In this document: in pieces, positions 1 through 53,709 of the stretch
How positions within the stretch are numbered: the first letter of the stretch is position 1
Layout of the letters: every line of letters begins with the position of its first letter
Assembly (NCBI GenBank): GCA_046757645.1
Contig: JBHHYS010000002.1
Location: 1 to 53,709 of the forward strand
Direction of reading: 5' to 3'
Length of the DNA: 53,709 nucleotides
DNA from: Terriglobia bacterium
GTDB taxonomy: Bacteria > Acidobacteriota > Terriglobia > Acidiferrales > 2-02-FULL-67-57
The notes under the pieces: generated by a model
What the model was told of the DNA's origin: nothing
Database searches by the model: none
Seen by the model: the letters and a program-made list of their open reading frames with translations, nothing else
Translations under genes and position numbers: made by a program

Positions 1-46
1 GAGGGTTTTGAACTATCAGAATAGAGTGGCGATGAGGAGAGTAGTT

Positions 47-403
47 GTGAATCGGCGATTGATTCGTCCTAGCTTGGCCGAGGTAAGAGAGCAGGCGGTA
101 ACCGGGGGACCCCCGCAACGCCGCAAGCCTGTGCCCCCCGAGCAGACCCACGCGGAGTCGTACTACTACGTCAAACAGATGCAGGCGCGGACACCGATGG
201 TGGTGGTTCTGCACGATGGGGAGGTGCTTCGCGGCACCATCGAGTGGTATGACAAGAATTGCATCAAGCTAACCCGCACCAGCGCCCCCAACTTGCTGCT
301 CTACAAGGCGAGCATCAAGTACCTCTACAAGGACGAGGAGGGCACAAGCAGCACCCCCTCCCAAGAGCCGGAAATGGCCCACGCGGGCCGCGAACGGGAG
401 TAG
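47..403 (+). CDS. Hfq/LSm-like RNA-binding protein with basic N-terminal and acidic C-terminal tails
   Basis: ORF 8..403. Sm-like core [25 protein letters not shown]...[13 protein letters not shown] (Hfq Sm2-like YKxxI). GAGGAG at 35-40 favours GTG 47 (MNRRLIRP...) over TTG 8 or ATG 32; the frame is also open to the window edge. Confidence 0.7.
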
Positions 404-440
404 TTGACCCGCCCGGCTCCGGTTCACCCTTGTTCGCTCC

Positions 441-866
441 TCAGGTCTTATCCTCGGGCGGGCGGATGCTGTAGGTCAGTAAACTCTTGGCCACCAGCGC
501 CCCGGCGGTGTTCCGTATCTCGACCTCGCCCACCGCCCATCGCTTTCCCTGGCGCAACACCCGGGCATCGGCGCGCAAGCGACCTCGCTGATGGGAAGTC
601 AGGTAGTTGATCTTCATCTCCACGGTGGAGATCAAGGTAAAGCGCGGCAGCCGGGTAAAGATGGCCATGGCCAAGGCGGTGTCGGCCAGCGCCGCCAGTA
701 CGCCTCCGTGAATCCCCTGGGGGTGAGAGTGCCGCGGGCGGGCGTCCAGCGTCAGCGTAGCCCGTCCTGGGCTCAGACGGCTCAGCTTCATTCCCAACAT
801 CCGCACCGCACCCACCCGCCGGAATTTCTTCCGAATCTCGGTGTAGCGAGGTTTCTGGCTCGCCAT
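441..866 (-). CDS. PaaI-family hotdog-fold acyl-CoA thioesterase
   Basis: 141 aa, ATG start. Motif ...HPQGIHGGVLAALADTALAMA... is typical of PaaI/YbgC-like thioesterases. Confidence 0.8.
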   Translation of the reverse strand: MASQKPRYTEIRKKFRRVGAVRMLGMKLSRLSPGRATLTLDARPRHSHPQGIHGGVLAALADTALAMAIFTRLPRFTLISTVEMKINYLTSHQRGRLRADARVLRQGKRWAVGEVEIRNTAGALVAKSLLTYSIRPPEDKT

Positions 867-873
867 GCGCTTC

Positions 874-1635
874 TCAGCCGGCTGTGTAGCCCCCGTCGAG
901 GGGGAAAGCAGCGCCGGTAATCCAACTGGAATCCTCGCTGGCTAGAAAGAGAGCCAGGCGGGCCACATCCTCGGGCGTTCCCATCCGACCCAGAGGAATT
1001 TGGGCGGTTCGCCGGGCCAGCTCAGCGGCGGGGTCGCCCGCTCGTTCCAGCGATTCCCGGCCCATGGGAGTGTCCACCAGCGAGGGGCAAATGCAGTTGA
1101 CCCGAATCCCCTCCCCCGCGTGGTCGAGAGCCATGGCTTTGGTCAGGAGCACCAACCCGCCCTTGGAGGTGGCATAGGCTACGCGCCGCTTCATGCCCAC
1201 CAACCCCAGCACGGAGCCGATGTTCACGATCGATCCCCCACCGGCGCGCCGCAGTTCCGGGAGCACGTGCTTCGAGAGGAGAAACACGCCCTTGAGGTTG
1301 GTGTCCATCATCCGGTCCCAGTCGGCCTCGCCCGTCTCCTCGGCCGTGCCCGCCATCCAGTAGGCGGCGTTGTTCACCACCACGTGCAACCCATCGTATT
1401 CTTTCACCGTGCGGCCCACCAGGGCTTTGACCTCGGCTTCCCGGGTGACGTCGCAGGGCTGGGCGAAGGCCTGGCCCCCGCCGCCAGCAATGCTGCGGAC
1501 CACCGCCTCCAGCGGCTGTTGACGCCGCCCGGCCAGCACCACTGCCGCTCCTTTCCGGACAAACAATTCGGCGCAGGCACGCCCGATGCCGCTTCCCGCC
1601 CCGGTTACAATCGCAACCTTTCCCGCCAGCTTCAT
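874..1635 (-). CDS. SDR-family oxidoreductase (FabG-like)
   Basis: 253 aa. TGAGSGIG Rossmann motif, NNAA, and S...YxxxK (YATSK) catalytic signature. Confidence 0.85.
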   Translation of the reverse strand: MKLAGKVAIVTGAGSGIGRACAELFVRKGAAVVLAGRRQQPLEAVVRSIAGGGGQAFAQPCDVTREAEVKALVGRTVKEYDGLHVVVNNAAYWMAGTAEETGEADWDRMMDTNLKGVFLLSKHVLPELRRAGGGSIVNIGSVLGLVGMKRRVAYATSKGGLVLLTKAMALDHAGEGIRVNCICPSLVDTPMGRESLERAGDPAAELARRTAQIPLGRMGTPEDVARLALFLASEDSSWITGAAFPLDGGYTAG

Positions 1636-1708
1636 CGCAAAAAATAAAAGGAAAAGCAGCGCACTCTAACACGCAGGCGCGTCTAAAGTCTATTGGGGCC
1701 GAGGAGCC

Positions 1709-1738
1709 TTGCGAGGGTGAAACGGCGTCTGTTAGAGT
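1709..1738 (+). promoter_or_regulatory. Candidate sigma70-like promoter TTGCGA-18-TAGAGT just upstream of bshA
   Basis: Read directly. The -10 ends 9 nt before ATG 1748, implying a very short or absent leader. Confidence 0.3.
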
Positions 1739-1747
1739 GAGCGCGGC

Positions 1748-2893
1748 ATGAGGATCGGAATCACTTGCTATCCCACCTATGGCGGCAGCGGGGTGGTGGC
1801 GACCGAGCTGGGCATGGAGCTGGCCGCCCGCGGGCATGAAATCCACTTCATCAGCTACGCGCAGCCCATCCGCCTGACGGAGTTCAACAGCCAACCCGAC
1901 GTGCTCCAGCGCATTTCCTACCACGAAGTCGAGGTGATGGCCTACCCGCTCTTCGACTACCCACCCTACGCCCTTTCGCTGGCCACCAAGATGGCCGAGG
2001 TGGCCGAGCACTATGCGCTCGACCTGCTCCATGTCCACTACGCCATCCCGCACTCGGTCAGCGCCTATCTGGCCCAGGCGATGCTGGCCCCGCGCTCCTT
2101 GCCCTTCGTCACCACCCTGCACGGCACCGACATCACCTTGGTGGGCCAAGACCGCTCCTTCCTTCCCATCACCCGCTTCGCCATTGAACAGTCGAGCGGC
2201 GTCACCGCCGTCTCCCACTACCTGCGCGAGGTCACCCGGCGGGAGTTCAGCGTGCAAAAGCCCATCGAAGTCATCACCAACTTCGTCAACTGCGACCGCT
2301 ACAAACGCTGCCCGGACCCCCACCGCCGCCAGCCGTTCAGCCCCCGGGGGGAATTTCTCATCGCCCACCTCTCCAACTTCCGTCCGGTCAAGCGCATTCC
2401 CGACGTGATTGAAGTTTTCGGTCGGGTTCGGGAGAAGTTACCGGCGCGTCTGCTCCTGATTGGCGACGGCCCGGAACGCACCAACGCCGAATACCTGGTG
2501 CGGCAGAAAGGCATCAGCGACGACGTGGTCTTTCTCGGTAAGCAAGACGCCGTGCAGGAAAAACTCGGGCTGTGCGATTTGTTTTTGCTGCCCAGCGAGC
2601 TGGAGTCCTTCGGGCTCGCCGCCCTGGAAGCAATGGCCTGCGAGGTGCCGGTGATTGCCAGCGACGTGGGCGGCCTGCGCGAGCTGATTCATCCGGGAGA
2701 AGACGGCTGCCTGGTGCCCCCGCGCGACATTGACACCATGGCCCGCTGCGCTCTCGAACTGCTCACCCAGCCGGAGCGCGCCCGGGAGATGGGTCGCCGC
2801 GCCCGGGAGAGCGCCCAGGCTCGCTTCTGCTCCACCCTGATCATTCCCCGCTACGAGGCCTTCTACCAGCAAATCCTCGACCAGGCCGGATAA
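1748..2893 (+). CDS. bshA: N-acetyl-alpha-D-glucosaminyl L-malate synthase (bacillithiol biosynthesis glycosyltransferase)
   Basis: 381 aa GT4 enzyme. The N-terminus MRIGITCYPTYGGSGVVATELGMELAARGHEIHFISY closely matches the BshA family signature. Confidence 0.8.
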   Translation: MRIGITCYPTYGGSGVVATELGMELAARGHEIHFISYAQPIRLTEFNSQPDVLQRISYHEVEVMAYPLFDYPPYALSLATKMAEVAEHYALDLLHVHYAIPHSVSAYLAQAMLAPRSLPFVTTLHGTDITLVGQDRSFLPITRFAIEQSSGVTAVSHYLREVTRREFSVQKPIEVITNFVNCDRYKRCPDPHRRQPFSPRGEFLIAHLSNFRPVKRIPDVIEVFGRVREKLPARLLLIGDGPERTNAEYLVRQKGISDDVVFLGKQDAVQEKLGLCDLFLLPSELESFGLAALEAMACEVPVIASDVGGLRELIHPGEDGCLVPPRDIDTMARCALELLTQPERAREMGRRARESAQARFCSTLIIPRYEAFYQQILDQAG

Positions 2894-2937
2894 GAAGCGG
2901 AAGCCCCCTAACCGCCGAATCCTTTGGCGACAGGCAG

Positions 2938-4236
2938 CTACCCGAGAGACACTTCGGGGAGTTCGATGTGGATGGTGGTACCAAGCCCGGGCAGACTCTC
3001 GATTCTGAGCACGTAGTCCGTCCCGTAGAGCACCTTCAGCCGCTCGATGACGTTGCTGATGCCGATGCCGCTGCCGTAAATCTCTGCGATGCGTTCCTGG
3101 GCGATCCCCACCCCGTTGTCCTCCACCTCGATCACCAGCCGCCCATCCAGCCGCGCCGTCCGCAGCCGCACCTCGCCCCCATCAATGCGGGGGGCCAGCC
3201 CGTGGCGGATGGAGTTTTCGATCAGGGGTTGCAGGAGCATGCTGGGGACAATGGCATCCAGGGTCTGCTCGTCAATCTGCTTGTGAAACTGCAGTTTTTC
3301 CGGGCCGAACCGCTGCATCTCGATGTCCAGGTAGTCGTCAATAAACTCCAACTCTTGCCGCAAGGGCACAAAGCTCTCATGCTTGCGAAGCAGGCGGCGC
3401 AGAATGTTGGATAGCTTGACCAGCAGCTCGCGCGCCGCGTCCGGGTTGAGGCGCGTCAGCGAGCCAACCGTATTCAGGGTATTGAAGAGAAAGTGCGGGT
3501 TGATCCGGCTGGTCAGCGCCTCCATGCGCGCCGCGAGCAGCGATTGCTCCCGTTCCTGCAATTTGATCTGGATGCGGGTGTTGTTCCAGATCATCAGCGA
3601 GACCGCGACCCCGAAAGTGGTTCCCAGCACCGGCAAGACCAGCATCCACCTCTCTTCCGCGCCCAGGTAGTAGAGCGCTCCGGGGAATATCTGCCCCAAG
3701 CCGATGCGCGATAGCTCCAGCCCGGCGGACATCAGTAGAGGGAGTATCTGCCACGTCCCCTCCCCTTTGGCGAACAGCCTGTACACCCACCGGGGTACGC
3801 TCAGGAAAACAAAGGGTCCGAAGTTCCATACCCGCTCTTTGTTCACACACAGCTCGCGCAGCACGCCGCCCACCGCGCCGCAGAGCACCCCAAAGGGCAG
3901 CGACAGCAATTCCTCGTTGAAGAAAGCGGGCAGGGCCACTAGGGTTCCCACCATCATCCCTGTCGTCCGCCCGCCCACCAGGCCAGCCACCAAGGCCCCT
4001 TCCAGACTCACGTCCGTCGCCTTGTAGCCAAGCAGGATGCGGGTGAGGACTCCGAGGGCTACGGGGGGCCCGTAGAGCAACACAAAGAGCAAGCGTTCGT
4101 CCAGGCTCCGCTCCTCTTTGAGCAGCACGCGCTGGAAGAGGGTTGAGCGCGCAATCAGCGCGGCAATCGAGGAGGCCACGGCCAACCGGAACAGCAGAGT
4201 GAAAACTATATCTTGGAGAGGAAGCCCCTGCCCCAT
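2938..4236 (-). CDS. Sensor histidine kinase, LytS/YehU family (multi-TM N-terminus)
   Basis: 432 aa. About 6 predicted TM helices, then the NPHFLFNTLN H-box typical of the LytS family, and a C-terminal HATPase (DNGVGI...GIGISN). No LytTR partner is adjacent. Confidence 0.8.
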   Translation of the reverse strand: MGQGLPLQDIVFTLLFRLAVASSIAALIARSTLFQRVLLKEERSLDERLLFVLLYGPPVALGVLTRILLGYKATDVSLEGALVAGLVGGRTTGMMVGTLVALPAFFNEELLSLPFGVLCGAVGGVLRELCVNKERVWNFGPFVFLSVPRWVYRLFAKGEGTWQILPLLMSAGLELSRIGLGQIFPGALYYLGAEERWMLVLPVLGTTFGVAVSLMIWNNTRIQIKLQEREQSLLAARMEALTSRINPHFLFNTLNTVGSLTRLNPDAARELLVKLSNILRRLLRKHESFVPLRQELEFIDDYLDIEMQRFGPEKLQFHKQIDEQTLDAIVPSMLLQPLIENSIRHGLAPRIDGGEVRLRTARLDGRLVIEVEDNGVGIAQERIAEIYGSGIGISNVIERLKVLYGTDYVLRIESLPGLGTTIHIELPEVSLG

Positions 4237-4298
4237 GCCCCTCCTTCGCTGTGCTTACGGTAGCAGCAGGACGCTTGGCTTGTAAAGCCGCCGCCGGG

Positions 4299-4327
4299 TT
4301 GCTTACCTATGTGCCCACGCCTATAAT
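4299..4327 (+). promoter_or_regulatory. Candidate promoter TTGCTT-17-TATAAT upstream of ribA
   Basis: Read directly. The consensus -10 ends 6 nt before GTG 4334. Confidence 0.4.
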
Positions 4328-4333
4328 GGCCGG

Positions 4334-4945
4334 GTGAAGAAAAAAAAGAACGCCCGCCTGCACCTCCGCAAGGCGGCCGAAGCCCGCCTTCCCACCCGCT
4401 TCGGCTTTTTCCGCATTCTCGGCCTGGAGAACAATCGCCGGGAGTGGCTCGTGGCACTGGTCAAGGGCAACCTGAGCCGCGCCGGCGCCCCCTTGGTGCG
4501 TATCCACTCCCAGTGCCTCACCGGCGACGTCTTTGGGTCGTCGCGGTGCGATTGCCGCGCCCAACTCGAACTCGCTCTGAAACAAATCGCCCGCCAGGGT
4601 GCCGGGGTGCTCGTCTATGAACCCCAGGAAGGCCGGGGCATCGGCCTAATCAACAAGCTCATGGCCTATGAATTGCAAGACCAGGGCCTGGATACGGTGG
4701 AGGCCAACCGGCGTCTCGGTTTCCCCCCCGACCGCCGGGACTATGCCCTGGTGGCGGCCGCCCTGCGCTTCCTCAAGCTGAGGCAGGTCCGTCTGCTCTC
4801 CAACAATCCCGACAAAGTCGTGGCCCTTGAGCGTGCGGGGATCCGCGTGGTGGAGCGCCTTCCCTGCCAGCCGAACTCCACTCGAGGCCACCGCACTTAC
4901 CTGCGGGTGAAAAAGAGAAAACTCGGCCACCTGCTGGCGCTGTAG
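4334..4945 (+). CDS. ribA: GTP cyclohydrolase II (monofunctional)
   Basis: 203 aa. RIHSQCLTGDVFGSSRCDCRAQL zinc/catalytic motif and EGRGIGLINKLMAYELQ. GTG start; no RibB domain. Confidence 0.9.
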   Translation: MKKKKNARLHLRKAAEARLPTRFGFFRILGLENNRREWLVALVKGNLSRAGAPLVRIHSQCLTGDVFGSSRCDCRAQLELALKQIARQGAGVLVYEPQEGRGIGLINKLMAYELQDQGLDTVEANRRLGFPPDRRDYALVAAALRFLKLRQVRLLSNNPDKVVALERAGIRVVERLPCQPNSTRGHRTYLRVKKRKLGHLLAL

Positions 4946-4978
4946 CCGGGGTCGCCCCGAGCGGGGAGAGAAACCGCC

Positions 4979-5179
4979 CTAGCCACCACCCACCAGGTGC
5001 ACGATCTCCAGCTGGTCTCCGGCCTCGACTCTCACTGCCGGCCAGCGCTCCCGCTTGACTATTTCCCGGTTCCGCTCAATCGCCACCCGCTCTTCGCTCA
5101 CCTTCAAGTGGCGAAGCAGATCACGCAAGCTGAGGGTGTCGGGGACCTCGCGCACTTCTCCGTTGATGGTGACCTGCAT
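4979..5179 (-). CDS. thiS: ThiS-type sulfur-carrier protein (beta-grasp, C-terminal GG)
   Basis: 66 aa ending ...EIVHLVGGG. The start overlaps the upstream stop (TGATG). Confidence 0.8.
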   Translation of the reverse strand: MQVTINGEVREVPDTLSLRDLLRHLKVSEERVAIERNREIVKRERWPAVRVEAGDQLEIVHLVGGG

Positions 5180-5844
5180 CAGGTCTTGTTTTTGGGCTTG
5201 GGACGTATGGTGTACTTGATTTCGTCTTCGCCCTCGGCGGAGGTTGCCTGGATCAGCAGTTGCGCTCCGCCGGGGCCCAGCCGCGGCATATGGAACTGCA
5301 GCTCTGCCTCTCCGTCGGCCCCGGTTTTTGCCTCAAACTCGTAGGGATGAGGGGTCCCGGTGTGTAGCGAGACGAGCACGCGAGCGCCCGGCAGCGGTGT
5401 TCCCCCGTCGCGTTTGCTGACCACCACTTTGAGGGTTGCTGTCCTCCCCTTCAGAAACGTGGCTGGGTTCAGTAACTGCACGCCGATACCGCTTGGCACT
5501 ACCTCCGTCTCGAGCTGCCCCATCTCCGGCAGCCGGCCGCCGCGTACTTCTTCGATGATCTCCTTGTGCTGGCGTTCCAACATGGCTTGCAGCTCGGATT
5601 CGCTGAAGTCCGGGGATACCAGGAAATCGCGGTAACTCGTACCGCGCCGCGCCAGCACCCACCCCTTGACGTAAACCGTAGTGTCGAGGATGGGGTTGTT
5701 GACACCCCGATCCTCCGTCTGCACGTGAAAGACGGTGTCGCCCACTTTAACGTTAGTGTTGAACCCGAAGACCGGCATTCCCGAACCCGCCCCCGACCAT
5801 CGCTCGGCGGGCGCTTGCCGCCCCGGCCCGCCCCGGCTTGACAT
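5179..5844 (-). CDS. Hypothetical protein: conserved N-terminal domain plus C-terminal beta-sandwich-like region
   Basis: 221-aa ORF with ATG 5844 (alternative ATG 5778, MPVFGFNTNVKVGDTVFHVQTEDRG...). No family recognised. Translationally coupled to thiS. Confidence 0.55.
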   Translation of the reverse strand: MSSRGGPGRQAPAERWSGAGSGMPVFGFNTNVKVGDTVFHVQTEDRGVNNPILDTTVYVKGWVLARRGTSYRDFLVSPDFSESELQAMLERQHKEIIEEVRGGRLPEMGQLETEVVPSGIGVQLLNPATFLKGRTATLKVVVSKRDGGTPLPGARVLVSLHTGTPHPYEFEAKTGADGEAELQFHMPRLGPGGAQLLIQATSAEGEDEIKYTIRPKPKNKT

Positions 5845-5866
5845 CCCCAGGGAGCAACCCTATAGT
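5838..5866 (+). promoter_or_regulatory. Candidate promoter TTGACA-17-TATAGT for nuo operon 1
   Basis: Read directly. Consensus -35 with 17-nt spacer, about 68 nt upstream of nuoA ATG 5934. Confidence 0.5.
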
Positions 5867-5898
5867 CGCGGGTTAGCGTTTTTTCGCGGGCGTCCGCC

Positions 5899-5907
5899 AT
5901 TATAGCA
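5899..5907 (-). promoter_or_regulatory. Candidate extended -10 promoter (TGCTATAAT) for the divergent hypothetical-thiS unit
   Basis: The reverse complement of 5899-5907 reads TGCTATAAT. There is no good -35. Confidence 0.3.
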
Positions 5908-5933
5908 TCGCCGCCGTCCCGCGCCCCAACAGG

Positions 5934-6305
5934 ATGAACCAGAGCTACTTATCCAACTACGCGCCTATTCTCATCCACCTCGTGTTGGTGGCCGGTCTGG
6001 CAGCGGCCATGATGCTGGTTTCCTGGCTGGTGGGCGAACACCGCCCCACCCGAAGCAAACTCACTCCGTATGAGTGCGGTATCCTTCCCACCGGCGACGC
6101 CCGCCAACCCATGGCGGTCAAGTTCTATCTGGTGGCGATGATTTTCATCCTTTTCGATGTGGAAGCGATGTTTCTCTTTCCCTGGGCCGTCATCTACCGG
6201 GAGCTGCGAATGTTCGGGTTCGTCGAGATGTTCCTCTACATCCTGATTTTGCTGGTCGGCTACATCTACTTGTGGAAAAAGGGCGCTCTCGACTGGGGTG
6301 CCTGA
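5934..6305 (+). CDS. nuoA: NADH-quinone oxidoreductase subunit A (operon 1)
   Basis: 123 aa, 3 TM. YECG...FDVE...FLFPWA motifs. Confidence 0.95.
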   Translation: MNQSYLSNYAPILIHLVLVAGLAAAMMLVSWLVGEHRPTRSKLTPYECGILPTGDARQPMAVKFYLVAMIFILFDVEAMFLFPWAVIYRELRMFGFVEMFLYILILLVGYIYLWKKGALDWGA

Positions 6306-6807
6306 GACCGGCCCCAGGCAAAAACTCATGACTACCTCCCCGGGATTGGCCGCACGTCCTGCGGTGCGAAAGCTGCAATCCTTCCACCCCCGCGCGGTGT
6401 CGGCGGCCAGCGAGTTTCGCGGCCAACTGACGGTTGTGACCCCGCCCGAATTGATTCGCGAGGTCTGCGAGTTCCTGCGCAGCGATCCCGAACTGCGGTT
6501 CAACTTTCTGGTGGATATCACCGCTGTGGACCGCTACCCGATCGAGCCCCGATTCGAAGTTGTTTATCACCTGCGCTCCATGACCACCGGGAAGCGCCTG
6601 CGCCTCAAAGCCTTGCTCTCGGGGGATGATCCCCGGATTGATTCGCTCTTCGGACTCTGGCCTGCCGCCGATATGCTGGAACGCGAAGTCTACGACCTCT
6701 TCGGCATTCGCTTCGACGGTCACCCCAACCTGCGCCGCCTGCTGATGCCGGAGGATTGGGAGGGCCATCCCCTGCGCAAGGACTATCCGGTGGAAGGGTA
6801 CCGCTAA
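6298..6807 (+). CDS. nuoC: NADH-quinone oxidoreductase subunit C (operon 1)
   Basis: 169 aa. ...ERE(V)YDLFGIRFDGHP...LRKDYP. GTG 6298 overlaps the nuoA stop (alternative ATG 6328). No nuoB lies between A and C. Confidence 0.9.
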   Translation: MPETGPRQKLMTTSPGLAARPAVRKLQSFHPRAVSAASEFRGQLTVVTPPELIREVCEFLRSDPELRFNFLVDITAVDRYPIEPRFEVVYHLRSMTTGKRLRLKALLSGDDPRIDSLFGLWPAADMLEREVYDLFGIRFDGHPNLRRLLMPEDWEGHPLRKDYPVEGYR

Positions 6808-8003
6808 TGGCAGAGCCGCTCGCCCCGCCTCCCCGCTCCACCGAGACAATGACGCTCAACATGGGGCCGCAGCACCCCTCCACCCATGGCGTCCTCCGGG
6901 TGATTCTTGAACTCGACGGCGAGACCATCGTGCGCGCCACCCCCGATATCGGCTACCTCCACACCGGCATCGAAAAGAACGCCGAGAAGCTCTACTATTC
7001 CCAGGTCATCACCCTCACCGACCGCATCGACTACCTCGCTCCCCTCTCCAACAATCTCGTCTATTGCCTGGCGGTGGAAAAGCTGCTCGACCTGGAGATT
7101 CCTCCCCGGGCCCAATGGATTCGCGTATTGCTCACCGAGTTGACCCGCATCAATAACCACCTGGTCTGGCTCGGCACCACGGGTCTGGAACTGGGGGCCA
7201 TCTCCGTCATGCTCTACTGCTTCCGCGAGCGCGAAGAGATCTTGAACATCTTCGAACTGGTCAGCGGTCAGCGGATGATGACCAGCTACTTTCGCATCGG
7301 GGGCTTGACCCTCGAACCTCCGCTCGAATTCTATGAGCGCGTGAACCGCCTCCTGAAGAGCCTGCCCGGCCGCTTCGACGAATATGAAGACCTCCTCAGT
7401 GAAAACAAGATCTGGCTGGCCCGCACCCGAGGGATCGGGGTCCTCTCCCCCGATGACGCCCTGGCCGGCGGCATCACCGGCCCCAACCTCCGCGCCTCGG
7501 GCATCCCGTTTGACCTCCGCAAGGCAGAGCCCTACTCCAGTTATGAGAATTTCGACTTTGACGTTCCGGTGTGCGCGGAGGGGGACGCCTACGCCCGCTA
7601 TTCCGTCCGCCGGCAGGAAATGCGCCAGAGCCTGCGGATTGCCCGCCAGGCGCTCGACGGCCTTCCCGAAGGGCCGGTGCGCGCCGAAGCGCCCGGCATC
7701 GTCCTCCCCGACCGTGAAAAGATGAAGACCGAGATGGAAGCCCTCATCTACCACTTCAAACTGGTGGTGGACGGCTTCGCCCCGCCGCCCGGCGAGGTGT
7801 ACGTCCCCATCGAGTCGCCCAAGGGTGAGCTGGGCTGCTATCTGGTCAGCGACGGCAGTCCCCGGCCTTGGCGGATGCGCTGGCGTGGCCCCTCCCTGCT
7901 CAATGTGCAAATTCTCTCCAAGCTGCTGCCCGGCCACCTGTTGGCCGACGCGGTCGCCATCATTGCCAGCGTGGATTTCGTGCTGGGAGAGGTGGACCGG
8001 TGA
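6807..8003 (+). CDS. nuoD: NADH-quinone oxidoreductase subunit D (operon 1)
   Basis: Starts at the TAATG overlap with nuo[18 protein letters not shown]... and ends ...DFVLGEVDR. Confidence 0.95.
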   Translation: MAEPLAPPPRSTETMTLNMGPQHPSTHGVLRVILELDGETIVRATPDIGYLHTGIEKNAEKLYYSQVITLTDRIDYLAPLSNNLVYCLAVEKLLDLEIPPRAQWIRVLLTELTRINNHLVWLGTTGLELGAISVMLYCFREREEILNIFELVSGQRMMTSYFRIGGLTLEPPLEFYERVNRLLKSLPGRFDEYEDLLSENKIWLARTRGIGVLSPDDALAGGITGPNLRASGIPFDLRKAEPYSSYENFDFDVPVCAEGDAYARYSVRRQEMRQSLRIARQALDGLPEGPVRAEAPGIVLPDREKMKTEMEALIYHFKLVVDGFAPPPGEVYVPIESPKGELGCYLVSDGSPRPWRMRWRGPSLLNVQILSKLLPGHLLADAVAIIASVDFVLGEVDR

Positions 8004-9826
8004 TGGCGCTGACGCTTTCTCCCCAGCTCCAAAACCGGTTTCAACAACTGAAGCAGCGCTACCCGTCGCAGCGCTCAGCCCTGATCCCCATGCTGCTCTT
8101 TGCCCAGGACGAGTTGGGGTGGGTCTCAGACGAACTCATCGCCTATCTGGCCGCGGAGTTGAGCCTGCGGCGGGTGCAGATCGAGGAAACCGTCGCCTAC
8201 TACTCTATGCTCCGCCGCCAGCCCGCGGGTAAGTACCACCTCCAAGTCTGCACCAATGTGGCCTGTGCGTTGCGGGGCGGGCGGGCCATCCTGGAGCACG
8301 TGCGCCGACGCTGCGGCACTGCTCCGAAGACACCCACAGCGGACGGCATCTTCTCCTACGAGGAGGTCGAATGCATCGGGGCCTGCACCGGGGCGCCGGC
8401 TCTCCAGGTCAACTACGACTACTACGAAAACCTGAGCGTGCGGCAGGTGGATGGGCTGATGAACCAGCTTCGCGCCGGCAAGAAACCCCCACCGGCGCCG
8501 TACACCAGCGGGGTGATCCGGGAAAAGCCCCATCCCGCCGAAGTTCGTGTAATTAGCCGCCGCTTCGGTCTCCCCGACTCGGCCAGCATTGACACCTACT
8601 TGAAGCACGAGGGCTACCAGGGGTTGGAGAAGGCGCTGAAGCAAATGACACCCGAGCAAGTCCTCGAAGAGGTCAAGCGCTCGAACCTTCGCGGCCGGGG
8701 CGGTGCCGGCTTCCCCACCGGGATGAAGTGGGGCTTCGTACCCAAGCACACCGGCAAGCCCAACTACATCATCGCCAACGCCGACGAAAGTGAGCCCGGC
8801 ACCTGCAAAGATCGGCCGCTGATGGAGCTCGACCCTCATCAGCTCATCGAAGGCATCCTGCTCGCCGGCCGCGCTGTCAACGCCCACCGAGGCTTCATCT
8901 ACATTCGCGGCGAATATCGCTCGGTGATGGAAATCCTCGACCGGGCCATCGCCGAAGCCTACGAGCGTGGCTATCTGGGAAAGAACATCCTCGGCTCTGG
9001 CTTTGACTTCGCGCTCTCGACACATACCGGGGCGGGCGCCTACGAGTGCGGGGAGGAAAGTGCCCTGATGGAGTCGCTTGAAGGCAAGCGGGGCTACCCG
9101 CGCATCCGTCCGCCCTTCCCTGCGGTTGTCGGCCTATATGGCTGCCCCACAGTGATCAACAACGTGGAAACGCTGTGCAGCGTCCCCAGCATCATTTTGA
9201 AAGGCGGCGAGTGGTACGCCAGCCTGGGCACTCCCAAGAACGGGGGCACCCGCCTGTTTTGCCTTTCGGGCCATGTGAACCGCCCGGGCGTCTATGAGCT
9301 TCCCATGGGTTTCCCCCTGCGACGCATGATCGAAGAAGTCGCCGGCGGTATGCACAATGGAAAGAAGTGCAAGGCGGTTATCCCGGGAGGCTCATCCGTC
9401 CCGGTGCTCACATCGGAGCAGCTCGACACCCCCATGGACTTCGACGGGGTCGCCCGCGCCGGTTCGATGCTGGGCTCGGGGGCGGTGATGGTGATGGACG
9501 AGGACACCTGCATGGTCGAGATTGCCCGACGGATCATGCACTTCTACGCCCACGAGTCCTGCGGGTGGTGCATCCCCTGCCGGGAAGGCACCGCCTGGCT
9601 GCGCAAGATGCTCGATCGCTTCCACGCCGGCGGCGGCCGCGCCGAGGACATAACCCTGCTGAAGGAATTGTCCCAGAATATGTTGGGGAAAACTTTCTGC
9701 CCGCTCGGCGATGCCGCCGCCATGCCTACCATCAGCTTCGTGGACAAATTCCGCGAGGAATTTGAACAGCACCTGCGCACGGGGGAATGCCCGTTTGCCC
9801 GGGGTGCGGCCCTGGTGGCTCGATAA
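8003..9826 (+). CDS. nuoEF: Fused NADH-quinone oxidoreductase subunits E and F
   Basis: 607 aa from the TGATG overlap with nuoD. NuoE part has the 2Fe-2S Cys set (CTNVAC...CIGAC). A Pro/Lys-rich linker follows. NuoF part has GRGGAGFPTGMKW and CGWCIPC...C. Confidence 0.9.
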   Translation: MALTLSPQLQNRFQQLKQRYPSQRSALIPMLLFAQDELGWVSDELIAYLAAELSLRRVQIEETVAYYSMLRRQPAGKYHLQVCTNVACALRGGRAILEHVRRRCGTAPKTPTADGIFSYEEVECIGACTGAPALQVNYDYYENLSVRQVDGLMNQLRAGKKPPPAPYTSGVIREKPHPAEVRVISRRFGLPDSASIDTYLKHEGYQGLEKALKQMTPEQVLEEVKRSNLRGRGGAGFPTGMKWGFVPKHTGKPNYIIANADESEPGTCKDRPLMELDPHQLIEGILLAGRAVNAHRGFIYIRGEYRSVMEILDRAIAEAYERGYLGKNILGSGFDFALSTHTGAGAYECGEESALMESLEGKRGYPRIRPPFPAVVGLYGCPTVINNVETLCSVPSIILKGGEWYASLGTPKNGGTRLFCLSGHVNRPGVYELPMGFPLRRMIEEVAGGMHNGKKCKAVIPGGSSVPVLTSEQLDTPMDFDGVARAGSMLGSGAVMVMDEDTCMVEIARRIMHFYAHESCGWCIPCREGTAWLRKMLDRFHAGGGRAEDITLLKELSQNMLGKTFCPLGDAAAMPTISFVDKFREEFEQHLRTGECPFARGAALVAR

Positions 9827-9831
9827 ATCCA

Positions 9832-12057
9832 ATGGAGCAGTCGCCACAAACGGTCCAGCTCAGCGTTGACGGACGCCCCATCCAAGTGCCGGCGGGCCGC
9901 TTGCTGATCGAAGCCTGCAAGTCGGCTGGCATCGAGGTCCCCTCTTTTTGCTACTACCCGGGGCTCTCCCTCCAGGGGGCTTGCCGGATGTGCCTGGTGG
10001 AAATTGAGAAGGCGCCCAAGCTGCAGACCGCCTGCACCGTAGTCGCTCAACCCGGGATGGTTGTTCGCACAGATACCCCGAAAGTGCGCGAGGCCCGCAA
10101 GGCAATGCTCGAATTCCTGCTCACCAATCACCCCCTCGATTGCCCGGTGTGCGACAAAGGGGGCGAATGCGAGCTGCAGGACATGGTCTTCCGCTACGGC
10201 GCCGCGGAGAGCCGCTTCGCGGAGGAAAAGGAGCACCAACCCGAGCAGCAGTTTTCCTCCATCGTCTTTTTCGACTATCCACGCTGCATCCTCTGCTTCC
10301 GCTGCGTGCGCGTCTGTGACGAAGCCATGGACGTGAAGGCACTGGGCATCGGGCAGCGGGGCGTCCGCTCCACCATCATCCCCAACCGCTCAGACGGGAC
10401 GCTGGAATGCGAAGAGTGCGGGATGTGCATTGACATCTGCCCGGTGGGTGCGCTCACCAGCCATCAGTACCGCTATAAGACGCGACCCTGGGAGATGAAA
10501 TTCGTCGGCACACCCTGCGCCCACTGTGGCGACGGTTGCAAGACCACGCTCAACATTCGCAATAACGAGATCCTCCGCGGGAATAACCGCGACACCACCG
10601 GTATCAACGGCGAATTCCTCTGCATCAAGGGTCGCTATGCCGGGGACTTCGTTCACCACCCCGAGCGGCTGCGGGAGCCCTTGCTCCGCCGCCACGGCCG
10701 TTTGGAGCCTGTCGGTTGGGGTACGGCGCTAGAGTTCGTGGCCCGCCACCTGCAGGAAATTGCCGAACGGTCGGGCGCCGACCGCATCGGGTTTCTCGGC
10801 AGCAATCGCACCACCAACGAAGAGAACTACTTGCTGCAACGCTTTGCGCGCACGGTGGTGGGCACCAACAACCTCGACCACCATCGCACGGCCGACTACG
10901 CCGCCTTCGTGGCCGCCCTCGGCGGCGACACCACACGCTACGCCACCTCCGGCGATCTGACCCAACCCTCCGCCATTCTTCTGGTGGGTAACGACCCCAC
11001 TCACAATCATCCCTTGCTCGCCTATAACATTCGTACCGCGGTGCGCTTGCACGGCGCTCGCCTTTACATCGTCAACGCTGGTGAGATCAAGCTTCGGCGG
11101 CAGGCCTCCCGGTTCGTTCGGGTTCCGCCCGGCCAAGAAGCCGCCGCGGTAGAAAGCCTGCTGGGCGCGGCCACCGAGGTGGAGGGAGAAACGCAGGAGG
11201 CACTCCACCAACTGCGTGCGGCGCTCGAGAAAGAATCCGATGTAATCATCCTCTTCGGAGCGGAGATCTACGCCCGGGCGATTCGCCAGCTGGTTGAGTT
11301 CGGCAACCGCCTTCCCGGCAAAACCCGCTACATTGCGCTCGGGGATTACACGAACTCCCGCGGTGCCGCCGATATGGGTCTCCTGCCCGACCGTCTGCCC
11401 GGCTACGGCTCGGCGGTTGATCCGGCGGCTCGCACCAAGTGGGAACAACTATGGAAAGCGTCACTGCCGCCAGCCCCCGGCCTGAACGCCCGCCAGATGC
11501 TGCAAGAAGGCAAACTGCGCGCCCTCTACGTGGTCGGCTCCAACCCCGCCAAGACTTTCGCTCTGGAGAACACCCGGGGGGCACTGGGCGGGCTCGAGCT
11601 GCTCGTCGTCCACGAACTGTTTCTCACTGAGACCGCGCAGCTCGCGGATGTAGTCCTGCCTACCGCTTGCGCCTACGAAAAGGAAGGCACCTTCACCAAT
11701 ACTTGTGGCGAACTCCAGCGCTTGAAGCGTGCACTGGACCCCGTGGGAGCGCGCCCTGACTTTGAGATTCTCCGCCTGCTCTCCTATGCGATGGGAAAGC
11801 CCATTGGGCTGCGCACCCCGGAAGCGGCGCTCGAGGAGATTCGACAGCACCTCCCCGGGTACCAGGTTTCCTTGGCCTCACTTGTCGGCGGCCAAGCGAC
11901 GCCCACCGCGCCGAGCGACGCTCGGGCCCCGGTGGAGACACCGGCGGGACTGGTTTTTTCCTCCGACGACTCCCTGTTCACCTCGGGAACCCTGGGTCGC
12001 TTCAGTCAAGCGCTCAATTCAGTTCAGGAGCGCACGCTGCCTCGCTCACAGCTATGA
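9832..12057 (+). CDS. nuoG: NADH-quinone oxidoreductase subunit G
   Basis: 741 aa from ATG 9832. N-terminal 2Fe-2S and 4Fe-4S Cys motifs (CRMC, HPLDCPVCDKGGEC, CILCFRCVRVC) plus a molybdopterin-like domain. Confidence 0.95.
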   Translation: MEQSPQTVQLSVDGRPIQVPAGRLLIEACKSAGIEVPSFCYYPGLSLQGACRMCLVEIEKAPKLQTACTVVAQPGMVVRTDTPKVREARKAMLEFLLTNHPLDCPVCDKGGECELQDMVFRYGAAESRFAEEKEHQPEQQFSSIVFFDYPRCILCFRCVRVCDEAMDVKALGIGQRGVRSTIIPNRSDGTLECEECGMCIDICPVGALTSHQYRYKTRPWEMKFVGTPCAHCGDGCKTTLNIRNNEILRGNNRDTTGINGEFLCIKGRYAGDFVHHPERLREPLLRRHGRLEPVGWGTALEFVARHLQEIAERSGADRIGFLGSNRTTNEENYLLQRFARTVVGTNNLDHHRTADYAAFVAALGGDTTRYATSGDLTQPSAILLVGNDPTHNHPLLAYNIRTAVRLHGARLYIVNAGEIKLRRQASRFVRVPPGQEAAAVESLLGAATEVEGETQEALHQLRAALEKESDVIILFGAEIYARAIRQLVEFGNRLPGKTRYIALGDYTNSRGAADMGLLPDRLPGYGSAVDPAARTKWEQLWKASLPPAPGLNARQMLQEGKLRALYVVGSNPAKTFALENTRGALGGLELLVVHELFLTETAQLADVVLPTACAYEKEGTFTNTCGELQRLKRALDPVGARPDFEILRLLSYAMGKPIGLRTPEAALEEIRQHLPGYQVSLASLVGGQATPTAPSDARAPVETPAGLVFSSDDSLFTSGTLGRFSQALNSVQERTLPRSQL

Positions 12058-13298
12058 CCGACTGGATCGCTCGCCATCCCGACCTGGTCGCTGCGGTGAT
12101 CAAGATTGTCGTGGTGCTTTTTGTGCTGCTCACGGGTGTGGCCTACGCGGTTTGGTTCGAACGCAAGCTCATCGCCCACATCCAGTCCCGCTGGGGACCC
12201 CATCGGGTGGGGCCGCACGGCCTGCTGCAGCCCCTCGCCGACGGCCTGAAGCTATTTTTCAAAGAAGCCGTCATCCCGGCCAACGTCACCAGCCGGTTTA
12301 TTTACGTCCTGGCCCCTTTCCTGGCGCTATCCCTGGCATTGCTCGCCATTGCCGTCATTCCCTTCGGCCCCGGAGAATTCGAGCTGCTCGGCACCCGCAC
12401 CGGCCTCTCCATCGCTGACATCAATATCGGCCTGCTCTTCATCTTGGCGGTGACCTCGCTGGGCGTTTACGCCATTGCCCTGGCTGGTTGGTCGTCAAAC
12501 AGTAAGTATCCCTTGCTCGGCGCCCTGCGCAGTTCCGCGCAGATGGTGAGCTACGAACTGGCGCTGACCTTCTCGGTTATTGGCGTGCTCCTCCTGGCCG
12601 GGACACTTTCGCTGCGTGAGATCGTCACCGCGCAGCAGGGCGACTGGTGGGGCCTCGTGCCCCGGTGGTTCATCTTTCCGCAGTTCGTGGCGTTCATCTG
12701 CTTCTTCATCAGCGGCGTGGCAGAAACCAATCGCTTGCCCTTTGACCTGCCCGAGGCGGAAACCGAGTTGGTGGCCGGCTTCCACACCGAGTACAGCAGT
12801 ATGAAATTCGCCATGTTTTTCATGGCCGAGTATGCCCACATCTTCACCACCTCGCTTCTGGCTGCCATTCTCTTCCTGGGCGGTTGGCTGTCGCCCTTCC
12901 CGGAAAACAGCCTCGCCGAATACCTGCCCGCCGTGCTGGCCGCCGCCCTAGGAGTCGTCTTGCTCTTCGACGTTTTTCGTTTACCTCGCCCCCTGCATCG
13001 CTGGCTCGTCGCTGTCATCGGCCTGGCGCTGTTGGGCGCGAGCCTGCTCCTCACCCAACCAACACTGCTGAAGCTGGCGCAAGGTCCATTTTGGCTCTTA
13101 GCTAAAGCCGCCCTTTTTGTTTTCGTCTTCGTGTGGACACGCGGTACCCTGCCCCGTTTCCGCTACAACCAGTTGATGGCCTTCGGGTGGAAGTTTCTGG
13201 TGCCGCTGGCGGTGCTGAACATTGTCGTCACCAGCTTTGTGGTGGCTGGCGGGGTCAGACACATCATCACGGCGGTGTCGGCCTGGGGAGGCGGTTGA
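12054..13298 (+). CDS. nuoH: NADH-quinone oxidoreductase subunit H (operon 1), with internal two-helix insertion
   Basis: 414 aa with ATGA overlap to nuoG. GPHGLLQPLADGLKL, PFDLPEAETELVAGFHTEYS, PRFRYNQLM. Confidence 0.95.
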   Translation: MTDWIARHPDLVAAVIKIVVVLFVLLTGVAYAVWFERKLIAHIQSRWGPHRVGPHGLLQPLADGLKLFFKEAVIPANVTSRFIYVLAPFLALSLALLAIAVIPFGPGEFELLGTRTGLSIADINIGLLFILAVTSLGVYAIALAGWSSNSKYPLLGALRSSAQMVSYELALTFSVIGVLLLAGTLSLREIVTAQQGDWWGLVPRWFIFPQFVAFICFFISGVAETNRLPFDLPEAETELVAGFHTEYSSMKFAMFFMAEYAHIFTTSLLAAILFLGGWLSPFPENSLAEYLPAVLAAALGVVLLFDVFRLPRPLHRWLVAVIGLALLGASLLLTQPTLLKLAQGPFWLLAKAALFVFVFVWTRGTLPRFRYNQLMAFGWKFLVPLAVLNIVVTSFVVAGGVRHIITAVSAWGGG

Positions 13299-13299
13299 C

Positions 13300-13800
13300 A
13301 TGGGCGCTGAGTACTACCTGTTCTTCGTTTTCGGCGGTCTGGCTGTGCTGGGGGCGCTCAACTTGATCATCCAGCGCCACCCCATCCACAGTGCCCTCTC
13401 GCTGATTCTGGTGATGGGCTCGCTGGCCGTGCTCTACCTCTTGCTGGGCGCCGAGTTCATCGCCGCCATCCAGGTCATCGTCTATGCCGGCGCCATTATG
13501 GTGCTGTTTGTCTTTGTGATTATGCTGCTCAATGTCGGCGAGGAGGAGCGCACCGGCCTGAGCCGCACCGCCAAGTACGTAGGCCTGCCCCTGGCAGCCG
13601 TGCTGTTGGTGGAGACAGCTTACCTGCTCTACCGGGCCTGGCCAGCCGATTCCGTCGTCGAGCCCGACCGCTTCGTTGGCCGGACGGAGCCGATCGGGCA
13701 CCTGCTGTTCAAAGACTTTGTTCTGCCATTCGAGTTGACTTCAATCTTGATCCTCATCGCCATCCTCGGCGCGATCGTGCTGGCGAAAAAGGAACTCTAG
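13300..13800 (+). CDS. nuoJ: NADH-quinone oxidoreductase subunit J (operon 1)
   Basis: ATG 13300 is 1 nt after the nuoH stop, so no nuoI lies between H and J. Typical NuoJ TM pattern. Confidence 0.9.
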   Translation: MGAEYYLFFVFGGLAVLGALNLIIQRHPIHSALSLILVMGSLAVLYLLLGAEFIAAIQVIVYAGAIMVLFVFVIMLLNVGEEERTGLSRTAKYVGLPLAAVLLVETAYLLYRAWPADSVVEPDRFVGRTEPIGHLLFKDFVLPFELTSILILIAILGAIVLAKKEL

Positions 13801-13809
13801 CGAGTTGCC

Positions 13810-14112
13810 ATGGTCCCCATCTCCTACTACCTGGTGCTGAGCGCGATTTTGTTCGGGCTCGGCGTGGTGGGTTTTCTTCTCAGGCGGAGCATTATCACCA
13901 TCTTTATGTCCATCGAGCTGATGCTGAACGCGGTCAACCTGGCCTTCGTCGCCTTCTCCTATGCCTGGCAGGAGTTGAGCGGTCAGGTTTTCGTTTTTTT
14001 CGTGATTGTGGTGGCGGCGGCTGAAGCCACGGTGGGCTTGGCGATCATTATCCTCGTCTTTCGCACCCGCGCGTCACTGAACGTGGAACGGATGAACCTG
14101 ATGAAGTTATAG
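13810..14112 (+). CDS. nuoK: NADH-quinone oxidoreductase subunit K (operon 1)
   Basis: 100 aa, 3 [14 protein letters not shown]...[11 protein letters not shown]. Confidence 0.95.
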
Positions 14113-14116
14113 GGTC

Positions 14117-16090
14117 GTGATGCTCGACTTCCTCTGGCTGGTTCCAATCCTGCCCCTGGCGGGCGCCTTTGTGCTTGGCGTGGCTGGCCGGCGGTTGGGG
14201 CAGCGAACCGTCAGTTGGATCGGGGTGGGTTCCGCGGGTCTCTCGTTCGCTGCCGCCCTCGGCGTGGCGATCTCGTTTGCCCAACTGCCGCCCAGCAGTA
14301 TCCCCTTTGTCCCCCCACCCTACTTTACCTGGCTGGAAGCGGGTGCATTCCGCGTGGAGGCCAGCTTTTATCTCGACCAACTCTCCCTGCTGATGATTTT
14401 GGTGGTCACCGGGGTAGGTTTTCTCATCCACATCTATTCGGTCGGCTACATGGCTCGTGAAAGCGGCTACCACCGCTTCTTCGCCTACTTGAACCTGTTT
14501 ATGTTTTTCATGCTCTTGCTGGTGCTGGCCGGCAACTACGTGCTGCTCTTCGTTGGCTGGGAGGGTGTGGCGCTCTGTTCGTACCTGTTGATTGGGTTCT
14601 ACTTCCTGCGTAAGTCTGCGAATGACGCCGGCAAGAAGGCTTTTATTGTGAACCGGGTGGGCGACTTCGGATTCATCCTGGGGCTGCTGTGGCTGTTCAA
14701 GTACTTCGGCAGCGTGAATTTTGTCACCGTCTTCGATCTCGCCGGGCGCATGTCGGTGGAATCCCCGGCACCGGGTCAGGCGAGCGCTCTGACGGCCATC
14801 ACCCTATTGCTGCTCGCGGGGGCCATCGGCAAGTCGGCCCAACTACCGCTCTACGTTTGGCTTCCGGATGCGATGGAAGGCCCCACCCCGGTGAGCGCCC
14901 TCATCCACGCGGCCACCATGGTCGCGGCCGGGGTCTACCTGGTCGCTCGGTCTCACATCCTCTTTGCCCACGCTCCGCTTTCCCTGACGCTGGTGGCGGT
15001 TATCGGCTGCCTGACCGCTTTCTACGCCGCCAGCATTGCCCTGGTGCAGAACGACATCAAGCGCGTGTTGGCCTACTCCACTGTCAGCCAGCTCGGCTAC
15101 ATGTTTCTCGCCCTGGGCGCAGGCGCCTTCGCCGCCGGCATCTTCCACCTGATGACTCACGCCTTCTTCAAGGCGTTGCTCTTCCTGGCCGCGGGCAGCG
15201 TCATCCACGCCATGAACGGCCAGCAGGACATCCGCAAGATGGGCGCGCTCCGCCAGAAAATCCCCGTCACCTACCGGACATTTCTGCTTGCCACGCTCGC
15301 GATTACCGGGATGCCCGGCTTTTCCGGTTTTTTCAGCAAGGATGAAATTCTCTGGCAGACCTTCACCAGCCCCGGCCTATTCCCCGGCAAGGTCGTGCTG
15401 TTGCCGCTGGCGGTAGTGACCGCGATGCTGACTTCATTCTATATGTTCCGCTTGGTCTTCCTCGTGTTTCACAGCGAGGCCCACTACACGCCGGAAACCG
15501 CCCGCCACGTTCACGAATCCCCCCGGGTGATGACCCGGCCGCTCGCTGCCCTGGCCGTTCTCTCCGTCATCGGCGGCTGGGTAGGCATCCCCGCTGCTCT
15601 CGGCGAACACCTGCGAATCCCAAACCTTATCGATCGTTTCTTAGCACCGGTGTTTTCCTCCTCCACGGCTATCCTTCACACCGGCGCGGTGACCCATGCC
15701 CACGGTGAGGAGCTGGTTTTGACGGTGATCACAGTTTTGCTGGCCGTGCTTGGCCTGGCGATCGCCTATACGTTCTACATCCGGAATCCTGAGCTGGCCA
15801 AACAGCTCGCCAACACCTTCCGCGCGCCCTATCAAGTTCTGGTGAACAAATACTACGCGGACGAAATCTATGCCGCCGTGGTGGTGCGCCCTCTACACTG
15901 GCTCTCGCAGCACATCTTCTGGCAGGGCATCGACCTGGGGGTCGTCGACGGTGCGGTGAACGGCGCCGCCGCCCGGGCGCAGGGCTTGGGTGGCTGGGCG
16001 CGGCGGCTACAGTCAGGCAACACGCGCAGCTACGGGGCCTGGGTGGTGGTGGGTGCCTTGGTGGCTCTTTCTTACTTCGTATTTCGCTAG
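14117..16090 (+). CDS. nuoL: NADH-quinone oxidoreductase subunit L (operon 1)
   Basis: 657 aa. GKSAQLPLYVWLPDAMEGPTPVSALIHAATMV. GTG 14117 or ATG 14120. Confidence 0.95.
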   Translation: MMLDFLWLVPILPLAGAFVLGVAGRRLGQRTVSWIGVGSAGLSFAAALGVAISFAQLPPSSIPFVPPPYFTWLEAGAFRVEASFYLDQLSLLMILVVTGVGFLIHIYSVGYMARESGYHRFFAYLNLFMFFMLLLVLAGNYVLLFVGWEGVALCSYLLIGFYFLRKSANDAGKKAFIVNRVGDFGFILGLLWLFKYFGSVNFVTVFDLAGRMSVESPAPGQASALTAITLLLLAGAIGKSAQLPLYVWLPDAMEGPTPVSALIHAATMVAAGVYLVARSHILFAHAPLSLTLVAVIGCLTAFYAASIALVQNDIKRVLAYSTVSQLGYMFLALGAGAFAAGIFHLMTHAFFKALLFLAAGSVIHAMNGQQDIRKMGALRQKIPVTYRTFLLATLAITGMPGFSGFFSKDEILWQTFTSPGLFPGKVVLLPLAVVTAMLTSFYMFRLVFLVFHSEAHYTPETARHVHESPRVMTRPLAALAVLSVIGGWVGIPAALGEHLRIPNLIDRFLAPVFSSSTAILHTGAVTHAHGEELVLTVITVLLAVLGLAIAYTFYIRNPELAKQLANTFRAPYQVLVNKYYADEIYAAVVVRPLHWLSQHIFWQGIDLGVVDGAVNGAAARAQGLGGWARRLQSGNTRSYGAWVVVGALVALSYFVFR

Positions 16091-16099
16091 CGGGATGCG

Positions 16100-17626
16100 A
16101 TGAAGGAACACTGGCTGATAATTGTTACCTTCTTCCCGCTGCTGGGAGCAGTGGTCATCCTTCTGTTTCCCGCCTCTGCCTGGCAAAAACTTCGCCATGT
16201 GGCCCTGGGAGCAGCGCTGGGGGAGCTCGTCCTTGCCCTACCGCTCTTCTTCTGGTTTGACCCCGGCTACGGGGGAATGCAATTTTTCGAGCAGCACGTG
16301 TGGATTGAATCCCCACTCATCCTCTACCAGGTCGGCATTGACGGCCTGAGCCTTTTCCTGATTCTCCTCACCGCCGTCCTCACCCCGCTGGCCGTGCTGG
16401 CCTCCTGGGGCATCACCCACCGAGTGAAGGAATTCTTCGTCCTTTTCCTAGTGCTCGAGACGGGGATGCTGGGTGTTTTCGTTTCCCTCGATCTCTTTCT
16501 CTTCTACGTCTTCTGGGAAGTGATGCTGATCCCGATGTACTTCATCATCGGGGTCTGGGGCCACGAGCGACGCCTGTACGCCGCCCTCAAGTTCATTCTT
16601 TACACCCTGACGGGCTCGTTGCTGATGCTGGTAGCCATCATCTGGCTCTACCAAGCCACCGGGACCTTCAACCTCCAGTGGCTGATCGAAGCCCGCCTGC
16701 AGGGCGGTTTGCTCCTCTCGCCCACGCAGGAGCGCTGGCTCTTCCTGGCCTTCTTCCTGGCCTTTGCCGTCAAGGTGCCGCTCTTTCCGTTTCATACCTG
16801 GCTGCCCGACGCCCACGTGGAGGCGCCCACGGCTGGCTCGGTGATCTTGGCCGGCGTGCTTCTAAAGATGGGTGCCTATGGCCTGCTGCGCTTCTGCCTG
16901 CCGCTGTTTCCTAACGCCGCCAAAGAATTCGCACCCGCCATCTCCGCCCTGGCGGTGATTGGCATCCTCTACGGCGCCTTGGTGTCCCTGGTGCAACCCG
17001 ACATGAAGAAGCTCATCGCGTATTCGTCCGTTAGCCACATGGGCTTCGTCGTTCTGGGGATCATGTCAATGAGTGTGATTGGCATCGAGGGAGCGATTTT
17101 CCTGATGCTGGCTCACGGATTGTCCACCGGCGTTCTCTTCCTGATTTCCGGGATGCTTTACGAGCGTCGCCACACCCACCTGATCCGGGAATTCGGCGGT
17201 CTGGCGACGTCTGTGCCGGTGCTCTCCAGCTTTCTCATGCTGGCTTGCCTCTCCTCGCTGGGGCTGCCGGGACTGGCCAACTGGGTGGGAGAATTCCTGG
17301 TTCTGGTGGGCGTTTTTCGGACCAGCGCCAGCCAAGCTGCGTTGGCGGCCTTCGGAGTCGTGTTGGCCGCCGTGTATCTGCTCTGGATGTACCAGCGTGT
17401 GGTCTTCGGCGAGTTCACCAAAGAGGTCAATCGTACCCTGCCCGACGCCTCCCGGCGCGAGCTCGCTATCCTGATTCCCGCGACTGTTCTGATCGTTCTC
17501 CTGGGTGTGGCGTCCCCGCTCTTCACCCGGCGGATGGAACCCACAGCCGAGCGCATCCGCTTTCAGGTGGAACCACCCCACCCGGAGCTGGCGCAGTCGC
17601 GTGAAGTTGTCGAGGGCAAGCAATGA
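16100..17626 (+). CDS. nuoM: NADH-quinone oxidoreductase subunit M (operon 1)
   Basis: 508 aa. FAVKVPLFPFHTWLPDAHVEAPTAGSVILAGVLLKMG. Confidence 0.95.
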   Translation: MKEHWLIIVTFFPLLGAVVILLFPASAWQKLRHVALGAALGELVLALPLFFWFDPGYGGMQFFEQHVWIESPLILYQVGIDGLSLFLILLTAVLTPLAVLASWGITHRVKEFFVLFLVLETGMLGVFVSLDLFLFYVFWEVMLIPMYFIIGVWGHERRLYAALKFILYTLTGSLLMLVAIIWLYQATGTFNLQWLIEARLQGGLLLSPTQERWLFLAFFLAFAVKVPLFPFHTWLPDAHVEAPTAGSVILAGVLLKMGAYGLLRFCLPLFPNAAKEFAPAISALAVIGILYGALVSLVQPDMKKLIAYSSVSHMGFVVLGIMSMSVIGIEGAIFLMLAHGLSTGVLFLISGMLYERRHTHLIREFGGLATSVPVLSSFLMLACLSSLGLPGLANWVGEFLVLVGVFRTSASQAALAAFGVVLAAVYLLWMYQRVVFGEFTKEVNRTLPDASRRELAILIPATVLIVLLGVASPLFTRRMEPTAERIRFQVEPPHPELAQSREVVEGKQ

Positions 17627-19077
17627 TTGTCTCCCCCGGCGACCTGCTGCGCATCTTGCCGGAAGTGGTGCTGGCTGTGTTCGGAACCCTGATTATGCTG
17701 GCAGAGGCTTTCCTGCCCCGGGGGCAGAAGCGGGTGCTGGGTCCGGTGGCCCTGACCGGCACGCTCGTCGCGCTGGGGGCGGTGGTGGTGCAGTCGATGA
17801 ACCGCGGATCCGCTTTCAGCGGTCTGGTGGTGGTCGACAACTTCACGGTTTTCCTGCACGTGCTGCTCCTGAGCATCACGGCGTTGACCATCCTGGCCTC
17901 CCTCCGCTATGTGGAACGCCAGAACCTCAGCCCGGGTGAGTACTACGCCCTGCTTTTGTTCGGCACCATCGGGATGGGTCTGATGGTCGCCGCCAACGAG
18001 CTTGTCCTGGTATTTCTCGGCCTGGAAACCTCCTCCATCGCCACCTACGTGCTGGTGGGTTTCCGCCGCACAGAATTGAAGTCGAATGAATCGGCGATGA
18101 AGTATTTTTTGCTGGGCTCGTTCGCCACCGCTTTCCTTCTCTACGGCATCGCCTTGCTCTTCGGAGCCACCGGGACCACCTTTCTGCCAGAAATCCTCTC
18201 CAGGCTGCGGGCGGCCGCCGGCAATCCCATAGAAGATCTGGCGCTGATGGGGATGGCGCTTCTCTTCGTGGGGCTGGCCTTCAAAGTCGCCGCGGCCCCC
18301 TTTCAGATTTGGACCCCCGATGTCTATGAGGGAGCGCCCACACCGATCACCGCCTTCCTCGCCGCTGGGCCCAAGGTGGCGGCGTTCGCCGCCTTCCTGC
18401 GGATTTTCTTCACCGCCCTGGAACCCGCCAGCAGCACCTGGTTCTGGATCATCTGGGTGTCCGCCATCCTGACCATGTTCGTGGGCAACCTGGGAGCGCT
18501 GGTGCAGACGAATATGAAGCGGATGCTTGCCTATTCTTCGATTGCGCACGCCGGCTACATCCTGATCGCCTTCGCTGCCCACAGCAAGTTGGGCATCGCC
18601 GCGGTGCTCTTCTATCTGGTGGCCTACGCGCTGATGAAGCTGGGAGCCTTCTCTCTCGTCTCCCACATTTCCGCGGGAGAAGCCAACCAATCCATTGACG
18701 ACTATGCCGGCCTGCACAGCCGCCAGCCACGGCTGGCGGCTTGCTTGACCATTTTTATGCTGTCGCTGATCGGGATTCCCCTCACCGGGGGCTTTTTCGG
18801 GAAGTTTTATATTTTCACCGCGGCCCTGGACTCCAATCTGATCGGCCTGGTGATTCTGGGGGTGGTGAACAGCGCTCTCTCCGCAGCGTACTATCTGCGG
18901 GTGGTCAAGGTGATGTACATGAACGAGCCGCGGAGTAAGACCCCGGTGGCGCCGGTGCCCGCCTCGCTGGCCTTCGTGCTCACCTTGACAGCGCTGGGAA
19001 CCCTCTACCTGGGCATTCTTCCCGCGCCCGTGCTGCACTTCGCCACCAACTCCGCCCTGCCCGTTCCCCTGCCCTAA
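17623..19077 (+). CDS. nuoN: NADH-quinone oxidoreductase subunit N (operon 1)
   Basis: 484 aa with ATGA overlap to nuoM. FKVAAAPFQIWTPDVYEGAPTPITAF. Confidence 0.95.
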   Translation: MIVSPGDLLRILPEVVLAVFGTLIMLAEAFLPRGQKRVLGPVALTGTLVALGAVVVQSMNRGSAFSGLVVVDNFTVFLHVLLLSITALTILASLRYVERQNLSPGEYYALLLFGTIGMGLMVAANELVLVFLGLETSSIATYVLVGFRRTELKSNESAMKYFLLGSFATAFLLYGIALLFGATGTTFLPEILSRLRAAAGNPIEDLALMGMALLFVGLAFKVAAAPFQIWTPDVYEGAPTPITAFLAAGPKVAAFAAFLRIFFTALEPASSTWFWIIWVSAILTMFVGNLGALVQTNMKRMLAYSSIAHAGYILIAFAAHSKLGIAAVLFYLVAYALMKLGAFSLVSHISAGEANQSIDDYAGLHSRQPRLAACLTIFMLSLIGIPLTGGFFGKFYIFTAALDSNLIGLVILGVVNSALSAAYYLRVVKVMYMNEPRSKTPVAPVPASLAFVLTLTALGTLYLGILPAPVLHFATNSALPVPLP

Positions 19078-19114
19078 CAAAAAGGACGGGGAAGCCGAAC
19101 CGACGGCTTCCCCG
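19078..19114 (-). terminator. Intrinsic terminator at the convergent nuoN / atpE junction
   Basis: 11-bp perfect stem CGGGGAAGCCG (19087-19097) / CGGCTTCCCCG (19104-19114) with a 6-nt loop. On the minus strand it is followed by TCCTTTTTGTT. On the plus strand it is preceded by an A-tract, so it may act bidirectionally. Confidence 0.7.
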
Positions 19115-19144
19115 CGAATCGGAGGCGCTGATCCCGGTTACGCC

Positions 19145-19483
19145 CTAGTAGGTCACCTTGGCAAACACAATTACCAGGGTGTAAAGCGCCAGGGTTTCGA
19201 TGAGGATCAGGGCCAGGATCAACGCGAATCGGATGGCCGGAGCGGCGCCCGGGTTCCGGGCCAGACCTTCGCAGGCGGCGGCGGTGGCTTTGGCTTGGGC
19301 AATTCCGCAAAAGGCCGAGGCGATGGCCATCGAGAAGCCCGAGGCGATGGCGATCCACATCGCCACCTGATCGGACGGCAGGTATTCACCGGCGGGTTTG
19401 CTTATCGGGCCCTGCGCCAGTGCCGGCAGCACAAACAAAAACAGGATGGAACAGAGTCCAACCAGGACAACTGCTTTTCTCAT
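19145..19483 (-). CDS. atpE: F-type ATP synthase Fo subunit c with N-terminal signal-peptide-like extension
   Basis: 112 aa. AAGGAG SD 7 nt upstream of ATG 19483. The hairpin core is ...GIAQAKATAAACEGLARNPGAAPAIRFALILALILIETLALYTLVIVF, preceded by MRKAVVLVGLCSILFLFVLPALAQG. Confidence 0.9.
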   Translation of the reverse strand: MRKAVVLVGLCSILFLFVLPALAQGPISKPAGEYLPSDQVAMWIAIASGFSMAIASAFCGIAQAKATAAACEGLARNPGAAPAIRFALILALILIETLALYTLVIVFAKVTY

Positions 19484-19523
19484 TGTGAGTCTCCTTTGCT
19501 ATGAATTGTCCGCAGTGGGTGGT

Positions 19524-19551
19524 GCCCCGGCCTCCCTCGTACGGCCGGGGC
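19524..19551 (-). other. Intercistronic GC-rich hairpin between atpB and atpE
   Basis: 9-bp perfect stem GCCCCGGCC (19524-19532) / GGCCGGGGC (19543-19551) with a 10-nt loop, inside the 96-nt atpB-atpE spacer. Confidence 0.5.
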
Positions 19552-19579
19552 TCACGCTGACGGACACAATTGCGCGTTA

Positions 19580-20437
19580 CTATTCATGCTCTGTCTCTAC
19601 CGCGCCGCCCACATAGACGATGGGCAACAAGGTGAAGACGAATGCCTGGATAAGAGCAACTGCGGCGTGCAAAACCACAAAAAGGGCCGGGACAACGATG
19701 GGGGAGGACAACGGAAAACTGAGCACCGCCACGCCGACAACTTTATTCCAGTGCCAGGCCCAGGAAAAGAAGCCTGCGGTCAGCCCCAAGAAAGTGAGAT
19801 ACAAGAGTTCGCTGGCGAACATATTCGCCCAGAGACGAGCGGTGAGGGAAAGAAGCCGGGAAGCGTGGCTGACGCTTTCGATAACCACAAAGAGAGGAAC
19901 CACGATCGGCCACATCACCTTTGGCATAGCAAAGGCATGACCGACGAAATGCTTGGAGTAACCAACCCCGCCGTGCTGACGAATTCCCGCAGAGTGGTAG
20001 TAGAGGAAGACAGCCAAGGCGGCTCCCAAGGGGACGGTCCGATGTGCGGTCGGTGAGGTGAAGCTGGGAATCAGGCTGATGGCATTGCAGAACAGGACGA
20101 ACAGGCCTACGGTACCGATCATCGCCAGATACTTGCGCCCGTGCCGGCCGACGATTTCATCCAGTAGGTCGTAGATTCCTACCTGAAAGCTGTTCCATAA
20201 CAACTGCTCAAAGCACAGTTGCAGGCCGCCGGGATTGTCGGCGGAAAGCTTGCGACGGAACCAGACGAAAAACGCGACAGAGAGAAAAACGATAAAGAGT
20301 TCGGTGGCGATGTGGTCCGGGATGGGCCGGGCGGGGTTCGGCGGATGAAGGCCGACGCCCTCCATCGCCGGCAGCACCAACCAGCCCAGCAGCTGGTTCA
20401 TCAGGTTGCCGATCCATGTGGTGTGGCGCTCCATCAT
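19580..20437 (-). CDS. atpB: F-type ATP synthase Fo subunit a
   Basis: 285 aa. Conserved stator Arg region LSLTARLWANMFASELL; multi-TM. Confidence 0.9.
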   Translation of the reverse strand: MMERHTTWIGNLMNQLLGWLVLPAMEGVGLHPPNPARPIPDHIATELFIVFLSVAFFVWFRRKLSADNPGGLQLCFEQLLWNSFQVGIYDLLDEIVGRHGRKYLAMIGTVGLFVLFCNAISLIPSFTSPTAHRTVPLGAALAVFLYYHSAGIRQHGGVGYSKHFVGHAFAMPKVMWPIVVPLFVVIESVSHASRLLSLTARLWANMFASELLYLTFLGLTAGFFSWAWHWNKVVGVAVLSFPLSSPIVVPALFVVLHAAVALIQAFVFTLLPIVYVGGAVETEHE

Positions 20438-20839
20438 CTATCTACGCACTTCCAGGAAGATCTGGTAGAAGGCTTCCAACAAAACCGCGACCGCCAGAAG
20501 CAAAACGCCGCTGAGAACGCCCACCGGCGAGAGCGACGAGCGCGAGAAGATAACATAGAGCAGGATTCCAAGCAAGACGAGGGGCAGGAACAACTTCAGG
20601 TAAATGCGCCGGGGGACGCGAGCTTGGCCTGCTCGCACCAGGGCATCCACCACGGCCACGATCCAGCGGTAGTTCAGGTAGGCGAGTCCACCGCCCACGG
20701 CAAAGCCGACCGCCATACGGCCGCCCCACTGCCAGGCCACCAGCGTCGTGCCCAGCGGCACCAGGAGCAATATCATACCGCCCAGGCGGCGCTCGGCCCG
20801 AACGAGAAATTCTCGTTCGTCCCGGGATAGTGCGTTCAC
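20438..20839 (-). CDS. atpI: ATP synthase protein I-like small membrane protein
   Basis: About 133 aa from GTG 20839, which overlaps the atpZ stop (GTGA). Four hydrophobic segments, positioned directly upstream of atpB. The longer ORF to 21031 overlaps atpZ and is unlikely. Confidence 0.6.
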   Translation of the reverse strand: MNALSRDEREFLVRAERRLGGMILLLVPLGTTLVAWQWGGRMAVGFAVGGGLAYLNYRWIVAVVDALVRAGQARVPRRIYLKLFLPLVLLGILLYVIFSRSSLSPVGVLSGVLLLAVAVLLEAFYQIFLEVRR

Positions 20840-21063
20840 CGGTCGTCCAGCCCTTTGAGCTCCCGCAGCAGTTCTCGAAACCCGGCGGCGAATCCCAAAC
20901 CAGATAGAAGCAGGGTGAACAGCGGTTTCGTTCCTAGCTTCCCATCGAGCCACAATCCGACGAACAGCCCCAGGGCGACGGCGGCCACAAAGGTGAACCC
21001 CATCCCCAGGACAAGGCCCAACTGCCGCCACGGGCTGCGCCCCTTCGGTTCTGGCGGGGGCAT
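20836..21063 (-). CDS. atpZ: AtpZ/ATPase_gene1-like small membrane protein
   Basis: 75 aa from ATG 21063 (MPPPEPKGRSPWRQLGLVLGMGFTF...), 2 TM. Starts 10 nt after the nuoN2 stop. Confidence 0.6.
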   Translation of the reverse strand: MPPPEPKGRSPWRQLGLVLGMGFTFVAAVALGLFVGLWLDGKLGTKPLFTLLLSGLGFAAGFRELLRELKGLDDR

Positions 21064-21073
21064 CGAACCACCC

Positions 21074-22525
21074 TTACGGGAAGGGGAGGATGGAGGACTG
21101 AGCGAAGCGGATGAGCGGCTCGGGATAGATGCCGGGGGCGAGGGTGAGCACCAGAGCAATCGCCAGGGTGGCCACCAGGCCGGGCGCCAGCACCATCTTG
21201 CCGGGCTCGCGGGCCTCCTGCATGAACATAACCACTACGATGCGGAAGTAGTAATACAGCGCCACCACCACGTACAAGGCAGCAAACACCGCCAGGTAGT
21301 AGTGTCCGGTCTCGATGAGCGAAAGAAAGATGTAGTACTTCCCATAAAAGCCCACGGTGGGCGGAATACCGGTAAGAGAGAGAAGGAAGATGAGCATGAT
21401 CACGGCCGGGGCGGGGTTCTTGTGCATCAGGCCACGCATATCGTCAATGTTGTCTCCCCGCAGGTCGGCGCGGCGCATGGCGGTCACCACCGCGAAGGCC
21501 CCCAGGGTCATCGCTGCGTAGGCAAAGATGTACACAGCGATTCCGGTTCGCCCCGTCTCGTTGCCCGCCACCAGACCGAGCAGGATGTAGCCCACGTGGC
21601 CGATGGAGGAGTAAGCCAGCAGGCGCTTGATGTTCGACTGATTAATGGCCGCCAGGTTGCCCAGGGTCATAGTGGCTATGGCCACCACGGACAGCAGGAC
21701 AACCCAATGGGCGCGCAGCGGGCCGATGGGAACCAAGAACAGACGCAGCAGCAGGGCGAAGGAGGCAGCCATGGAGGCCACGGAAATGTAGGCGGTGATG
21801 GGGGTGGGCGCGCCCTCGTAGACGTCGGGGGCCCACTGATGGAACGGCACCGCTGCCACCTTGAAAAACAGTCCCGCGGCGACCGCGGCCATGGCCAGGA
21901 AAACGACCGGGTCGTCCAGGCCGCGCTGGCGGACCGCCTCGGCCACCCGGTAGATGCTGGTGGAGCGGCTCACCCCGTAGAGCAAGGAAAAGCCGTAAAC
22001 CAAAATCCCAGTGGAAAACACCCCGAGCAAGAAGTACTTGAGGGCGGCTTCGTTTGAGCGGGGGTCGCGGCGCAGGAAGCCGGCCAGCAGGTAGAAGCAG
22101 ATGGCCATCAGCTCCAAGCCGATGAAGAGCGTGATCAGGTCCACGCCTCCGGCCAGAAACATCATTCCCACAGTGGCAAAGAGAATCAGGGCGTAGTATT
22201 CCCCTTCGTGCTCGGCTTCCGCCTCCAGGTACTTGATCGACATCAGAATCACCAGCGCCGTGGCCAGCAGGAAGATGAAGCTGAAGAAGATGAAAAATGA
22301 GTCCACCACAATCAGGCCATTGAAGGCCAGGGTTTTGTAGCCCCACATTCGCCACAACTGAATTCCGCTGAAGCCGACCCCCACCAAGGCGGTGATGGCG
22401 TTCATAAACTTGTGCCGGGGCTCGAGCAAAAAGTCCATCAGCAGGATGCCACAGGCAAACAAGACCAGCTCGAGCTGGGGCACGATGGCCGTGAAATCTT
22501 CGGGTTGGAAGAACTCACTCCACAT
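21074..22525 (-). CDS. nuoN: NADH-quinone oxidoreductase subunit N (operon 2)
   Basis: 483 aa. FKVAAVPFHQWAPDVYEGAPTPITAY. TGATG overlap with nuoM2. Confidence 0.95.
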   Translation of the reverse strand: MWSEFFQPEDFTAIVPQLELVLFACGILLMDFLLEPRHKFMNAITALVGVGFSGIQLWRMWGYKTLAFNGLIVVDSFFIFFSFIFLLATALVILMSIKYLEAEAEHEGEYYALILFATVGMMFLAGGVDLITLFIGLELMAICFYLLAGFLRRDPRSNEAALKYFLLGVFSTGILVYGFSLLYGVSRSTSIYRVAEAVRQRGLDDPVVFLAMAAVAAGLFFKVAAVPFHQWAPDVYEGAPTPITAYISVASMAASFALLLRLFLVPIGPLRAHWVVLLSVVAIATMTLGNLAAINQSNIKRLLAYSSIGHVGYILLGLVAGNETGRTGIAVYIFAYAAMTLGAFAVVTAMRRADLRGDNIDDMRGLMHKNPAPAVIMLIFLLSLTGIPPTVGFYGKYYIFLSLIETGHYYLAVFAALYVVVALYYYFRIVVVMFMQEAREPGKMVLAPGLVATLAIALVLTLAPGIYPEPLIRFAQSSILPFP

Positions 22526-24147
22526 CAGGGTTCGCTCGGCTCCGGGTGGGTTTCAGGGGTGGTCGCCGGGGGCAAGCGGACCGCCAGAGGAGACGAGGGC
22601 TGTTTTTCGATTCGCTGCACAATCAGCTCCACCGGTTTGTCCAGTATGGCGAAGTAGGGCTTGGGATAGATGCCAATCCAGAAGCACCAGATGACCAGCG
22701 GCACCAGGGTAGCCAGTTCGCGCAGGTTGACATCGCGCAGGGTGCGGTTGAGCGGATTCGTCACCTCGCCGAACATCACCCGCTGATAGAGCCAGAGCAG
22801 ATAGGCCGCACCGAGCACGATGCCCACCACCGCAAAGGCCGCCCACCAAGCGCTCACCTGCCAGGCCCCCAGCAGGATGGTGAACTCCCCGATAAAGCCG
22901 TTCAGCAGCGGCAACCCCAGCGAGGCCAGACTGATGATCAGGTAGATGGTGGCAAAGACGGGCATGGGGGTGGAGAGGCCGCCGAACCCGCTGATTTCCC
23001 GGGTGTGCCGCCGTTCGGAGAGGAGGCCGACGATCAAGAACAGCGCCCCGGTGGAGATGCCGTGGTTCACTTGTTGCAGGAGGCCGCCCGCCAGCCCGGC
23101 ATGATTCATGGCGAAGAGCCCCAGGGTGATGAAGCCCATGTGGGAGACAGAAGAATAGGCGATGAGTCGCTTCATATCCTTCTGCATCATGCACACCAGC
23201 GCCCCGTAAATGATGGCCACCACGGAAAGCGCCATGATGTAGGAAGCGTACTTCAGCGCCGCCGCCGGGAACATGGGCAGCGAGAAGCGCATGAACCCGT
23301 AGGTACCCATCTTCAGCAGCACCCCGGCCAGGATGACCGAGCCGGCGGTGGGGGCGTCCACGTGGGCATCGGGCAACCAAGTGTGGAAGGGCACCATGGG
23401 CACCTTGATGGCAAAGGCAATGAAAAACGCCCAGAAAATCCAGAACTGCCAACCGAAGGGGAGCAGGCGGCCCAGCTCCAGGAAGACAGGCACGCTGAAG
23501 GTGTAAAACTCCGCCGCGGTGTGGCCGGCAATGCCAATGGCCGGGCAGAGGGCACCACTTTCGTGCAGCCCGGCGTGGTAGAAGTACAGGCCCAAGATAC
23601 CGAGCAGGAGGAGTACCGAGCCGAGCAAGGTGTAGAGAAAGAACTTGATGGCCGAATACAGGCGCCGCCCGTGGCCCCAGATGCCGATGATGAAGTACAT
23701 GGGCACCAGCATCACTTCCCAGAACACATAAAAGAGGAAGAAGTCGAGTGCCATAAAGACGCCCAGCATGCCGACCTGGAGCATCAGGAACATCACATAG
23801 TATTCCTTGACGCGTTCCTGAATGGCTGACCAGGAGGAGAGAACGGCGATGAAGCCCAGCACCACGGTGAGCATGATCAGCAACAAGCTGATGCCGTCGA
23901 TGCCCAGCCGGAACTGAGCCCCGATGGAGGGGATCCACTCCTTGGCGATGGTGAATTGGAAGCCCGCCACGCTCCTGTCGTACCAGAAGACCAGGGGCAG
24001 GGAGATCAGCAGGTCGGCAAACAGGAAAAGATTGGCCAGCCAGCGAATGAGGTTCTTTTGGGCGCCGGGGACGAACAGGAGCACCACCGCCCCCAGGAGC
24101 GGAGTGAATAGCACCCAGTTCAGAATGGTTTCCGACGAAAGTCCCAC
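22525..24147 (-). CDS. nuoM: NADH-quinone oxidoreductase subunit M (operon 2)
   Basis: 540 aa. GTG start with AGGTGA SD. AIKVPMVPFHTWLPDAHVDAPTAGSVILAGVLLKMG. Confidence 0.95.
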   Translation of the reverse strand: MGLSSETILNWVLFTPLLGAVVLLFVPGAQKNLIRWLANLFLFADLLISLPLVFWYDRSVAGFQFTIAKEWIPSIGAQFRLGIDGISLLLIMLTVVLGFIAVLSSWSAIQERVKEYYVMFLMLQVGMLGVFMALDFFLFYVFWEVMLVPMYFIIGIWGHGRRLYSAIKFFLYTLLGSVLLLLGILGLYFYHAGLHESGALCPAIGIAGHTAAEFYTFSVPVFLELGRLLPFGWQFWIFWAFFIAFAIKVPMVPFHTWLPDAHVDAPTAGSVILAGVLLKMGTYGFMRFSLPMFPAAALKYASYIMALSVVAIIYGALVCMMQKDMKRLIAYSSVSHMGFITLGLFAMNHAGLAGGLLQQVNHGISTGALFLIVGLLSERRHTREISGFGGLSTPMPVFATIYLIISLASLGLPLLNGFIGEFTILLGAWQVSAWWAAFAVVGIVLGAAYLLWLYQRVMFGEVTNPLNRTLRDVNLRELATLVPLVIWCFWIGIYPKPYFAILDKPVELIVQRIEKQPSSPLAVRLPPATTPETHPEPSEP

Positions 24148-24159
24148 GGTTTCACCTCG

Positions 24160-26238
<2,079 letters not shown>

Positions 26239-26248
26239 CCTCGAGGCC

Positions 26249-26551
26249 TCAGCCCTTCAGCAAGTCAATCTCATCGGCGTTCAGCGTGTCGCGGTTGCGG
26301 AAAAAGGCAATCAAGATTCCCAAGCCCACCGCCGCCTCCGCGGCAGCCACGCTGATGACAAAAATCGCGAAGATTTGGCCTCCTACGTCGGCCAGTTGGC
26401 GGGAAAAAGCCACCAGGTTGACGTTCACCGCGTTCAGGATGAGTTCGAGCGACATCAGGATGATGATGACATTGCGCCGGGTGAGCACGCCGATGATGCC
26501 GATGGTGAGCAGAGCCGCGCTGAGCATCAGGTAGTGCCAGGTGGGAACCAT
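26249..26551 (-). CDS. nuoK: NADH-quinone oxidoreductase subunit K (operon 2)
   Basis: 100 aa. [12 protein letters not shown]...[18 protein letters not shown] upstream. Confidence 0.95.
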
Positions 26552-26560
26552 CGCTTCCTC

Positions 26561-27085
26561 TTACCTCCGCTTGGCCATCAGCACGGCACCGACCATCGCC
26601 ACCAGCAAGAGCAGCGAGACGATCTCGAACGGCAACATATAGCTCTGAAATAGGGTCTGGCCAATCAGCTCGGTGTTCCCCAGGCCGCGGTTGGGGGGCA
26701 AGACTTCAAGGGGCACCTGGGGAAGCGCCGCCTTGCCCCGCCCCAACCCAAAATAGATGGCGCCAAATAACTCCAGCAGCAGCACCCCGGCGGCCAAGCC
26801 GGCCACCTGCCACTGACGGTTGAACTGTACCTGTCGCACCGCCACATCGAGCTTGACCAGCATAATCACGAAGAGAAACAACACCATGATGCCGCCGATG
26901 TAGAGAATGATCTGCACCGCGGCCAGGAACTCGGCGTGTAATTGCACGTAGAGCAGAGCAACCGCCAAGAGCGTCACAATCAGGAAGATGGCGCTGTGCA
27001 CCGGGTTGCGGCGGGTCACCACCAGCACCGCGGACACCACAGCCACAACGGCGAGCACGTAGAAGGTGGCTTGATAGAAGTTCAT
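26561..27085 (-). CDS. nuoJ: NADH-quinone oxidoreductase subunit J (operon 2)
   Basis: 174 aa from ATG 27085 (MNFYQATFYVLAVV...), 7 nt after the nuoH2 stop. No nuoI lies between. Confidence 0.9.
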   Translation of the reverse strand: MNFYQATFYVLAVVAVVSAVLVVTRRNPVHSAIFLIVTLLAVALLYVQLHAEFLAAVQIILYIGGIMVLFLFVIMLVKLDVAVRQVQFNRQWQVAGLAAGVLLLELFGAIYFGLGRGKAALPQVPLEVLPPNRGLGNTELIGQTLFQSYMLPFEIVSLLLLVAMVGAVLMAKRR

Positions 27086-27092
27086 CGGCGTC

Positions 27093-28388
27093 TCACCTTC
27101 GTCCCCGGGCCAGCAGAGCGGCCACCAGGAGGGTAGCGGCCGTCGCCAGCCACAAGCTGGCGGCAAGGTTCCAGCCCAGCTGCTTGCTGAGCACAATCCC
27201 CAGGCCGCAGAAAATCACATTGACGATGGCCACGGGAATCATGAAGTGCCAGCCCAGTCGCATCAGCTGGTCAAAGCGGTAGCGGGGGAAGGTGCCGCGA
27301 AACCAGATGAAGGCGAACAGGAAGACAAACACCTTGCTCATAAACCAGAACACGCCTTGGACGGCGTTGAGCACGGCAGGCATCAGCACCAAGCTCAAGG
27401 CCAGGGCCGCGGCCCCCGCGCCCAGTCCAAGCAAGAGCAAGCGCTGCCAGCGCCACTCGCGCCGGGCGGGGAGGCGAAAGGCTTCCCAGAAGCACCACGC
27501 CGCAGCCGCCACGAAGACGAGCACGGGAACGTAGTCCAAGAAGTCAAAAGCCCGCACTCGAGCGAAAGGTCGCAGCCAGCCACCCAGGAAGAGAGTCACC
27601 GCGATGGCGCTCACCAGGATCATCGCCGCGTACTCAGCCAGGAAAAACAAGGAGAAGCGGAAGCCGCTGTATTCGGTGTGGAAGCCGGCGACCAGCTCCG
27701 ATTCCGCTTCCGGGAGATCGAAGGGGTTGCGGTTGGTTTCGGCGATGGCGGCGACAAACAGGATGAAAAAAGCCACCGGCTGCAAGAAGACAAACCAGAC
27801 ACCTAGGTGTGCCTGGGCTTCGACGAGGCCGCGCATGCTGAGCCGGCCCAGAGTGCCGCTGGTATCGGCGATGCTGGTCAATAGCAAGGCGCTGACAACT
27901 GAGAAGCCCAGTGCCACTTCGTAGCTGACCAGTTGCGCGGTGGAGCGCAACGCCCCCAGCAGCGGGTAGTGGCTGTTGGAGGACCAGCCGCCCAGGATGA
28001 TCCCGAAAATGCCCAGCGAGGAAATTCCCAGGACAAAGAGCAGGCCGACGTTGACGTCGGTAACCATAAAGTTGGACGCGAAAGGTATCAGGGAGAAAGC
28101 GGTGAAAGCGGCGACCACGCTGATGACCGGCGCCAGCCAGAAGATGGTCTTGTCGGCGCCCTGGGGAATGATGTCCTCCTTGAGGAGGAGTTTCAGGCCA
28201 TCGGCAATGGGCTGCAGGAGGCCGTGGGGGCCGACGCGCATGGGCCCCACGCGCACCTGCAGGTCGGCCAGAATCTTCCGCTCGGCATAGGTGAGATAGG
28301 CCATCAGCAGAGAGACGCCGAGAAAAACCACGATGACGCGGATCAGCGGGACCAGGTAGGGCTCGAGGGTGTCCAGCAGGATGGTCAT
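27093..28388 (-). CDS. nuoH: NADH-quinone oxidoreductase subunit H (operon 2), with internal two-helix insertion
   Basis: 431 aa. GPHGLLQPIADGLKL, PFDLPEAESELVAGFHTEYS, PRYRFDQLM. Confidence 0.95.
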   Translation of the reverse strand: MTILLDTLEPYLVPLIRVIVVFLGVSLLMAYLTYAERKILADLQVRVGPMRVGPHGLLQPIADGLKLLLKEDIIPQGADKTIFWLAPVISVVAAFTAFSLIPFASNFMVTDVNVGLLFVLGISSLGIFGIILGGWSSNSHYPLLGALRSTAQLVSYEVALGFSVVSALLLTSIADTSGTLGRLSMRGLVEAQAHLGVWFVFLQPVAFFILFVAAIAETNRNPFDLPEAESELVAGFHTEYSGFRFSLFFLAEYAAMILVSAIAVTLFLGGWLRPFARVRAFDFLDYVPVLVFVAAAAWCFWEAFRLPARREWRWQRLLLLGLGAGAAALALSLVLMPAVLNAVQGVFWFMSKVFVFLFAFIWFRGTFPRYRFDQLMRLGWHFMIPVAIVNVIFCGLGIVLSKQLGWNLAASLWLATAATLLVAALLARGRR

Positions 28389-28397
28389 GGGTCGGTC

Positions 28398-29525
28398 TTA
28401 GCGGTCCACTTCCCCCAGAACGATATCGAGAGTTCCGATAATGGCGACCACGTCCGCCACCAGCTGGCCGCGAACCATCCGGTCAAAGGCTTGCAGGTTG
28501 ACGAAGGAGGGTGGGCGAATACGCAACCGGTAAGGCTGGGTACTGCCGTCGCTGACAATGTAGTAACCCAGCTCCCCCTTGGGGGCTTCGATGGAATGGT
28601 AGACCTCGCCCGGGGGCGGCTTGATGACCTTGCCCACCCGGGCCAGGATCGGTCCTTCCGGAATGGTGTCGATGGCTTGCAGGATGATGCGGCGTGACTG
28701 GCGCATCTCCTCAAGCCGCACCAGGTAGCGGTCGTAGGTATCGCCGCGCTCGCCGATGGGGATATCGAACTCAAACTGGTCGTAGGCCGCGTAGGGAAAG
28801 GCCTTGCGGATGTCCCAGCGCACGCCGGAGCCGCGCAGCACCGGGCCGGTGGCGCCCAGGTCCAGGGCGTCTTCGGGGGTGAGTATGCCGACGTTTCGGG
28901 TGCGTTCGACCCAGATGCGATTTTCGGTCAACAGCTCTTCGTAGTGGTTGATCTTCTCGTCCAAGTCGTGGCAGAAGACCTTCACTTCCTCTTCGAAGCC
29001 ATCGTAGGTTTCATATTGCAGCCCGCCGATGCGGAAGGCGTGGGTGGTCAGGCGAGCCCCGCAGTAGTTTTCGAAGATTTTCAGAATCTCTTCGCGTTCG
29101 CGGAAGGTATAGAAGATGGGGGTCATTGCTCCGATGTCGAGCGCATGCGTGCCCAGCCAGAGCAGGTGGCTGGCAATGCGCTGCAGCTCGGTGAGGATGG
29201 TGCGCACCCAACGCGCCCGGGGCGGGGCTTCCGCGCCCAGGAGTTTTTCCACCGCCTCGCAATAGCCCAGGCCGTTGGAGACGGCGGCGACGTAGTCGGT
29301 GCGGTCCACGTAAGGGGCAAACTGCGGGTAGGAGCGGTTCTCGCCGATCTTCTCCACACCCCGGTGCAAGTAGCCGATAATGCACTCCGAGCCGATCACC
29401 TTCTCGCCGTCGAGCTTCAGCTTCACGCGCAGCACCCCGTGGGTGGCGGGGTGCTGGGGGCCCATGTTGAGGATGATCTCGTCCGCCCCCAGGATGGTGG
29501 TGGTGAGGTCCGAGCGTGGCGCCAT
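28398..29525 (-). CDS. nuoD: NADH-quinone oxidoreductase subunit D (operon 2)
   Basis: 375 aa. [16 protein letters not shown]...[13 protein letters not shown]. By eye roughly half of aligned residues are identical to NuoD of operon 1. Confidence 0.95.
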
Positions 29526-29527
29526 CG

Positions 29528-30154
29528 CTACTGTCCGCTCTCAATCCCCAGGTTTTCTTTTACCCAGTCCGCGTCCTGCTGCAGGATGTCGTAATCCTTG
29601 CGCAGGGGATGGCCTTTCCATTCGTCCGGCAAGAGGATCCGCTTCAAGCCGGGATGGTTCTCGAAGAGGAGGCCAAACATGTCAAAACATTCTCGCTCCA
29701 GCCAGTTCGCCGTGCCCCAGATGCCCGTGAGCGAGGGGCAAGAGGCGCCCACCGGGACTTTCACCCGCAGGCGCTCGTTGTGCAGGAAGGAGTAGAGATT
29801 CAAGATGACGTCGAAGCGCGGGCTGCGCTCGAACCAGTCCACCGCGGTCAAGTCCGTGAGGAAATCAAACTTTTCTTCTTCCTTCAGGTATCGGCAGACG
29901 TCCAGCAAGCGATCCCCGGCGACTCCCACAATCGCCTGTTTGCGGTCCAGGGTGGCCTCGCCAACCGCATCGCCAAAGCGGGCCCGCAGCCGGCGCACCA
30001 GCTCGTTGTCCAGCGGTTCGGGCTGGGGCGGCTGAGGCCGGGCTGGCGGTTTGGGGGCCGCGGCGGGCGCCGGCGGCTTTTTTTCCGCCCCCGGAGTGGC
30101 GGGGGCGGCGGTCTCAGGTTCTTGTTCTTCTTTTTTCTTCTGCTCGTCAGGCAC
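29528..30154 (-). CDS. nuoC: NADH-quinone oxidoreductase subunit C (operon 2) with Pro/Ala/Lys-rich N-terminal extension
   Basis: 208 aa from GTG 30154. Core ...[16 protein letters not shown]...LRKDY. An alternative internal GTG ([10 protein letters not shown]) would remove the extension. Confidence 0.85.
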
Positions 30155-30202
30155 GATGGTGTGTTTGCGGGCAGACCCGGTGGGATTCCGCTGAGAGGGT
30201 CG

Positions 30203-30574
30203 CTAGACCCATTCCAGGGCGCCCTTCTTGTAGAGCCAGATGTAACCCACGAGGAGCATACCGAGAAAGATGACCATTTCGATCAAGGCAAAGAGCCCGA
30301 GCACTCCGTACAGGCTGAAGTATTGAATGGCCCAGGGAAACAGGAAAATAACCTCGACGTCAAAGATGACGAACAAGATGGCAATCACGTAAAAGCGCAC
30401 AGCAAAGCGACCCCGGGCGTCGCCCTCGGGGGGAATGCCACACTCATAGGGCTTGAGGCGGAACCCGGTGTCGCGCATCTCGGGTCGCACCAGCTTGGCC
30501 ATCCAAAGGGTGACGACGGGAAAGAGGAACGCCAGGCCGGCAAAGAGCAGAATGGGGACGTAGTTTTCGGGCAT
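30203..30574 (-). CDS. nuoA: NADH-quinone oxidoreductase subunit A (operon 2)
   Basis: 123 aa. YECG...FDVEVIFLFPWA. Only 48 nt to nuoC2, with no nuoB. Confidence 0.95.
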   Translation of the reverse strand: MPENYVPILLFAGLAFLFPVVTLWMAKLVRPEMRDTGFRLKPYECGIPPEGDARGRFAVRFYVIAILFVIFDVEVIFLFPWAIQYFSLYGVLGLFALIEMVIFLGMLLVGYIWLYKKGALEWV

Positions 30575-30594
30575 CCTATGAGCGCATCAAAGTA

Positions 30595-31284
30595 TCAAAC
30601 CGATTCATTTTTGCCAAGATTCTCCTCCCCCGGGGGCGAGGAGGTTTCGGGCTCCGCGCCGGATTCGGACTCCGATTCAGGCCGCGGGGGTACCTCCGCC
30701 GGGGCTGCCGCCGGCTCGGCGGCGGGGGCCGGTGGCGCTTCCGGGGCTGCCGCTTCCGGCTCCGGCGGGGCCGCGGGTGCTTCCGGGGAGGGAGCAGCGT
30801 GGGCTTCCTCGCCCCGCAAGACATCGATGGCGTGGGGCAGAATCTCCAGAATCGCCTTCAGGGAGTCCTGGGCACCTGCCGGCGCCCCAGGAAGGTTGAC
30901 GAGTAATGATTTTCCCTTCAGCCCAACCACTGCCCGGGAAAGCGCCGCCAGCGGGGTTTTCTTCAACCCTTCCCGACGCATCACCTCCGCCACCCCGGGC
31001 AGTGAGCGTTCCATAATCGAGGTGGTGGCCTCCGGGGTGCGGTCGCGGGGCCCCACGCCGGTGCCCCCGGTGGTGAACACCGCATCAATTTCGCTGTCGG
31101 AGGCGAGGGCGCTCAGCCGCTCGCGAAGCACGCTGAAGTCATCGGGAACGGCTTCGGTGGAAATCACTGTCCAGCCGGCCTCTTCCAGCACCTGGCGGAC
31201 GGCGGGGCCGGAGAGGTCTTCGCGGACACCCTGGGCGACCGAGTCGCTCACGGTAACGATGGCGGCGCGGTAGGGGGACGCCAT
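30595..31284 (-). CDS. mogA: Molybdopterin adenylyltransferase MogA/MoaB-type with about 70-aa Pro/Ala/Glu-rich C-terminal tail
   Basis: ATG 31284 overlaps the upstream stop (TGATG). AAIVTVSD...TTGGTGVGPRD...LVNLPG motifs. The tail reads EAPAAPPEPEAAAPEAPPAPAAEPAAAPAE... Confidence 0.85.
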   Translation of the reverse strand: MASPYRAAIVTVSDSVAQGVREDLSGPAVRQVLEEAGWTVISTEAVPDDFSVLRERLSALASDSEIDAVFTTGGTGVGPRDRTPEATTSIMERSLPGVAEVMRREGLKKTPLAALSRAVVGLKGKSLLVNLPGAPAGAQDSLKAILEILPHAIDVLRGEEAHAAPSPEAPAAPPEPEAAAPEAPPAPAAEPAAAPAEVPPRPESESESGAEPETSSPPGEENLGKNESV

Positions 31285-32027
31285 CAACGCTCCACCTGGT
31301 CTCGGCGGGCTTCGTCGAGCAAGCGCATGGCCTCCATCAGCAGACCCTGGGTGGAGCGGGTGGTGCGGCGCTTCGGGGATTTACCCTTGAAATCAATCTC
31401 GAAGGTGCCTTCGCTCCACTCCACAACCTGGTAGACGGCGGCGTCGCCCGTGGTGGTGCCCAGCACGGCATCATAAACCTGCCCGTTCTTCATGAACACC
31501 TGGCAGTTCTGCTCTCCGCAAGTCAGAGTGAGCGAGCAGGTTTTCTGCCCCATCTCCAACGATTGGAAAAGGTCAATCACATTCATCTCCTCTAGCCGCC
31601 CCTCAATGACCCCGGGGCGGCGGGCCGCGGTCTGGAGTTTCTCCAGGTGCAAGCGGTCGGCCACTTTCTTGGCGCGGGCAACCACTTCACGCACGTAGAA
31701 GGGCTTGGCAATGTAATCCTCGACGCCATCGGTGAGCTGCCGCAACTTCTCTTCGATATCGCCCTTGCTGGCGAGAAAGATGAAAGGAGTCTTTTGGGTC
31801 TCCTGGCGGGCGCGCAATTTTTCGTACAACTGGTGGCCATTCAGGCCGGGCATCTGATAGTCGGCGATGACCAAATCTGGCTGCTCCTCAATCGCCTTGA
31901 GCAAGCCCTCTGCGCCGTCCCGGGCAGTGACGACAGCACCGCAGCTTTCCATTCCGTTGCGCAGCAGCTCGAGCACCGCCGGATTGTCCTCCACCACCAG
32001 GATTTTGACAGCCGACTTCCCGACCAT
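31284..32027 (-). CDS. Response regulator: receiver domain plus DUF4388-like C-terminal domain
   Basis: 247 aa. KILVVEDN...DLVIADYQMPGLNG...IFLASKG...KPF receiver, then GRLEEMNVIDLFQSLEMGQKTCSLTL (DUF4388-like). No DNA-binding domain recognised. Confidence 0.75.
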   Translation of the reverse strand: MVGKSAVKILVVEDNPAVLELLRNGMESCGAVVTARDGAEGLLKAIEEQPDLVIADYQMPGLNGHQLYEKLRARQETQKTPFIFLASKGDIEEKLRQLTDGVEDYIAKPFYVREVVARAKKVADRLHLEKLQTAARRPGVIEGRLEEMNVIDLFQSLEMGQKTCSLTLTCGEQNCQVFMKNGQVYDAVLGTTTGDAAVYQVVEWSEGTFEIDFKGKSPKRRTTRSTQGLLMEAMRLLDEARRDQVER

Positions 32028-32052
32028 TCTCGTCGTGCGGCGCCGCGCCGCC

Positions 32053-32538
32053 TCACCCGGAGCGGCGGCGATAGGTCCCGCTTTTGCCTCCCGTTTTCTC
32101 CAGCAAGCAGATGTTGCGCAGCTCCATGCCCGGGTCGAGAGCCTTGCACATGTCGTAGAGGGTCAACGCCCCCACGGCAACCGCCGTGAGCGCCTCCATC
32201 TCGACGCCTGTCGGCCCGGTCGAGCGAACCTGGGAGGCGAGGCGAATGCCATTCTGGCACAAGTCCGCGGTTACATCAATATGGGTGAGCAGCAGCGGGT
32301 GGCAGAGGGGAATCAGCTCCGCGGTGCGCTTGGCGGCGGCGATGCCGGCAATCCGAGCGATTTCCAGCGGGTCGCCTTTGGGGGTTTCCAGCCCCCGGAT
32401 TCGTTTCACCACTGCCGGCTTCATCTTGACGAAGGCCTGGGCGCGGGCGCTGCGCACCGTAGGCGGCTTGGCGGTGACGTCCACCATGGCCACCCGCCCG
32501 CCGGGGCCATAATGGCTCAACTTTCTTTTTCTTTTCAT
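32053..32538 (-). CDS. moaC: Cyclic pyranopterin monophosphate synthase
   Basis: 161 aa. MVDVTAKP...KGDPLEIARIAGIAAAKRTAELIPLCHPL. Confidence 0.9.
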   Translation of the reverse strand: MKRKRKLSHYGPGGRVAMVDVTAKPPTVRSARAQAFVKMKPAVVKRIRGLETPKGDPLEIARIAGIAAAKRTAELIPLCHPLLLTHIDVTADLCQNGIRLASQVRSTGPTGVEMEALTAVAVGALTLYDMCKALDPGMELRNICLLEKTGGKSGTYRRRSG

Positions 32539-32547
32539 CAGCGCTTC

Positions 32548-33756
32548 TCACCCCCGCCGGGGCAGCACATCCACCCAAGAGCCGGCCGGGAGCTCGCTTA
32601 CATTGTCGGGGACAACCAGAAAGCAGTTGCCCTGGGTGAGGGCGAGCACATCGCCCGAGCCCTGCCAGGGCAGCGCCCGTACACTCACCTCGGCACTCTC
32701 TCCTTCCAGCCGCGCGGGCAAGAACATCGTCAGCCGGGTGTTTTGTTTCACCGGTGCGGCCAGGCGCGCCTTCAAGAATTGCAGCCGCGGCACCAGCGCC
32801 CCCCCGAGCAAGGCAATCGCCGGGGCAACGAACAGTTCAAAGGTTACCATAGTGGAGACCGGATTTCCCGGCAGGCCGAAAACGAACTTGCCCCGGCAGG
32901 CGGCAAACACCGCGGGGCGCCCGGGGCGGATGGCAACCGCATCGAAGTAGAACTCGGCGCCCAGCCGGCGCAGCACCGCTTCCACCAAGTCATACTTCCC
33001 CATGGAGACACCGCCGGTAAGAACCAGCAGGTCTTCTTCCAGGCCGCGGCGGATGCGACGCTCGAGCTGGGGGAGTTCATCGGGGGCGTTGCCTAGCAGA
33101 AGGGGCTCGCCGCCGCTGAGGGTCACCTGGGCGGCCATCGAGTAGCTGTTGCTGTTGCGGATCTGGTGGGGCCCGGGGCGGGCGTCAATCGCAACCACCT
33201 CGTCTCCGGTGGAGAGCACCGCCACCCGGGGGCGCCGGTAGACGCGCACCTGAGCCTTGCCGACCTGCCCCAGCAGAGAAACTTCCGGGTAGCCAATGCG
33301 CGTGCCCGCGGCCAGGAGGCGGGTGCCCTGGCGGGCTTCGCTGCCCCGGGGGACCACGTTGGCCCCAGCCGCCACCGAGCGCTTGGCGACCACCTGCTCC
33401 CCGTTCAACTCCGTGTGTTCAATCATCACCACAGCGTCGGCTCCAGCGGGCACCGGGGCGCCGGTCATAATCTGCACGCACTCGCCGGGCCCGACCGTGC
33501 CCGGGTAGCCTTCCCCAGCCCGGATTTCGCCCAGCCGCTTCAGACGGGCGGGGACTTGGGCAATGTCGGCCGCGCGCACCGCGAAGCCATCGCGGGTAGA
33601 GCGATGGAAGGGAGGGTAGTCGCGGTCAGCCGCCACCTCTTCCGCCAATACCCGCGCCAGGCTAGCGGCCAAAGAAACGGTTTCGGTGGTTGGGCGGGTC
33701 GGCTGGGCCGCGATGGCGCGGATCACCTTTTCACGGGCTTCGAGGTAGCGCAGCAT
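32548..33756 (-). CDS. moeA: Molybdopterin molybdenumtransferase
   Basis: 402 aa. Typical MoeA N-terminal, MoCF-binding and C-terminal architecture (..STGDE.., LTGGVSMGKYD, GLPGNPVS). Confidence 0.9.
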   Translation of the reverse strand: MLRYLEAREKVIRAIAAQPTRPTTETVSLAASLARVLAEEVAADRDYPPFHRSTRDGFAVRAADIAQVPARLKRLGEIRAGEGYPGTVGPGECVQIMTGAPVPAGADAVVMIEHTELNGEQVVAKRSVAAGANVVPRGSEARQGTRLLAAGTRIGYPEVSLLGQVGKAQVRVYRRPRVAVLSTGDEVVAIDARPGPHQIRNSNSYSMAAQVTLSGGEPLLLGNAPDELPQLERRIRRGLEEDLLVLTGGVSMGKYDLVEAVLRRLGAEFYFDAVAIRPGRPAVFAACRGKFVFGLPGNPVSTMVTFELFVAPAIALLGGALVPRLQFLKARLAAPVKQNTRLTMFLPARLEGESAEVSVRALPWQGSGDVLALTQGNCFLVVPDNVSELPAGSWVDVLPRRG

Positions 33757-33773
33757 CGGGCATCCTTGCGCGG

Positions 33774-35081
33774 CTAGGAGCTCAACAATGAAGCCAGCCG
33801 GGAATCCGGCAAGAGGACGGTTTCCTGGCGTTGCGGTCCGGTGGAAATCATTCCGATTTCGACTCCCACCTGGTCGGCGACGAACTTCAAGTAGTCGCGC
33901 GCCCGCGCGGGCAATTGTTCGTAGCGGGTCAGGCCGCGGGTGGAGGCCTGCCAGCCCGGCCGAGCTTGGTAGTCCGGCTCGACCTCCTCCAGGACTTCGG
34001 CTTCCGGAGGAATTTCGGTGAGCGGACGGCCTTGGTAGCGGTAGCCGACGCAGACCGGAACCTCGGCGAAGTGGTCGAGGACATCGAGCTTGGTGACCAC
34101 GAGCGAAGTCATGCCATTCACCAGAACGCTATGGCGGAGCATCATCAGGTCGAGCCAGCCGCAGCGGCGGGGGCGACCGGTGACGGCCCCGTACTCGTTG
34201 CCGCGATCGCGCAGAGCCTCGGCGGCGGCACCAGTGATTTCGGTGGCGAAGGGGCCGCTGCCCACCCGGGTGGTGTAGGCCTTGGTGACGCCAAGCACGG
34301 CATTGATGGCCCCCGGGGGAATCCCCAGGCCGGTGCAAGCCCCGCCGGCGGCAGCGTTTGAGGAGGTAACGAACGGATAGGTGCCGTGATCGATGTCCAG
34401 CATCGTGCCTTGCGCGCCTTCACAGAGGGTGGACTTGCCGGCCCGCCGGGCAGCGTCCAGCAAGACGGGGACATCGGTGATGTACGGGCGCAAGCGCTCT
34501 GCATAGTCAGTGTATTGCTCCACCAGGCGAGCGGTGTCCAGCGCCACCGGGCGCTGGAGGACACGAGCCAGGGCGGACTTGTGCTCAAGCAGGCGGCACA
34601 GCTTTTCCTCGAAGCGCGCCGTGTCCAGCAGGTCGCAGGTGCGCAGGCCGCGCCGAGCCATTTTGTCCTCGTAGGTGGGCCCGATGCCGCGGGCGGTGGT
34701 GCCGATTTTCAACGAGCCCAGGGCGGCTTCGGCGGCGCGTTCCAGCTCGCGGTGGTAGGGAAAGATGAGATGGCTGCGGTTGCTGATGAAGAGGCGCCCG
34801 GCGGTGTTGACCCCGTTCCGCTCCAGGGTCGCCAGCTCATCGAGCAGGGCGGCGGGGTCGAGCACGACGCCCGAGCCGATGACCGCCCACTTGCCCGGGC
34901 GGAGGATGCCACTGGGGAGGAGCTGGAGGATGAATTTCCGGCCGTTGACCACCACGGTGTGGCCGGCGTTGTGGCCGCCTTGGTAGCGGGCCACAATGTC
35001 AAAGCGGGCGGCCAGGTAGTCGACGACTTTCCCTTTCCCCTCGTCCCCCCATTGCGCCCCCACAACCACAACCGTGCTCAT
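33774..35081 (-). CDS. purA: Adenylosuccinate synthase
   Basis: MSTVVVVGAQWGDEGKGK from ATG 35081 with a GGGAG SD. The track's GTG 35105 start is less likely. Confidence 0.95.
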   Translation of the reverse strand: MSTVVVVGAQWGDEGKGKVVDYLAARFDIVARYQGGHNAGHTVVVNGRKFILQLLPSGILRPGKWAVIGSGVVLDPAALLDELATLERNGVNTAGRLFISNRSHLIFPYHRELERAAEAALGSLKIGTTARGIGPTYEDKMARRGLRTCDLLDTARFEEKLCRLLEHKSALARVLQRPVALDTARLVEQYTDYAERLRPYITDVPVLLDAARRAGKSTLCEGAQGTMLDIDHGTYPFVTSSNAAAGGACTGLGIPPGAINAVLGVTKAYTTRVGSGPFATEITGAAAEALRDRGNEYGAVTGRPRRCGWLDLMMLRHSVLVNGMTSLVVTKLDVLDHFAEVPVCVGYRYQGRPLTEIPPEAEVLEEVEPDYQARPGWQASTRGLTRYEQLPARARDYLKFVADQVGVEIGMISTGPQRQETVLLPDSRLASLLSS

Positions 35082-35201
35082 CGCCACGCTCCCCGTCCAC
35101 GCCACGCCCCGTGACCAATGCGGGCGGCGGGAGTGGCTGCCGGGCCCTAGCAGGGAAAGCCGGCAGCGAGGAGGGCAGACCTATGCCCACAAGCGAGAGC
35201 T

Positions 35202-35230
35202 ATCATAGGCGGGGTTTTGCGGGAGCGCAA
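35202..35230 (-). promoter_or_regulatory. Candidate promoter TTGCGC-17-TATGAT upstream of purA
   Basis: Read on the reverse complement, about 120 nt upstream of purA ATG. Confidence 0.3.
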
Positions 35231-35261
35231 GCGGCCGAGCCCGAGGAGCCGCGCGGCCCGG

Positions 35262-35591
35262 TCAGGAGAGATGTCTCTGGAGCAACTTCTCGATGTGGTC
35301 CCGGGGATAGTTGCCGACAATCTGCTCTTTCACCTGCCCGCCTTTGAACAGCAGCAAGGTGGGGATGCCCTGGATGCCGTAGCGGGGTGGGGTGGCGGTA
35401 TTGTCGTCCACGTTGAGCTTGGCCACCCGAAGCTTGCCGTTATAGTCCTGGGCGATGGCCTCCACGGTCGGGGCCAGCATCCGGCAGGGCGCGCACCACT
35501 CGGCCCAGAAGTCCACCAACACCGGCAGGTCGGCCTGCAGGACGTCTTTTTCGAAGCTGCTATCGGTAATCGTCAGAATGTTGTCCGCCAT
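35262..35591 (-). CDS. trxA: Thioredoxin (active site WCAPC)
   Basis: 109 aa. VLVDFWAEWCAPCRMLAP...GIQGIPTLLLFKGG. AGGAGG SD upstream. Confidence 0.9.
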   Translation of the reverse strand: MADNILTITDSSFEKDVLQADLPVLVDFWAEWCAPCRMLAPTVEAIAQDYNGKLRVAKLNVDDNTATPPRYGIQGIPTLLLFKGGQVKEQIVGNYPRDHIEKLLQRHLS

Positions 35592-35680
35592 TCCACAAAA
35601 TCCTCCTGAAAGATTACGCTCCTCCCCTTAGATGAGGAGGCCGCGGCCAAAGATTCAAGCTCTCTCCTGCCAGGGCTATT

Positions 35681-37135
35681 TTACCGAAGCCGGGCGCGAT
35701 TGACCACCCGCTGGTAGAGGCGCTCGTACTCGGCCGCCGAGGTGTTCCAGGAGTAGTCCTGCGCCATCCCATTGTGGATCAACTGCTGCCACGCCCGGGG
35801 GTCCCGGGCGTGGACGTCCAAGGCCTGCCGGAGGCACTCCAGCAGGGCCGCCCCGGAGTAGGGGGTGAACTTGAAGCCGGTGCCCTTTCTGGTGCGGGGA
35901 TCGAAGGGTTCAATGGTGTCATCCAGGCCGCCGGTGGCTCGCACCACCGGCACGGTGCCATACTTCAGGCTATAGATTTGATTCAAGCCGCAGGGCTCGT
36001 AGCGGGAGGGCATCAGAAACATATCGCTGCCGGCTTCGATCTTGTGGGCCAGGGGGTTGTCGTAGGCCACCCGGACGCCGACTTTCTGGGGGAAGCGCCG
36101 GGCCAGCTCCTGGAAGAGCTGTTCGTAGACCGGCTCTCCGGTGCCGAGCGCTACCAGCAAGAGGTCGTTCTGCATCAAGGCCTCGGCGACCTCGGCGATC
36201 AGGTCGAAGCCCTTCTGGGCGGCGAAGCGGGAGACGATGCCGATCAAAGGCGTCTTCAGGTTGTGGGCGGGCAACTGGAACTGCTCGAGGAGGTCCTTCT
36301 TGCAGAGTTGCTTGCCCTCGAGTCGGCCCGGGGTGTAGTGGGCCGCGATGAACGGGTCGGTTTCCGGGTTCCATTCAGTGTAGTCCACCCCGTTGAGAAT
36401 ACCCACCAGGGTGGCGGCGCGGCCACGAATCACGCCCTGGAGGCCGTGGCCGTGCTCCTCGGTCTGAATCTCCTCGGCGTACTTCTTGCTCACGGTGGTG
36501 ATGAAGTCCGCGTAGACCAGGGCGCCCTTCAGCAAGCACACCTGGCCGTGAAACTCCAGGGCGTCCCCGGTGAATAGTCCGAGGGGCAGGCCCAGCCGAT
36601 GGATCACCTCCGCGGGAAACAGCCCCTGGTAGCCAAGGTTGTGGATGGTGAAGACCACAGGGACGCCGCTGAGCCGCGGGTCGGCGGCGTAGAGCGACTT
36701 GAGCAAGATCGGTACCAGGCCCGACTGCCAGTCGTGGCAGTGGATCAGGTCGGGCACACCGACGCGGTGGGTGAATTCCAAGGCTGCTTTGGAGAGCAAG
36801 GCAAAGCGTTCGGCGTTGTCGGGGTGGTCTTTGCCGCCGGGGCCGACATAGAGGCCGTCGCGGTCAAAATAGGGGGGATAGTCGAGGAAGAAGTAGCGCA
36901 CCGCGTCGAGTGTCCGGCCATCCTGAACGGCGGGCGAGTGAACCGTGGGGCCGAGCGAGATGTTCAGGCGGGGGATGAAGACGGTGCCGGGTGGGGTCAC
37001 GCGGTAGCGAGGAAGAAAAACCGTGACTTGGTGGCTGCGGGCCGCCAGGAACTTGGGCAGCGCACCCACCACGTCGGCCAGGCCCCCGGTCTTGGAAAAG
37101 GGCACGCACTCGGAAGCGACGAAAAGAATCCTCAC
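35681..37135 (-). CDS. glgA: Glycogen synthase (ADP-glucose type)
   Basis: 484 aa, GTG start. MRILFVASECVPFSKTGGLADVVGALP. Confidence 0.9.
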   Translation of the reverse strand: MRILFVASECVPFSKTGGLADVVGALPKFLAARSHQVTVFLPRYRVTPPGTVFIPRLNISLGPTVHSPAVQDGRTLDAVRYFFLDYPPYFDRDGLYVGPGGKDHPDNAERFALLSKAALEFTHRVGVPDLIHCHDWQSGLVPILLKSLYAADPRLSGVPVVFTIHNLGYQGLFPAEVIHRLGLPLGLFTGDALEFHGQVCLLKGALVYADFITTVSKKYAEEIQTEEHGHGLQGVIRGRAATLVGILNGVDYTEWNPETDPFIAAHYTPGRLEGKQLCKKDLLEQFQLPAHNLKTPLIGIVSRFAAQKGFDLIAEVAEALMQNDLLLVALGTGEPVYEQLFQELARRFPQKVGVRVAYDNPLAHKIEAGSDMFLMPSRYEPCGLNQIYSLKYGTVPVVRATGGLDDTIEPFDPRTRKGTGFKFTPYSGAALLECLRQALDVHARDPRAWQQLIHNGMAQDYSWNTSAAEYERLYQRVVNRARLR

Positions 37136-37186
37136 GCCGGGCTCCCGGGTGGGTGGGGGCGGCCCGCCGCCAGCCTAGGCGAGAAA

Positions 37187-38686
37187 TCACAAGGGGTGAG
37201 TATCAATCTGTGCCCGCTGCAAGGTGCCGCTGAAGTCCACGTAGATGCTCTTCCATTCGGAGAAGACGTCGAGGCCGGCGATGCCGGCTTCCCGGTGGCC
37301 GTTGCCGGTCTGTTTGGCGCCGCCGAAGGGGAGATGGATCTCGGCCCCAACGGTGGGGGCGTTGATGTAGACGATGCCGGTGTAGAGATCGCGCATGGCG
37401 GCAAAGACACGGTTGACATCCTGGCTGTAGATGGAGGCGGAGAGCCCGTAAACCACCCCGTTGGCAATTTCGATGGCCTGCTCGAAGGTGTCGAAGGGCA
37501 GGACGGAGACCACGGGGCCAAAGATTTCTTCCTGGGCGACCCGCATCTGGGGGTCGCAATCCGCGAAGATGGTCGGGGCATAGAAGGCGCCGGCGTCGTA
37601 GTCCCCGCCGGTGAGGGGGGCACCGCCGCAGAGCAGTTTGGCCCCTTCGCTCTGGCCGATTTCGACGTAGTTGTGCACCGACTGGCGCTGCTTGTCGTTG
37701 ATCAGCGGGCCCATTTCCACGCTGGGGTCCAGGCCGTTGCCCACCTGAAGGCTTTTGGTCCGGTCGAGGAACTTCTGGAGGAACTGTTTGTACACCTTCT
37801 TGTGCACGGCGACGCGACTGGCCGCCGTGCAGCGTTGGCCGGCGGTGCCGAAGCCGCCCCAGAGGGCACCGTCCACGGCCAGATCGAGACGGGCGTCGTC
37901 CATCACCAGGATAATGTTCTTTCCCCCCATCTCCAGGTGGCAATGGCGGAAGTCGGGAGCGCAGGCCACCGAGACGCTGCGGCCCACCTCGGTGGAGCCG
38001 GTGAAGGAAATCACGCTTACCTCGGGATGCGTCATCAGGGGGGTGCCCACCGCGCTACCGGACCCGGTGACCAGGTTGAGCACGCCCCGGGGCAAGCCCG
38101 CCTCGTTCACAATCTTGACGAAGTTGTAGGCCGACAAGGGGGTTGCCGAGGCGGGCTTGAAGACCACGGTATTGCCGCAGACCAAGGCGGGAAAGATTTT
38201 CCACGAGGGGATGGCCATGGGGAAATTCCAGGGGGTGATCATGCCGCACACCCCCAGGGGCTGGCGGACGCACATCCCGAACTTGTTGGGGAGCTCGCAG
38301 GGGGTGGTGAAGCCGAACTGCCGCCGGCCCTCCCCCGCCATGTAGAAGCCCATGTCGATGGCTTCCTGAACGTCGCCGCGGGTTTCCTTGAGGACTTTGC
38401 CCATCTCCCGGGTCATATCCCGGGCGAGCTCTTCCTTGCGCTCCACCAGCATTTGCGCGGCGCGGAAGAGGATTTCCGCGCGTTTGGGCGCCGGGGTCAC
38501 TCGCCAAGCGTTGTAGGCGGCTTTGGCGGCGGCCACTGCATCGTCGAGGTCGGATTGATCCGAGGCGGGGAACAGGCCGATCAGATCGTTTTTGTCGGCG
38601 GGATTGAGGTTCTCGAAGGTTTTGCCACAGCGCGCCTCCACCCAGGCGCCGTTGATGTAGTTCTTATAGAGCTTGGGGGTTGGCAT
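37187..38686 (-). CDS. NAD(P)-dependent aldehyde dehydrogenase family protein
   Basis: 499 aa. [25 protein letters not shown] (catalytic Cys). Strong AGGAGGGAG SD. Substrate not assignable. Confidence 0.85.
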
Positions 38687-38754
38687 CGTGGCTCCCTCCT
38701 TGCCCGTCAGCGCCGGGACGCTTCTCCCACCCGCCCAGCAGCGTCAAACGGGCG

Positions 38755-38783
38755 AATCTAACAAAAGCCCGGTGGCAGGTCAA
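38755..38783 (-). promoter_or_regulatory. Candidate promoter TTGACC-17-TAGATT for the aldehyde dehydrogenase gene
   Basis: Read on the reverse complement, about 70 nt upstream of ATG 38686. Confidence 0.4.
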
Positions 38784-38852
38784 TGACGCCCCGGCGGCCG
38801 TAGCGTCCTCACTTGAGAAATAGGGCTAAAAACGCAGCGCAAATTCTTCTGG

Positions 38853-39016
38853 CCTCCCCCCGGGAGGTGCCCCCGCCGAAAGCCGCCCCTCGGCTACGCT
38901 CGGGGCAGGTTGGGGGCTCGGCGTCCCAATGGCTTTTCTCGCCGAGCCCGGTGGCCCGCCACCGGGTGACCGCTGGTCCCCTTGGCGACTGCCAGAGAGT
39001 GTCAGATTGGGACACT
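38853..39016. other. Cluster of GC-rich stem-loops in the prfB-aldh intergenic region (terminator complex or structured RNA)
   Basis: Four stems. CCTCCC/GGGAGG at 38853-38867. A 10-bp stem GGGCTCGGCG/CGCCGAGCCC at 38914-38949. CGGTGG/CCACCG at 38949-38964. AGTGTC/GACACT at 38998-39016. Loop-loop complementarity CCCAAT (38925-38930) vs ATTGGG (39006-39011). Confidence 0.4.
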
Positions 39017-39060
39017 GCCCAGGCGGCCAGTGGGGCAGCTACCCAGCATCTCCCGCCCGG

Positions 39061-40213
39061 CTACGGCTTGGTTTCCGCGGCGGCGTCCTCGACGGGATAG
39101 GGGGGTGGGACTTGGCCGTCGCGGCGGGCCACCAAGTAGCTGCGGATGAAGGGGTCGAGGGCACCATCGAGCACCGCGTCCACATTGCCGATTTCCAGCT
39201 TGGTGCGGTGGTCCTTGATCAAGCGGTAGGGGTGGAGAACGTAGGAGCGGATCTGGCTGCCGAAGCTGATGTCAGCTTTGGCCTCCTCCAGCTTGCGCGC
39301 CGCCGCCAGGCGTTTTTCGACTTCGTACTGGTAGACGCGGGAGCGAAGAATTCTCATAGCCATCTCGCGGTTTCGGTGCTGGGAGCGCTCGTTCTGGCAC
39401 TGGGCGATGATGCCGGTGGGCAGGTGGGTGATGCGCACGGCGGAGTCGGTGACGTTGACGTGCTGGCCGCCATGCCCGCTGGAGCGGTAGGTGTCGATGC
39501 GCAGGTCTTCGTCGCGGAGGACGACTTCGATGCGATCGTCCACTTCCGGGGTGAGAAACACCGAAGCAAAAGAGGTATGGCGGCGGGCGGCGGCGTCGAA
39601 GGGGGAGATGCGCACCAGCCGATGGACCCCAATCTCGGAGAGCAGCAAGCCGAAGGCGTTTTCGCCTTGCACGGTAAAAGTGACCGACTTGAGACCTGCC
39701 TCATCGCCCGGCTGGATGTCGGTGATGCTGGTGTGAAACCCTTTGCGCTCGGCCCAGCGCAGGTACATCCGCAAGAGCATTTCCGCCCAGTCCTGGGATT
39801 CGGTGCCCCCGGCGCCGGGGTGGATGGTGACGATGGCGTTGCGATGGTCGTGGGTGCCGGACAGCAGGATTTCTGTTTCCAGGTCGTCCACATCGCTGCG
39901 CAGCTTCGCCAGCGCGGCGGCCAGTTCCTCGGCGACCGGCTCACCCTCGTGAGCCAGCTCGATCAAGGTGGCCAGGTCGCTCAGGTGACGCTCCAGCGAC
40001 TCTTCGGTCTCCAGCTCGCGTTGCAGGTGTTTGCGTTGTTGAAGGAGATTCTGGGCGGTGGTCGGCTGGTTCCAGAGGTTGGGGCGGTTGAGTTGTTGAT
40101 CGAGCTCCGCGAGCCGAGCCCGCAGGCGTGGCGGGTCAAAGATAGCTCCGCAGTTCTTCCGCGCGGGTGCGGAGCTGTTCAAATTCCCTTTCCAGTTCCT
40201 CGATTGTCTTCAT
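39061..40213 (-). CDS. prfB: Peptide chain release factor 2, requiring programmed +1 ribosomal frameshift
   Basis: Frame 0 is ATG 40213...CGG AGC TAT CTT TGA C (stop 40136-40138). It continues in +1 as ...DPPRLRARLAELDQQ... through the GGQ motif (SGHGGQHVN) to the stop at 39061. This is the classic CTT TGA C slippery/stop context with an upstream GGAG. Confidence 0.9.
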
Positions 40214-41783
40214 TGCCGGTTCCCTCCACAGCATCCACCCAAAATTTGCGCGCCAGGGCGGCGGCGACCACCAGGGCGCACAACGCCGCCAGCCAATCCC
40301 CGGTGCGCACGTAGAAGCTGACCCGGCGGCGGGGGCCGAACCCGGCCGCCAGCACCGTGCGGGTGTGCGTCGGGGCGCGAGCCACCACCCGCCCAAAGGG
40401 ATCGACCACCGCGGTGATGCCAGTATTGGTGGCGCGCAGCAAGAAGCGCCGCGTCTCCACCGCGCGCACCCGGGCCATATTCAGGTGCTGCGCCGGCGCC
40501 GCCGAGCGGCCAAACCAGCCGTCGTTCGAAATGTTCACCAAGACATCAGCCCCCCGCTCGACGAACTGCCGCACCAGCCCCGGATAGACCGCCTCGTAGC
40601 AGATGATGATGGCCAAGCCTCCCTGCGGGGTGGGCATCACCACCCGCTCGCGGCCGGGGCGGAAGTCGCTGACTTCCGGCACCAACTTTTCGAGAAAACC
40701 CAGCCAGTCAGCCAGCGGCAGGTACTCGCCAAACGGCACCAAATGAATTTTATCATACTGGGCCACGAGCTCGCCCGCCGGCGAAAGCAGCACAGCACTG
40801 TTGTAGGGATGCAGCACGCCTCCGGTGCCTGCCTCTGCCGGCCGGTCGCGGCGGTAGTCCACCACGCCCACCAGGAAGTAGCTGCGGGTCGCCTGGGCGA
40901 GCCGTAACAGGCGGGCGCGGATGACCGGGTCGTGATGGAAGTAGAAGGACACCGGAACCTCGGGCCAGACCACCAGAGCGGGATTCGCTGGAGCGAGGGC
41001 GCGAACCGCCTCGCGGGTGAGCTGCTCGAGCGGGCGCAATTCCTCCGGATGATGCTCGACCCATCGTGGGTCGAACTCCTCCTGTTGGGGGAGGTTGGTT
41101 TGCACCAGGAGCGCTGTGGCGGTGGTGGGCACCGGGGGCAGTTGGCGGCCCCAGATGGCCAGGCCGGCGAGAACCAGGGCGACCACGCCCAGCGACACCG
41201 CGCCGCGCCGCGACGGAACCAGCCAGAACCCCGCCACCAGCGCGTTGACGCCGGCCACCAGAAAGGAGACGCCGTAGATTCCCGTGTAGGCCGCAGGCTG
41301 GATCCAACCGATGTGCGGCGCCACCGCGTAGCCGAGCAGGTTCCACGGAAAGCCGCCGAAAGGAACGTAGGAGCGGGCCCACTCGAGCGCCACCCAGACA
41401 AACGGCGACAAGAAAAGGCCGAGCAGTTGCCAGCGGCGCGCCAGCTCCCCCGTAATCAGAGAAAACAGGCCAAAGTAGAGGGCCTGGACGAGGACGAACA
41501 ATAGCAGGATCGAGCCCGCGGCCAGGGCGGAGAGGTGGCCGTAGATGCGTATCACGTTGTAGATCCAGGAGCAGGTGCCGGCAAAGAAGACGCCGCCGGC
41601 CAGATAGCCGTAGAAGAACAGGCGGGTGCGGGGGGCGGGCCGGAAAGTCGCCACCAGCAGCGGGGTCAGGGCGACCCAGGCGAGCAAGGTCAGTTGCGGA
41701 CGGGGAAAACAGAGAACCAGGAGAACGCCGGAAAGCAGCGCGCACGCGGTGGGATAGCGCTGGAGCGCGAGCAGCAGCCGCAT
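40179..41783 (-). CDS. lnt: Apolipoprotein N-acyltransferase
   Basis: 534 aa. Multi-TM N-terminus plus a CN-hydrolase domain (...VWPE..., KIHLVPFGEY, IICYE). The 3' end overlaps the prfB start by 35 nt. Confidence 0.9.
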   Translation of the reverse strand: MRLLLALQRYPTACALLSGVLLVLCFPRPQLTLLAWVALTPLLVATFRPAPRTRLFFYGYLAGGVFFAGTCSWIYNVIRIYGHLSALAAGSILLLFVLVQALYFGLFSLITGELARRWQLLGLFLSPFVWVALEWARSYVPFGGFPWNLLGYAVAPHIGWIQPAAYTGIYGVSFLVAGVNALVAGFWLVPSRRGAVSLGVVALVLAGLAIWGRQLPPVPTTATALLVQTNLPQQEEFDPRWVEHHPEELRPLEQLTREAVRALAPANPALVVWPEVPVSFYFHHDPVIRARLLRLAQATRSYFLVGVVDYRRDRPAEAGTGGVLHPYNSAVLLSPAGELVAQYDKIHLVPFGEYLPLADWLGFLEKLVPEVSDFRPGRERVVMPTPQGGLAIIICYEAVYPGLVRQFVERGADVLVNISNDGWFGRSAAPAQHLNMARVRAVETRRFLLRATNTGITAVVDPFGRVVARAPTHTRTVLAAGFGPRRRVSFYVRTGDWLAALCALVVAAALARKFWVDAVEGTGNEDNRGTGKGI

Positions 41784-42367
41784 CAGCGCTTGAGGAATTG
41801 TCGAAAGCCTTGTGCTTCCAGGCGGCGCTGGGCGGCTGCAGCCAGCTTGGCATTCTCGAAGGGTCCGACCTGCACACGATAGAAGCGGTCGGTGCGGGCC
41901 GGGCGGATGACGGTGGGCAGGCCGAGCCGTTCCAGTTGCGTTGCCAGGCGCTTGGCCTCTGGCTCCCGGGTGAAGGCGGCCACTTGCAGGAAGATGGGGG
42001 CAGCGGAAGTGGGGGGCGCGGCGCCCGAACCGCGGGGACGCCGCGGCGGCACGGGGACCGGGGTCACGGCCCGCGGCTTCGACTTCGCCGGCTTCTTTCC
42101 GGCTGCTGCCGCCGGGAGGGTCTCGGGCGGCGGCTTCCCGTTCACCCGCTCGTAGAAGCTGAGGTCCGCGGCAGGCTCGGTGGGCGCCGCGGCGGCCGGG
42201 GATTTTTCCGCCGGGGGCGCGCCTGCCCTCCCGGACGCCACTTGATTGCGCCCCAGGACGAACCCCAGGGTGAAGAAGAGGGCGGAAAGCAGAACCAGCC
42301 CAAAGAAGATCCCCAACAGGTGCCGCCCTTCCAGCACCATTTCGTAGTGGCTGCCCTTCCTGCCCAT
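41783..42367 (-). CDS. SPOR-domain membrane-anchored protein (FtsN-like septal peptidoglycan binding)
   Basis: 194 aa. N-terminal TM, Pro/Ala-rich linker, and a C-terminal SPOR repeat (FLQVAAFTREPEAKRL...YRVQVGPFEN...A). Confidence 0.75.
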   Translation of the reverse strand: MGRKGSHYEMVLEGRHLLGIFFGLVLLSALFFTLGFVLGRNQVASGRAGAPPAEKSPAAAAPTEPAADLSFYERVNGKPPPETLPAAAAGKKPAKSKPRAVTPVPVPPRRPRGSGAAPPTSAAPIFLQVAAFTREPEAKRLATQLERLGLPTVIRPARTDRFYRVQVGPFENAKLAAAAQRRLEAQGFRQFLKR

Positions 42368-42392
42368 GGCCGTCGGCGAGGCGTCCCGCCCC

Positions 42393-43136
42393 CTACTTCG
42401 TCGGTTTGAACCAGCCTCGGATCATATCCACCGGGATGGGGAACACAATGGTGGTGTTTCGCTCCACGCCGATTTCCGTCAGGGTTTGCAGATAGCGCAA
42501 CTGGATGGAGACCGGCTGCCGGTTGAGAGTTTCAGCGGCGCCGGCGAGGCGCTCGGCCGCCTGGTATTCGCCCTCGGCGTGGATGATCTTGGCGCGGCGC
42601 TCGCGTTCGGCTTCCGCCTGCTTGGCGATGGCCCGGCGCATCTCGTCGGGGAGATCCACCGCCTTGACCTGCACCATGGTCACTTTGATGCCCCAGGGGT
42701 CGGTTTGCTCGTCGAGAATTTCCTGCAAGCGGGCGTTGACTTTTTCGCGCCGGGCCAGCAGGTCGTCGAGCTCCACCTGGCCGAGAACGTCGCGCAGGGT
42801 GAGCTGGGCGAGCTGGGAGGTGGCGTAGAGATAGTTTTCAATCTGCTTGATGGCGCGGTTGGGCTCCATCACCCGGAAGTAGGCGACGGCGTTGACACGC
42901 ACGGTCACGTTATCGCGGGTGATGATGTCCTGCGGGGGCACGTCCAGAGTGATGATGCGCAGGGAGATGCGCATCAATTGATCTATCGGCCACCAGATCC
43001 ACTTGATTCCCGGACCCAGCGGCTCGGGGCGCATCCGGCCCAAACGCAGAATGACGCCTCGTTCCCATTCCTTCAAGATTTTGATGCAGTTCACTGCCCA
43101 GAGGAGAAAGATGACAACAACCACCCCTAACCACAT
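42393..43136 (-). CDS. SPFH/Band-7 (stomatin-like) membrane protein
   Basis: 247 aa. N-terminal TM, then ILKEWERGVILRLGR..., a coiled ...AEAERERRAKIIHAEGE... region. Confidence 0.85.
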   Translation of the reverse strand: MWLGVVVVIFLLWAVNCIKILKEWERGVILRLGRMRPEPLGPGIKWIWWPIDQLMRISLRIITLDVPPQDIITRDNVTVRVNAVAYFRVMEPNRAIKQIENYLYATSQLAQLTLRDVLGQVELDDLLARREKVNARLQEILDEQTDPWGIKVTMVQVKAVDLPDEMRRAIAKQAEAERERRAKIIHAEGEYQAAERLAGAAETLNRQPVSIQLRYLQTLTEIGVERNTTIVFPIPVDMIRGWFKPTK

Positions 43137-43139
43137 AGC

Positions 43140-44477
43140 TCACTCCTTTCCGGGGCTCGGACTTGCGGCCAAGCCGCCGTCAACAGGCTCCACGCGCAGG
43201 ACCAAGCCTTCCAGACGAACCACGCGTACGGACTGGCCCACGGGAATTTTTTGGCCAGCGGTGGCGCGCCACAACTCACCCGCCACCAGCACCAGACCCT
43301 TGTGCCCATCGCCGATTTCCTGCCGCACCTCGCCCACCGCTCCCACCAGCTCCTCCTTGCCGGTGGCCACCTGCCAGCGGCGCGACTTCAACACCATGCG
43401 CAGCAAGAGCACGGTGATGACGGCGAAGGGCACAGCCACGGCAAGGGCAAGCTCCAGGCGCACCCGCAGTTGGGGAATCGGGGGCGACTCCACCAGCATC
43501 AATGCACCCAGCACCATCGCTGCCACGCCGCCCGCGGCCAGGATTCCATGGCTGACGTAGACCGCCTCCAGAATGAACAGGGCCACCGCCAGGAGGATGA
43601 GCAGGACCCCGGCGTAGTTCACCGGCAAGAGGTGAATAGCGAACAGAGCCAGGATCAAGCAGATGCCTCCGGCCACCCCGGGGAGAATGAACCCGGGCTG
43701 GCTGAACTCAATGTACAGCCCCAGGATGCCGAACACCAACAATAAAAAGGCGATATTGGGGTTAATCAGGCGGCTGAGGAAGCGCTGCCGGGAGGTCATC
43801 CGGAGGGCCTCGACGCGGGCATCGGCCAGGGCGATGGTTTGGGTGCTGCCGTCAAAGCGCTTGATGGCGCGGCCATCGAATTGTTGAAAAATCTCCCCGC
43901 GGGACTCGTAGACGGCATCGATCAGTCCCGCCTTCAAGGCTTCCTGATCGGTGAAGGACTTGGCTTCGGTGACGGCCTTTTCCGCCACTTCCGGGTTGCG
44001 CCCGCGCTTGCTGACGAAGCTGCGCAGGTAGGCGGCGGCATCGTTGGTAATCTTTTTCTTCAGCGTCTCGTCCATCTTGGCACCGCCGAAGGCCACCGGG
44101 GAGGCGGCGCCGGTGGTGGTGCCCGGAGCCATCACGGCCACGTCGGCCGCCATGAGGATGAAAAAGCCGGCGGAGGCGGCGCGGCTGCCGGTGGGGGCGA
44201 CGTAGACGATGACGGGCACGCGGGCGTTGGTGATGCGGTCCACCATTTCCCGCATCGAAGTTTCGAGTCCACCGGGGGTGTTGATCCAGATGAGGACAGC
44301 GTCGGCGTTCGATTGCTCAGCGTAGTCAATGCCGCTGACAATGTACTCGGCGGAGATGGAGTGGACGATATCGACCAGGCGGAGCTCGACCACCGTGCTG
44401 GCCGCCGCCTCGGCGCTCACTAAGCTCAGCGCCACGAACAATCCAGGGAACAGCACCCGGCGTCTCATTTTTCTCAT
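43140..44477 (-). CDS. NfeD-family membrane-bound ClpP-class serine protease
   Basis: 445 aa. Signal/TM, ClpP-like domain (INTPGG...SAGFFI), multi-TM block, and a C-terminal NfeD OB-fold (GLVLVAGELWRA). Paired with the SPFH gene as in known nfeD-stomatin operons. Confidence 0.85.
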   Translation of the reverse strand: MRKMRRRVLFPGLFVALSLVSAEAAASTVVELRLVDIVHSISAEYIVSGIDYAEQSNADAVLIWINTPGGLETSMREMVDRITNARVPVIVYVAPTGSRAASAGFFILMAADVAVMAPGTTTGAASPVAFGGAKMDETLKKKITNDAAAYLRSFVSKRGRNPEVAEKAVTEAKSFTDQEALKAGLIDAVYESRGEIFQQFDGRAIKRFDGSTQTIALADARVEALRMTSRQRFLSRLINPNIAFLLLVFGILGLYIEFSQPGFILPGVAGGICLILALFAIHLLPVNYAGVLLILLAVALFILEAVYVSHGILAAGGVAAMVLGALMLVESPPIPQLRVRLELALAVAVPFAVITVLLLRMVLKSRRWQVATGKEELVGAVGEVRQEIGDGHKGLVLVAGELWRATAGQKIPVGQSVRVVRLEGLVLRVEPVDGGLAASPSPGKE

Positions 44478-46129
44478 TCCGGGTCGGTGTCCTCCGCCCG
44501 GGTCTCGGCCGTGCGGGCCGGGAGGCGAGCCGCCAAGGCCCGGGCGGCCGCATTGTCAGGCTCAAGCGCCAGCGCGGCTTGCACCTGCTGGCGGGCCTGC
44601 GGGAGGTGGTTTTGCTTCAAGTAAATCTCCGCCAGGCGCAGGCGGGCACGCACCGACTCCTGGCTCCAGAGCGAAGCCTTGAGCTCAGAAATGGCCTCCT
44701 GGAGACGTCCCTGGCGCTGGTAGATTTCCGCCAGGAAGAAGTGCGCCAGGTAGGCGTCGGGGTCGAGGAGGATGGCCTGGGTAAATTCCCGCTGCGCCGA
44801 TTCGAGTGCCCCGCGGGTGAATAAGTCCTGCCCGCGCTCGACGTGAATGGCGACGTGGAGGGCGCGGGCGGAGGTCGGAGCCGGCTCCACGTTATCGGCT
44901 TGATTGAGTTGGACGAGCCGAGCATTGAAGTGCAGTTCCAGGCGGTCAAGCTCAAGCGGGCGCCGCTCCTGGCTGAGGTCGCTGGCCGGGCTGTCGCCCA
45001 CCGCCTGTTGCCGCGCGCGCTGGGCGTCTTCAACACGGCCCAGTCGCTCCAGCGCCCGGGCGAACAGGAAGCGGGCCTCGGTGTCCCCCGGATTCAATTC
45101 CAGACACTGCTCCAGCGCCCGGGCCGCCTGGTCCCACTCGGCTCGGCGAAGGTGATGCAGGCCGAGGTTGAAATAGACATCCGCGTCGGCGGGGTCGGCT
45201 TCGAGGGCGCGGGCAAAATAACCCACGACGGCCTGGGAGGCTCCCTGGCGTGAAGCGAAGACACCCAGGTTGTTCCACACCGGCTTGGCGGGCCGGCGCT
45301 CGGCCAGCGGGGCGAGCGTGTCGGTGGCACCGGCGAAGTCGCGCCGAAAGAACTGGCAAAGTGCCAAGTAGAAGCGAGCGTCCAGAGCCAAAAAGTCATC
45401 GGGAGGAATCTTGCGGAACCAGGCGGCAGCGGTGGCGTAGTCCTGGTCTTCGAAGTAGAGCTGAGCCAGGCGGAAGGCCGGGCGGCTGTAGTGGGGTTCG
45501 AGGCGCGCCGCTTGCAGGAAGTAGCGCCTCTGCTGCTCGCGATTGAGGGCGAGCAGCCCACGAACGTAGCTCTCGAAGGCGCTCACCCGCAGGCGGGGAA
45601 AGCGGTCATCAAAAGCCTGCGGGCTGAAGGGAAAGCTGGGGTCCAGGCGACGCAGAATCTTCCCCGCCAGTCGGCCTTGAACTTGGCGCAGGCGCGAGAA
45701 TGCGCCTTGCTCTTCGATGAAGGGGGAGAGGGAGAGGCTGTGGAGGTCGAGGAGTCGCGCCTGGCCGCGGAGCTGGCCGTCCTCGACTTCAAAGCGCCCC
45801 AAAACAATCCGGTCGGCTTCCGCTTCCTCGCCCAGGCGCAGCAAGCTGGCGTGGGTGAGCGGCGCGGTGGCGGGCAGGCCCAGCCGCTCCCGGGCCGCCA
45901 GCCGTTCCTCGCGGCTCACCAGCCGGTGGCCGGAGCTGCCCAGGCGTTCGGTGAGGGTTTCCGCAAAGCTTTCCCCGACCCAGCCGAGATCATCCGTGCG
46001 GGCGGTGTTCTCAAATGAAACCACCAGGAGGGTCTCGGCGGCCGCGGAGCCGCTCGCCCAAAAAAGCAGCAGCAGGCTGCCGCCCAGCACGCTAAGCAAC
46101 CGAAAACGGGCGTTCATTGCGGAGGCCAT
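44474..46129 (-). CDS. Secreted TPR-repeat protein with N-terminal TolB_N/LpoB-like module
   Basis: 551 aa. Signal peptide, then LLVVSFENTARTDDLGWVGESFAETLTERL, then multiple TPRs. Alternative start ATG 46117. The stop overlaps the NfeD start (ATGA). Confidence 0.7.
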   Translation of the reverse strand: MASAMNARFRLLSVLGGSLLLLFWASGSAAAETLLVVSFENTARTDDLGWVGESFAETLTERLGSSGHRLVSREERLAARERLGLPATAPLTHASLLRLGEEAEADRIVLGRFEVEDGQLRGQARLLDLHSLSLSPFIEEQGAFSRLRQVQGRLAGKILRRLDPSFPFSPQAFDDRFPRLRVSAFESYVRGLLALNREQQRRYFLQAARLEPHYSRPAFRLAQLYFEDQDYATAAAWFRKIPPDDFLALDARFYLALCQFFRRDFAGATDTLAPLAERRPAKPVWNNLGVFASRQGASQAVVGYFARALEADPADADVYFNLGLHHLRRAEWDQAARALEQCLELNPGDTEARFLFARALERLGRVEDAQRARQQAVGDSPASDLSQERRPLELDRLELHFNARLVQLNQADNVEPAPTSARALHVAIHVERGQDLFTRGALESAQREFTQAILLDPDAYLAHFFLAEIYQRQGRLQEAISELKASLWSQESVRARLRLAEIYLKQNHLPQARQQVQAALALEPDNAAARALAARLPARTAETRAEDTDPE

Positions 46130-46136
46130 TATAGCA
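46128..46136 (-). promoter_or_regulatory. Candidate extended -10 element TGCTATAAT overlapping the first ATG of the TPR gene
   Basis: The reverse complement of 46128-46136 reads TGCTATAAT, the same 9-mer as at 5899-5907. It would place the TSS a few nt before ATG 46117. Confidence 0.3.
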
Positions 46137-46341
46137 GAAGCGTGAGGATGAGCGCCTCAGGGCGGGCGAGGCGGCCAGCGCCGGTCCAATTTGATTCGAC
46201 CCGAAGAAAGCTTGGCCGAGCAAGGCGGCTGCCCTCGGAGGGAAGAGATACCGGCAGGCGGGTGCGACGCGGGACATTTGCCCAAGCGGTTGAGGAGGCG
46301 GTTGCCCATTCGTTGGCCATCCAGGATGGAAGGGCCCCAGG

Positions 46342-47112
46342 CTAGGGTTCGATGCCCGGCGGCTTCTCGGCGAAGAGCGCCTGAAAGCGTTTGTCTTCGC
46401 GCACGAGCACAAACGCGGGGTCGCCCTGGGCTTCGATGCTGGGGAAGCCATCCTCCAGGGCCCGCCGCAGGTAGGCGACGCAGCGGTCCACATAGCCCAA
46501 ACTGGCCAGGCTTTTCGCCACCATAAAGTAGTAGCGGGCGCGGTCTTGCACGGAGCGACTCTGGATCAGGGTGCCGAAGAGGCCGCGGCGGCGGAAGACT
46601 TCCGGGTCAAGCAGCAACGCCAGGCGGAACTCCTCGACCGCCTGGTCATACTTCTTGCGGGCGAACAGAGCCGTGCCTAAGTTGAGGTGGATATCGCCCT
46701 GGACGGGACTCCTCTTCAACGCCCGTCGGTAGTAACGAATGGCCTTCTTGTAATTTTTCTGAGCGTAATAGACAGTGCCCAGATTGTTCCAGGCCGCGGC
46801 GTAGCTCTTGTCGGCTTTGGTGGCCCGCTTGTAGTACTTCTTGGCATCCTTGAGCTCAGAGAGTTGCTGGAAGGCGATCCCGGTCTTGTTGAGCAGAACC
46901 GAGTTGCGCGGCGCCCAGCGCAGCGCCTCCTGGTAGAAGTCAATGGCCTCCAAGTAGTGCTTGCGAATCATGTGCAAGTCGGCGCGGAGTTCTAACTGCC
47001 GGACCTGCTCCTGGCGGGGCAGCACGGTGAGCAACGGGGCCTCCTGGGCGGCGGCGGTGACCGCCACCATGAGGAGAACCCCCAACCGGAGGAGAGACGC
47101 AAGCCGCATCAT
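46342..47112 (-). CDS. Secreted TPR-repeat protein
   Basis: About 256 aa. Signal peptide (..VAVTAAAQE) followed by TPRs. ATG 47112 lies 4 nt after the PBP1A stop. Confidence 0.75.
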   Translation of the reverse strand: MMRLASLLRLGVLLMVAVTAAAQEAPLLTVLPRQEQVRQLELRADLHMIRKHYLEAIDFYQEALRWAPRNSVLLNKTGIAFQQLSELKDAKKYYKRATKADKSYAAAWNNLGTVYYAQKNYKKAIRYYRRALKRSPVQGDIHLNLGTALFARKKYDQAVEEFRLALLLDPEVFRRRGLFGTLIQSRSVQDRARYYFMVAKSLASLGYVDRCVAYLRRALEDGFPSIEAQGDPAFVLVREDKRFQALFAEKPPGIEP

Positions 47113-47116
47113 CACA

Positions 47117-49534
47117 TCACTCTTTGGACGGGGGCCGATTGCTTTCCTCTTTCGCCGAGGAGGAACCCGGGGTTTTGGCGCGCCGAATACCCAAGGCGCG
47201 CGAGAGGGTGCGGGTCACCCGGCGCAACACCGAGGGCCGGTGCTTGGGACAGAACTCGCGGGGCTCGGTGCCCACAATGAATTTCTCCGTGCGCGCTTCC
47301 GGACAGTCGGCGGTGGCCACGAAGAGGGTTTCGGGGTCAATGGGCACGGAGACGATTCCTTCCGGCGGAGAGAAATTCTCCACGTTGCGGTAGGCCGGTA
47401 AGGTGACGGCCCGCTTCATAAAAGCGGTCCAGATGGGCAAGGCCGCGGCCGAGCCCGGCAAGCCGAGGTCGCGGGCATCGTCGAAGCCCACCCAGACCAG
47501 GCAGAGAAGATTGGAGGTAAAACCGATGAACCAGGCGTCGCGCGAGGTGCCGGTCTTGCCGGCCGCGGGTGCGGTGAAGCCCCGCGCCCGGGCCCCGGCT
47601 CCGGTGCCGCGGTTGATGGTGTCTTGCAAGAGGTCGAGAACCAGATAAGCGACGCGGGGGTCGAGGACGGGTCGGGCCTGGCTGAGGTTCTGGCGCAATT
47701 GCTTGCCCTGAGCGGTGCGCACGCTGGAAATCAAGAAGGGGGCAACGTGCTCGCCCTGGTTGGCAAACACGGTGTACGCGCCCGCCACTTCCAGCGGGGT
47801 GGAGTCGTAGGCGCCCAGGGCCACGGCCGGGGTGGCGCGCAGGCGGGGATTGAGCCCGGCGGCCACCGCCACCTGAGCCACGCGGTCGTAGCCGGTCATC
47901 TCCGCCACCTTGACGGTGGCGACGTTCAGGGAGTGGATGAGGGCGTCGCGCACGGTGACAATCCCGTAGAACTTCTCGCCATAGTTTGACGGTTCGTACT
48001 CCTCCCCTTCGAACTCAAACACCGTGGGTTCGTCCACCACGGTGGTGATGGGAGTGATGGCCTGGTCGGGCGACTCCAGGGCGGTGGCGAAGGCGGCGGC
48101 GTAGACAAAGGGCTTGAAGCCAGAGCCGGGCTGGCGGTGGGCGACGATACGATTCAACTGGCTGCGGGTGTAGTCGCGGCCGCCCACCAGCGCCTTGACC
48201 GCGCCGGTGTGGGGGTCGAGGGCGATCAGCGCCACTTGCACTTCGGGAAGCGTCTCGCGACGATTCTGGAAGCGTTCCTGAATCCGGGCGTCCACCTCGG
48301 GCAGGGCTTCGCGAATCGCCTCGGCGGCGGCCTGTTGCAAGCGGCGGTCCAGGGTGGTGTAGATGCGATAGCTCTGCGAAATCAACTCCTCTTCGGAATA
48401 CTGCGCCAGCAGCCGGTCTTTGACCAAATCGACAAAGTAGGGGGCTTCGCTGGCCTCCACGTTGGCGGGGGCGGGCTCCAAGGGCTCTTGCTGGGCGGCC
48501 TCCGCCTGGGCCGGGCTCAGTGAGCCGATTTCCACCATCGCCTTCAAAATGTGGTTTCGGCGGTTGAGGGCCCGCTCAGGGTTCCGATAGGGGTTGTAGC
48601 GATTGGGGCCGCGAATGATGCCGGCCAGGAAGGCGGACTCCCCCAGGGTCAACTGGCTGACGTCTTTGTCGAAGTAGGCCTGGGCGCCTTCCCCGAGGCC
48701 GTGAATGCTAAAGCTGCCCCGCTGGCCGAGGTAGATTTCGTTGGCGTACAGCTCCAGGATCTTCTCCTTGCTGAAGCGGCGCTCGAGCTGCAAGGCAATC
48801 ACGGCTTCGGCGGCTTTGCGCTTGAAGGTGCGGCTGGGGGTGAGGAAGAAGCTGCGGGCCAACTGCATGGTGAGGGTGCTGGCGCCCTGCACGCGGGCCC
48901 CGCGGCGGATGTCCACCCAGACGGCTCGGAGGCCGTCGAGAAAGGAAATCCCCGGATGGCTGAAGAAGCGCCGGTCTTCGGCGGCAATCACCGCCTGAAT
49001 CAATAGCGGGGGCAAATCTTCGTAGCGCACCAGTCGGCGCTTGGTGCGGCGGCGGTCGAAGAGGTTGGTGATATGGGGGGGATCGAGCCAAGCAGCGGGG
49101 CGGAGCCGCGCATCCCGCAAGGAGCGGATGCGCGTCACCCGGCCCTGAGTCAGCTCCACCCGAACCGCCTCCTTCGGACCCACCTGGGAGGCGCGCCCGG
49201 GCAGGATTTCAATCCCCGGGGCGACCAGGCGGTAGCGCCCGAAGCGCGAGGGCTCTTCGTCGGGGCCGCTGTAGCCAAAGCGGCGGAGCTGGGCAACGAT
49301 TTCCTCCCGGGTAATCTCATCGCCCACGGCGAGCATCTCCGGGGCGGCGTAGATCCGGGATGCATTTTCAAAGATGGCCCCGCTCAGGCGGGCCTCAATC
49401 AGCTCGGAGAAGTAGTGCCACGCGTAGGCGAAGCCCGCGGCGCTCACCAGCAGCAGACCCAGAACTGTCAGCAGCAGGGCGCGACCAAAAGGGCGGGTCC
49501 AAAAGGTGCGGGATATACGAATGCGAACCGGCAC
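47117..49534 (-). CDS. mrcA: Class A penicillin-binding protein (PBP1A-type transglycosylase/transpeptidase)
   Basis: 805 aa, GTG start. GT51 motifs EDRRFFSHPGI and RGASTLTMQLAR. Transpeptidase motifs SGFKP, SLN, KTGTS. Confidence 0.9.
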   Translation of the reverse strand: MPVRIRISRTFWTRPFGRALLLTVLGLLLVSAAGFAYAWHYFSELIEARLSGAIFENASRIYAAPEMLAVGDEITREEIVAQLRRFGYSGPDEEPSRFGRYRLVAPGIEILPGRASQVGPKEAVRVELTQGRVTRIRSLRDARLRPAAWLDPPHITNLFDRRRTKRRLVRYEDLPPLLIQAVIAAEDRRFFSHPGISFLDGLRAVWVDIRRGARVQGASTLTMQLARSFFLTPSRTFKRKAAEAVIALQLERRFSKEKILELYANEIYLGQRGSFSIHGLGEGAQAYFDKDVSQLTLGESAFLAGIIRGPNRYNPYRNPERALNRRNHILKAMVEIGSLSPAQAEAAQQEPLEPAPANVEASEAPYFVDLVKDRLLAQYSEEELISQSYRIYTTLDRRLQQAAAEAIREALPEVDARIQERFQNRRETLPEVQVALIALDPHTGAVKALVGGRDYTRSQLNRIVAHRQPGSGFKPFVYAAAFATALESPDQAITPITTVVDEPTVFEFEGEEYEPSNYGEKFYGIVTVRDALIHSLNVATVKVAEMTGYDRVAQVAVAAGLNPRLRATPAVALGAYDSTPLEVAGAYTVFANQGEHVAPFLISSVRTAQGKQLRQNLSQARPVLDPRVAYLVLDLLQDTINRGTGAGARARGFTAPAAGKTGTSRDAWFIGFTSNLLCLVWVGFDDARDLGLPGSAAALPIWTAFMKRAVTLPAYRNVENFSPPEGIVSVPIDPETLFVATADCPEARTEKFIVGTEPREFCPKHRPSVLRRVTRTLSRALGIRRAKTPGSSSAKEESNRPPSKE

Positions 49535-49543
49535 AGCCCTCGC

Positions 49544-49903
49544 CTAGTAGATGGTGGAGGTGTTTGCGGTGTAGTCGAAGGATAAGTCCATCTTGTAGAT
49601 GATTAAATCCACCGGAACCACGTAGTGCGCCTCAATGCGCACTCCGCCGGGCGCCAAGCCAACCCGGATCTGCTCGCGGCGCACCGGCAACTCCAATGAC
49701 TGAGCCTTTTTCAAGAGTTCATCGCGGATGACTTCGGGGGGTTTGCGATTGACACGGGCAAACCGAGCTTGGTTGCGAACCGCCTCCCTGAAGTCGTAAC
49801 TGCGGACGTACACCGGGATGATGCGGACCGCGCCCACAATCAGGGCGGCGGTGATGAGCAGGGCCAGCAGCAGCGACAGCCTGCTTCCCCCGCGTGCCTT
49901 CAT
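49544..49903 (-). CDS. Small membrane-anchored hypothetical protein (possibly DUF4845-like)
   Basis: 119 aa. AAGGAGAG SD, single N-terminal TM. The stop is 9 nt before the PBP1A start. Confidence 0.55.
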   Translation of the reverse strand: MKARGGSRLSLLLALLITAALIVGAVRIIPVYVRSYDFREAVRNQARFARVNRKPPEVIRDELLKKAQSLELPVRREQIRVGLAPGGVRIEAHYVVPVDLIIYKMDLSFDYTANTSTIY

Positions 49904-49936
49904 AGCTCTCTCCTTTGCCGGCGCCCCTCTGCCCCC

Positions 49937-51697
49937 TTAACCACAGTAGCGACTCTTCACCAGGCCGCCAGTGTCCGCAATTCTAACATCCGCCCGCTGC
50001 CCTGTCGAGCGCTCACTGATTTCCACCAGGCCTTCCTTGGCCTTCTTGCCCACAGTGATGCGCAGGGGGACGCCGATCAGATCGGCATCCTTGAACTTGA
50101 CCCCGGCCCGCTCATCCCGGTCGTCGTAGAGGACGTCGATGCGCGCCTCGCGCAGCTCGCGGTAGAGCTGCTCGGCGGCCCCGCGGATGGGGGCCTCGTT
50201 CAGGTTCACCGGGGTGAGCACCACCTCGAAGGGAGCCACGGGGCGAGGCAGCTTGATTCCATTCTCGTCGTGGTGCTGCTCCACCGCTGCCGTGAGGATG
50301 CGCTCCACGCCAATTCCATAGGAGCCCATCACCAGGGTGACTTCCTTGCCCTGGCGGTCGAGCACCCGCGCCCCCATGGCCTCCGCGTAGCGCCGGCCCA
50401 GCTTGAAGATATGCCCGACCTCGATGACCGGCGCTACCTGCAAGGGGCGCCCGCAGCGGGGGCAAGGGTCGCCGGGTTTCACGATGCGCAGGTCGCGGTA
50501 TTCGCCGGTGAAGTCCCGGTCGGGGGTGACGTAGCGCACGTGGTGATCATTCTTGTTGGCCCCGGTAATCAAGTGGCGGCGGCCGCGCAAGGTATCGTCG
50601 ATGAGGATGCGCGCCCCCTTCACCCCCAGCGGGCCGATGAAACCCGGGGCGGCCCCGAACACCTCCCGGATTTCGTCAGGATGGGCGGGGCGAAAAGTGG
50701 CGCCGCCCAGCGCCTCCGTCAGTTTGGCCTGATTGACTTCGTGGTCGCCCCGCACCAGCACCAGCACGAGCTGGGGTTTTGCGGCGCCAGGTTTTCCCTC
50801 GGCCGTCTCTCGCGGGGGAATGGCGTAGGCCACGCTTTTCATCAGGAACTCCGGCCCCACGCCGGTGAAGGCGACCAGTTCTTCGATGGTGCGCACGTTC
50901 GGCGTGGGAAAGACTTCCGGGGAGCGGGCGCCGCGCTTTTGGGCTGCGCCGCCGTGGGCATCCTGAACCGGTTTGACGCCGGCACGGGCCTTTTCCAGGT
51001 TGGCCGCGTAGCCGCATTCCTTGACGCAGGTGGCGATGCGGTCTTCGCCGGCGTCGGAGACCACCATGAACTCGTGGGAGAGCGAGCCGCCCATGGCGCC
51101 CGAGGCGGCCTCCACCGCCTGGTAGTGCAAGCCGCAGCGGGTGAAAATGCGGCAGTAGGCGTCGTAGTGCTTCTTGTAGCTCACCTCCAGGCCCGGGTCG
51201 TCGAGGTCGAACGAATAGGAATCCTTCATGATGAACTGCCGCAAGCGCATCAGGCCGGACTTGGGCCGGGCTTCGTCGCGGAACTTCACCTGAATCTGGT
51301 ACCAGATCTGGGGCAACTGGCGGTAGCTGCGCAGCTCGCCCCGGGCGATGTCGGTCATTACCTCTTCGTGGGTCATGCCCAGGCAGAGGTCGCGCCCGCC
51401 GTGGTCTTTGAACTGGAACATGGTGGCGGCCATCTGCCCCCAGCGGCCGGTTTCCCGCCAGAGTTCGCCCGGGTGGAGCGCGGGGAGATACATCTCCTGG
51501 GCACCGATGCGGTCCATCTCCTCCCGGATGATTTGCATGATTTTCAGCGCCGAACGCTGGCCGAGATAGAGATAGGAATAAACACCCGCGGAAAGCTGGC
51601 GGATGTAGCCGGCGCGGAGCAAGAGGCGGTGGCTGGCCACTCCGGCGTCCGCCGGGTCGGCCCGCAGCGTGGGGATGAAGAGTTGGCTCCAGCGCAT
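49937..51697 (-). CDS. proS: Proline--tRNA ligase (bacterial type with editing insertion)
   Basis: 586 aa. MRWSQLFIPTLRADPADAGVASHRLLLRAGYIRQL... plus class II motifs. Confidence 0.95.
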   Translation of the reverse strand: MRWSQLFIPTLRADPADAGVASHRLLLRAGYIRQLSAGVYSYLYLGQRSALKIMQIIREEMDRIGAQEMYLPALHPGELWRETGRWGQMAATMFQFKDHGGRDLCLGMTHEEVMTDIARGELRSYRQLPQIWYQIQVKFRDEARPKSGLMRLRQFIMKDSYSFDLDDPGLEVSYKKHYDAYCRIFTRCGLHYQAVEAASGAMGGSLSHEFMVVSDAGEDRIATCVKECGYAANLEKARAGVKPVQDAHGGAAQKRGARSPEVFPTPNVRTIEELVAFTGVGPEFLMKSVAYAIPPRETAEGKPGAAKPQLVLVLVRGDHEVNQAKLTEALGGATFRPAHPDEIREVFGAAPGFIGPLGVKGARILIDDTLRGRRHLITGANKNDHHVRYVTPDRDFTGEYRDLRIVKPGDPCPRCGRPLQVAPVIEVGHIFKLGRRYAEAMGARVLDRQGKEVTLVMGSYGIGVERILTAAVEQHHDENGIKLPRPVAPFEVVLTPVNLNEAPIRGAAEQLYRELREARIDVLYDDRDERAGVKFKDADLIGVPLRITVGKKAKEGLVEISERSTGQRADVRIADTGGLVKSRYCG

Positions 51698-51894
51698 ACT
51701 AACTCAGATTCGCCCCGCGGCTCTCTTGTTGGCTCCGAGCAACCGCCCAAACCTCGAAACAGTATGAGAGCCGCCGCGCAGTGTCAAGTCAACCACCAAA
51801 ATGGAACCGGCGGCGCCGGAGGTCAAGCGACGTCCTTTCACCCTCAGGCTGGCGCTTCTCAGTCCGGGAGGCGTGATCCTGCCCCGCTCGCCTC

Positions 51895-52018
51895 GAGCAG
51901 GCGGGGACGCCTGCTCCACCGCCCTGGGGCGGGGCTTCAGCCCCCAAGCACAGTAGGGCAGACATTTTTGTCTGCCCATCCGGCAGGCAGGTCGGCCCGA
52001 GCAGGCAGAAATGCCTGC
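51895..52018. repeat. Cluster of related GC-rich palindromic hairpins (REP-like) in the PHP-proS spacer
   Basis: GAGCAGGCG-GGGA-CGCCTGCTC (51895-51916). GGGGC-TTCA-GCCCC (51931-51944). GGGCAGACA-TTTT-TGTCTGCCC (51956-51977). GCAGGCA-GAAA-TGCCTGC (52001-52018). An extra unpaired GCAGGCA sits at 51983-51989. Confidence 0.6.
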
Positions 52019-52065
52019 GCCACTGCCCTAACCAAAGGAAAGCAAGAGGAACGGCTGCGGCAGGA

Positions 52066-52929
52066 CTAGTTGGCGTCGGCGGGGGCGTTCCTCCGGCGAT
52101 GGTTCTGGAGAGCGGCGAGGACTGAATCGGGAACTTGAACGTTATTCCGCCCGGTGCCGAGCTCGATCCCGGGCTTGTTTTCGCCGTGGAAGTCGGAGCC
52201 GCCGGTGGTGAGCAAGCCCAGCCGGCGCGCTAATGCCGAATAGGACTCCACCTGAGCCCGGTTGTGCCCGCTCCATATCGTCTCCAGGCCGGCCAGGCCG
52301 TAAGCCTTCAGCTCTTCGATGCAGCGGGAGAGTTGGGCCGTCGGCAACTTCAGCGTGCCGGGATGGGCCAGCACCGCAGCGCCGCCGGAGGATTTCACCA
52401 GCCCGACCGCCTCTTTGGGGTTCAACTGTTCCTTCTCCTCAAAAGCCGGCCGGCCCCGGCTCAGGTAGCGGTCGAAGGCCTCCGAGACGCTGGCGACGTG
52501 CCCGGCCTCAAGCAATGCTCGGGCCAGGTGTGGCCGCCCGATTGATTCCCCGCCAGTAATCTCTTCCACCCGACCAAAAGCAATCTCGACGCCCAGCCGG
52601 TTGAGTTTGGCGACGATGCGCGCGGCGCGCTCCCGGCGCCGGGCGCGCAGCCAGTCCAGGCGCTCCCCCAGGTGGGAATCGTCGTGGCGGATGTAGTAAC
52701 CCAGGACGTGCATTTGCCCGGCGCCATCCCACCGCACCCCCAGCTCCATGCCGGGAACCACGTGGATGCCGCGGACGGCTCCTCGGGCCAACGCCGGAGG
52801 AATTCCGGCCACCGTATCGTGGTCGGTGAGCGCCAGCGCCGTCAGGCCTTTATCGGCCGCCAGGTCCACCAGGGCTTCCGGACTCAAGGTGCCATCCGAG
52901 GCGGTGGAATGAGTGTGAAGATCAATCAT
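52066..52929 (-). CDS. PHP-domain phosphoesterase (TrpH/YciV-like)
   Basis: 287 aa. MIDLHTHSTASDGTLSP...LTDHDTVAG...GSDFHG metal-binding motifs. Confidence 0.8.
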   Translation of the reverse strand: MIDLHTHSTASDGTLSPEALVDLAADKGLTALALTDHDTVAGIPPALARGAVRGIHVVPGMELGVRWDGAGQMHVLGYYIRHDDSHLGERLDWLRARRRERAARIVAKLNRLGVEIAFGRVEEITGGESIGRPHLARALLEAGHVASVSEAFDRYLSRGRPAFEEKEQLNPKEAVGLVKSSGGAAVLAHPGTLKLPTAQLSRCIEELKAYGLAGLETIWSGHNRAQVESYSALARRLGLLTTGGSDFHGENKPGIELGTGRNNVQVPDSVLAALQNHRRRNAPADAN

Positions 52930-53176
52930 AGTTGCTCCCCACTGCTGTTCCCATTAGCGCCTAGCGGAAAAAGTGTCATTCTGAGCGAAGTGAAGAATCT
53001 CTCTTTATTACATTTTTGCGAATTTTATCCATGACACGTTCATTTCACCTCCGTATTCACCTAACGGCTGCGAGCTGAGCGGCCAGGACTCCCACCCTCT
53101 CTAGCTCTTCGCGCAATCCCAGAATACAGCATTCCATGCCATTCGCGCCGCATGCTCGGTCCGCTCCAGCGAGTGG

Positions 53177-53709
53177 TTAGGCAGAGCGCTGCATCTCGGT
53201 GATCGACAGAATGTGGAAGATGACCGCATAGGGGACCAGAAAGAGCGGTATCAAGCCAGTGGGATAAAGCAGCACCTGATTAGGCTGGTCAAACGCGAAC
53301 AGTTGGAAGGGCGTCGCCGAACTGGTAACTCCAAAGAAGAACGCGCTGACGAAATCGGCGATTCCGACGGTGAAAACAAGTTTGATAGCGCCATTCGGGA
53401 TTTCCTGGCTTCGGTAGCGGATGAGCACAACTAGGGCGATGATGCCGACGAGCAAGTCTCCCCAGCCTGCCGGATGGGCGAAGACCCCGGGCAAGTTGCC
53501 TCGCCAGTGCTCCAGAACGAAGACCAATCCAATGGATCGGAACAGCTGCAAGCCGATCAACATGTGCTGGGACAGCCCCTTGCCAACCAAGGCCCAGCGG
53601 AACGCGTAACCGAGGCCCGCCGCAAGAAAGAGATATACAAGCGCCCTAACGGGCAATCCGCGAAAAAACTCGCGGTCGAAACCGTATTTGACGGCGCCGA
53701 AGGCGAAGA
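53177..53709 (-). CDS. Integral membrane protein of unknown function, 5'-truncated by the window edge
   Basis: The frame is open from 53709 (..FAFGAVKYGFDREFFRGLPVRALVY...). The track's 'M' at 53656 is a TTG. About 5 hydrophobic helices. G+C is lower than in the rest of the window. Confidence 0.5.
   Translation of the reverse strand, partial: FAFGAVKYGFDREFFRGLPVRALVYLFLAAGLGYAFRWALVGKGLSQHMLIGLQLFRSIGLVFVLEHWRGNLPGVFAHPAGWGDLLVGIIALVVLIRYRSQEIPNGAIKLVFTVGIADFVSAFFFGVTSSATPFQLFAFDQPNQVLLYPTGLIPLFLVPYAVIFHILSITEMQRSA

Follow-up and report, generated by a model that had tools for sequence, protein, structure and literature searches.

Two nuo operons converge on a block of F0 genes

The window, that is, the whole 53.7-kb stretch of Terriglobia DNA analysed here, carries two paralogous operons for complex I (NDH-1). 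Operon 1 lies on the + strand (5934–19077) and reads A-C-D-EF-G-H-J-K-L-M-N, every gene being assigned by Pfam. nuoA1 (5934–6305; Oxidored_q4, E 3.9e-39) ends with a TGA stop at 6303–6305 and nuoC1 (6298–6807; Complex1_30kDa, E 1.8e-49) starts with a GTG at 6298, an 8-nt overlap that leaves no space for nuoB. The ATG of nuoD1 (6807–8003; Complex1_49kDa, E 1.7e-111) overlaps the nuoC1 stop (TAATG), and the ATG of a fused nuoE-nuoF gene (8003–9826) overlaps the nuoD1 stop (TGATG). This fusion is a single ORF with the Pfam domains 2Fe-2S_thioredx, Complex1_51K, SLBB and NADH_4Fe-4S, and its product passes the NCBIfam cut-offs for both parts (nuoF_fam, 634.8 vs 558.65; nuoE_fam, 142.9 vs 142.4). 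Downstream are nuoG1 (9787–12057; Fer2_4, NADH-G_4Fe-4S_3, Fer4_Nqo3 and Molybdopterin) and nuoH1 (12054–13298; NADHdh, E 2.2e-122), which encodes a long-form protein of 414 aa (NCBIfam NF004741, 338 vs 305). The nuoH1 stop (13296–13298) is only 1 nt away from the nuoJ1 ATG at 13300, so there is no space for nuoI. The operon continues with nuoJ1 (13300–13800; Oxidored_q3), nuoK1 (13810–14112; Oxidored_q2), nuoL1 (14117–16090; Proton_antipo_M, Proton_antipo_N and Proton_antipo_C), nuoM1 (16100–17626; Proton_antipo_M and Oxidored_q5_N) and nuoN1 (17623–19077; Proton_antipo_M). The set of membrane subunits (A, H, J, K, L, M and N) is complete, with Pfam scores far over the gathering scores, and stand together with N-module subunits E, F and G and Q-module subunits C and D, as expected of a complex I.

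Operon 2 lies on the − strand (30574–21074) and reads A-C-D-H-J-K-L-M-N; Pfam finds no E, F or G in the cluster. Complex I-like enzymes of 11 subunits that have no NuoEFG exist, and operon 2 likewise lacks the N-module. The nuoA2 stop (30203–30574 for the gene; Oxidored_q4, E 1.3e-33) ends at 30203 and the GTG of nuoC2 (29528–30154) is at 30154, a spacer of only 48 nt that again leaves no space for nuoB; NuoC2 has an N-terminal extension, with Complex1_30kDa at residues 78–191. nuoD2 (28398–29525; Complex1_49kDa, E 3.6e-104) is followed by nuoH2 (27093–28388; NADHdh, E 2e-116; NF004741, 344 vs 305), also of the long form (431 aa). Between the nuoH2 stop, which ends at 27093, and the nuoJ2 ATG at 27085 there are 7 nt, and so no space for nuoI. 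Then come nuoJ2 (26561–27085; Oxidored_q3), nuoK2 (26249–26551; Oxidored_q2), nuoL2 (24160–26238; Proton_antipo_M, Proton_antipo_N and Proton_antipo_C), nuoM2 (22525–24147; Proton_antipo_M) and nuoN2 (21074–22525; Proton_antipo_M). An atpZ–atpI-like–atpB–atpE block (19145–21159, − strand; ATPase_gene1, ATP-synt_I, ATP-synt_A and ATP-synt_C), comprising F0 genes only, is downstream of and co-directional with operon 2 and convergent with operon 1. In 48 of the 66 related loci that reach nuoN2, this gene is followed by atpB and atpE.

Both NuoD proteins retain the His and Tyr motifs of the quinone site (GPQHPSTHG and RIDY in NuoD1; GPQHPATHG and RTDY in NuoD2) and pass NCBIfam TIGR01962 (552 and 501.8 bits, respectively; cut-off 459). 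Among solved structures, the top match is T. thermophilus Nqo4 for NuoD1 (E 6e-130) and Aquifex NuoCD2 for NuoD2 (7q5y_B, E 3.8e-122). Judged by every subunit tested, both complexes would be standard complex I. Every subunit present is orthologous to its counterpart in the canonical 14-gene operon (E. coli nuoA-N; T. thermophilus nqo1-14), but the window has no B between A and C and no I between H and J, and E and F are fused.

nuoB and nuoI are absent from the window

Neither six-frame motif scanning nor tblastn found a NuoB or NuoI homologue anywhere in the window. No window ORF combines CCxxE, GxCxxxGG and GCPP, and CxxCxxCxxxCP is confined to NuoG. Thermus-like and E. coli NuoB queries gave nothing in the window at E ≤ 1 by tblastn, while orphan NuoB, NuoI-1 and NuoI-2 proteins of other Terriglobia (described below) gave just weak matches to the ferredoxin domain of NuoG (10246–10500, E 1e-4 to 1e-3). 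A previous sequence-only reading of this DNA had given the two gene orders and seen no room for nuoB or nuoI, which Pfam and all four junctions (8-nt overlap, 1, 48 and 7 nt) confirm. It had also stated that the NuoB Cys signature and the NuoI double motif are missing and that both operons encode NuoD and NuoH; the scan and tblastn agree on the former, and the Pfam and NCBIfam cut-offs on the latter. Its further claim of anciently diverged copies fits the 41–54% identity of the operon 1 and operon 2 paralogues, by which the two copies are old.

The layout is shared by other Terriglobia

The best matches to NuoD1 and NuoD2 come from Acidobacteriota/Terriglobia MAGs, at 83% and 91% identity, respectively. 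A comparison of synteny in relatives, proposed in the sequence-only reading, showed that both orders recur: A-C-D-E/F-G-H-J-K-L-M in at least 80 operon-1 loci and A-C-D-H-J-K-L-M-N in at least 80 operon-2 loci of other Terriglobia genomes. The best 80 loci of each type contain no NuoB homologue, and among these 160 best-matching loci neither nuoB nor nuoI occurs within 10 kb of either operon, except at one locus (L119), where nuoI-2 lies ~4.3 kb upstream of nuoA2.

Could nuoB and nuoI have been dropped by misassembly, or be hidden by frameshifts? Nothing was found in favour of such an artefact. The genes abut tightly, in register, tblastn detects no remnant, and the same order is conserved over the 160 best-matching independent assemblies, long-read chromosomes included (OZ244973.1, OZ240237.1 and OY969563.1). 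The artefact is thus already refuted by this conservation, and we give it practically no weight. By these comparisons, the layout without B and I is a conserved trait of the class, beyond chance or misassembly.

Relatives encode NuoI and NuoB as stand-alone genes

Two NuoI paralogues, 37% identical to each other, are encoded in the relatives. Orphan NuoI-1 was found in at least 80 genomes (64–100% identity), including the window's two closest relatives (JACZYA01 and CAYTXK01); orphan NuoI-2 was found in at least 80 genomes (74–100% identity). Among the best 80 loci of each, no other nuo gene lies within 10 kb of NuoI-1, except NuoI-2 at one locus (L243), and NuoI-2 has no nuo neighbours, except at two (L161 and L239). 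NuoI-2 heads a conserved cluster whose other members are a galT-like gene, DUF218, bactofilin and a methyltransferase. Both proteins carry two CxxCxxCxxxCP motifs (CVACFLCAAACP and CIFCGYCVEACP in NuoI-1; CIACNLCALACP and CMFCGLCEDACP in NuoI-2). NuoI-1 passes the NF004537 equivalog model (179.5 vs 163) and TIGR01971 (136.9 vs 113.05); NuoI-2 passes TIGR01971 marginally (115.3 vs 113.05) and no equivalog model.

Which NuoI belongs to which operon? Among solved structures, the top match of NuoI-1 is Thermus Nqo9 (E 2.8e-45), which parallels that of NuoD1 to Nqo4, and because both proteins are closest to T. thermophilus subunits we assign NuoI-1 to operon 1. The best solved-structure matches of NuoI-2 are mitochondrial TYKY subunits (Thermus, E 9e-16 only), and it is assigned to operon 2 because in a Solibacteraceae MAG (L239) it lies within an operon-2-type cluster, C2-D2-I-J-K. 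Each NuoI paralogue thus matches one operon. The two occur at separate loci in at least 10 assemblies, as counted among the best 80 matches to each; none of the matches listed came from an assembly with both operons and both NuoI.

Orphan NuoB (179–181 aa) was found on 17 metagenome contigs, in single-gene contexts without nuoA or nuoC; the sources are named Ca. Acidiferrales/Acidoferrales. All 17 proteins hold the N2-binding cysteine motifs (GLACCAIEMM, MGACATSGG and VPGCPPRPE), and orphan NuoB scores well above the family cut-offs (NF005012, 259 vs 116; TIGR01957, 243.9 vs 142.7). At none of the 160 best-matching NuoI loci in Terriglobia is there a NuoB homologue within 10 kb of NuoI. A Thermus Nqo6 query returned Deinococcota only, and no Terriglobia NuoB, from the protein database; there was no acidobacterial match to Thermus Nqo6 among plasmids or to orphan NuoB among viral contigs. 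One adjacent nuoB-nuoI pair was seen on a metagenome contig (L352) of unassigned lineage.

Several candidates were rejected. Orphan NuoB has two N-terminal variants, which were considered as paralogues; since both have the same GCV_T neighbour, they are orthologues. Two loci with no nuoA or nuoC nearby (L326 and L332) were considered as a second Terriglobia NuoB, but their homologues are named Methylomirabilales/NC10. A motif-based B-like match (L197) was a false positive, a DedA-like membrane protein.

Both isozymes could be served by one NuoB encoded in trans, and perhaps by one NuoI, with hybrid Q-modules forming on two different membrane arms. A search ranked by similarity to Thermus Nqo6 yielded one orthologous group of orphan NuoB from Terriglobia and no second type, in line with sharing, and the 85–98% identity of orphan NuoB to the query within the best 120 matches could reflect constraint by several partners. 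However, a divergent NuoB-2 would escape a search ranked in this way, and strong conservation by itself is hardly informative because NuoB is generally the most conserved subunit of complex I. NuoI is clearly not shared, as the co-occurring paralogues each show affinity to one operon.

Are the dispersed genes under common control? Of the upstream sets (nuoA1, nuoA2, nuoI-1, nuoI-2 and nuoB), no three or more shared an 8-mer that occurs in at least 20% of their sequences; the upstream regions hold set-specific promoter-like k-mers only. These include conserved −35 or extended −10-like k-mers, which suggest that each orphan gene apparently has its own promoter.

Published acidobacterial precedents

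Hausmann et al. 2018 (ISME J, PMC6018796, Table S2b) list operons of the form "nuoACD(EFG)HJKLMN" in MAGs of the same phylum and class (subdivision 1, equal to Terriglobia), where nuoB and nuoI are orphans on other scaffolds. The gene orders are the same as here, and each genome has one nuoEFG-bearing operon, the others being without these genes. The window differs in its fused nuoE-nuoF and in the convergence of its two operons around atp F0 genes. That paper only tabulates the genes, without remarking that B and I are lacking or discussing two NuoI paralogues and their pairing. With 2–3 orphan nuoB per genome, the numbers of orphan nuoB and nuoI roughly follow the number of operons (PMC6018796, Table S2b). 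SbA5 has one operon, one nuoB and one nuoI; SbA1 (96% complete) has three B-less operons, three orphan nuoB and two nuoI; SbA4 and SbA3 have two orphan nuoB each (PMC6018796). The latter three MAGs speak against a shared NuoB, whereas SbA7, with three B-less operons and one nuoB listed, speaks for it (PMC6018796). On balance we regard sharing as unlikely.

In Acidobacterium capsulatum, the NDH-I cluster ACP_0296–ACP_0284 has blank rows for nuoB and nuoI, and its genes are transcribed (PMC11636273, Table S3). Its order (A, C, D, E, F, G, H, J, K, L, M, N) is like that of operon 1, and atpE and atpB (ACP_0283/0282) adjoin it, which matches the presence of atp genes next to nuo in the window. A. 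capsulatum also has another complex I, which is unlike operon 2: it is of the 2M type, has nuoB and nuoI in the cluster (ACP_2565–2573) and does not follow A-C-D-H-J-K-L-M-N (PMC11636273). The first complex is described in that study as a 'whole nuoA-N operon', and the gap is passed over. The layout, of parallel origin, is already known from published tables.

Do one or both operons then work without NuoB and NuoI, through non-canonical replacement, altered function or decay? The lack of B and I within 10 kb of all but one of the 160 best-matching operon loci would fit, as would the linkage of operon 2 to atp genes and its lack of NuoEFG. Against this, canonical orphan NuoB and NuoI above family cut-offs occur throughout the lineage, the quinone-site motifs are retained in both NuoD copies, every subunit is intact and conserved class-wide, and A. 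capsulatum transcribes its genes of the operon-1 type (PMC11636273). We consider this explanation very improbable. Since relatives encode NuoB and NuoI as ordinary stand-alone genes elsewhere, the arrangement is a lineage-wide layout and not a missing or replaced part.

Discussion

What complexes would these operons make? We think it likely that they encode two complex I isozymes that receive NuoB and NuoI in trans from dispersed single genes dedicated to one paralogue or the other. Operon 1 would specify a 14-subunit NADH:quinone oxidoreductase containing a NuoE–NuoF fusion, and operon 2 an 11-subunit form that lacks the NADH-oxidising NuoEFG module, from an operon that runs on into atpZ-atpI-atpB-atpE. 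Electrons might reach this second form from ferredoxin, from a shared N-module or from another donor. Both isozymes would need NuoB (cluster N2) and NuoI (N6a/N6b), which would be made from the dispersed single-gene units and join their own complex post-translationally, probably through paralogue-specific protein contacts. By analogy with its relatives, the window organism would have the same orphans, and the 2–3 orphan nuoB per genome (PMC6018796) point to a second NuoB dedicated to operon 2.

The sequence-only reading had proposed that nuoB and nuoI are encoded in trans, and this is supported by the canonical stand-alone genes of relatives, far from the operons, and by the orphan listings of Hausmann et al. 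2018. Its two more specific ideas fared less well: (i) non-canonical replacements disagree with orphans that pass the NCBIfam NuoB and NuoI cut-offs and retain all cluster-binding cysteines; and (ii) a single module for both membrane arms disagrees with two NuoI paralogues and with B and I not being adjacent in Terriglobia. It had held that distinct pairs matched to the operons would refute sharing; such matching was found for NuoI, and for NuoB it is suggested by published counts. A shared, adjacent B/I module is thus unsupported for NuoI and doubtful for NuoB.

Complex I genes are dispersed in other organisms as well, as in the cyanobacterial ndh loci and in Rhodothermus marinus, where nqo8 and nqo9 lie apart. 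What sets the present case apart is that two paralogous operons, or three in some genomes, have given up the same two Fe-S genes, and that each of these occupies a single-gene locus of its own.

On present evidence, this is a neat but unremarkable gene layout particular to one lineage. That selection favoured separate control of NuoB and NuoI is a guess. It is conceivable, though we would not bet on it, that it was adaptive for two or three old operons to part with exactly these two small Fe-S subunits, the orphans being assembly checkpoints under their own regulation (with iron, Fe-S supply or oxygen as possible cues), and NuoB at least perhaps being interchangeable between isozymes. If so, the cell could choose post-transcriptionally which membrane arm becomes an active enzyme; orphans of a regulatory or shared kind would be relevant to the assembly of complex I isozymes. 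These abundant soil bacteria may be scored as complex I-incomplete by automated pathway calls and even by curated tables, or the gap may be missed; knowledge of the dispersed B and I genes, with a paralogue-specific NuoI, corrects such reconstructions. The layout also poses a small evolutionary question, in that the same two Fe-S genes left two or three independent operons within one class.

Gene content of the two operons

Pfam scans of all large ORFs between 5934 and 30574 bore out the gene calls that the sequence-only reading had made for both nuo operons. Operon 1 (+ strand) runs from nuoA1 (5934–6305), nuoC1 (6298–6807) and nuoD1 (6807–8003) through a single ORF in which nuoE and nuoF are fused (8003–9826; 2Fe-2S_thioredx, Complex1_51K, SLBB and NADH_4Fe-4S domains), nuoG1, nuoH1 (12054–13298) and nuoJ1 (13300–13800) to nuoK1, nuoL1, nuoM1 and nuoN1, ending at 19077. 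Operon 2 (− strand) comprises nuoA2 (30574–30203), nuoC2 (30154–29528), nuoD2 (28398–29525), nuoH2 (28388–27093), nuoJ2 (27085–26561) and nuoK2, nuoL2, nuoM2 and nuoN2, ending at 21074. The junctions reported earlier were exact: an 8-nt overlap of nuoA1 and nuoC1, 1 nt between nuoH1 and nuoJ1, and spacers of 48 nt (nuoA2/nuoC2) and 7 nt (nuoH2/nuoJ2).

A six-frame motif scan of the window found no CxxCxxCxxxCP outside NuoG and no ORF combining the NuoB cysteine motifs, and tblastn with Thermus-like and E. coli NuoB queries gave no NuoB match at E ≤ 1. NuoB, NuoI-1 and NuoI-2 of the lineage itself (the two NuoI being paralogues) matched only the NuoG ferredoxin domain of the window, weakly. Thus, as had been claimed, the window holds neither nuoB nor nuoI.

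The match to the fused NuoE-NuoF protein lies directly 3′ of nuoD in the closest relatives (tblastn); a gap of ~500–1400 nt separates the two in more distant ones, and the fusion may, given this gap, be limited to a subclade. NuoH is long in both copies (414 aa in NuoH1, 431 aa in NuoH2), with ~80 inserted residues relative to the Pfam NADHdh model, and share NF004743 (433 positions) as best NCBIfam profile. The NuoD2 protein is shorter than NuoD1 by 22 aa, and its match to the NuoD profiles is broken into two segments, suggesting a deletion around residues 300–315; its best NCBIfam model, NF008974, scores slightly below cut-off (505.8 versus 522).

By Pfam, the genes between the operons are atpZ, an atpI-like gene, atpB and atpE. 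They share the direction of operon 2, which continues into these F0 genes only (19145–30574, −). nuoN2 is followed by atpB and atpE in 48 of 66 related loci. Like the window, Acidobacterium capsulatum has atpB and atpE next to its nuo genes: ACP_0282/0283 adjoin nuoN, apart from the other listed atp genes, ACP_1030–1033 (PMC11636273). An 11-subunit complex I-like operon is linked to genes of the ATP synthase proton channel, and the link is conserved. The flanks in the window are unrelated housekeeping genes. Four ORFs had no Pfam match (36599–38761, +, 720 aa; 38929–40314, +, 461 aa; 49769–52069, +, 766 aa; 5179–5844, −, 221 aa); some of these Pfam-less long ORFs may be spurious, the DNA being 63–67% G+C.

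An old and conserved layout

Paralogous subunits of the two operons are 41–54% identical. The nearest solved structure is T. thermophilus Nqo4 for NuoD1 and Aquifex NuoCD2 for NuoD2, and at genome level both match MAGs of Acidobacteriota/Terriglobia best (83% and 91%, respectively). The window is thus acidobacterial. The operon-1 order A-C-D-E/F-G-H-J-K-L-M is kept in at least 80 related loci, with A-to-C gaps of at most 199 nt among the 80 listed, and the operon-2 order A-C-D-H-J-K-L-M-N in at least 80 further loci. No NuoB homologue was present in the listed 80 operon-1 and 80 operon-2 loci, 10 kb flanks included. Apparent A-to-C gaps of 200–850 nt in operon 2 of relatives are due to an N-terminal extension of NuoC2, which is variable: NuoC2 has 208 aa in the window (29528–30154, −) and 349 aa in L119, a related operon-2 locus, where the extension is Pro/Ala-rich (L119 8921–9970).

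Could the missing genes reflect an assembly error or decaying operons? Misassembly is excluded because several loci with the same order are long-read chromosomes, and decay is not supported either. NuoD1 and NuoD2 each retain the GPQHPxTHG loop of the quinone site and the tyrosine of xDY; a requirement for cluster N2, carried by NuoB, is thus expected of both enzymes. By a simple count, random loss would take the same gene pair from a second 11-gene operon about once in 55.

In subdivision-3 (Solibacter-like) genomes the operon-2-type cluster is differently rearranged, as C-D-I-J-K-L-M-N (8300–11400 of L239, a Solibacteraceae MAG locus; SbA3 and SbA4 of PMC6018796); nuoA and nuoB lie outside this cluster, and in SbA3 nuoH lies 3′ of nuoN (PMC6018796 Table S2b).

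Two orphan NuoI paralogues

In L119, a stand-alone gene for a 151-aa NuoI lies ~4.3 kb upstream of nuoA2; around it are unrelated genes and genes resembling those of mobile elements. This protein was the search seed for NuoI-2; the seed for NuoI-1 was the second stand-alone NuoI of L181, which held both. The paralogues are 37% identical. Each occurs in at least 80 Terriglobia genomes, with 74–100% identity to the L119 seed for NuoI-2 and 64–100% to the L181 seed for NuoI-1 among the matches listed, and both lie at separate loci in at least 10 assemblies (overlap of the two lists, 80 best each). Among the loci listed, NuoI-2 has nuo neighbours only in L239 and in L161, which is the L119 locus; its gene is divergent from tadA and opens a conserved cluster with a galT-like gene, DUF218, bactofilin and methyltransferase genes. 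The NuoI-1 loci listed have no further nuo gene within 10 kb, save NuoI-2 in L243. The closest relatives of the window among the matches listed, JACZYA01 and CAYTXK01, carry NuoI-1. Of the NCBIfam NuoI cut-offs, NuoI-1 exceeds both the equivalog and the subfamily one, and NuoI-2 narrowly exceeds the latter.

NuoI-1 is nearest to T. thermophilus Nqo9 (E 2.8e-45) and M. smegmatis NuoI, paralleling NuoD1, and NuoI-2 to mitochondrial TYKY, its Thermus match reaching just E 9e-16. In L239 a NuoI-2-type NuoI sits within a C2-D2-I-J-K cluster; NuoI-2 therefore belongs to the operon-2 lineage, and this in-cluster gene hints that excision was a separate event in the lineage with A-C-D-H-J operons. In MAGs labelled Solibacteraceae and Bryobacteraceae, by contrast, NuoI-1 is found as an orphan already. 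The sequence-only reading had proposed either a trans-encoded nuoB/nuoI module shared by both operons or non-canonical replacements. Trans encoding is supported by the orphans in relatives; the shared, adjacent module is not supported, and for NuoI it is contradicted by the two paralogues, which belong to one operon lineage each. Non-canonical replacements are not supported.

Orphan nuoB genes

A Thermus Nqo6 query of the protein database for Terriglobia NuoB returned Deinococcota only. A metagenome scan with an Nqo6-type query listed 80 NuoB loci, ranked by similarity to Thermus, most of them canonical A-B-C-D operons. Seventeen of the 80 (56–63% G+C) lacked a neighbouring nuoA or nuoC although their flanks were long enough to show one. 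These orphan NuoB have 179–181 aa, are 65–72% identical to the Thermus-like query, contain GLACCAIEMM, MGACATSGG and VPGCPPRPE and score above the NCBIfam NuoB cut-offs. A search with one of them gave matches that NCBI names Ca. Acidiferrales/Acidoferrales. Convergent PagL and GCV_T/YgfZ-like genes are neighbours that the orphans have in common. On long contigs the orphan is a single gene between unrelated genes. Among the matches listed, Terriglobia orphans form one orthologous group only, in a Thermus ranking that would miss a divergent paralogue.

In L403–L408, a convergent PagL gene and then a GCV_T-family gene lie just downstream of orphan nuoB (−); the latter has a weak CAF17 C-terminal barrel match and is YgfZ/IBA57-like, a family linked to 4Fe-4S protein maturation. 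A GCV_T neighbour was found at 10 of 20 NuoB loci compared, and L403 and L404 have cytochrome oxidase genes within 10 kb.

Two NuoB genes on short contigs without nuoA or nuoC nearby (L326, 2092–2640; L332, 1639–2187) were rejected as Terriglobia NuoB, their homologues being named Methylomirabilales/NC10 (Methylomirabilota); nuoB may, on these two, be displaced outside Acidobacteriota too. The sole adjacent orphan nuoB-nuoI pair seen (L352 1737–2911, metagenome contig FWWL01010265.1, lineage unassigned) lies among unrelated genes (ADH, AbiEii, SLT, polyprenyl synthase), and the NuoI of the pair shares 48% identity with NuoI-1. On L402 (664–2033), a short metagenome contig of high G+C, nuoA-nuoB precede a second nuoA-like gene.

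Comparison of upstream k-mers found no motif common to the gene sets; each has conserved promoter-like k-mers of its own, TTGACA or an extended −10 such as TGTGnTAGGAT and TGTGAGAAAAT, from which the orphan units would be transcribed independently.

Published gene counts and interpretation

Hausmann et al. 2018 state that their Acidobacteria MAGs from peatland all "harbour one or more nuoACDHJKLMN operons", with nuoEFG also present in one of these, and their Table S2b places nuoB and nuoI on other scaffolds (PMC6018796). In A. capsulatum the genes are ACP_0296 (A), 0295 (C), 0294 (D), 0292–0290 (E, F, G), 0289 (H) and 0288–0284 (J–N); the transcriptome table shows them expressed and leaves the nuoB and nuoI rows blank (PMC11636273). 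Neither study comments on the missing genes. The layout is a lineage-wide Terriglobia operon architecture, already tabulated in the literature.

Is NuoB, then, shared between the isozymes? SbA1 (96% complete, subdivision 1) has three A-C-D operons without nuoB and nuoI, three orphan nuoB and two orphan nuoI; SbA5 has one of each and, besides, a 2M-type cluster that includes a nuoB and a nuoI; SbA4 has two orphan nuoB and one orphan nuoI; and SbA7 has three such operons, one orphan nuoB and three orphan nuoI (PMC6018796). From these published counts we infer a NuoB dedicated to each operon, and give sharing a small probability.

The best-supported reading is that the operons specify two complex I isozymes of the ordinary kind, for which dispersed single-gene units would supply NuoB and NuoI in trans. 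The layout would be of greater note only if the orphans were regulatory or interchangeable.
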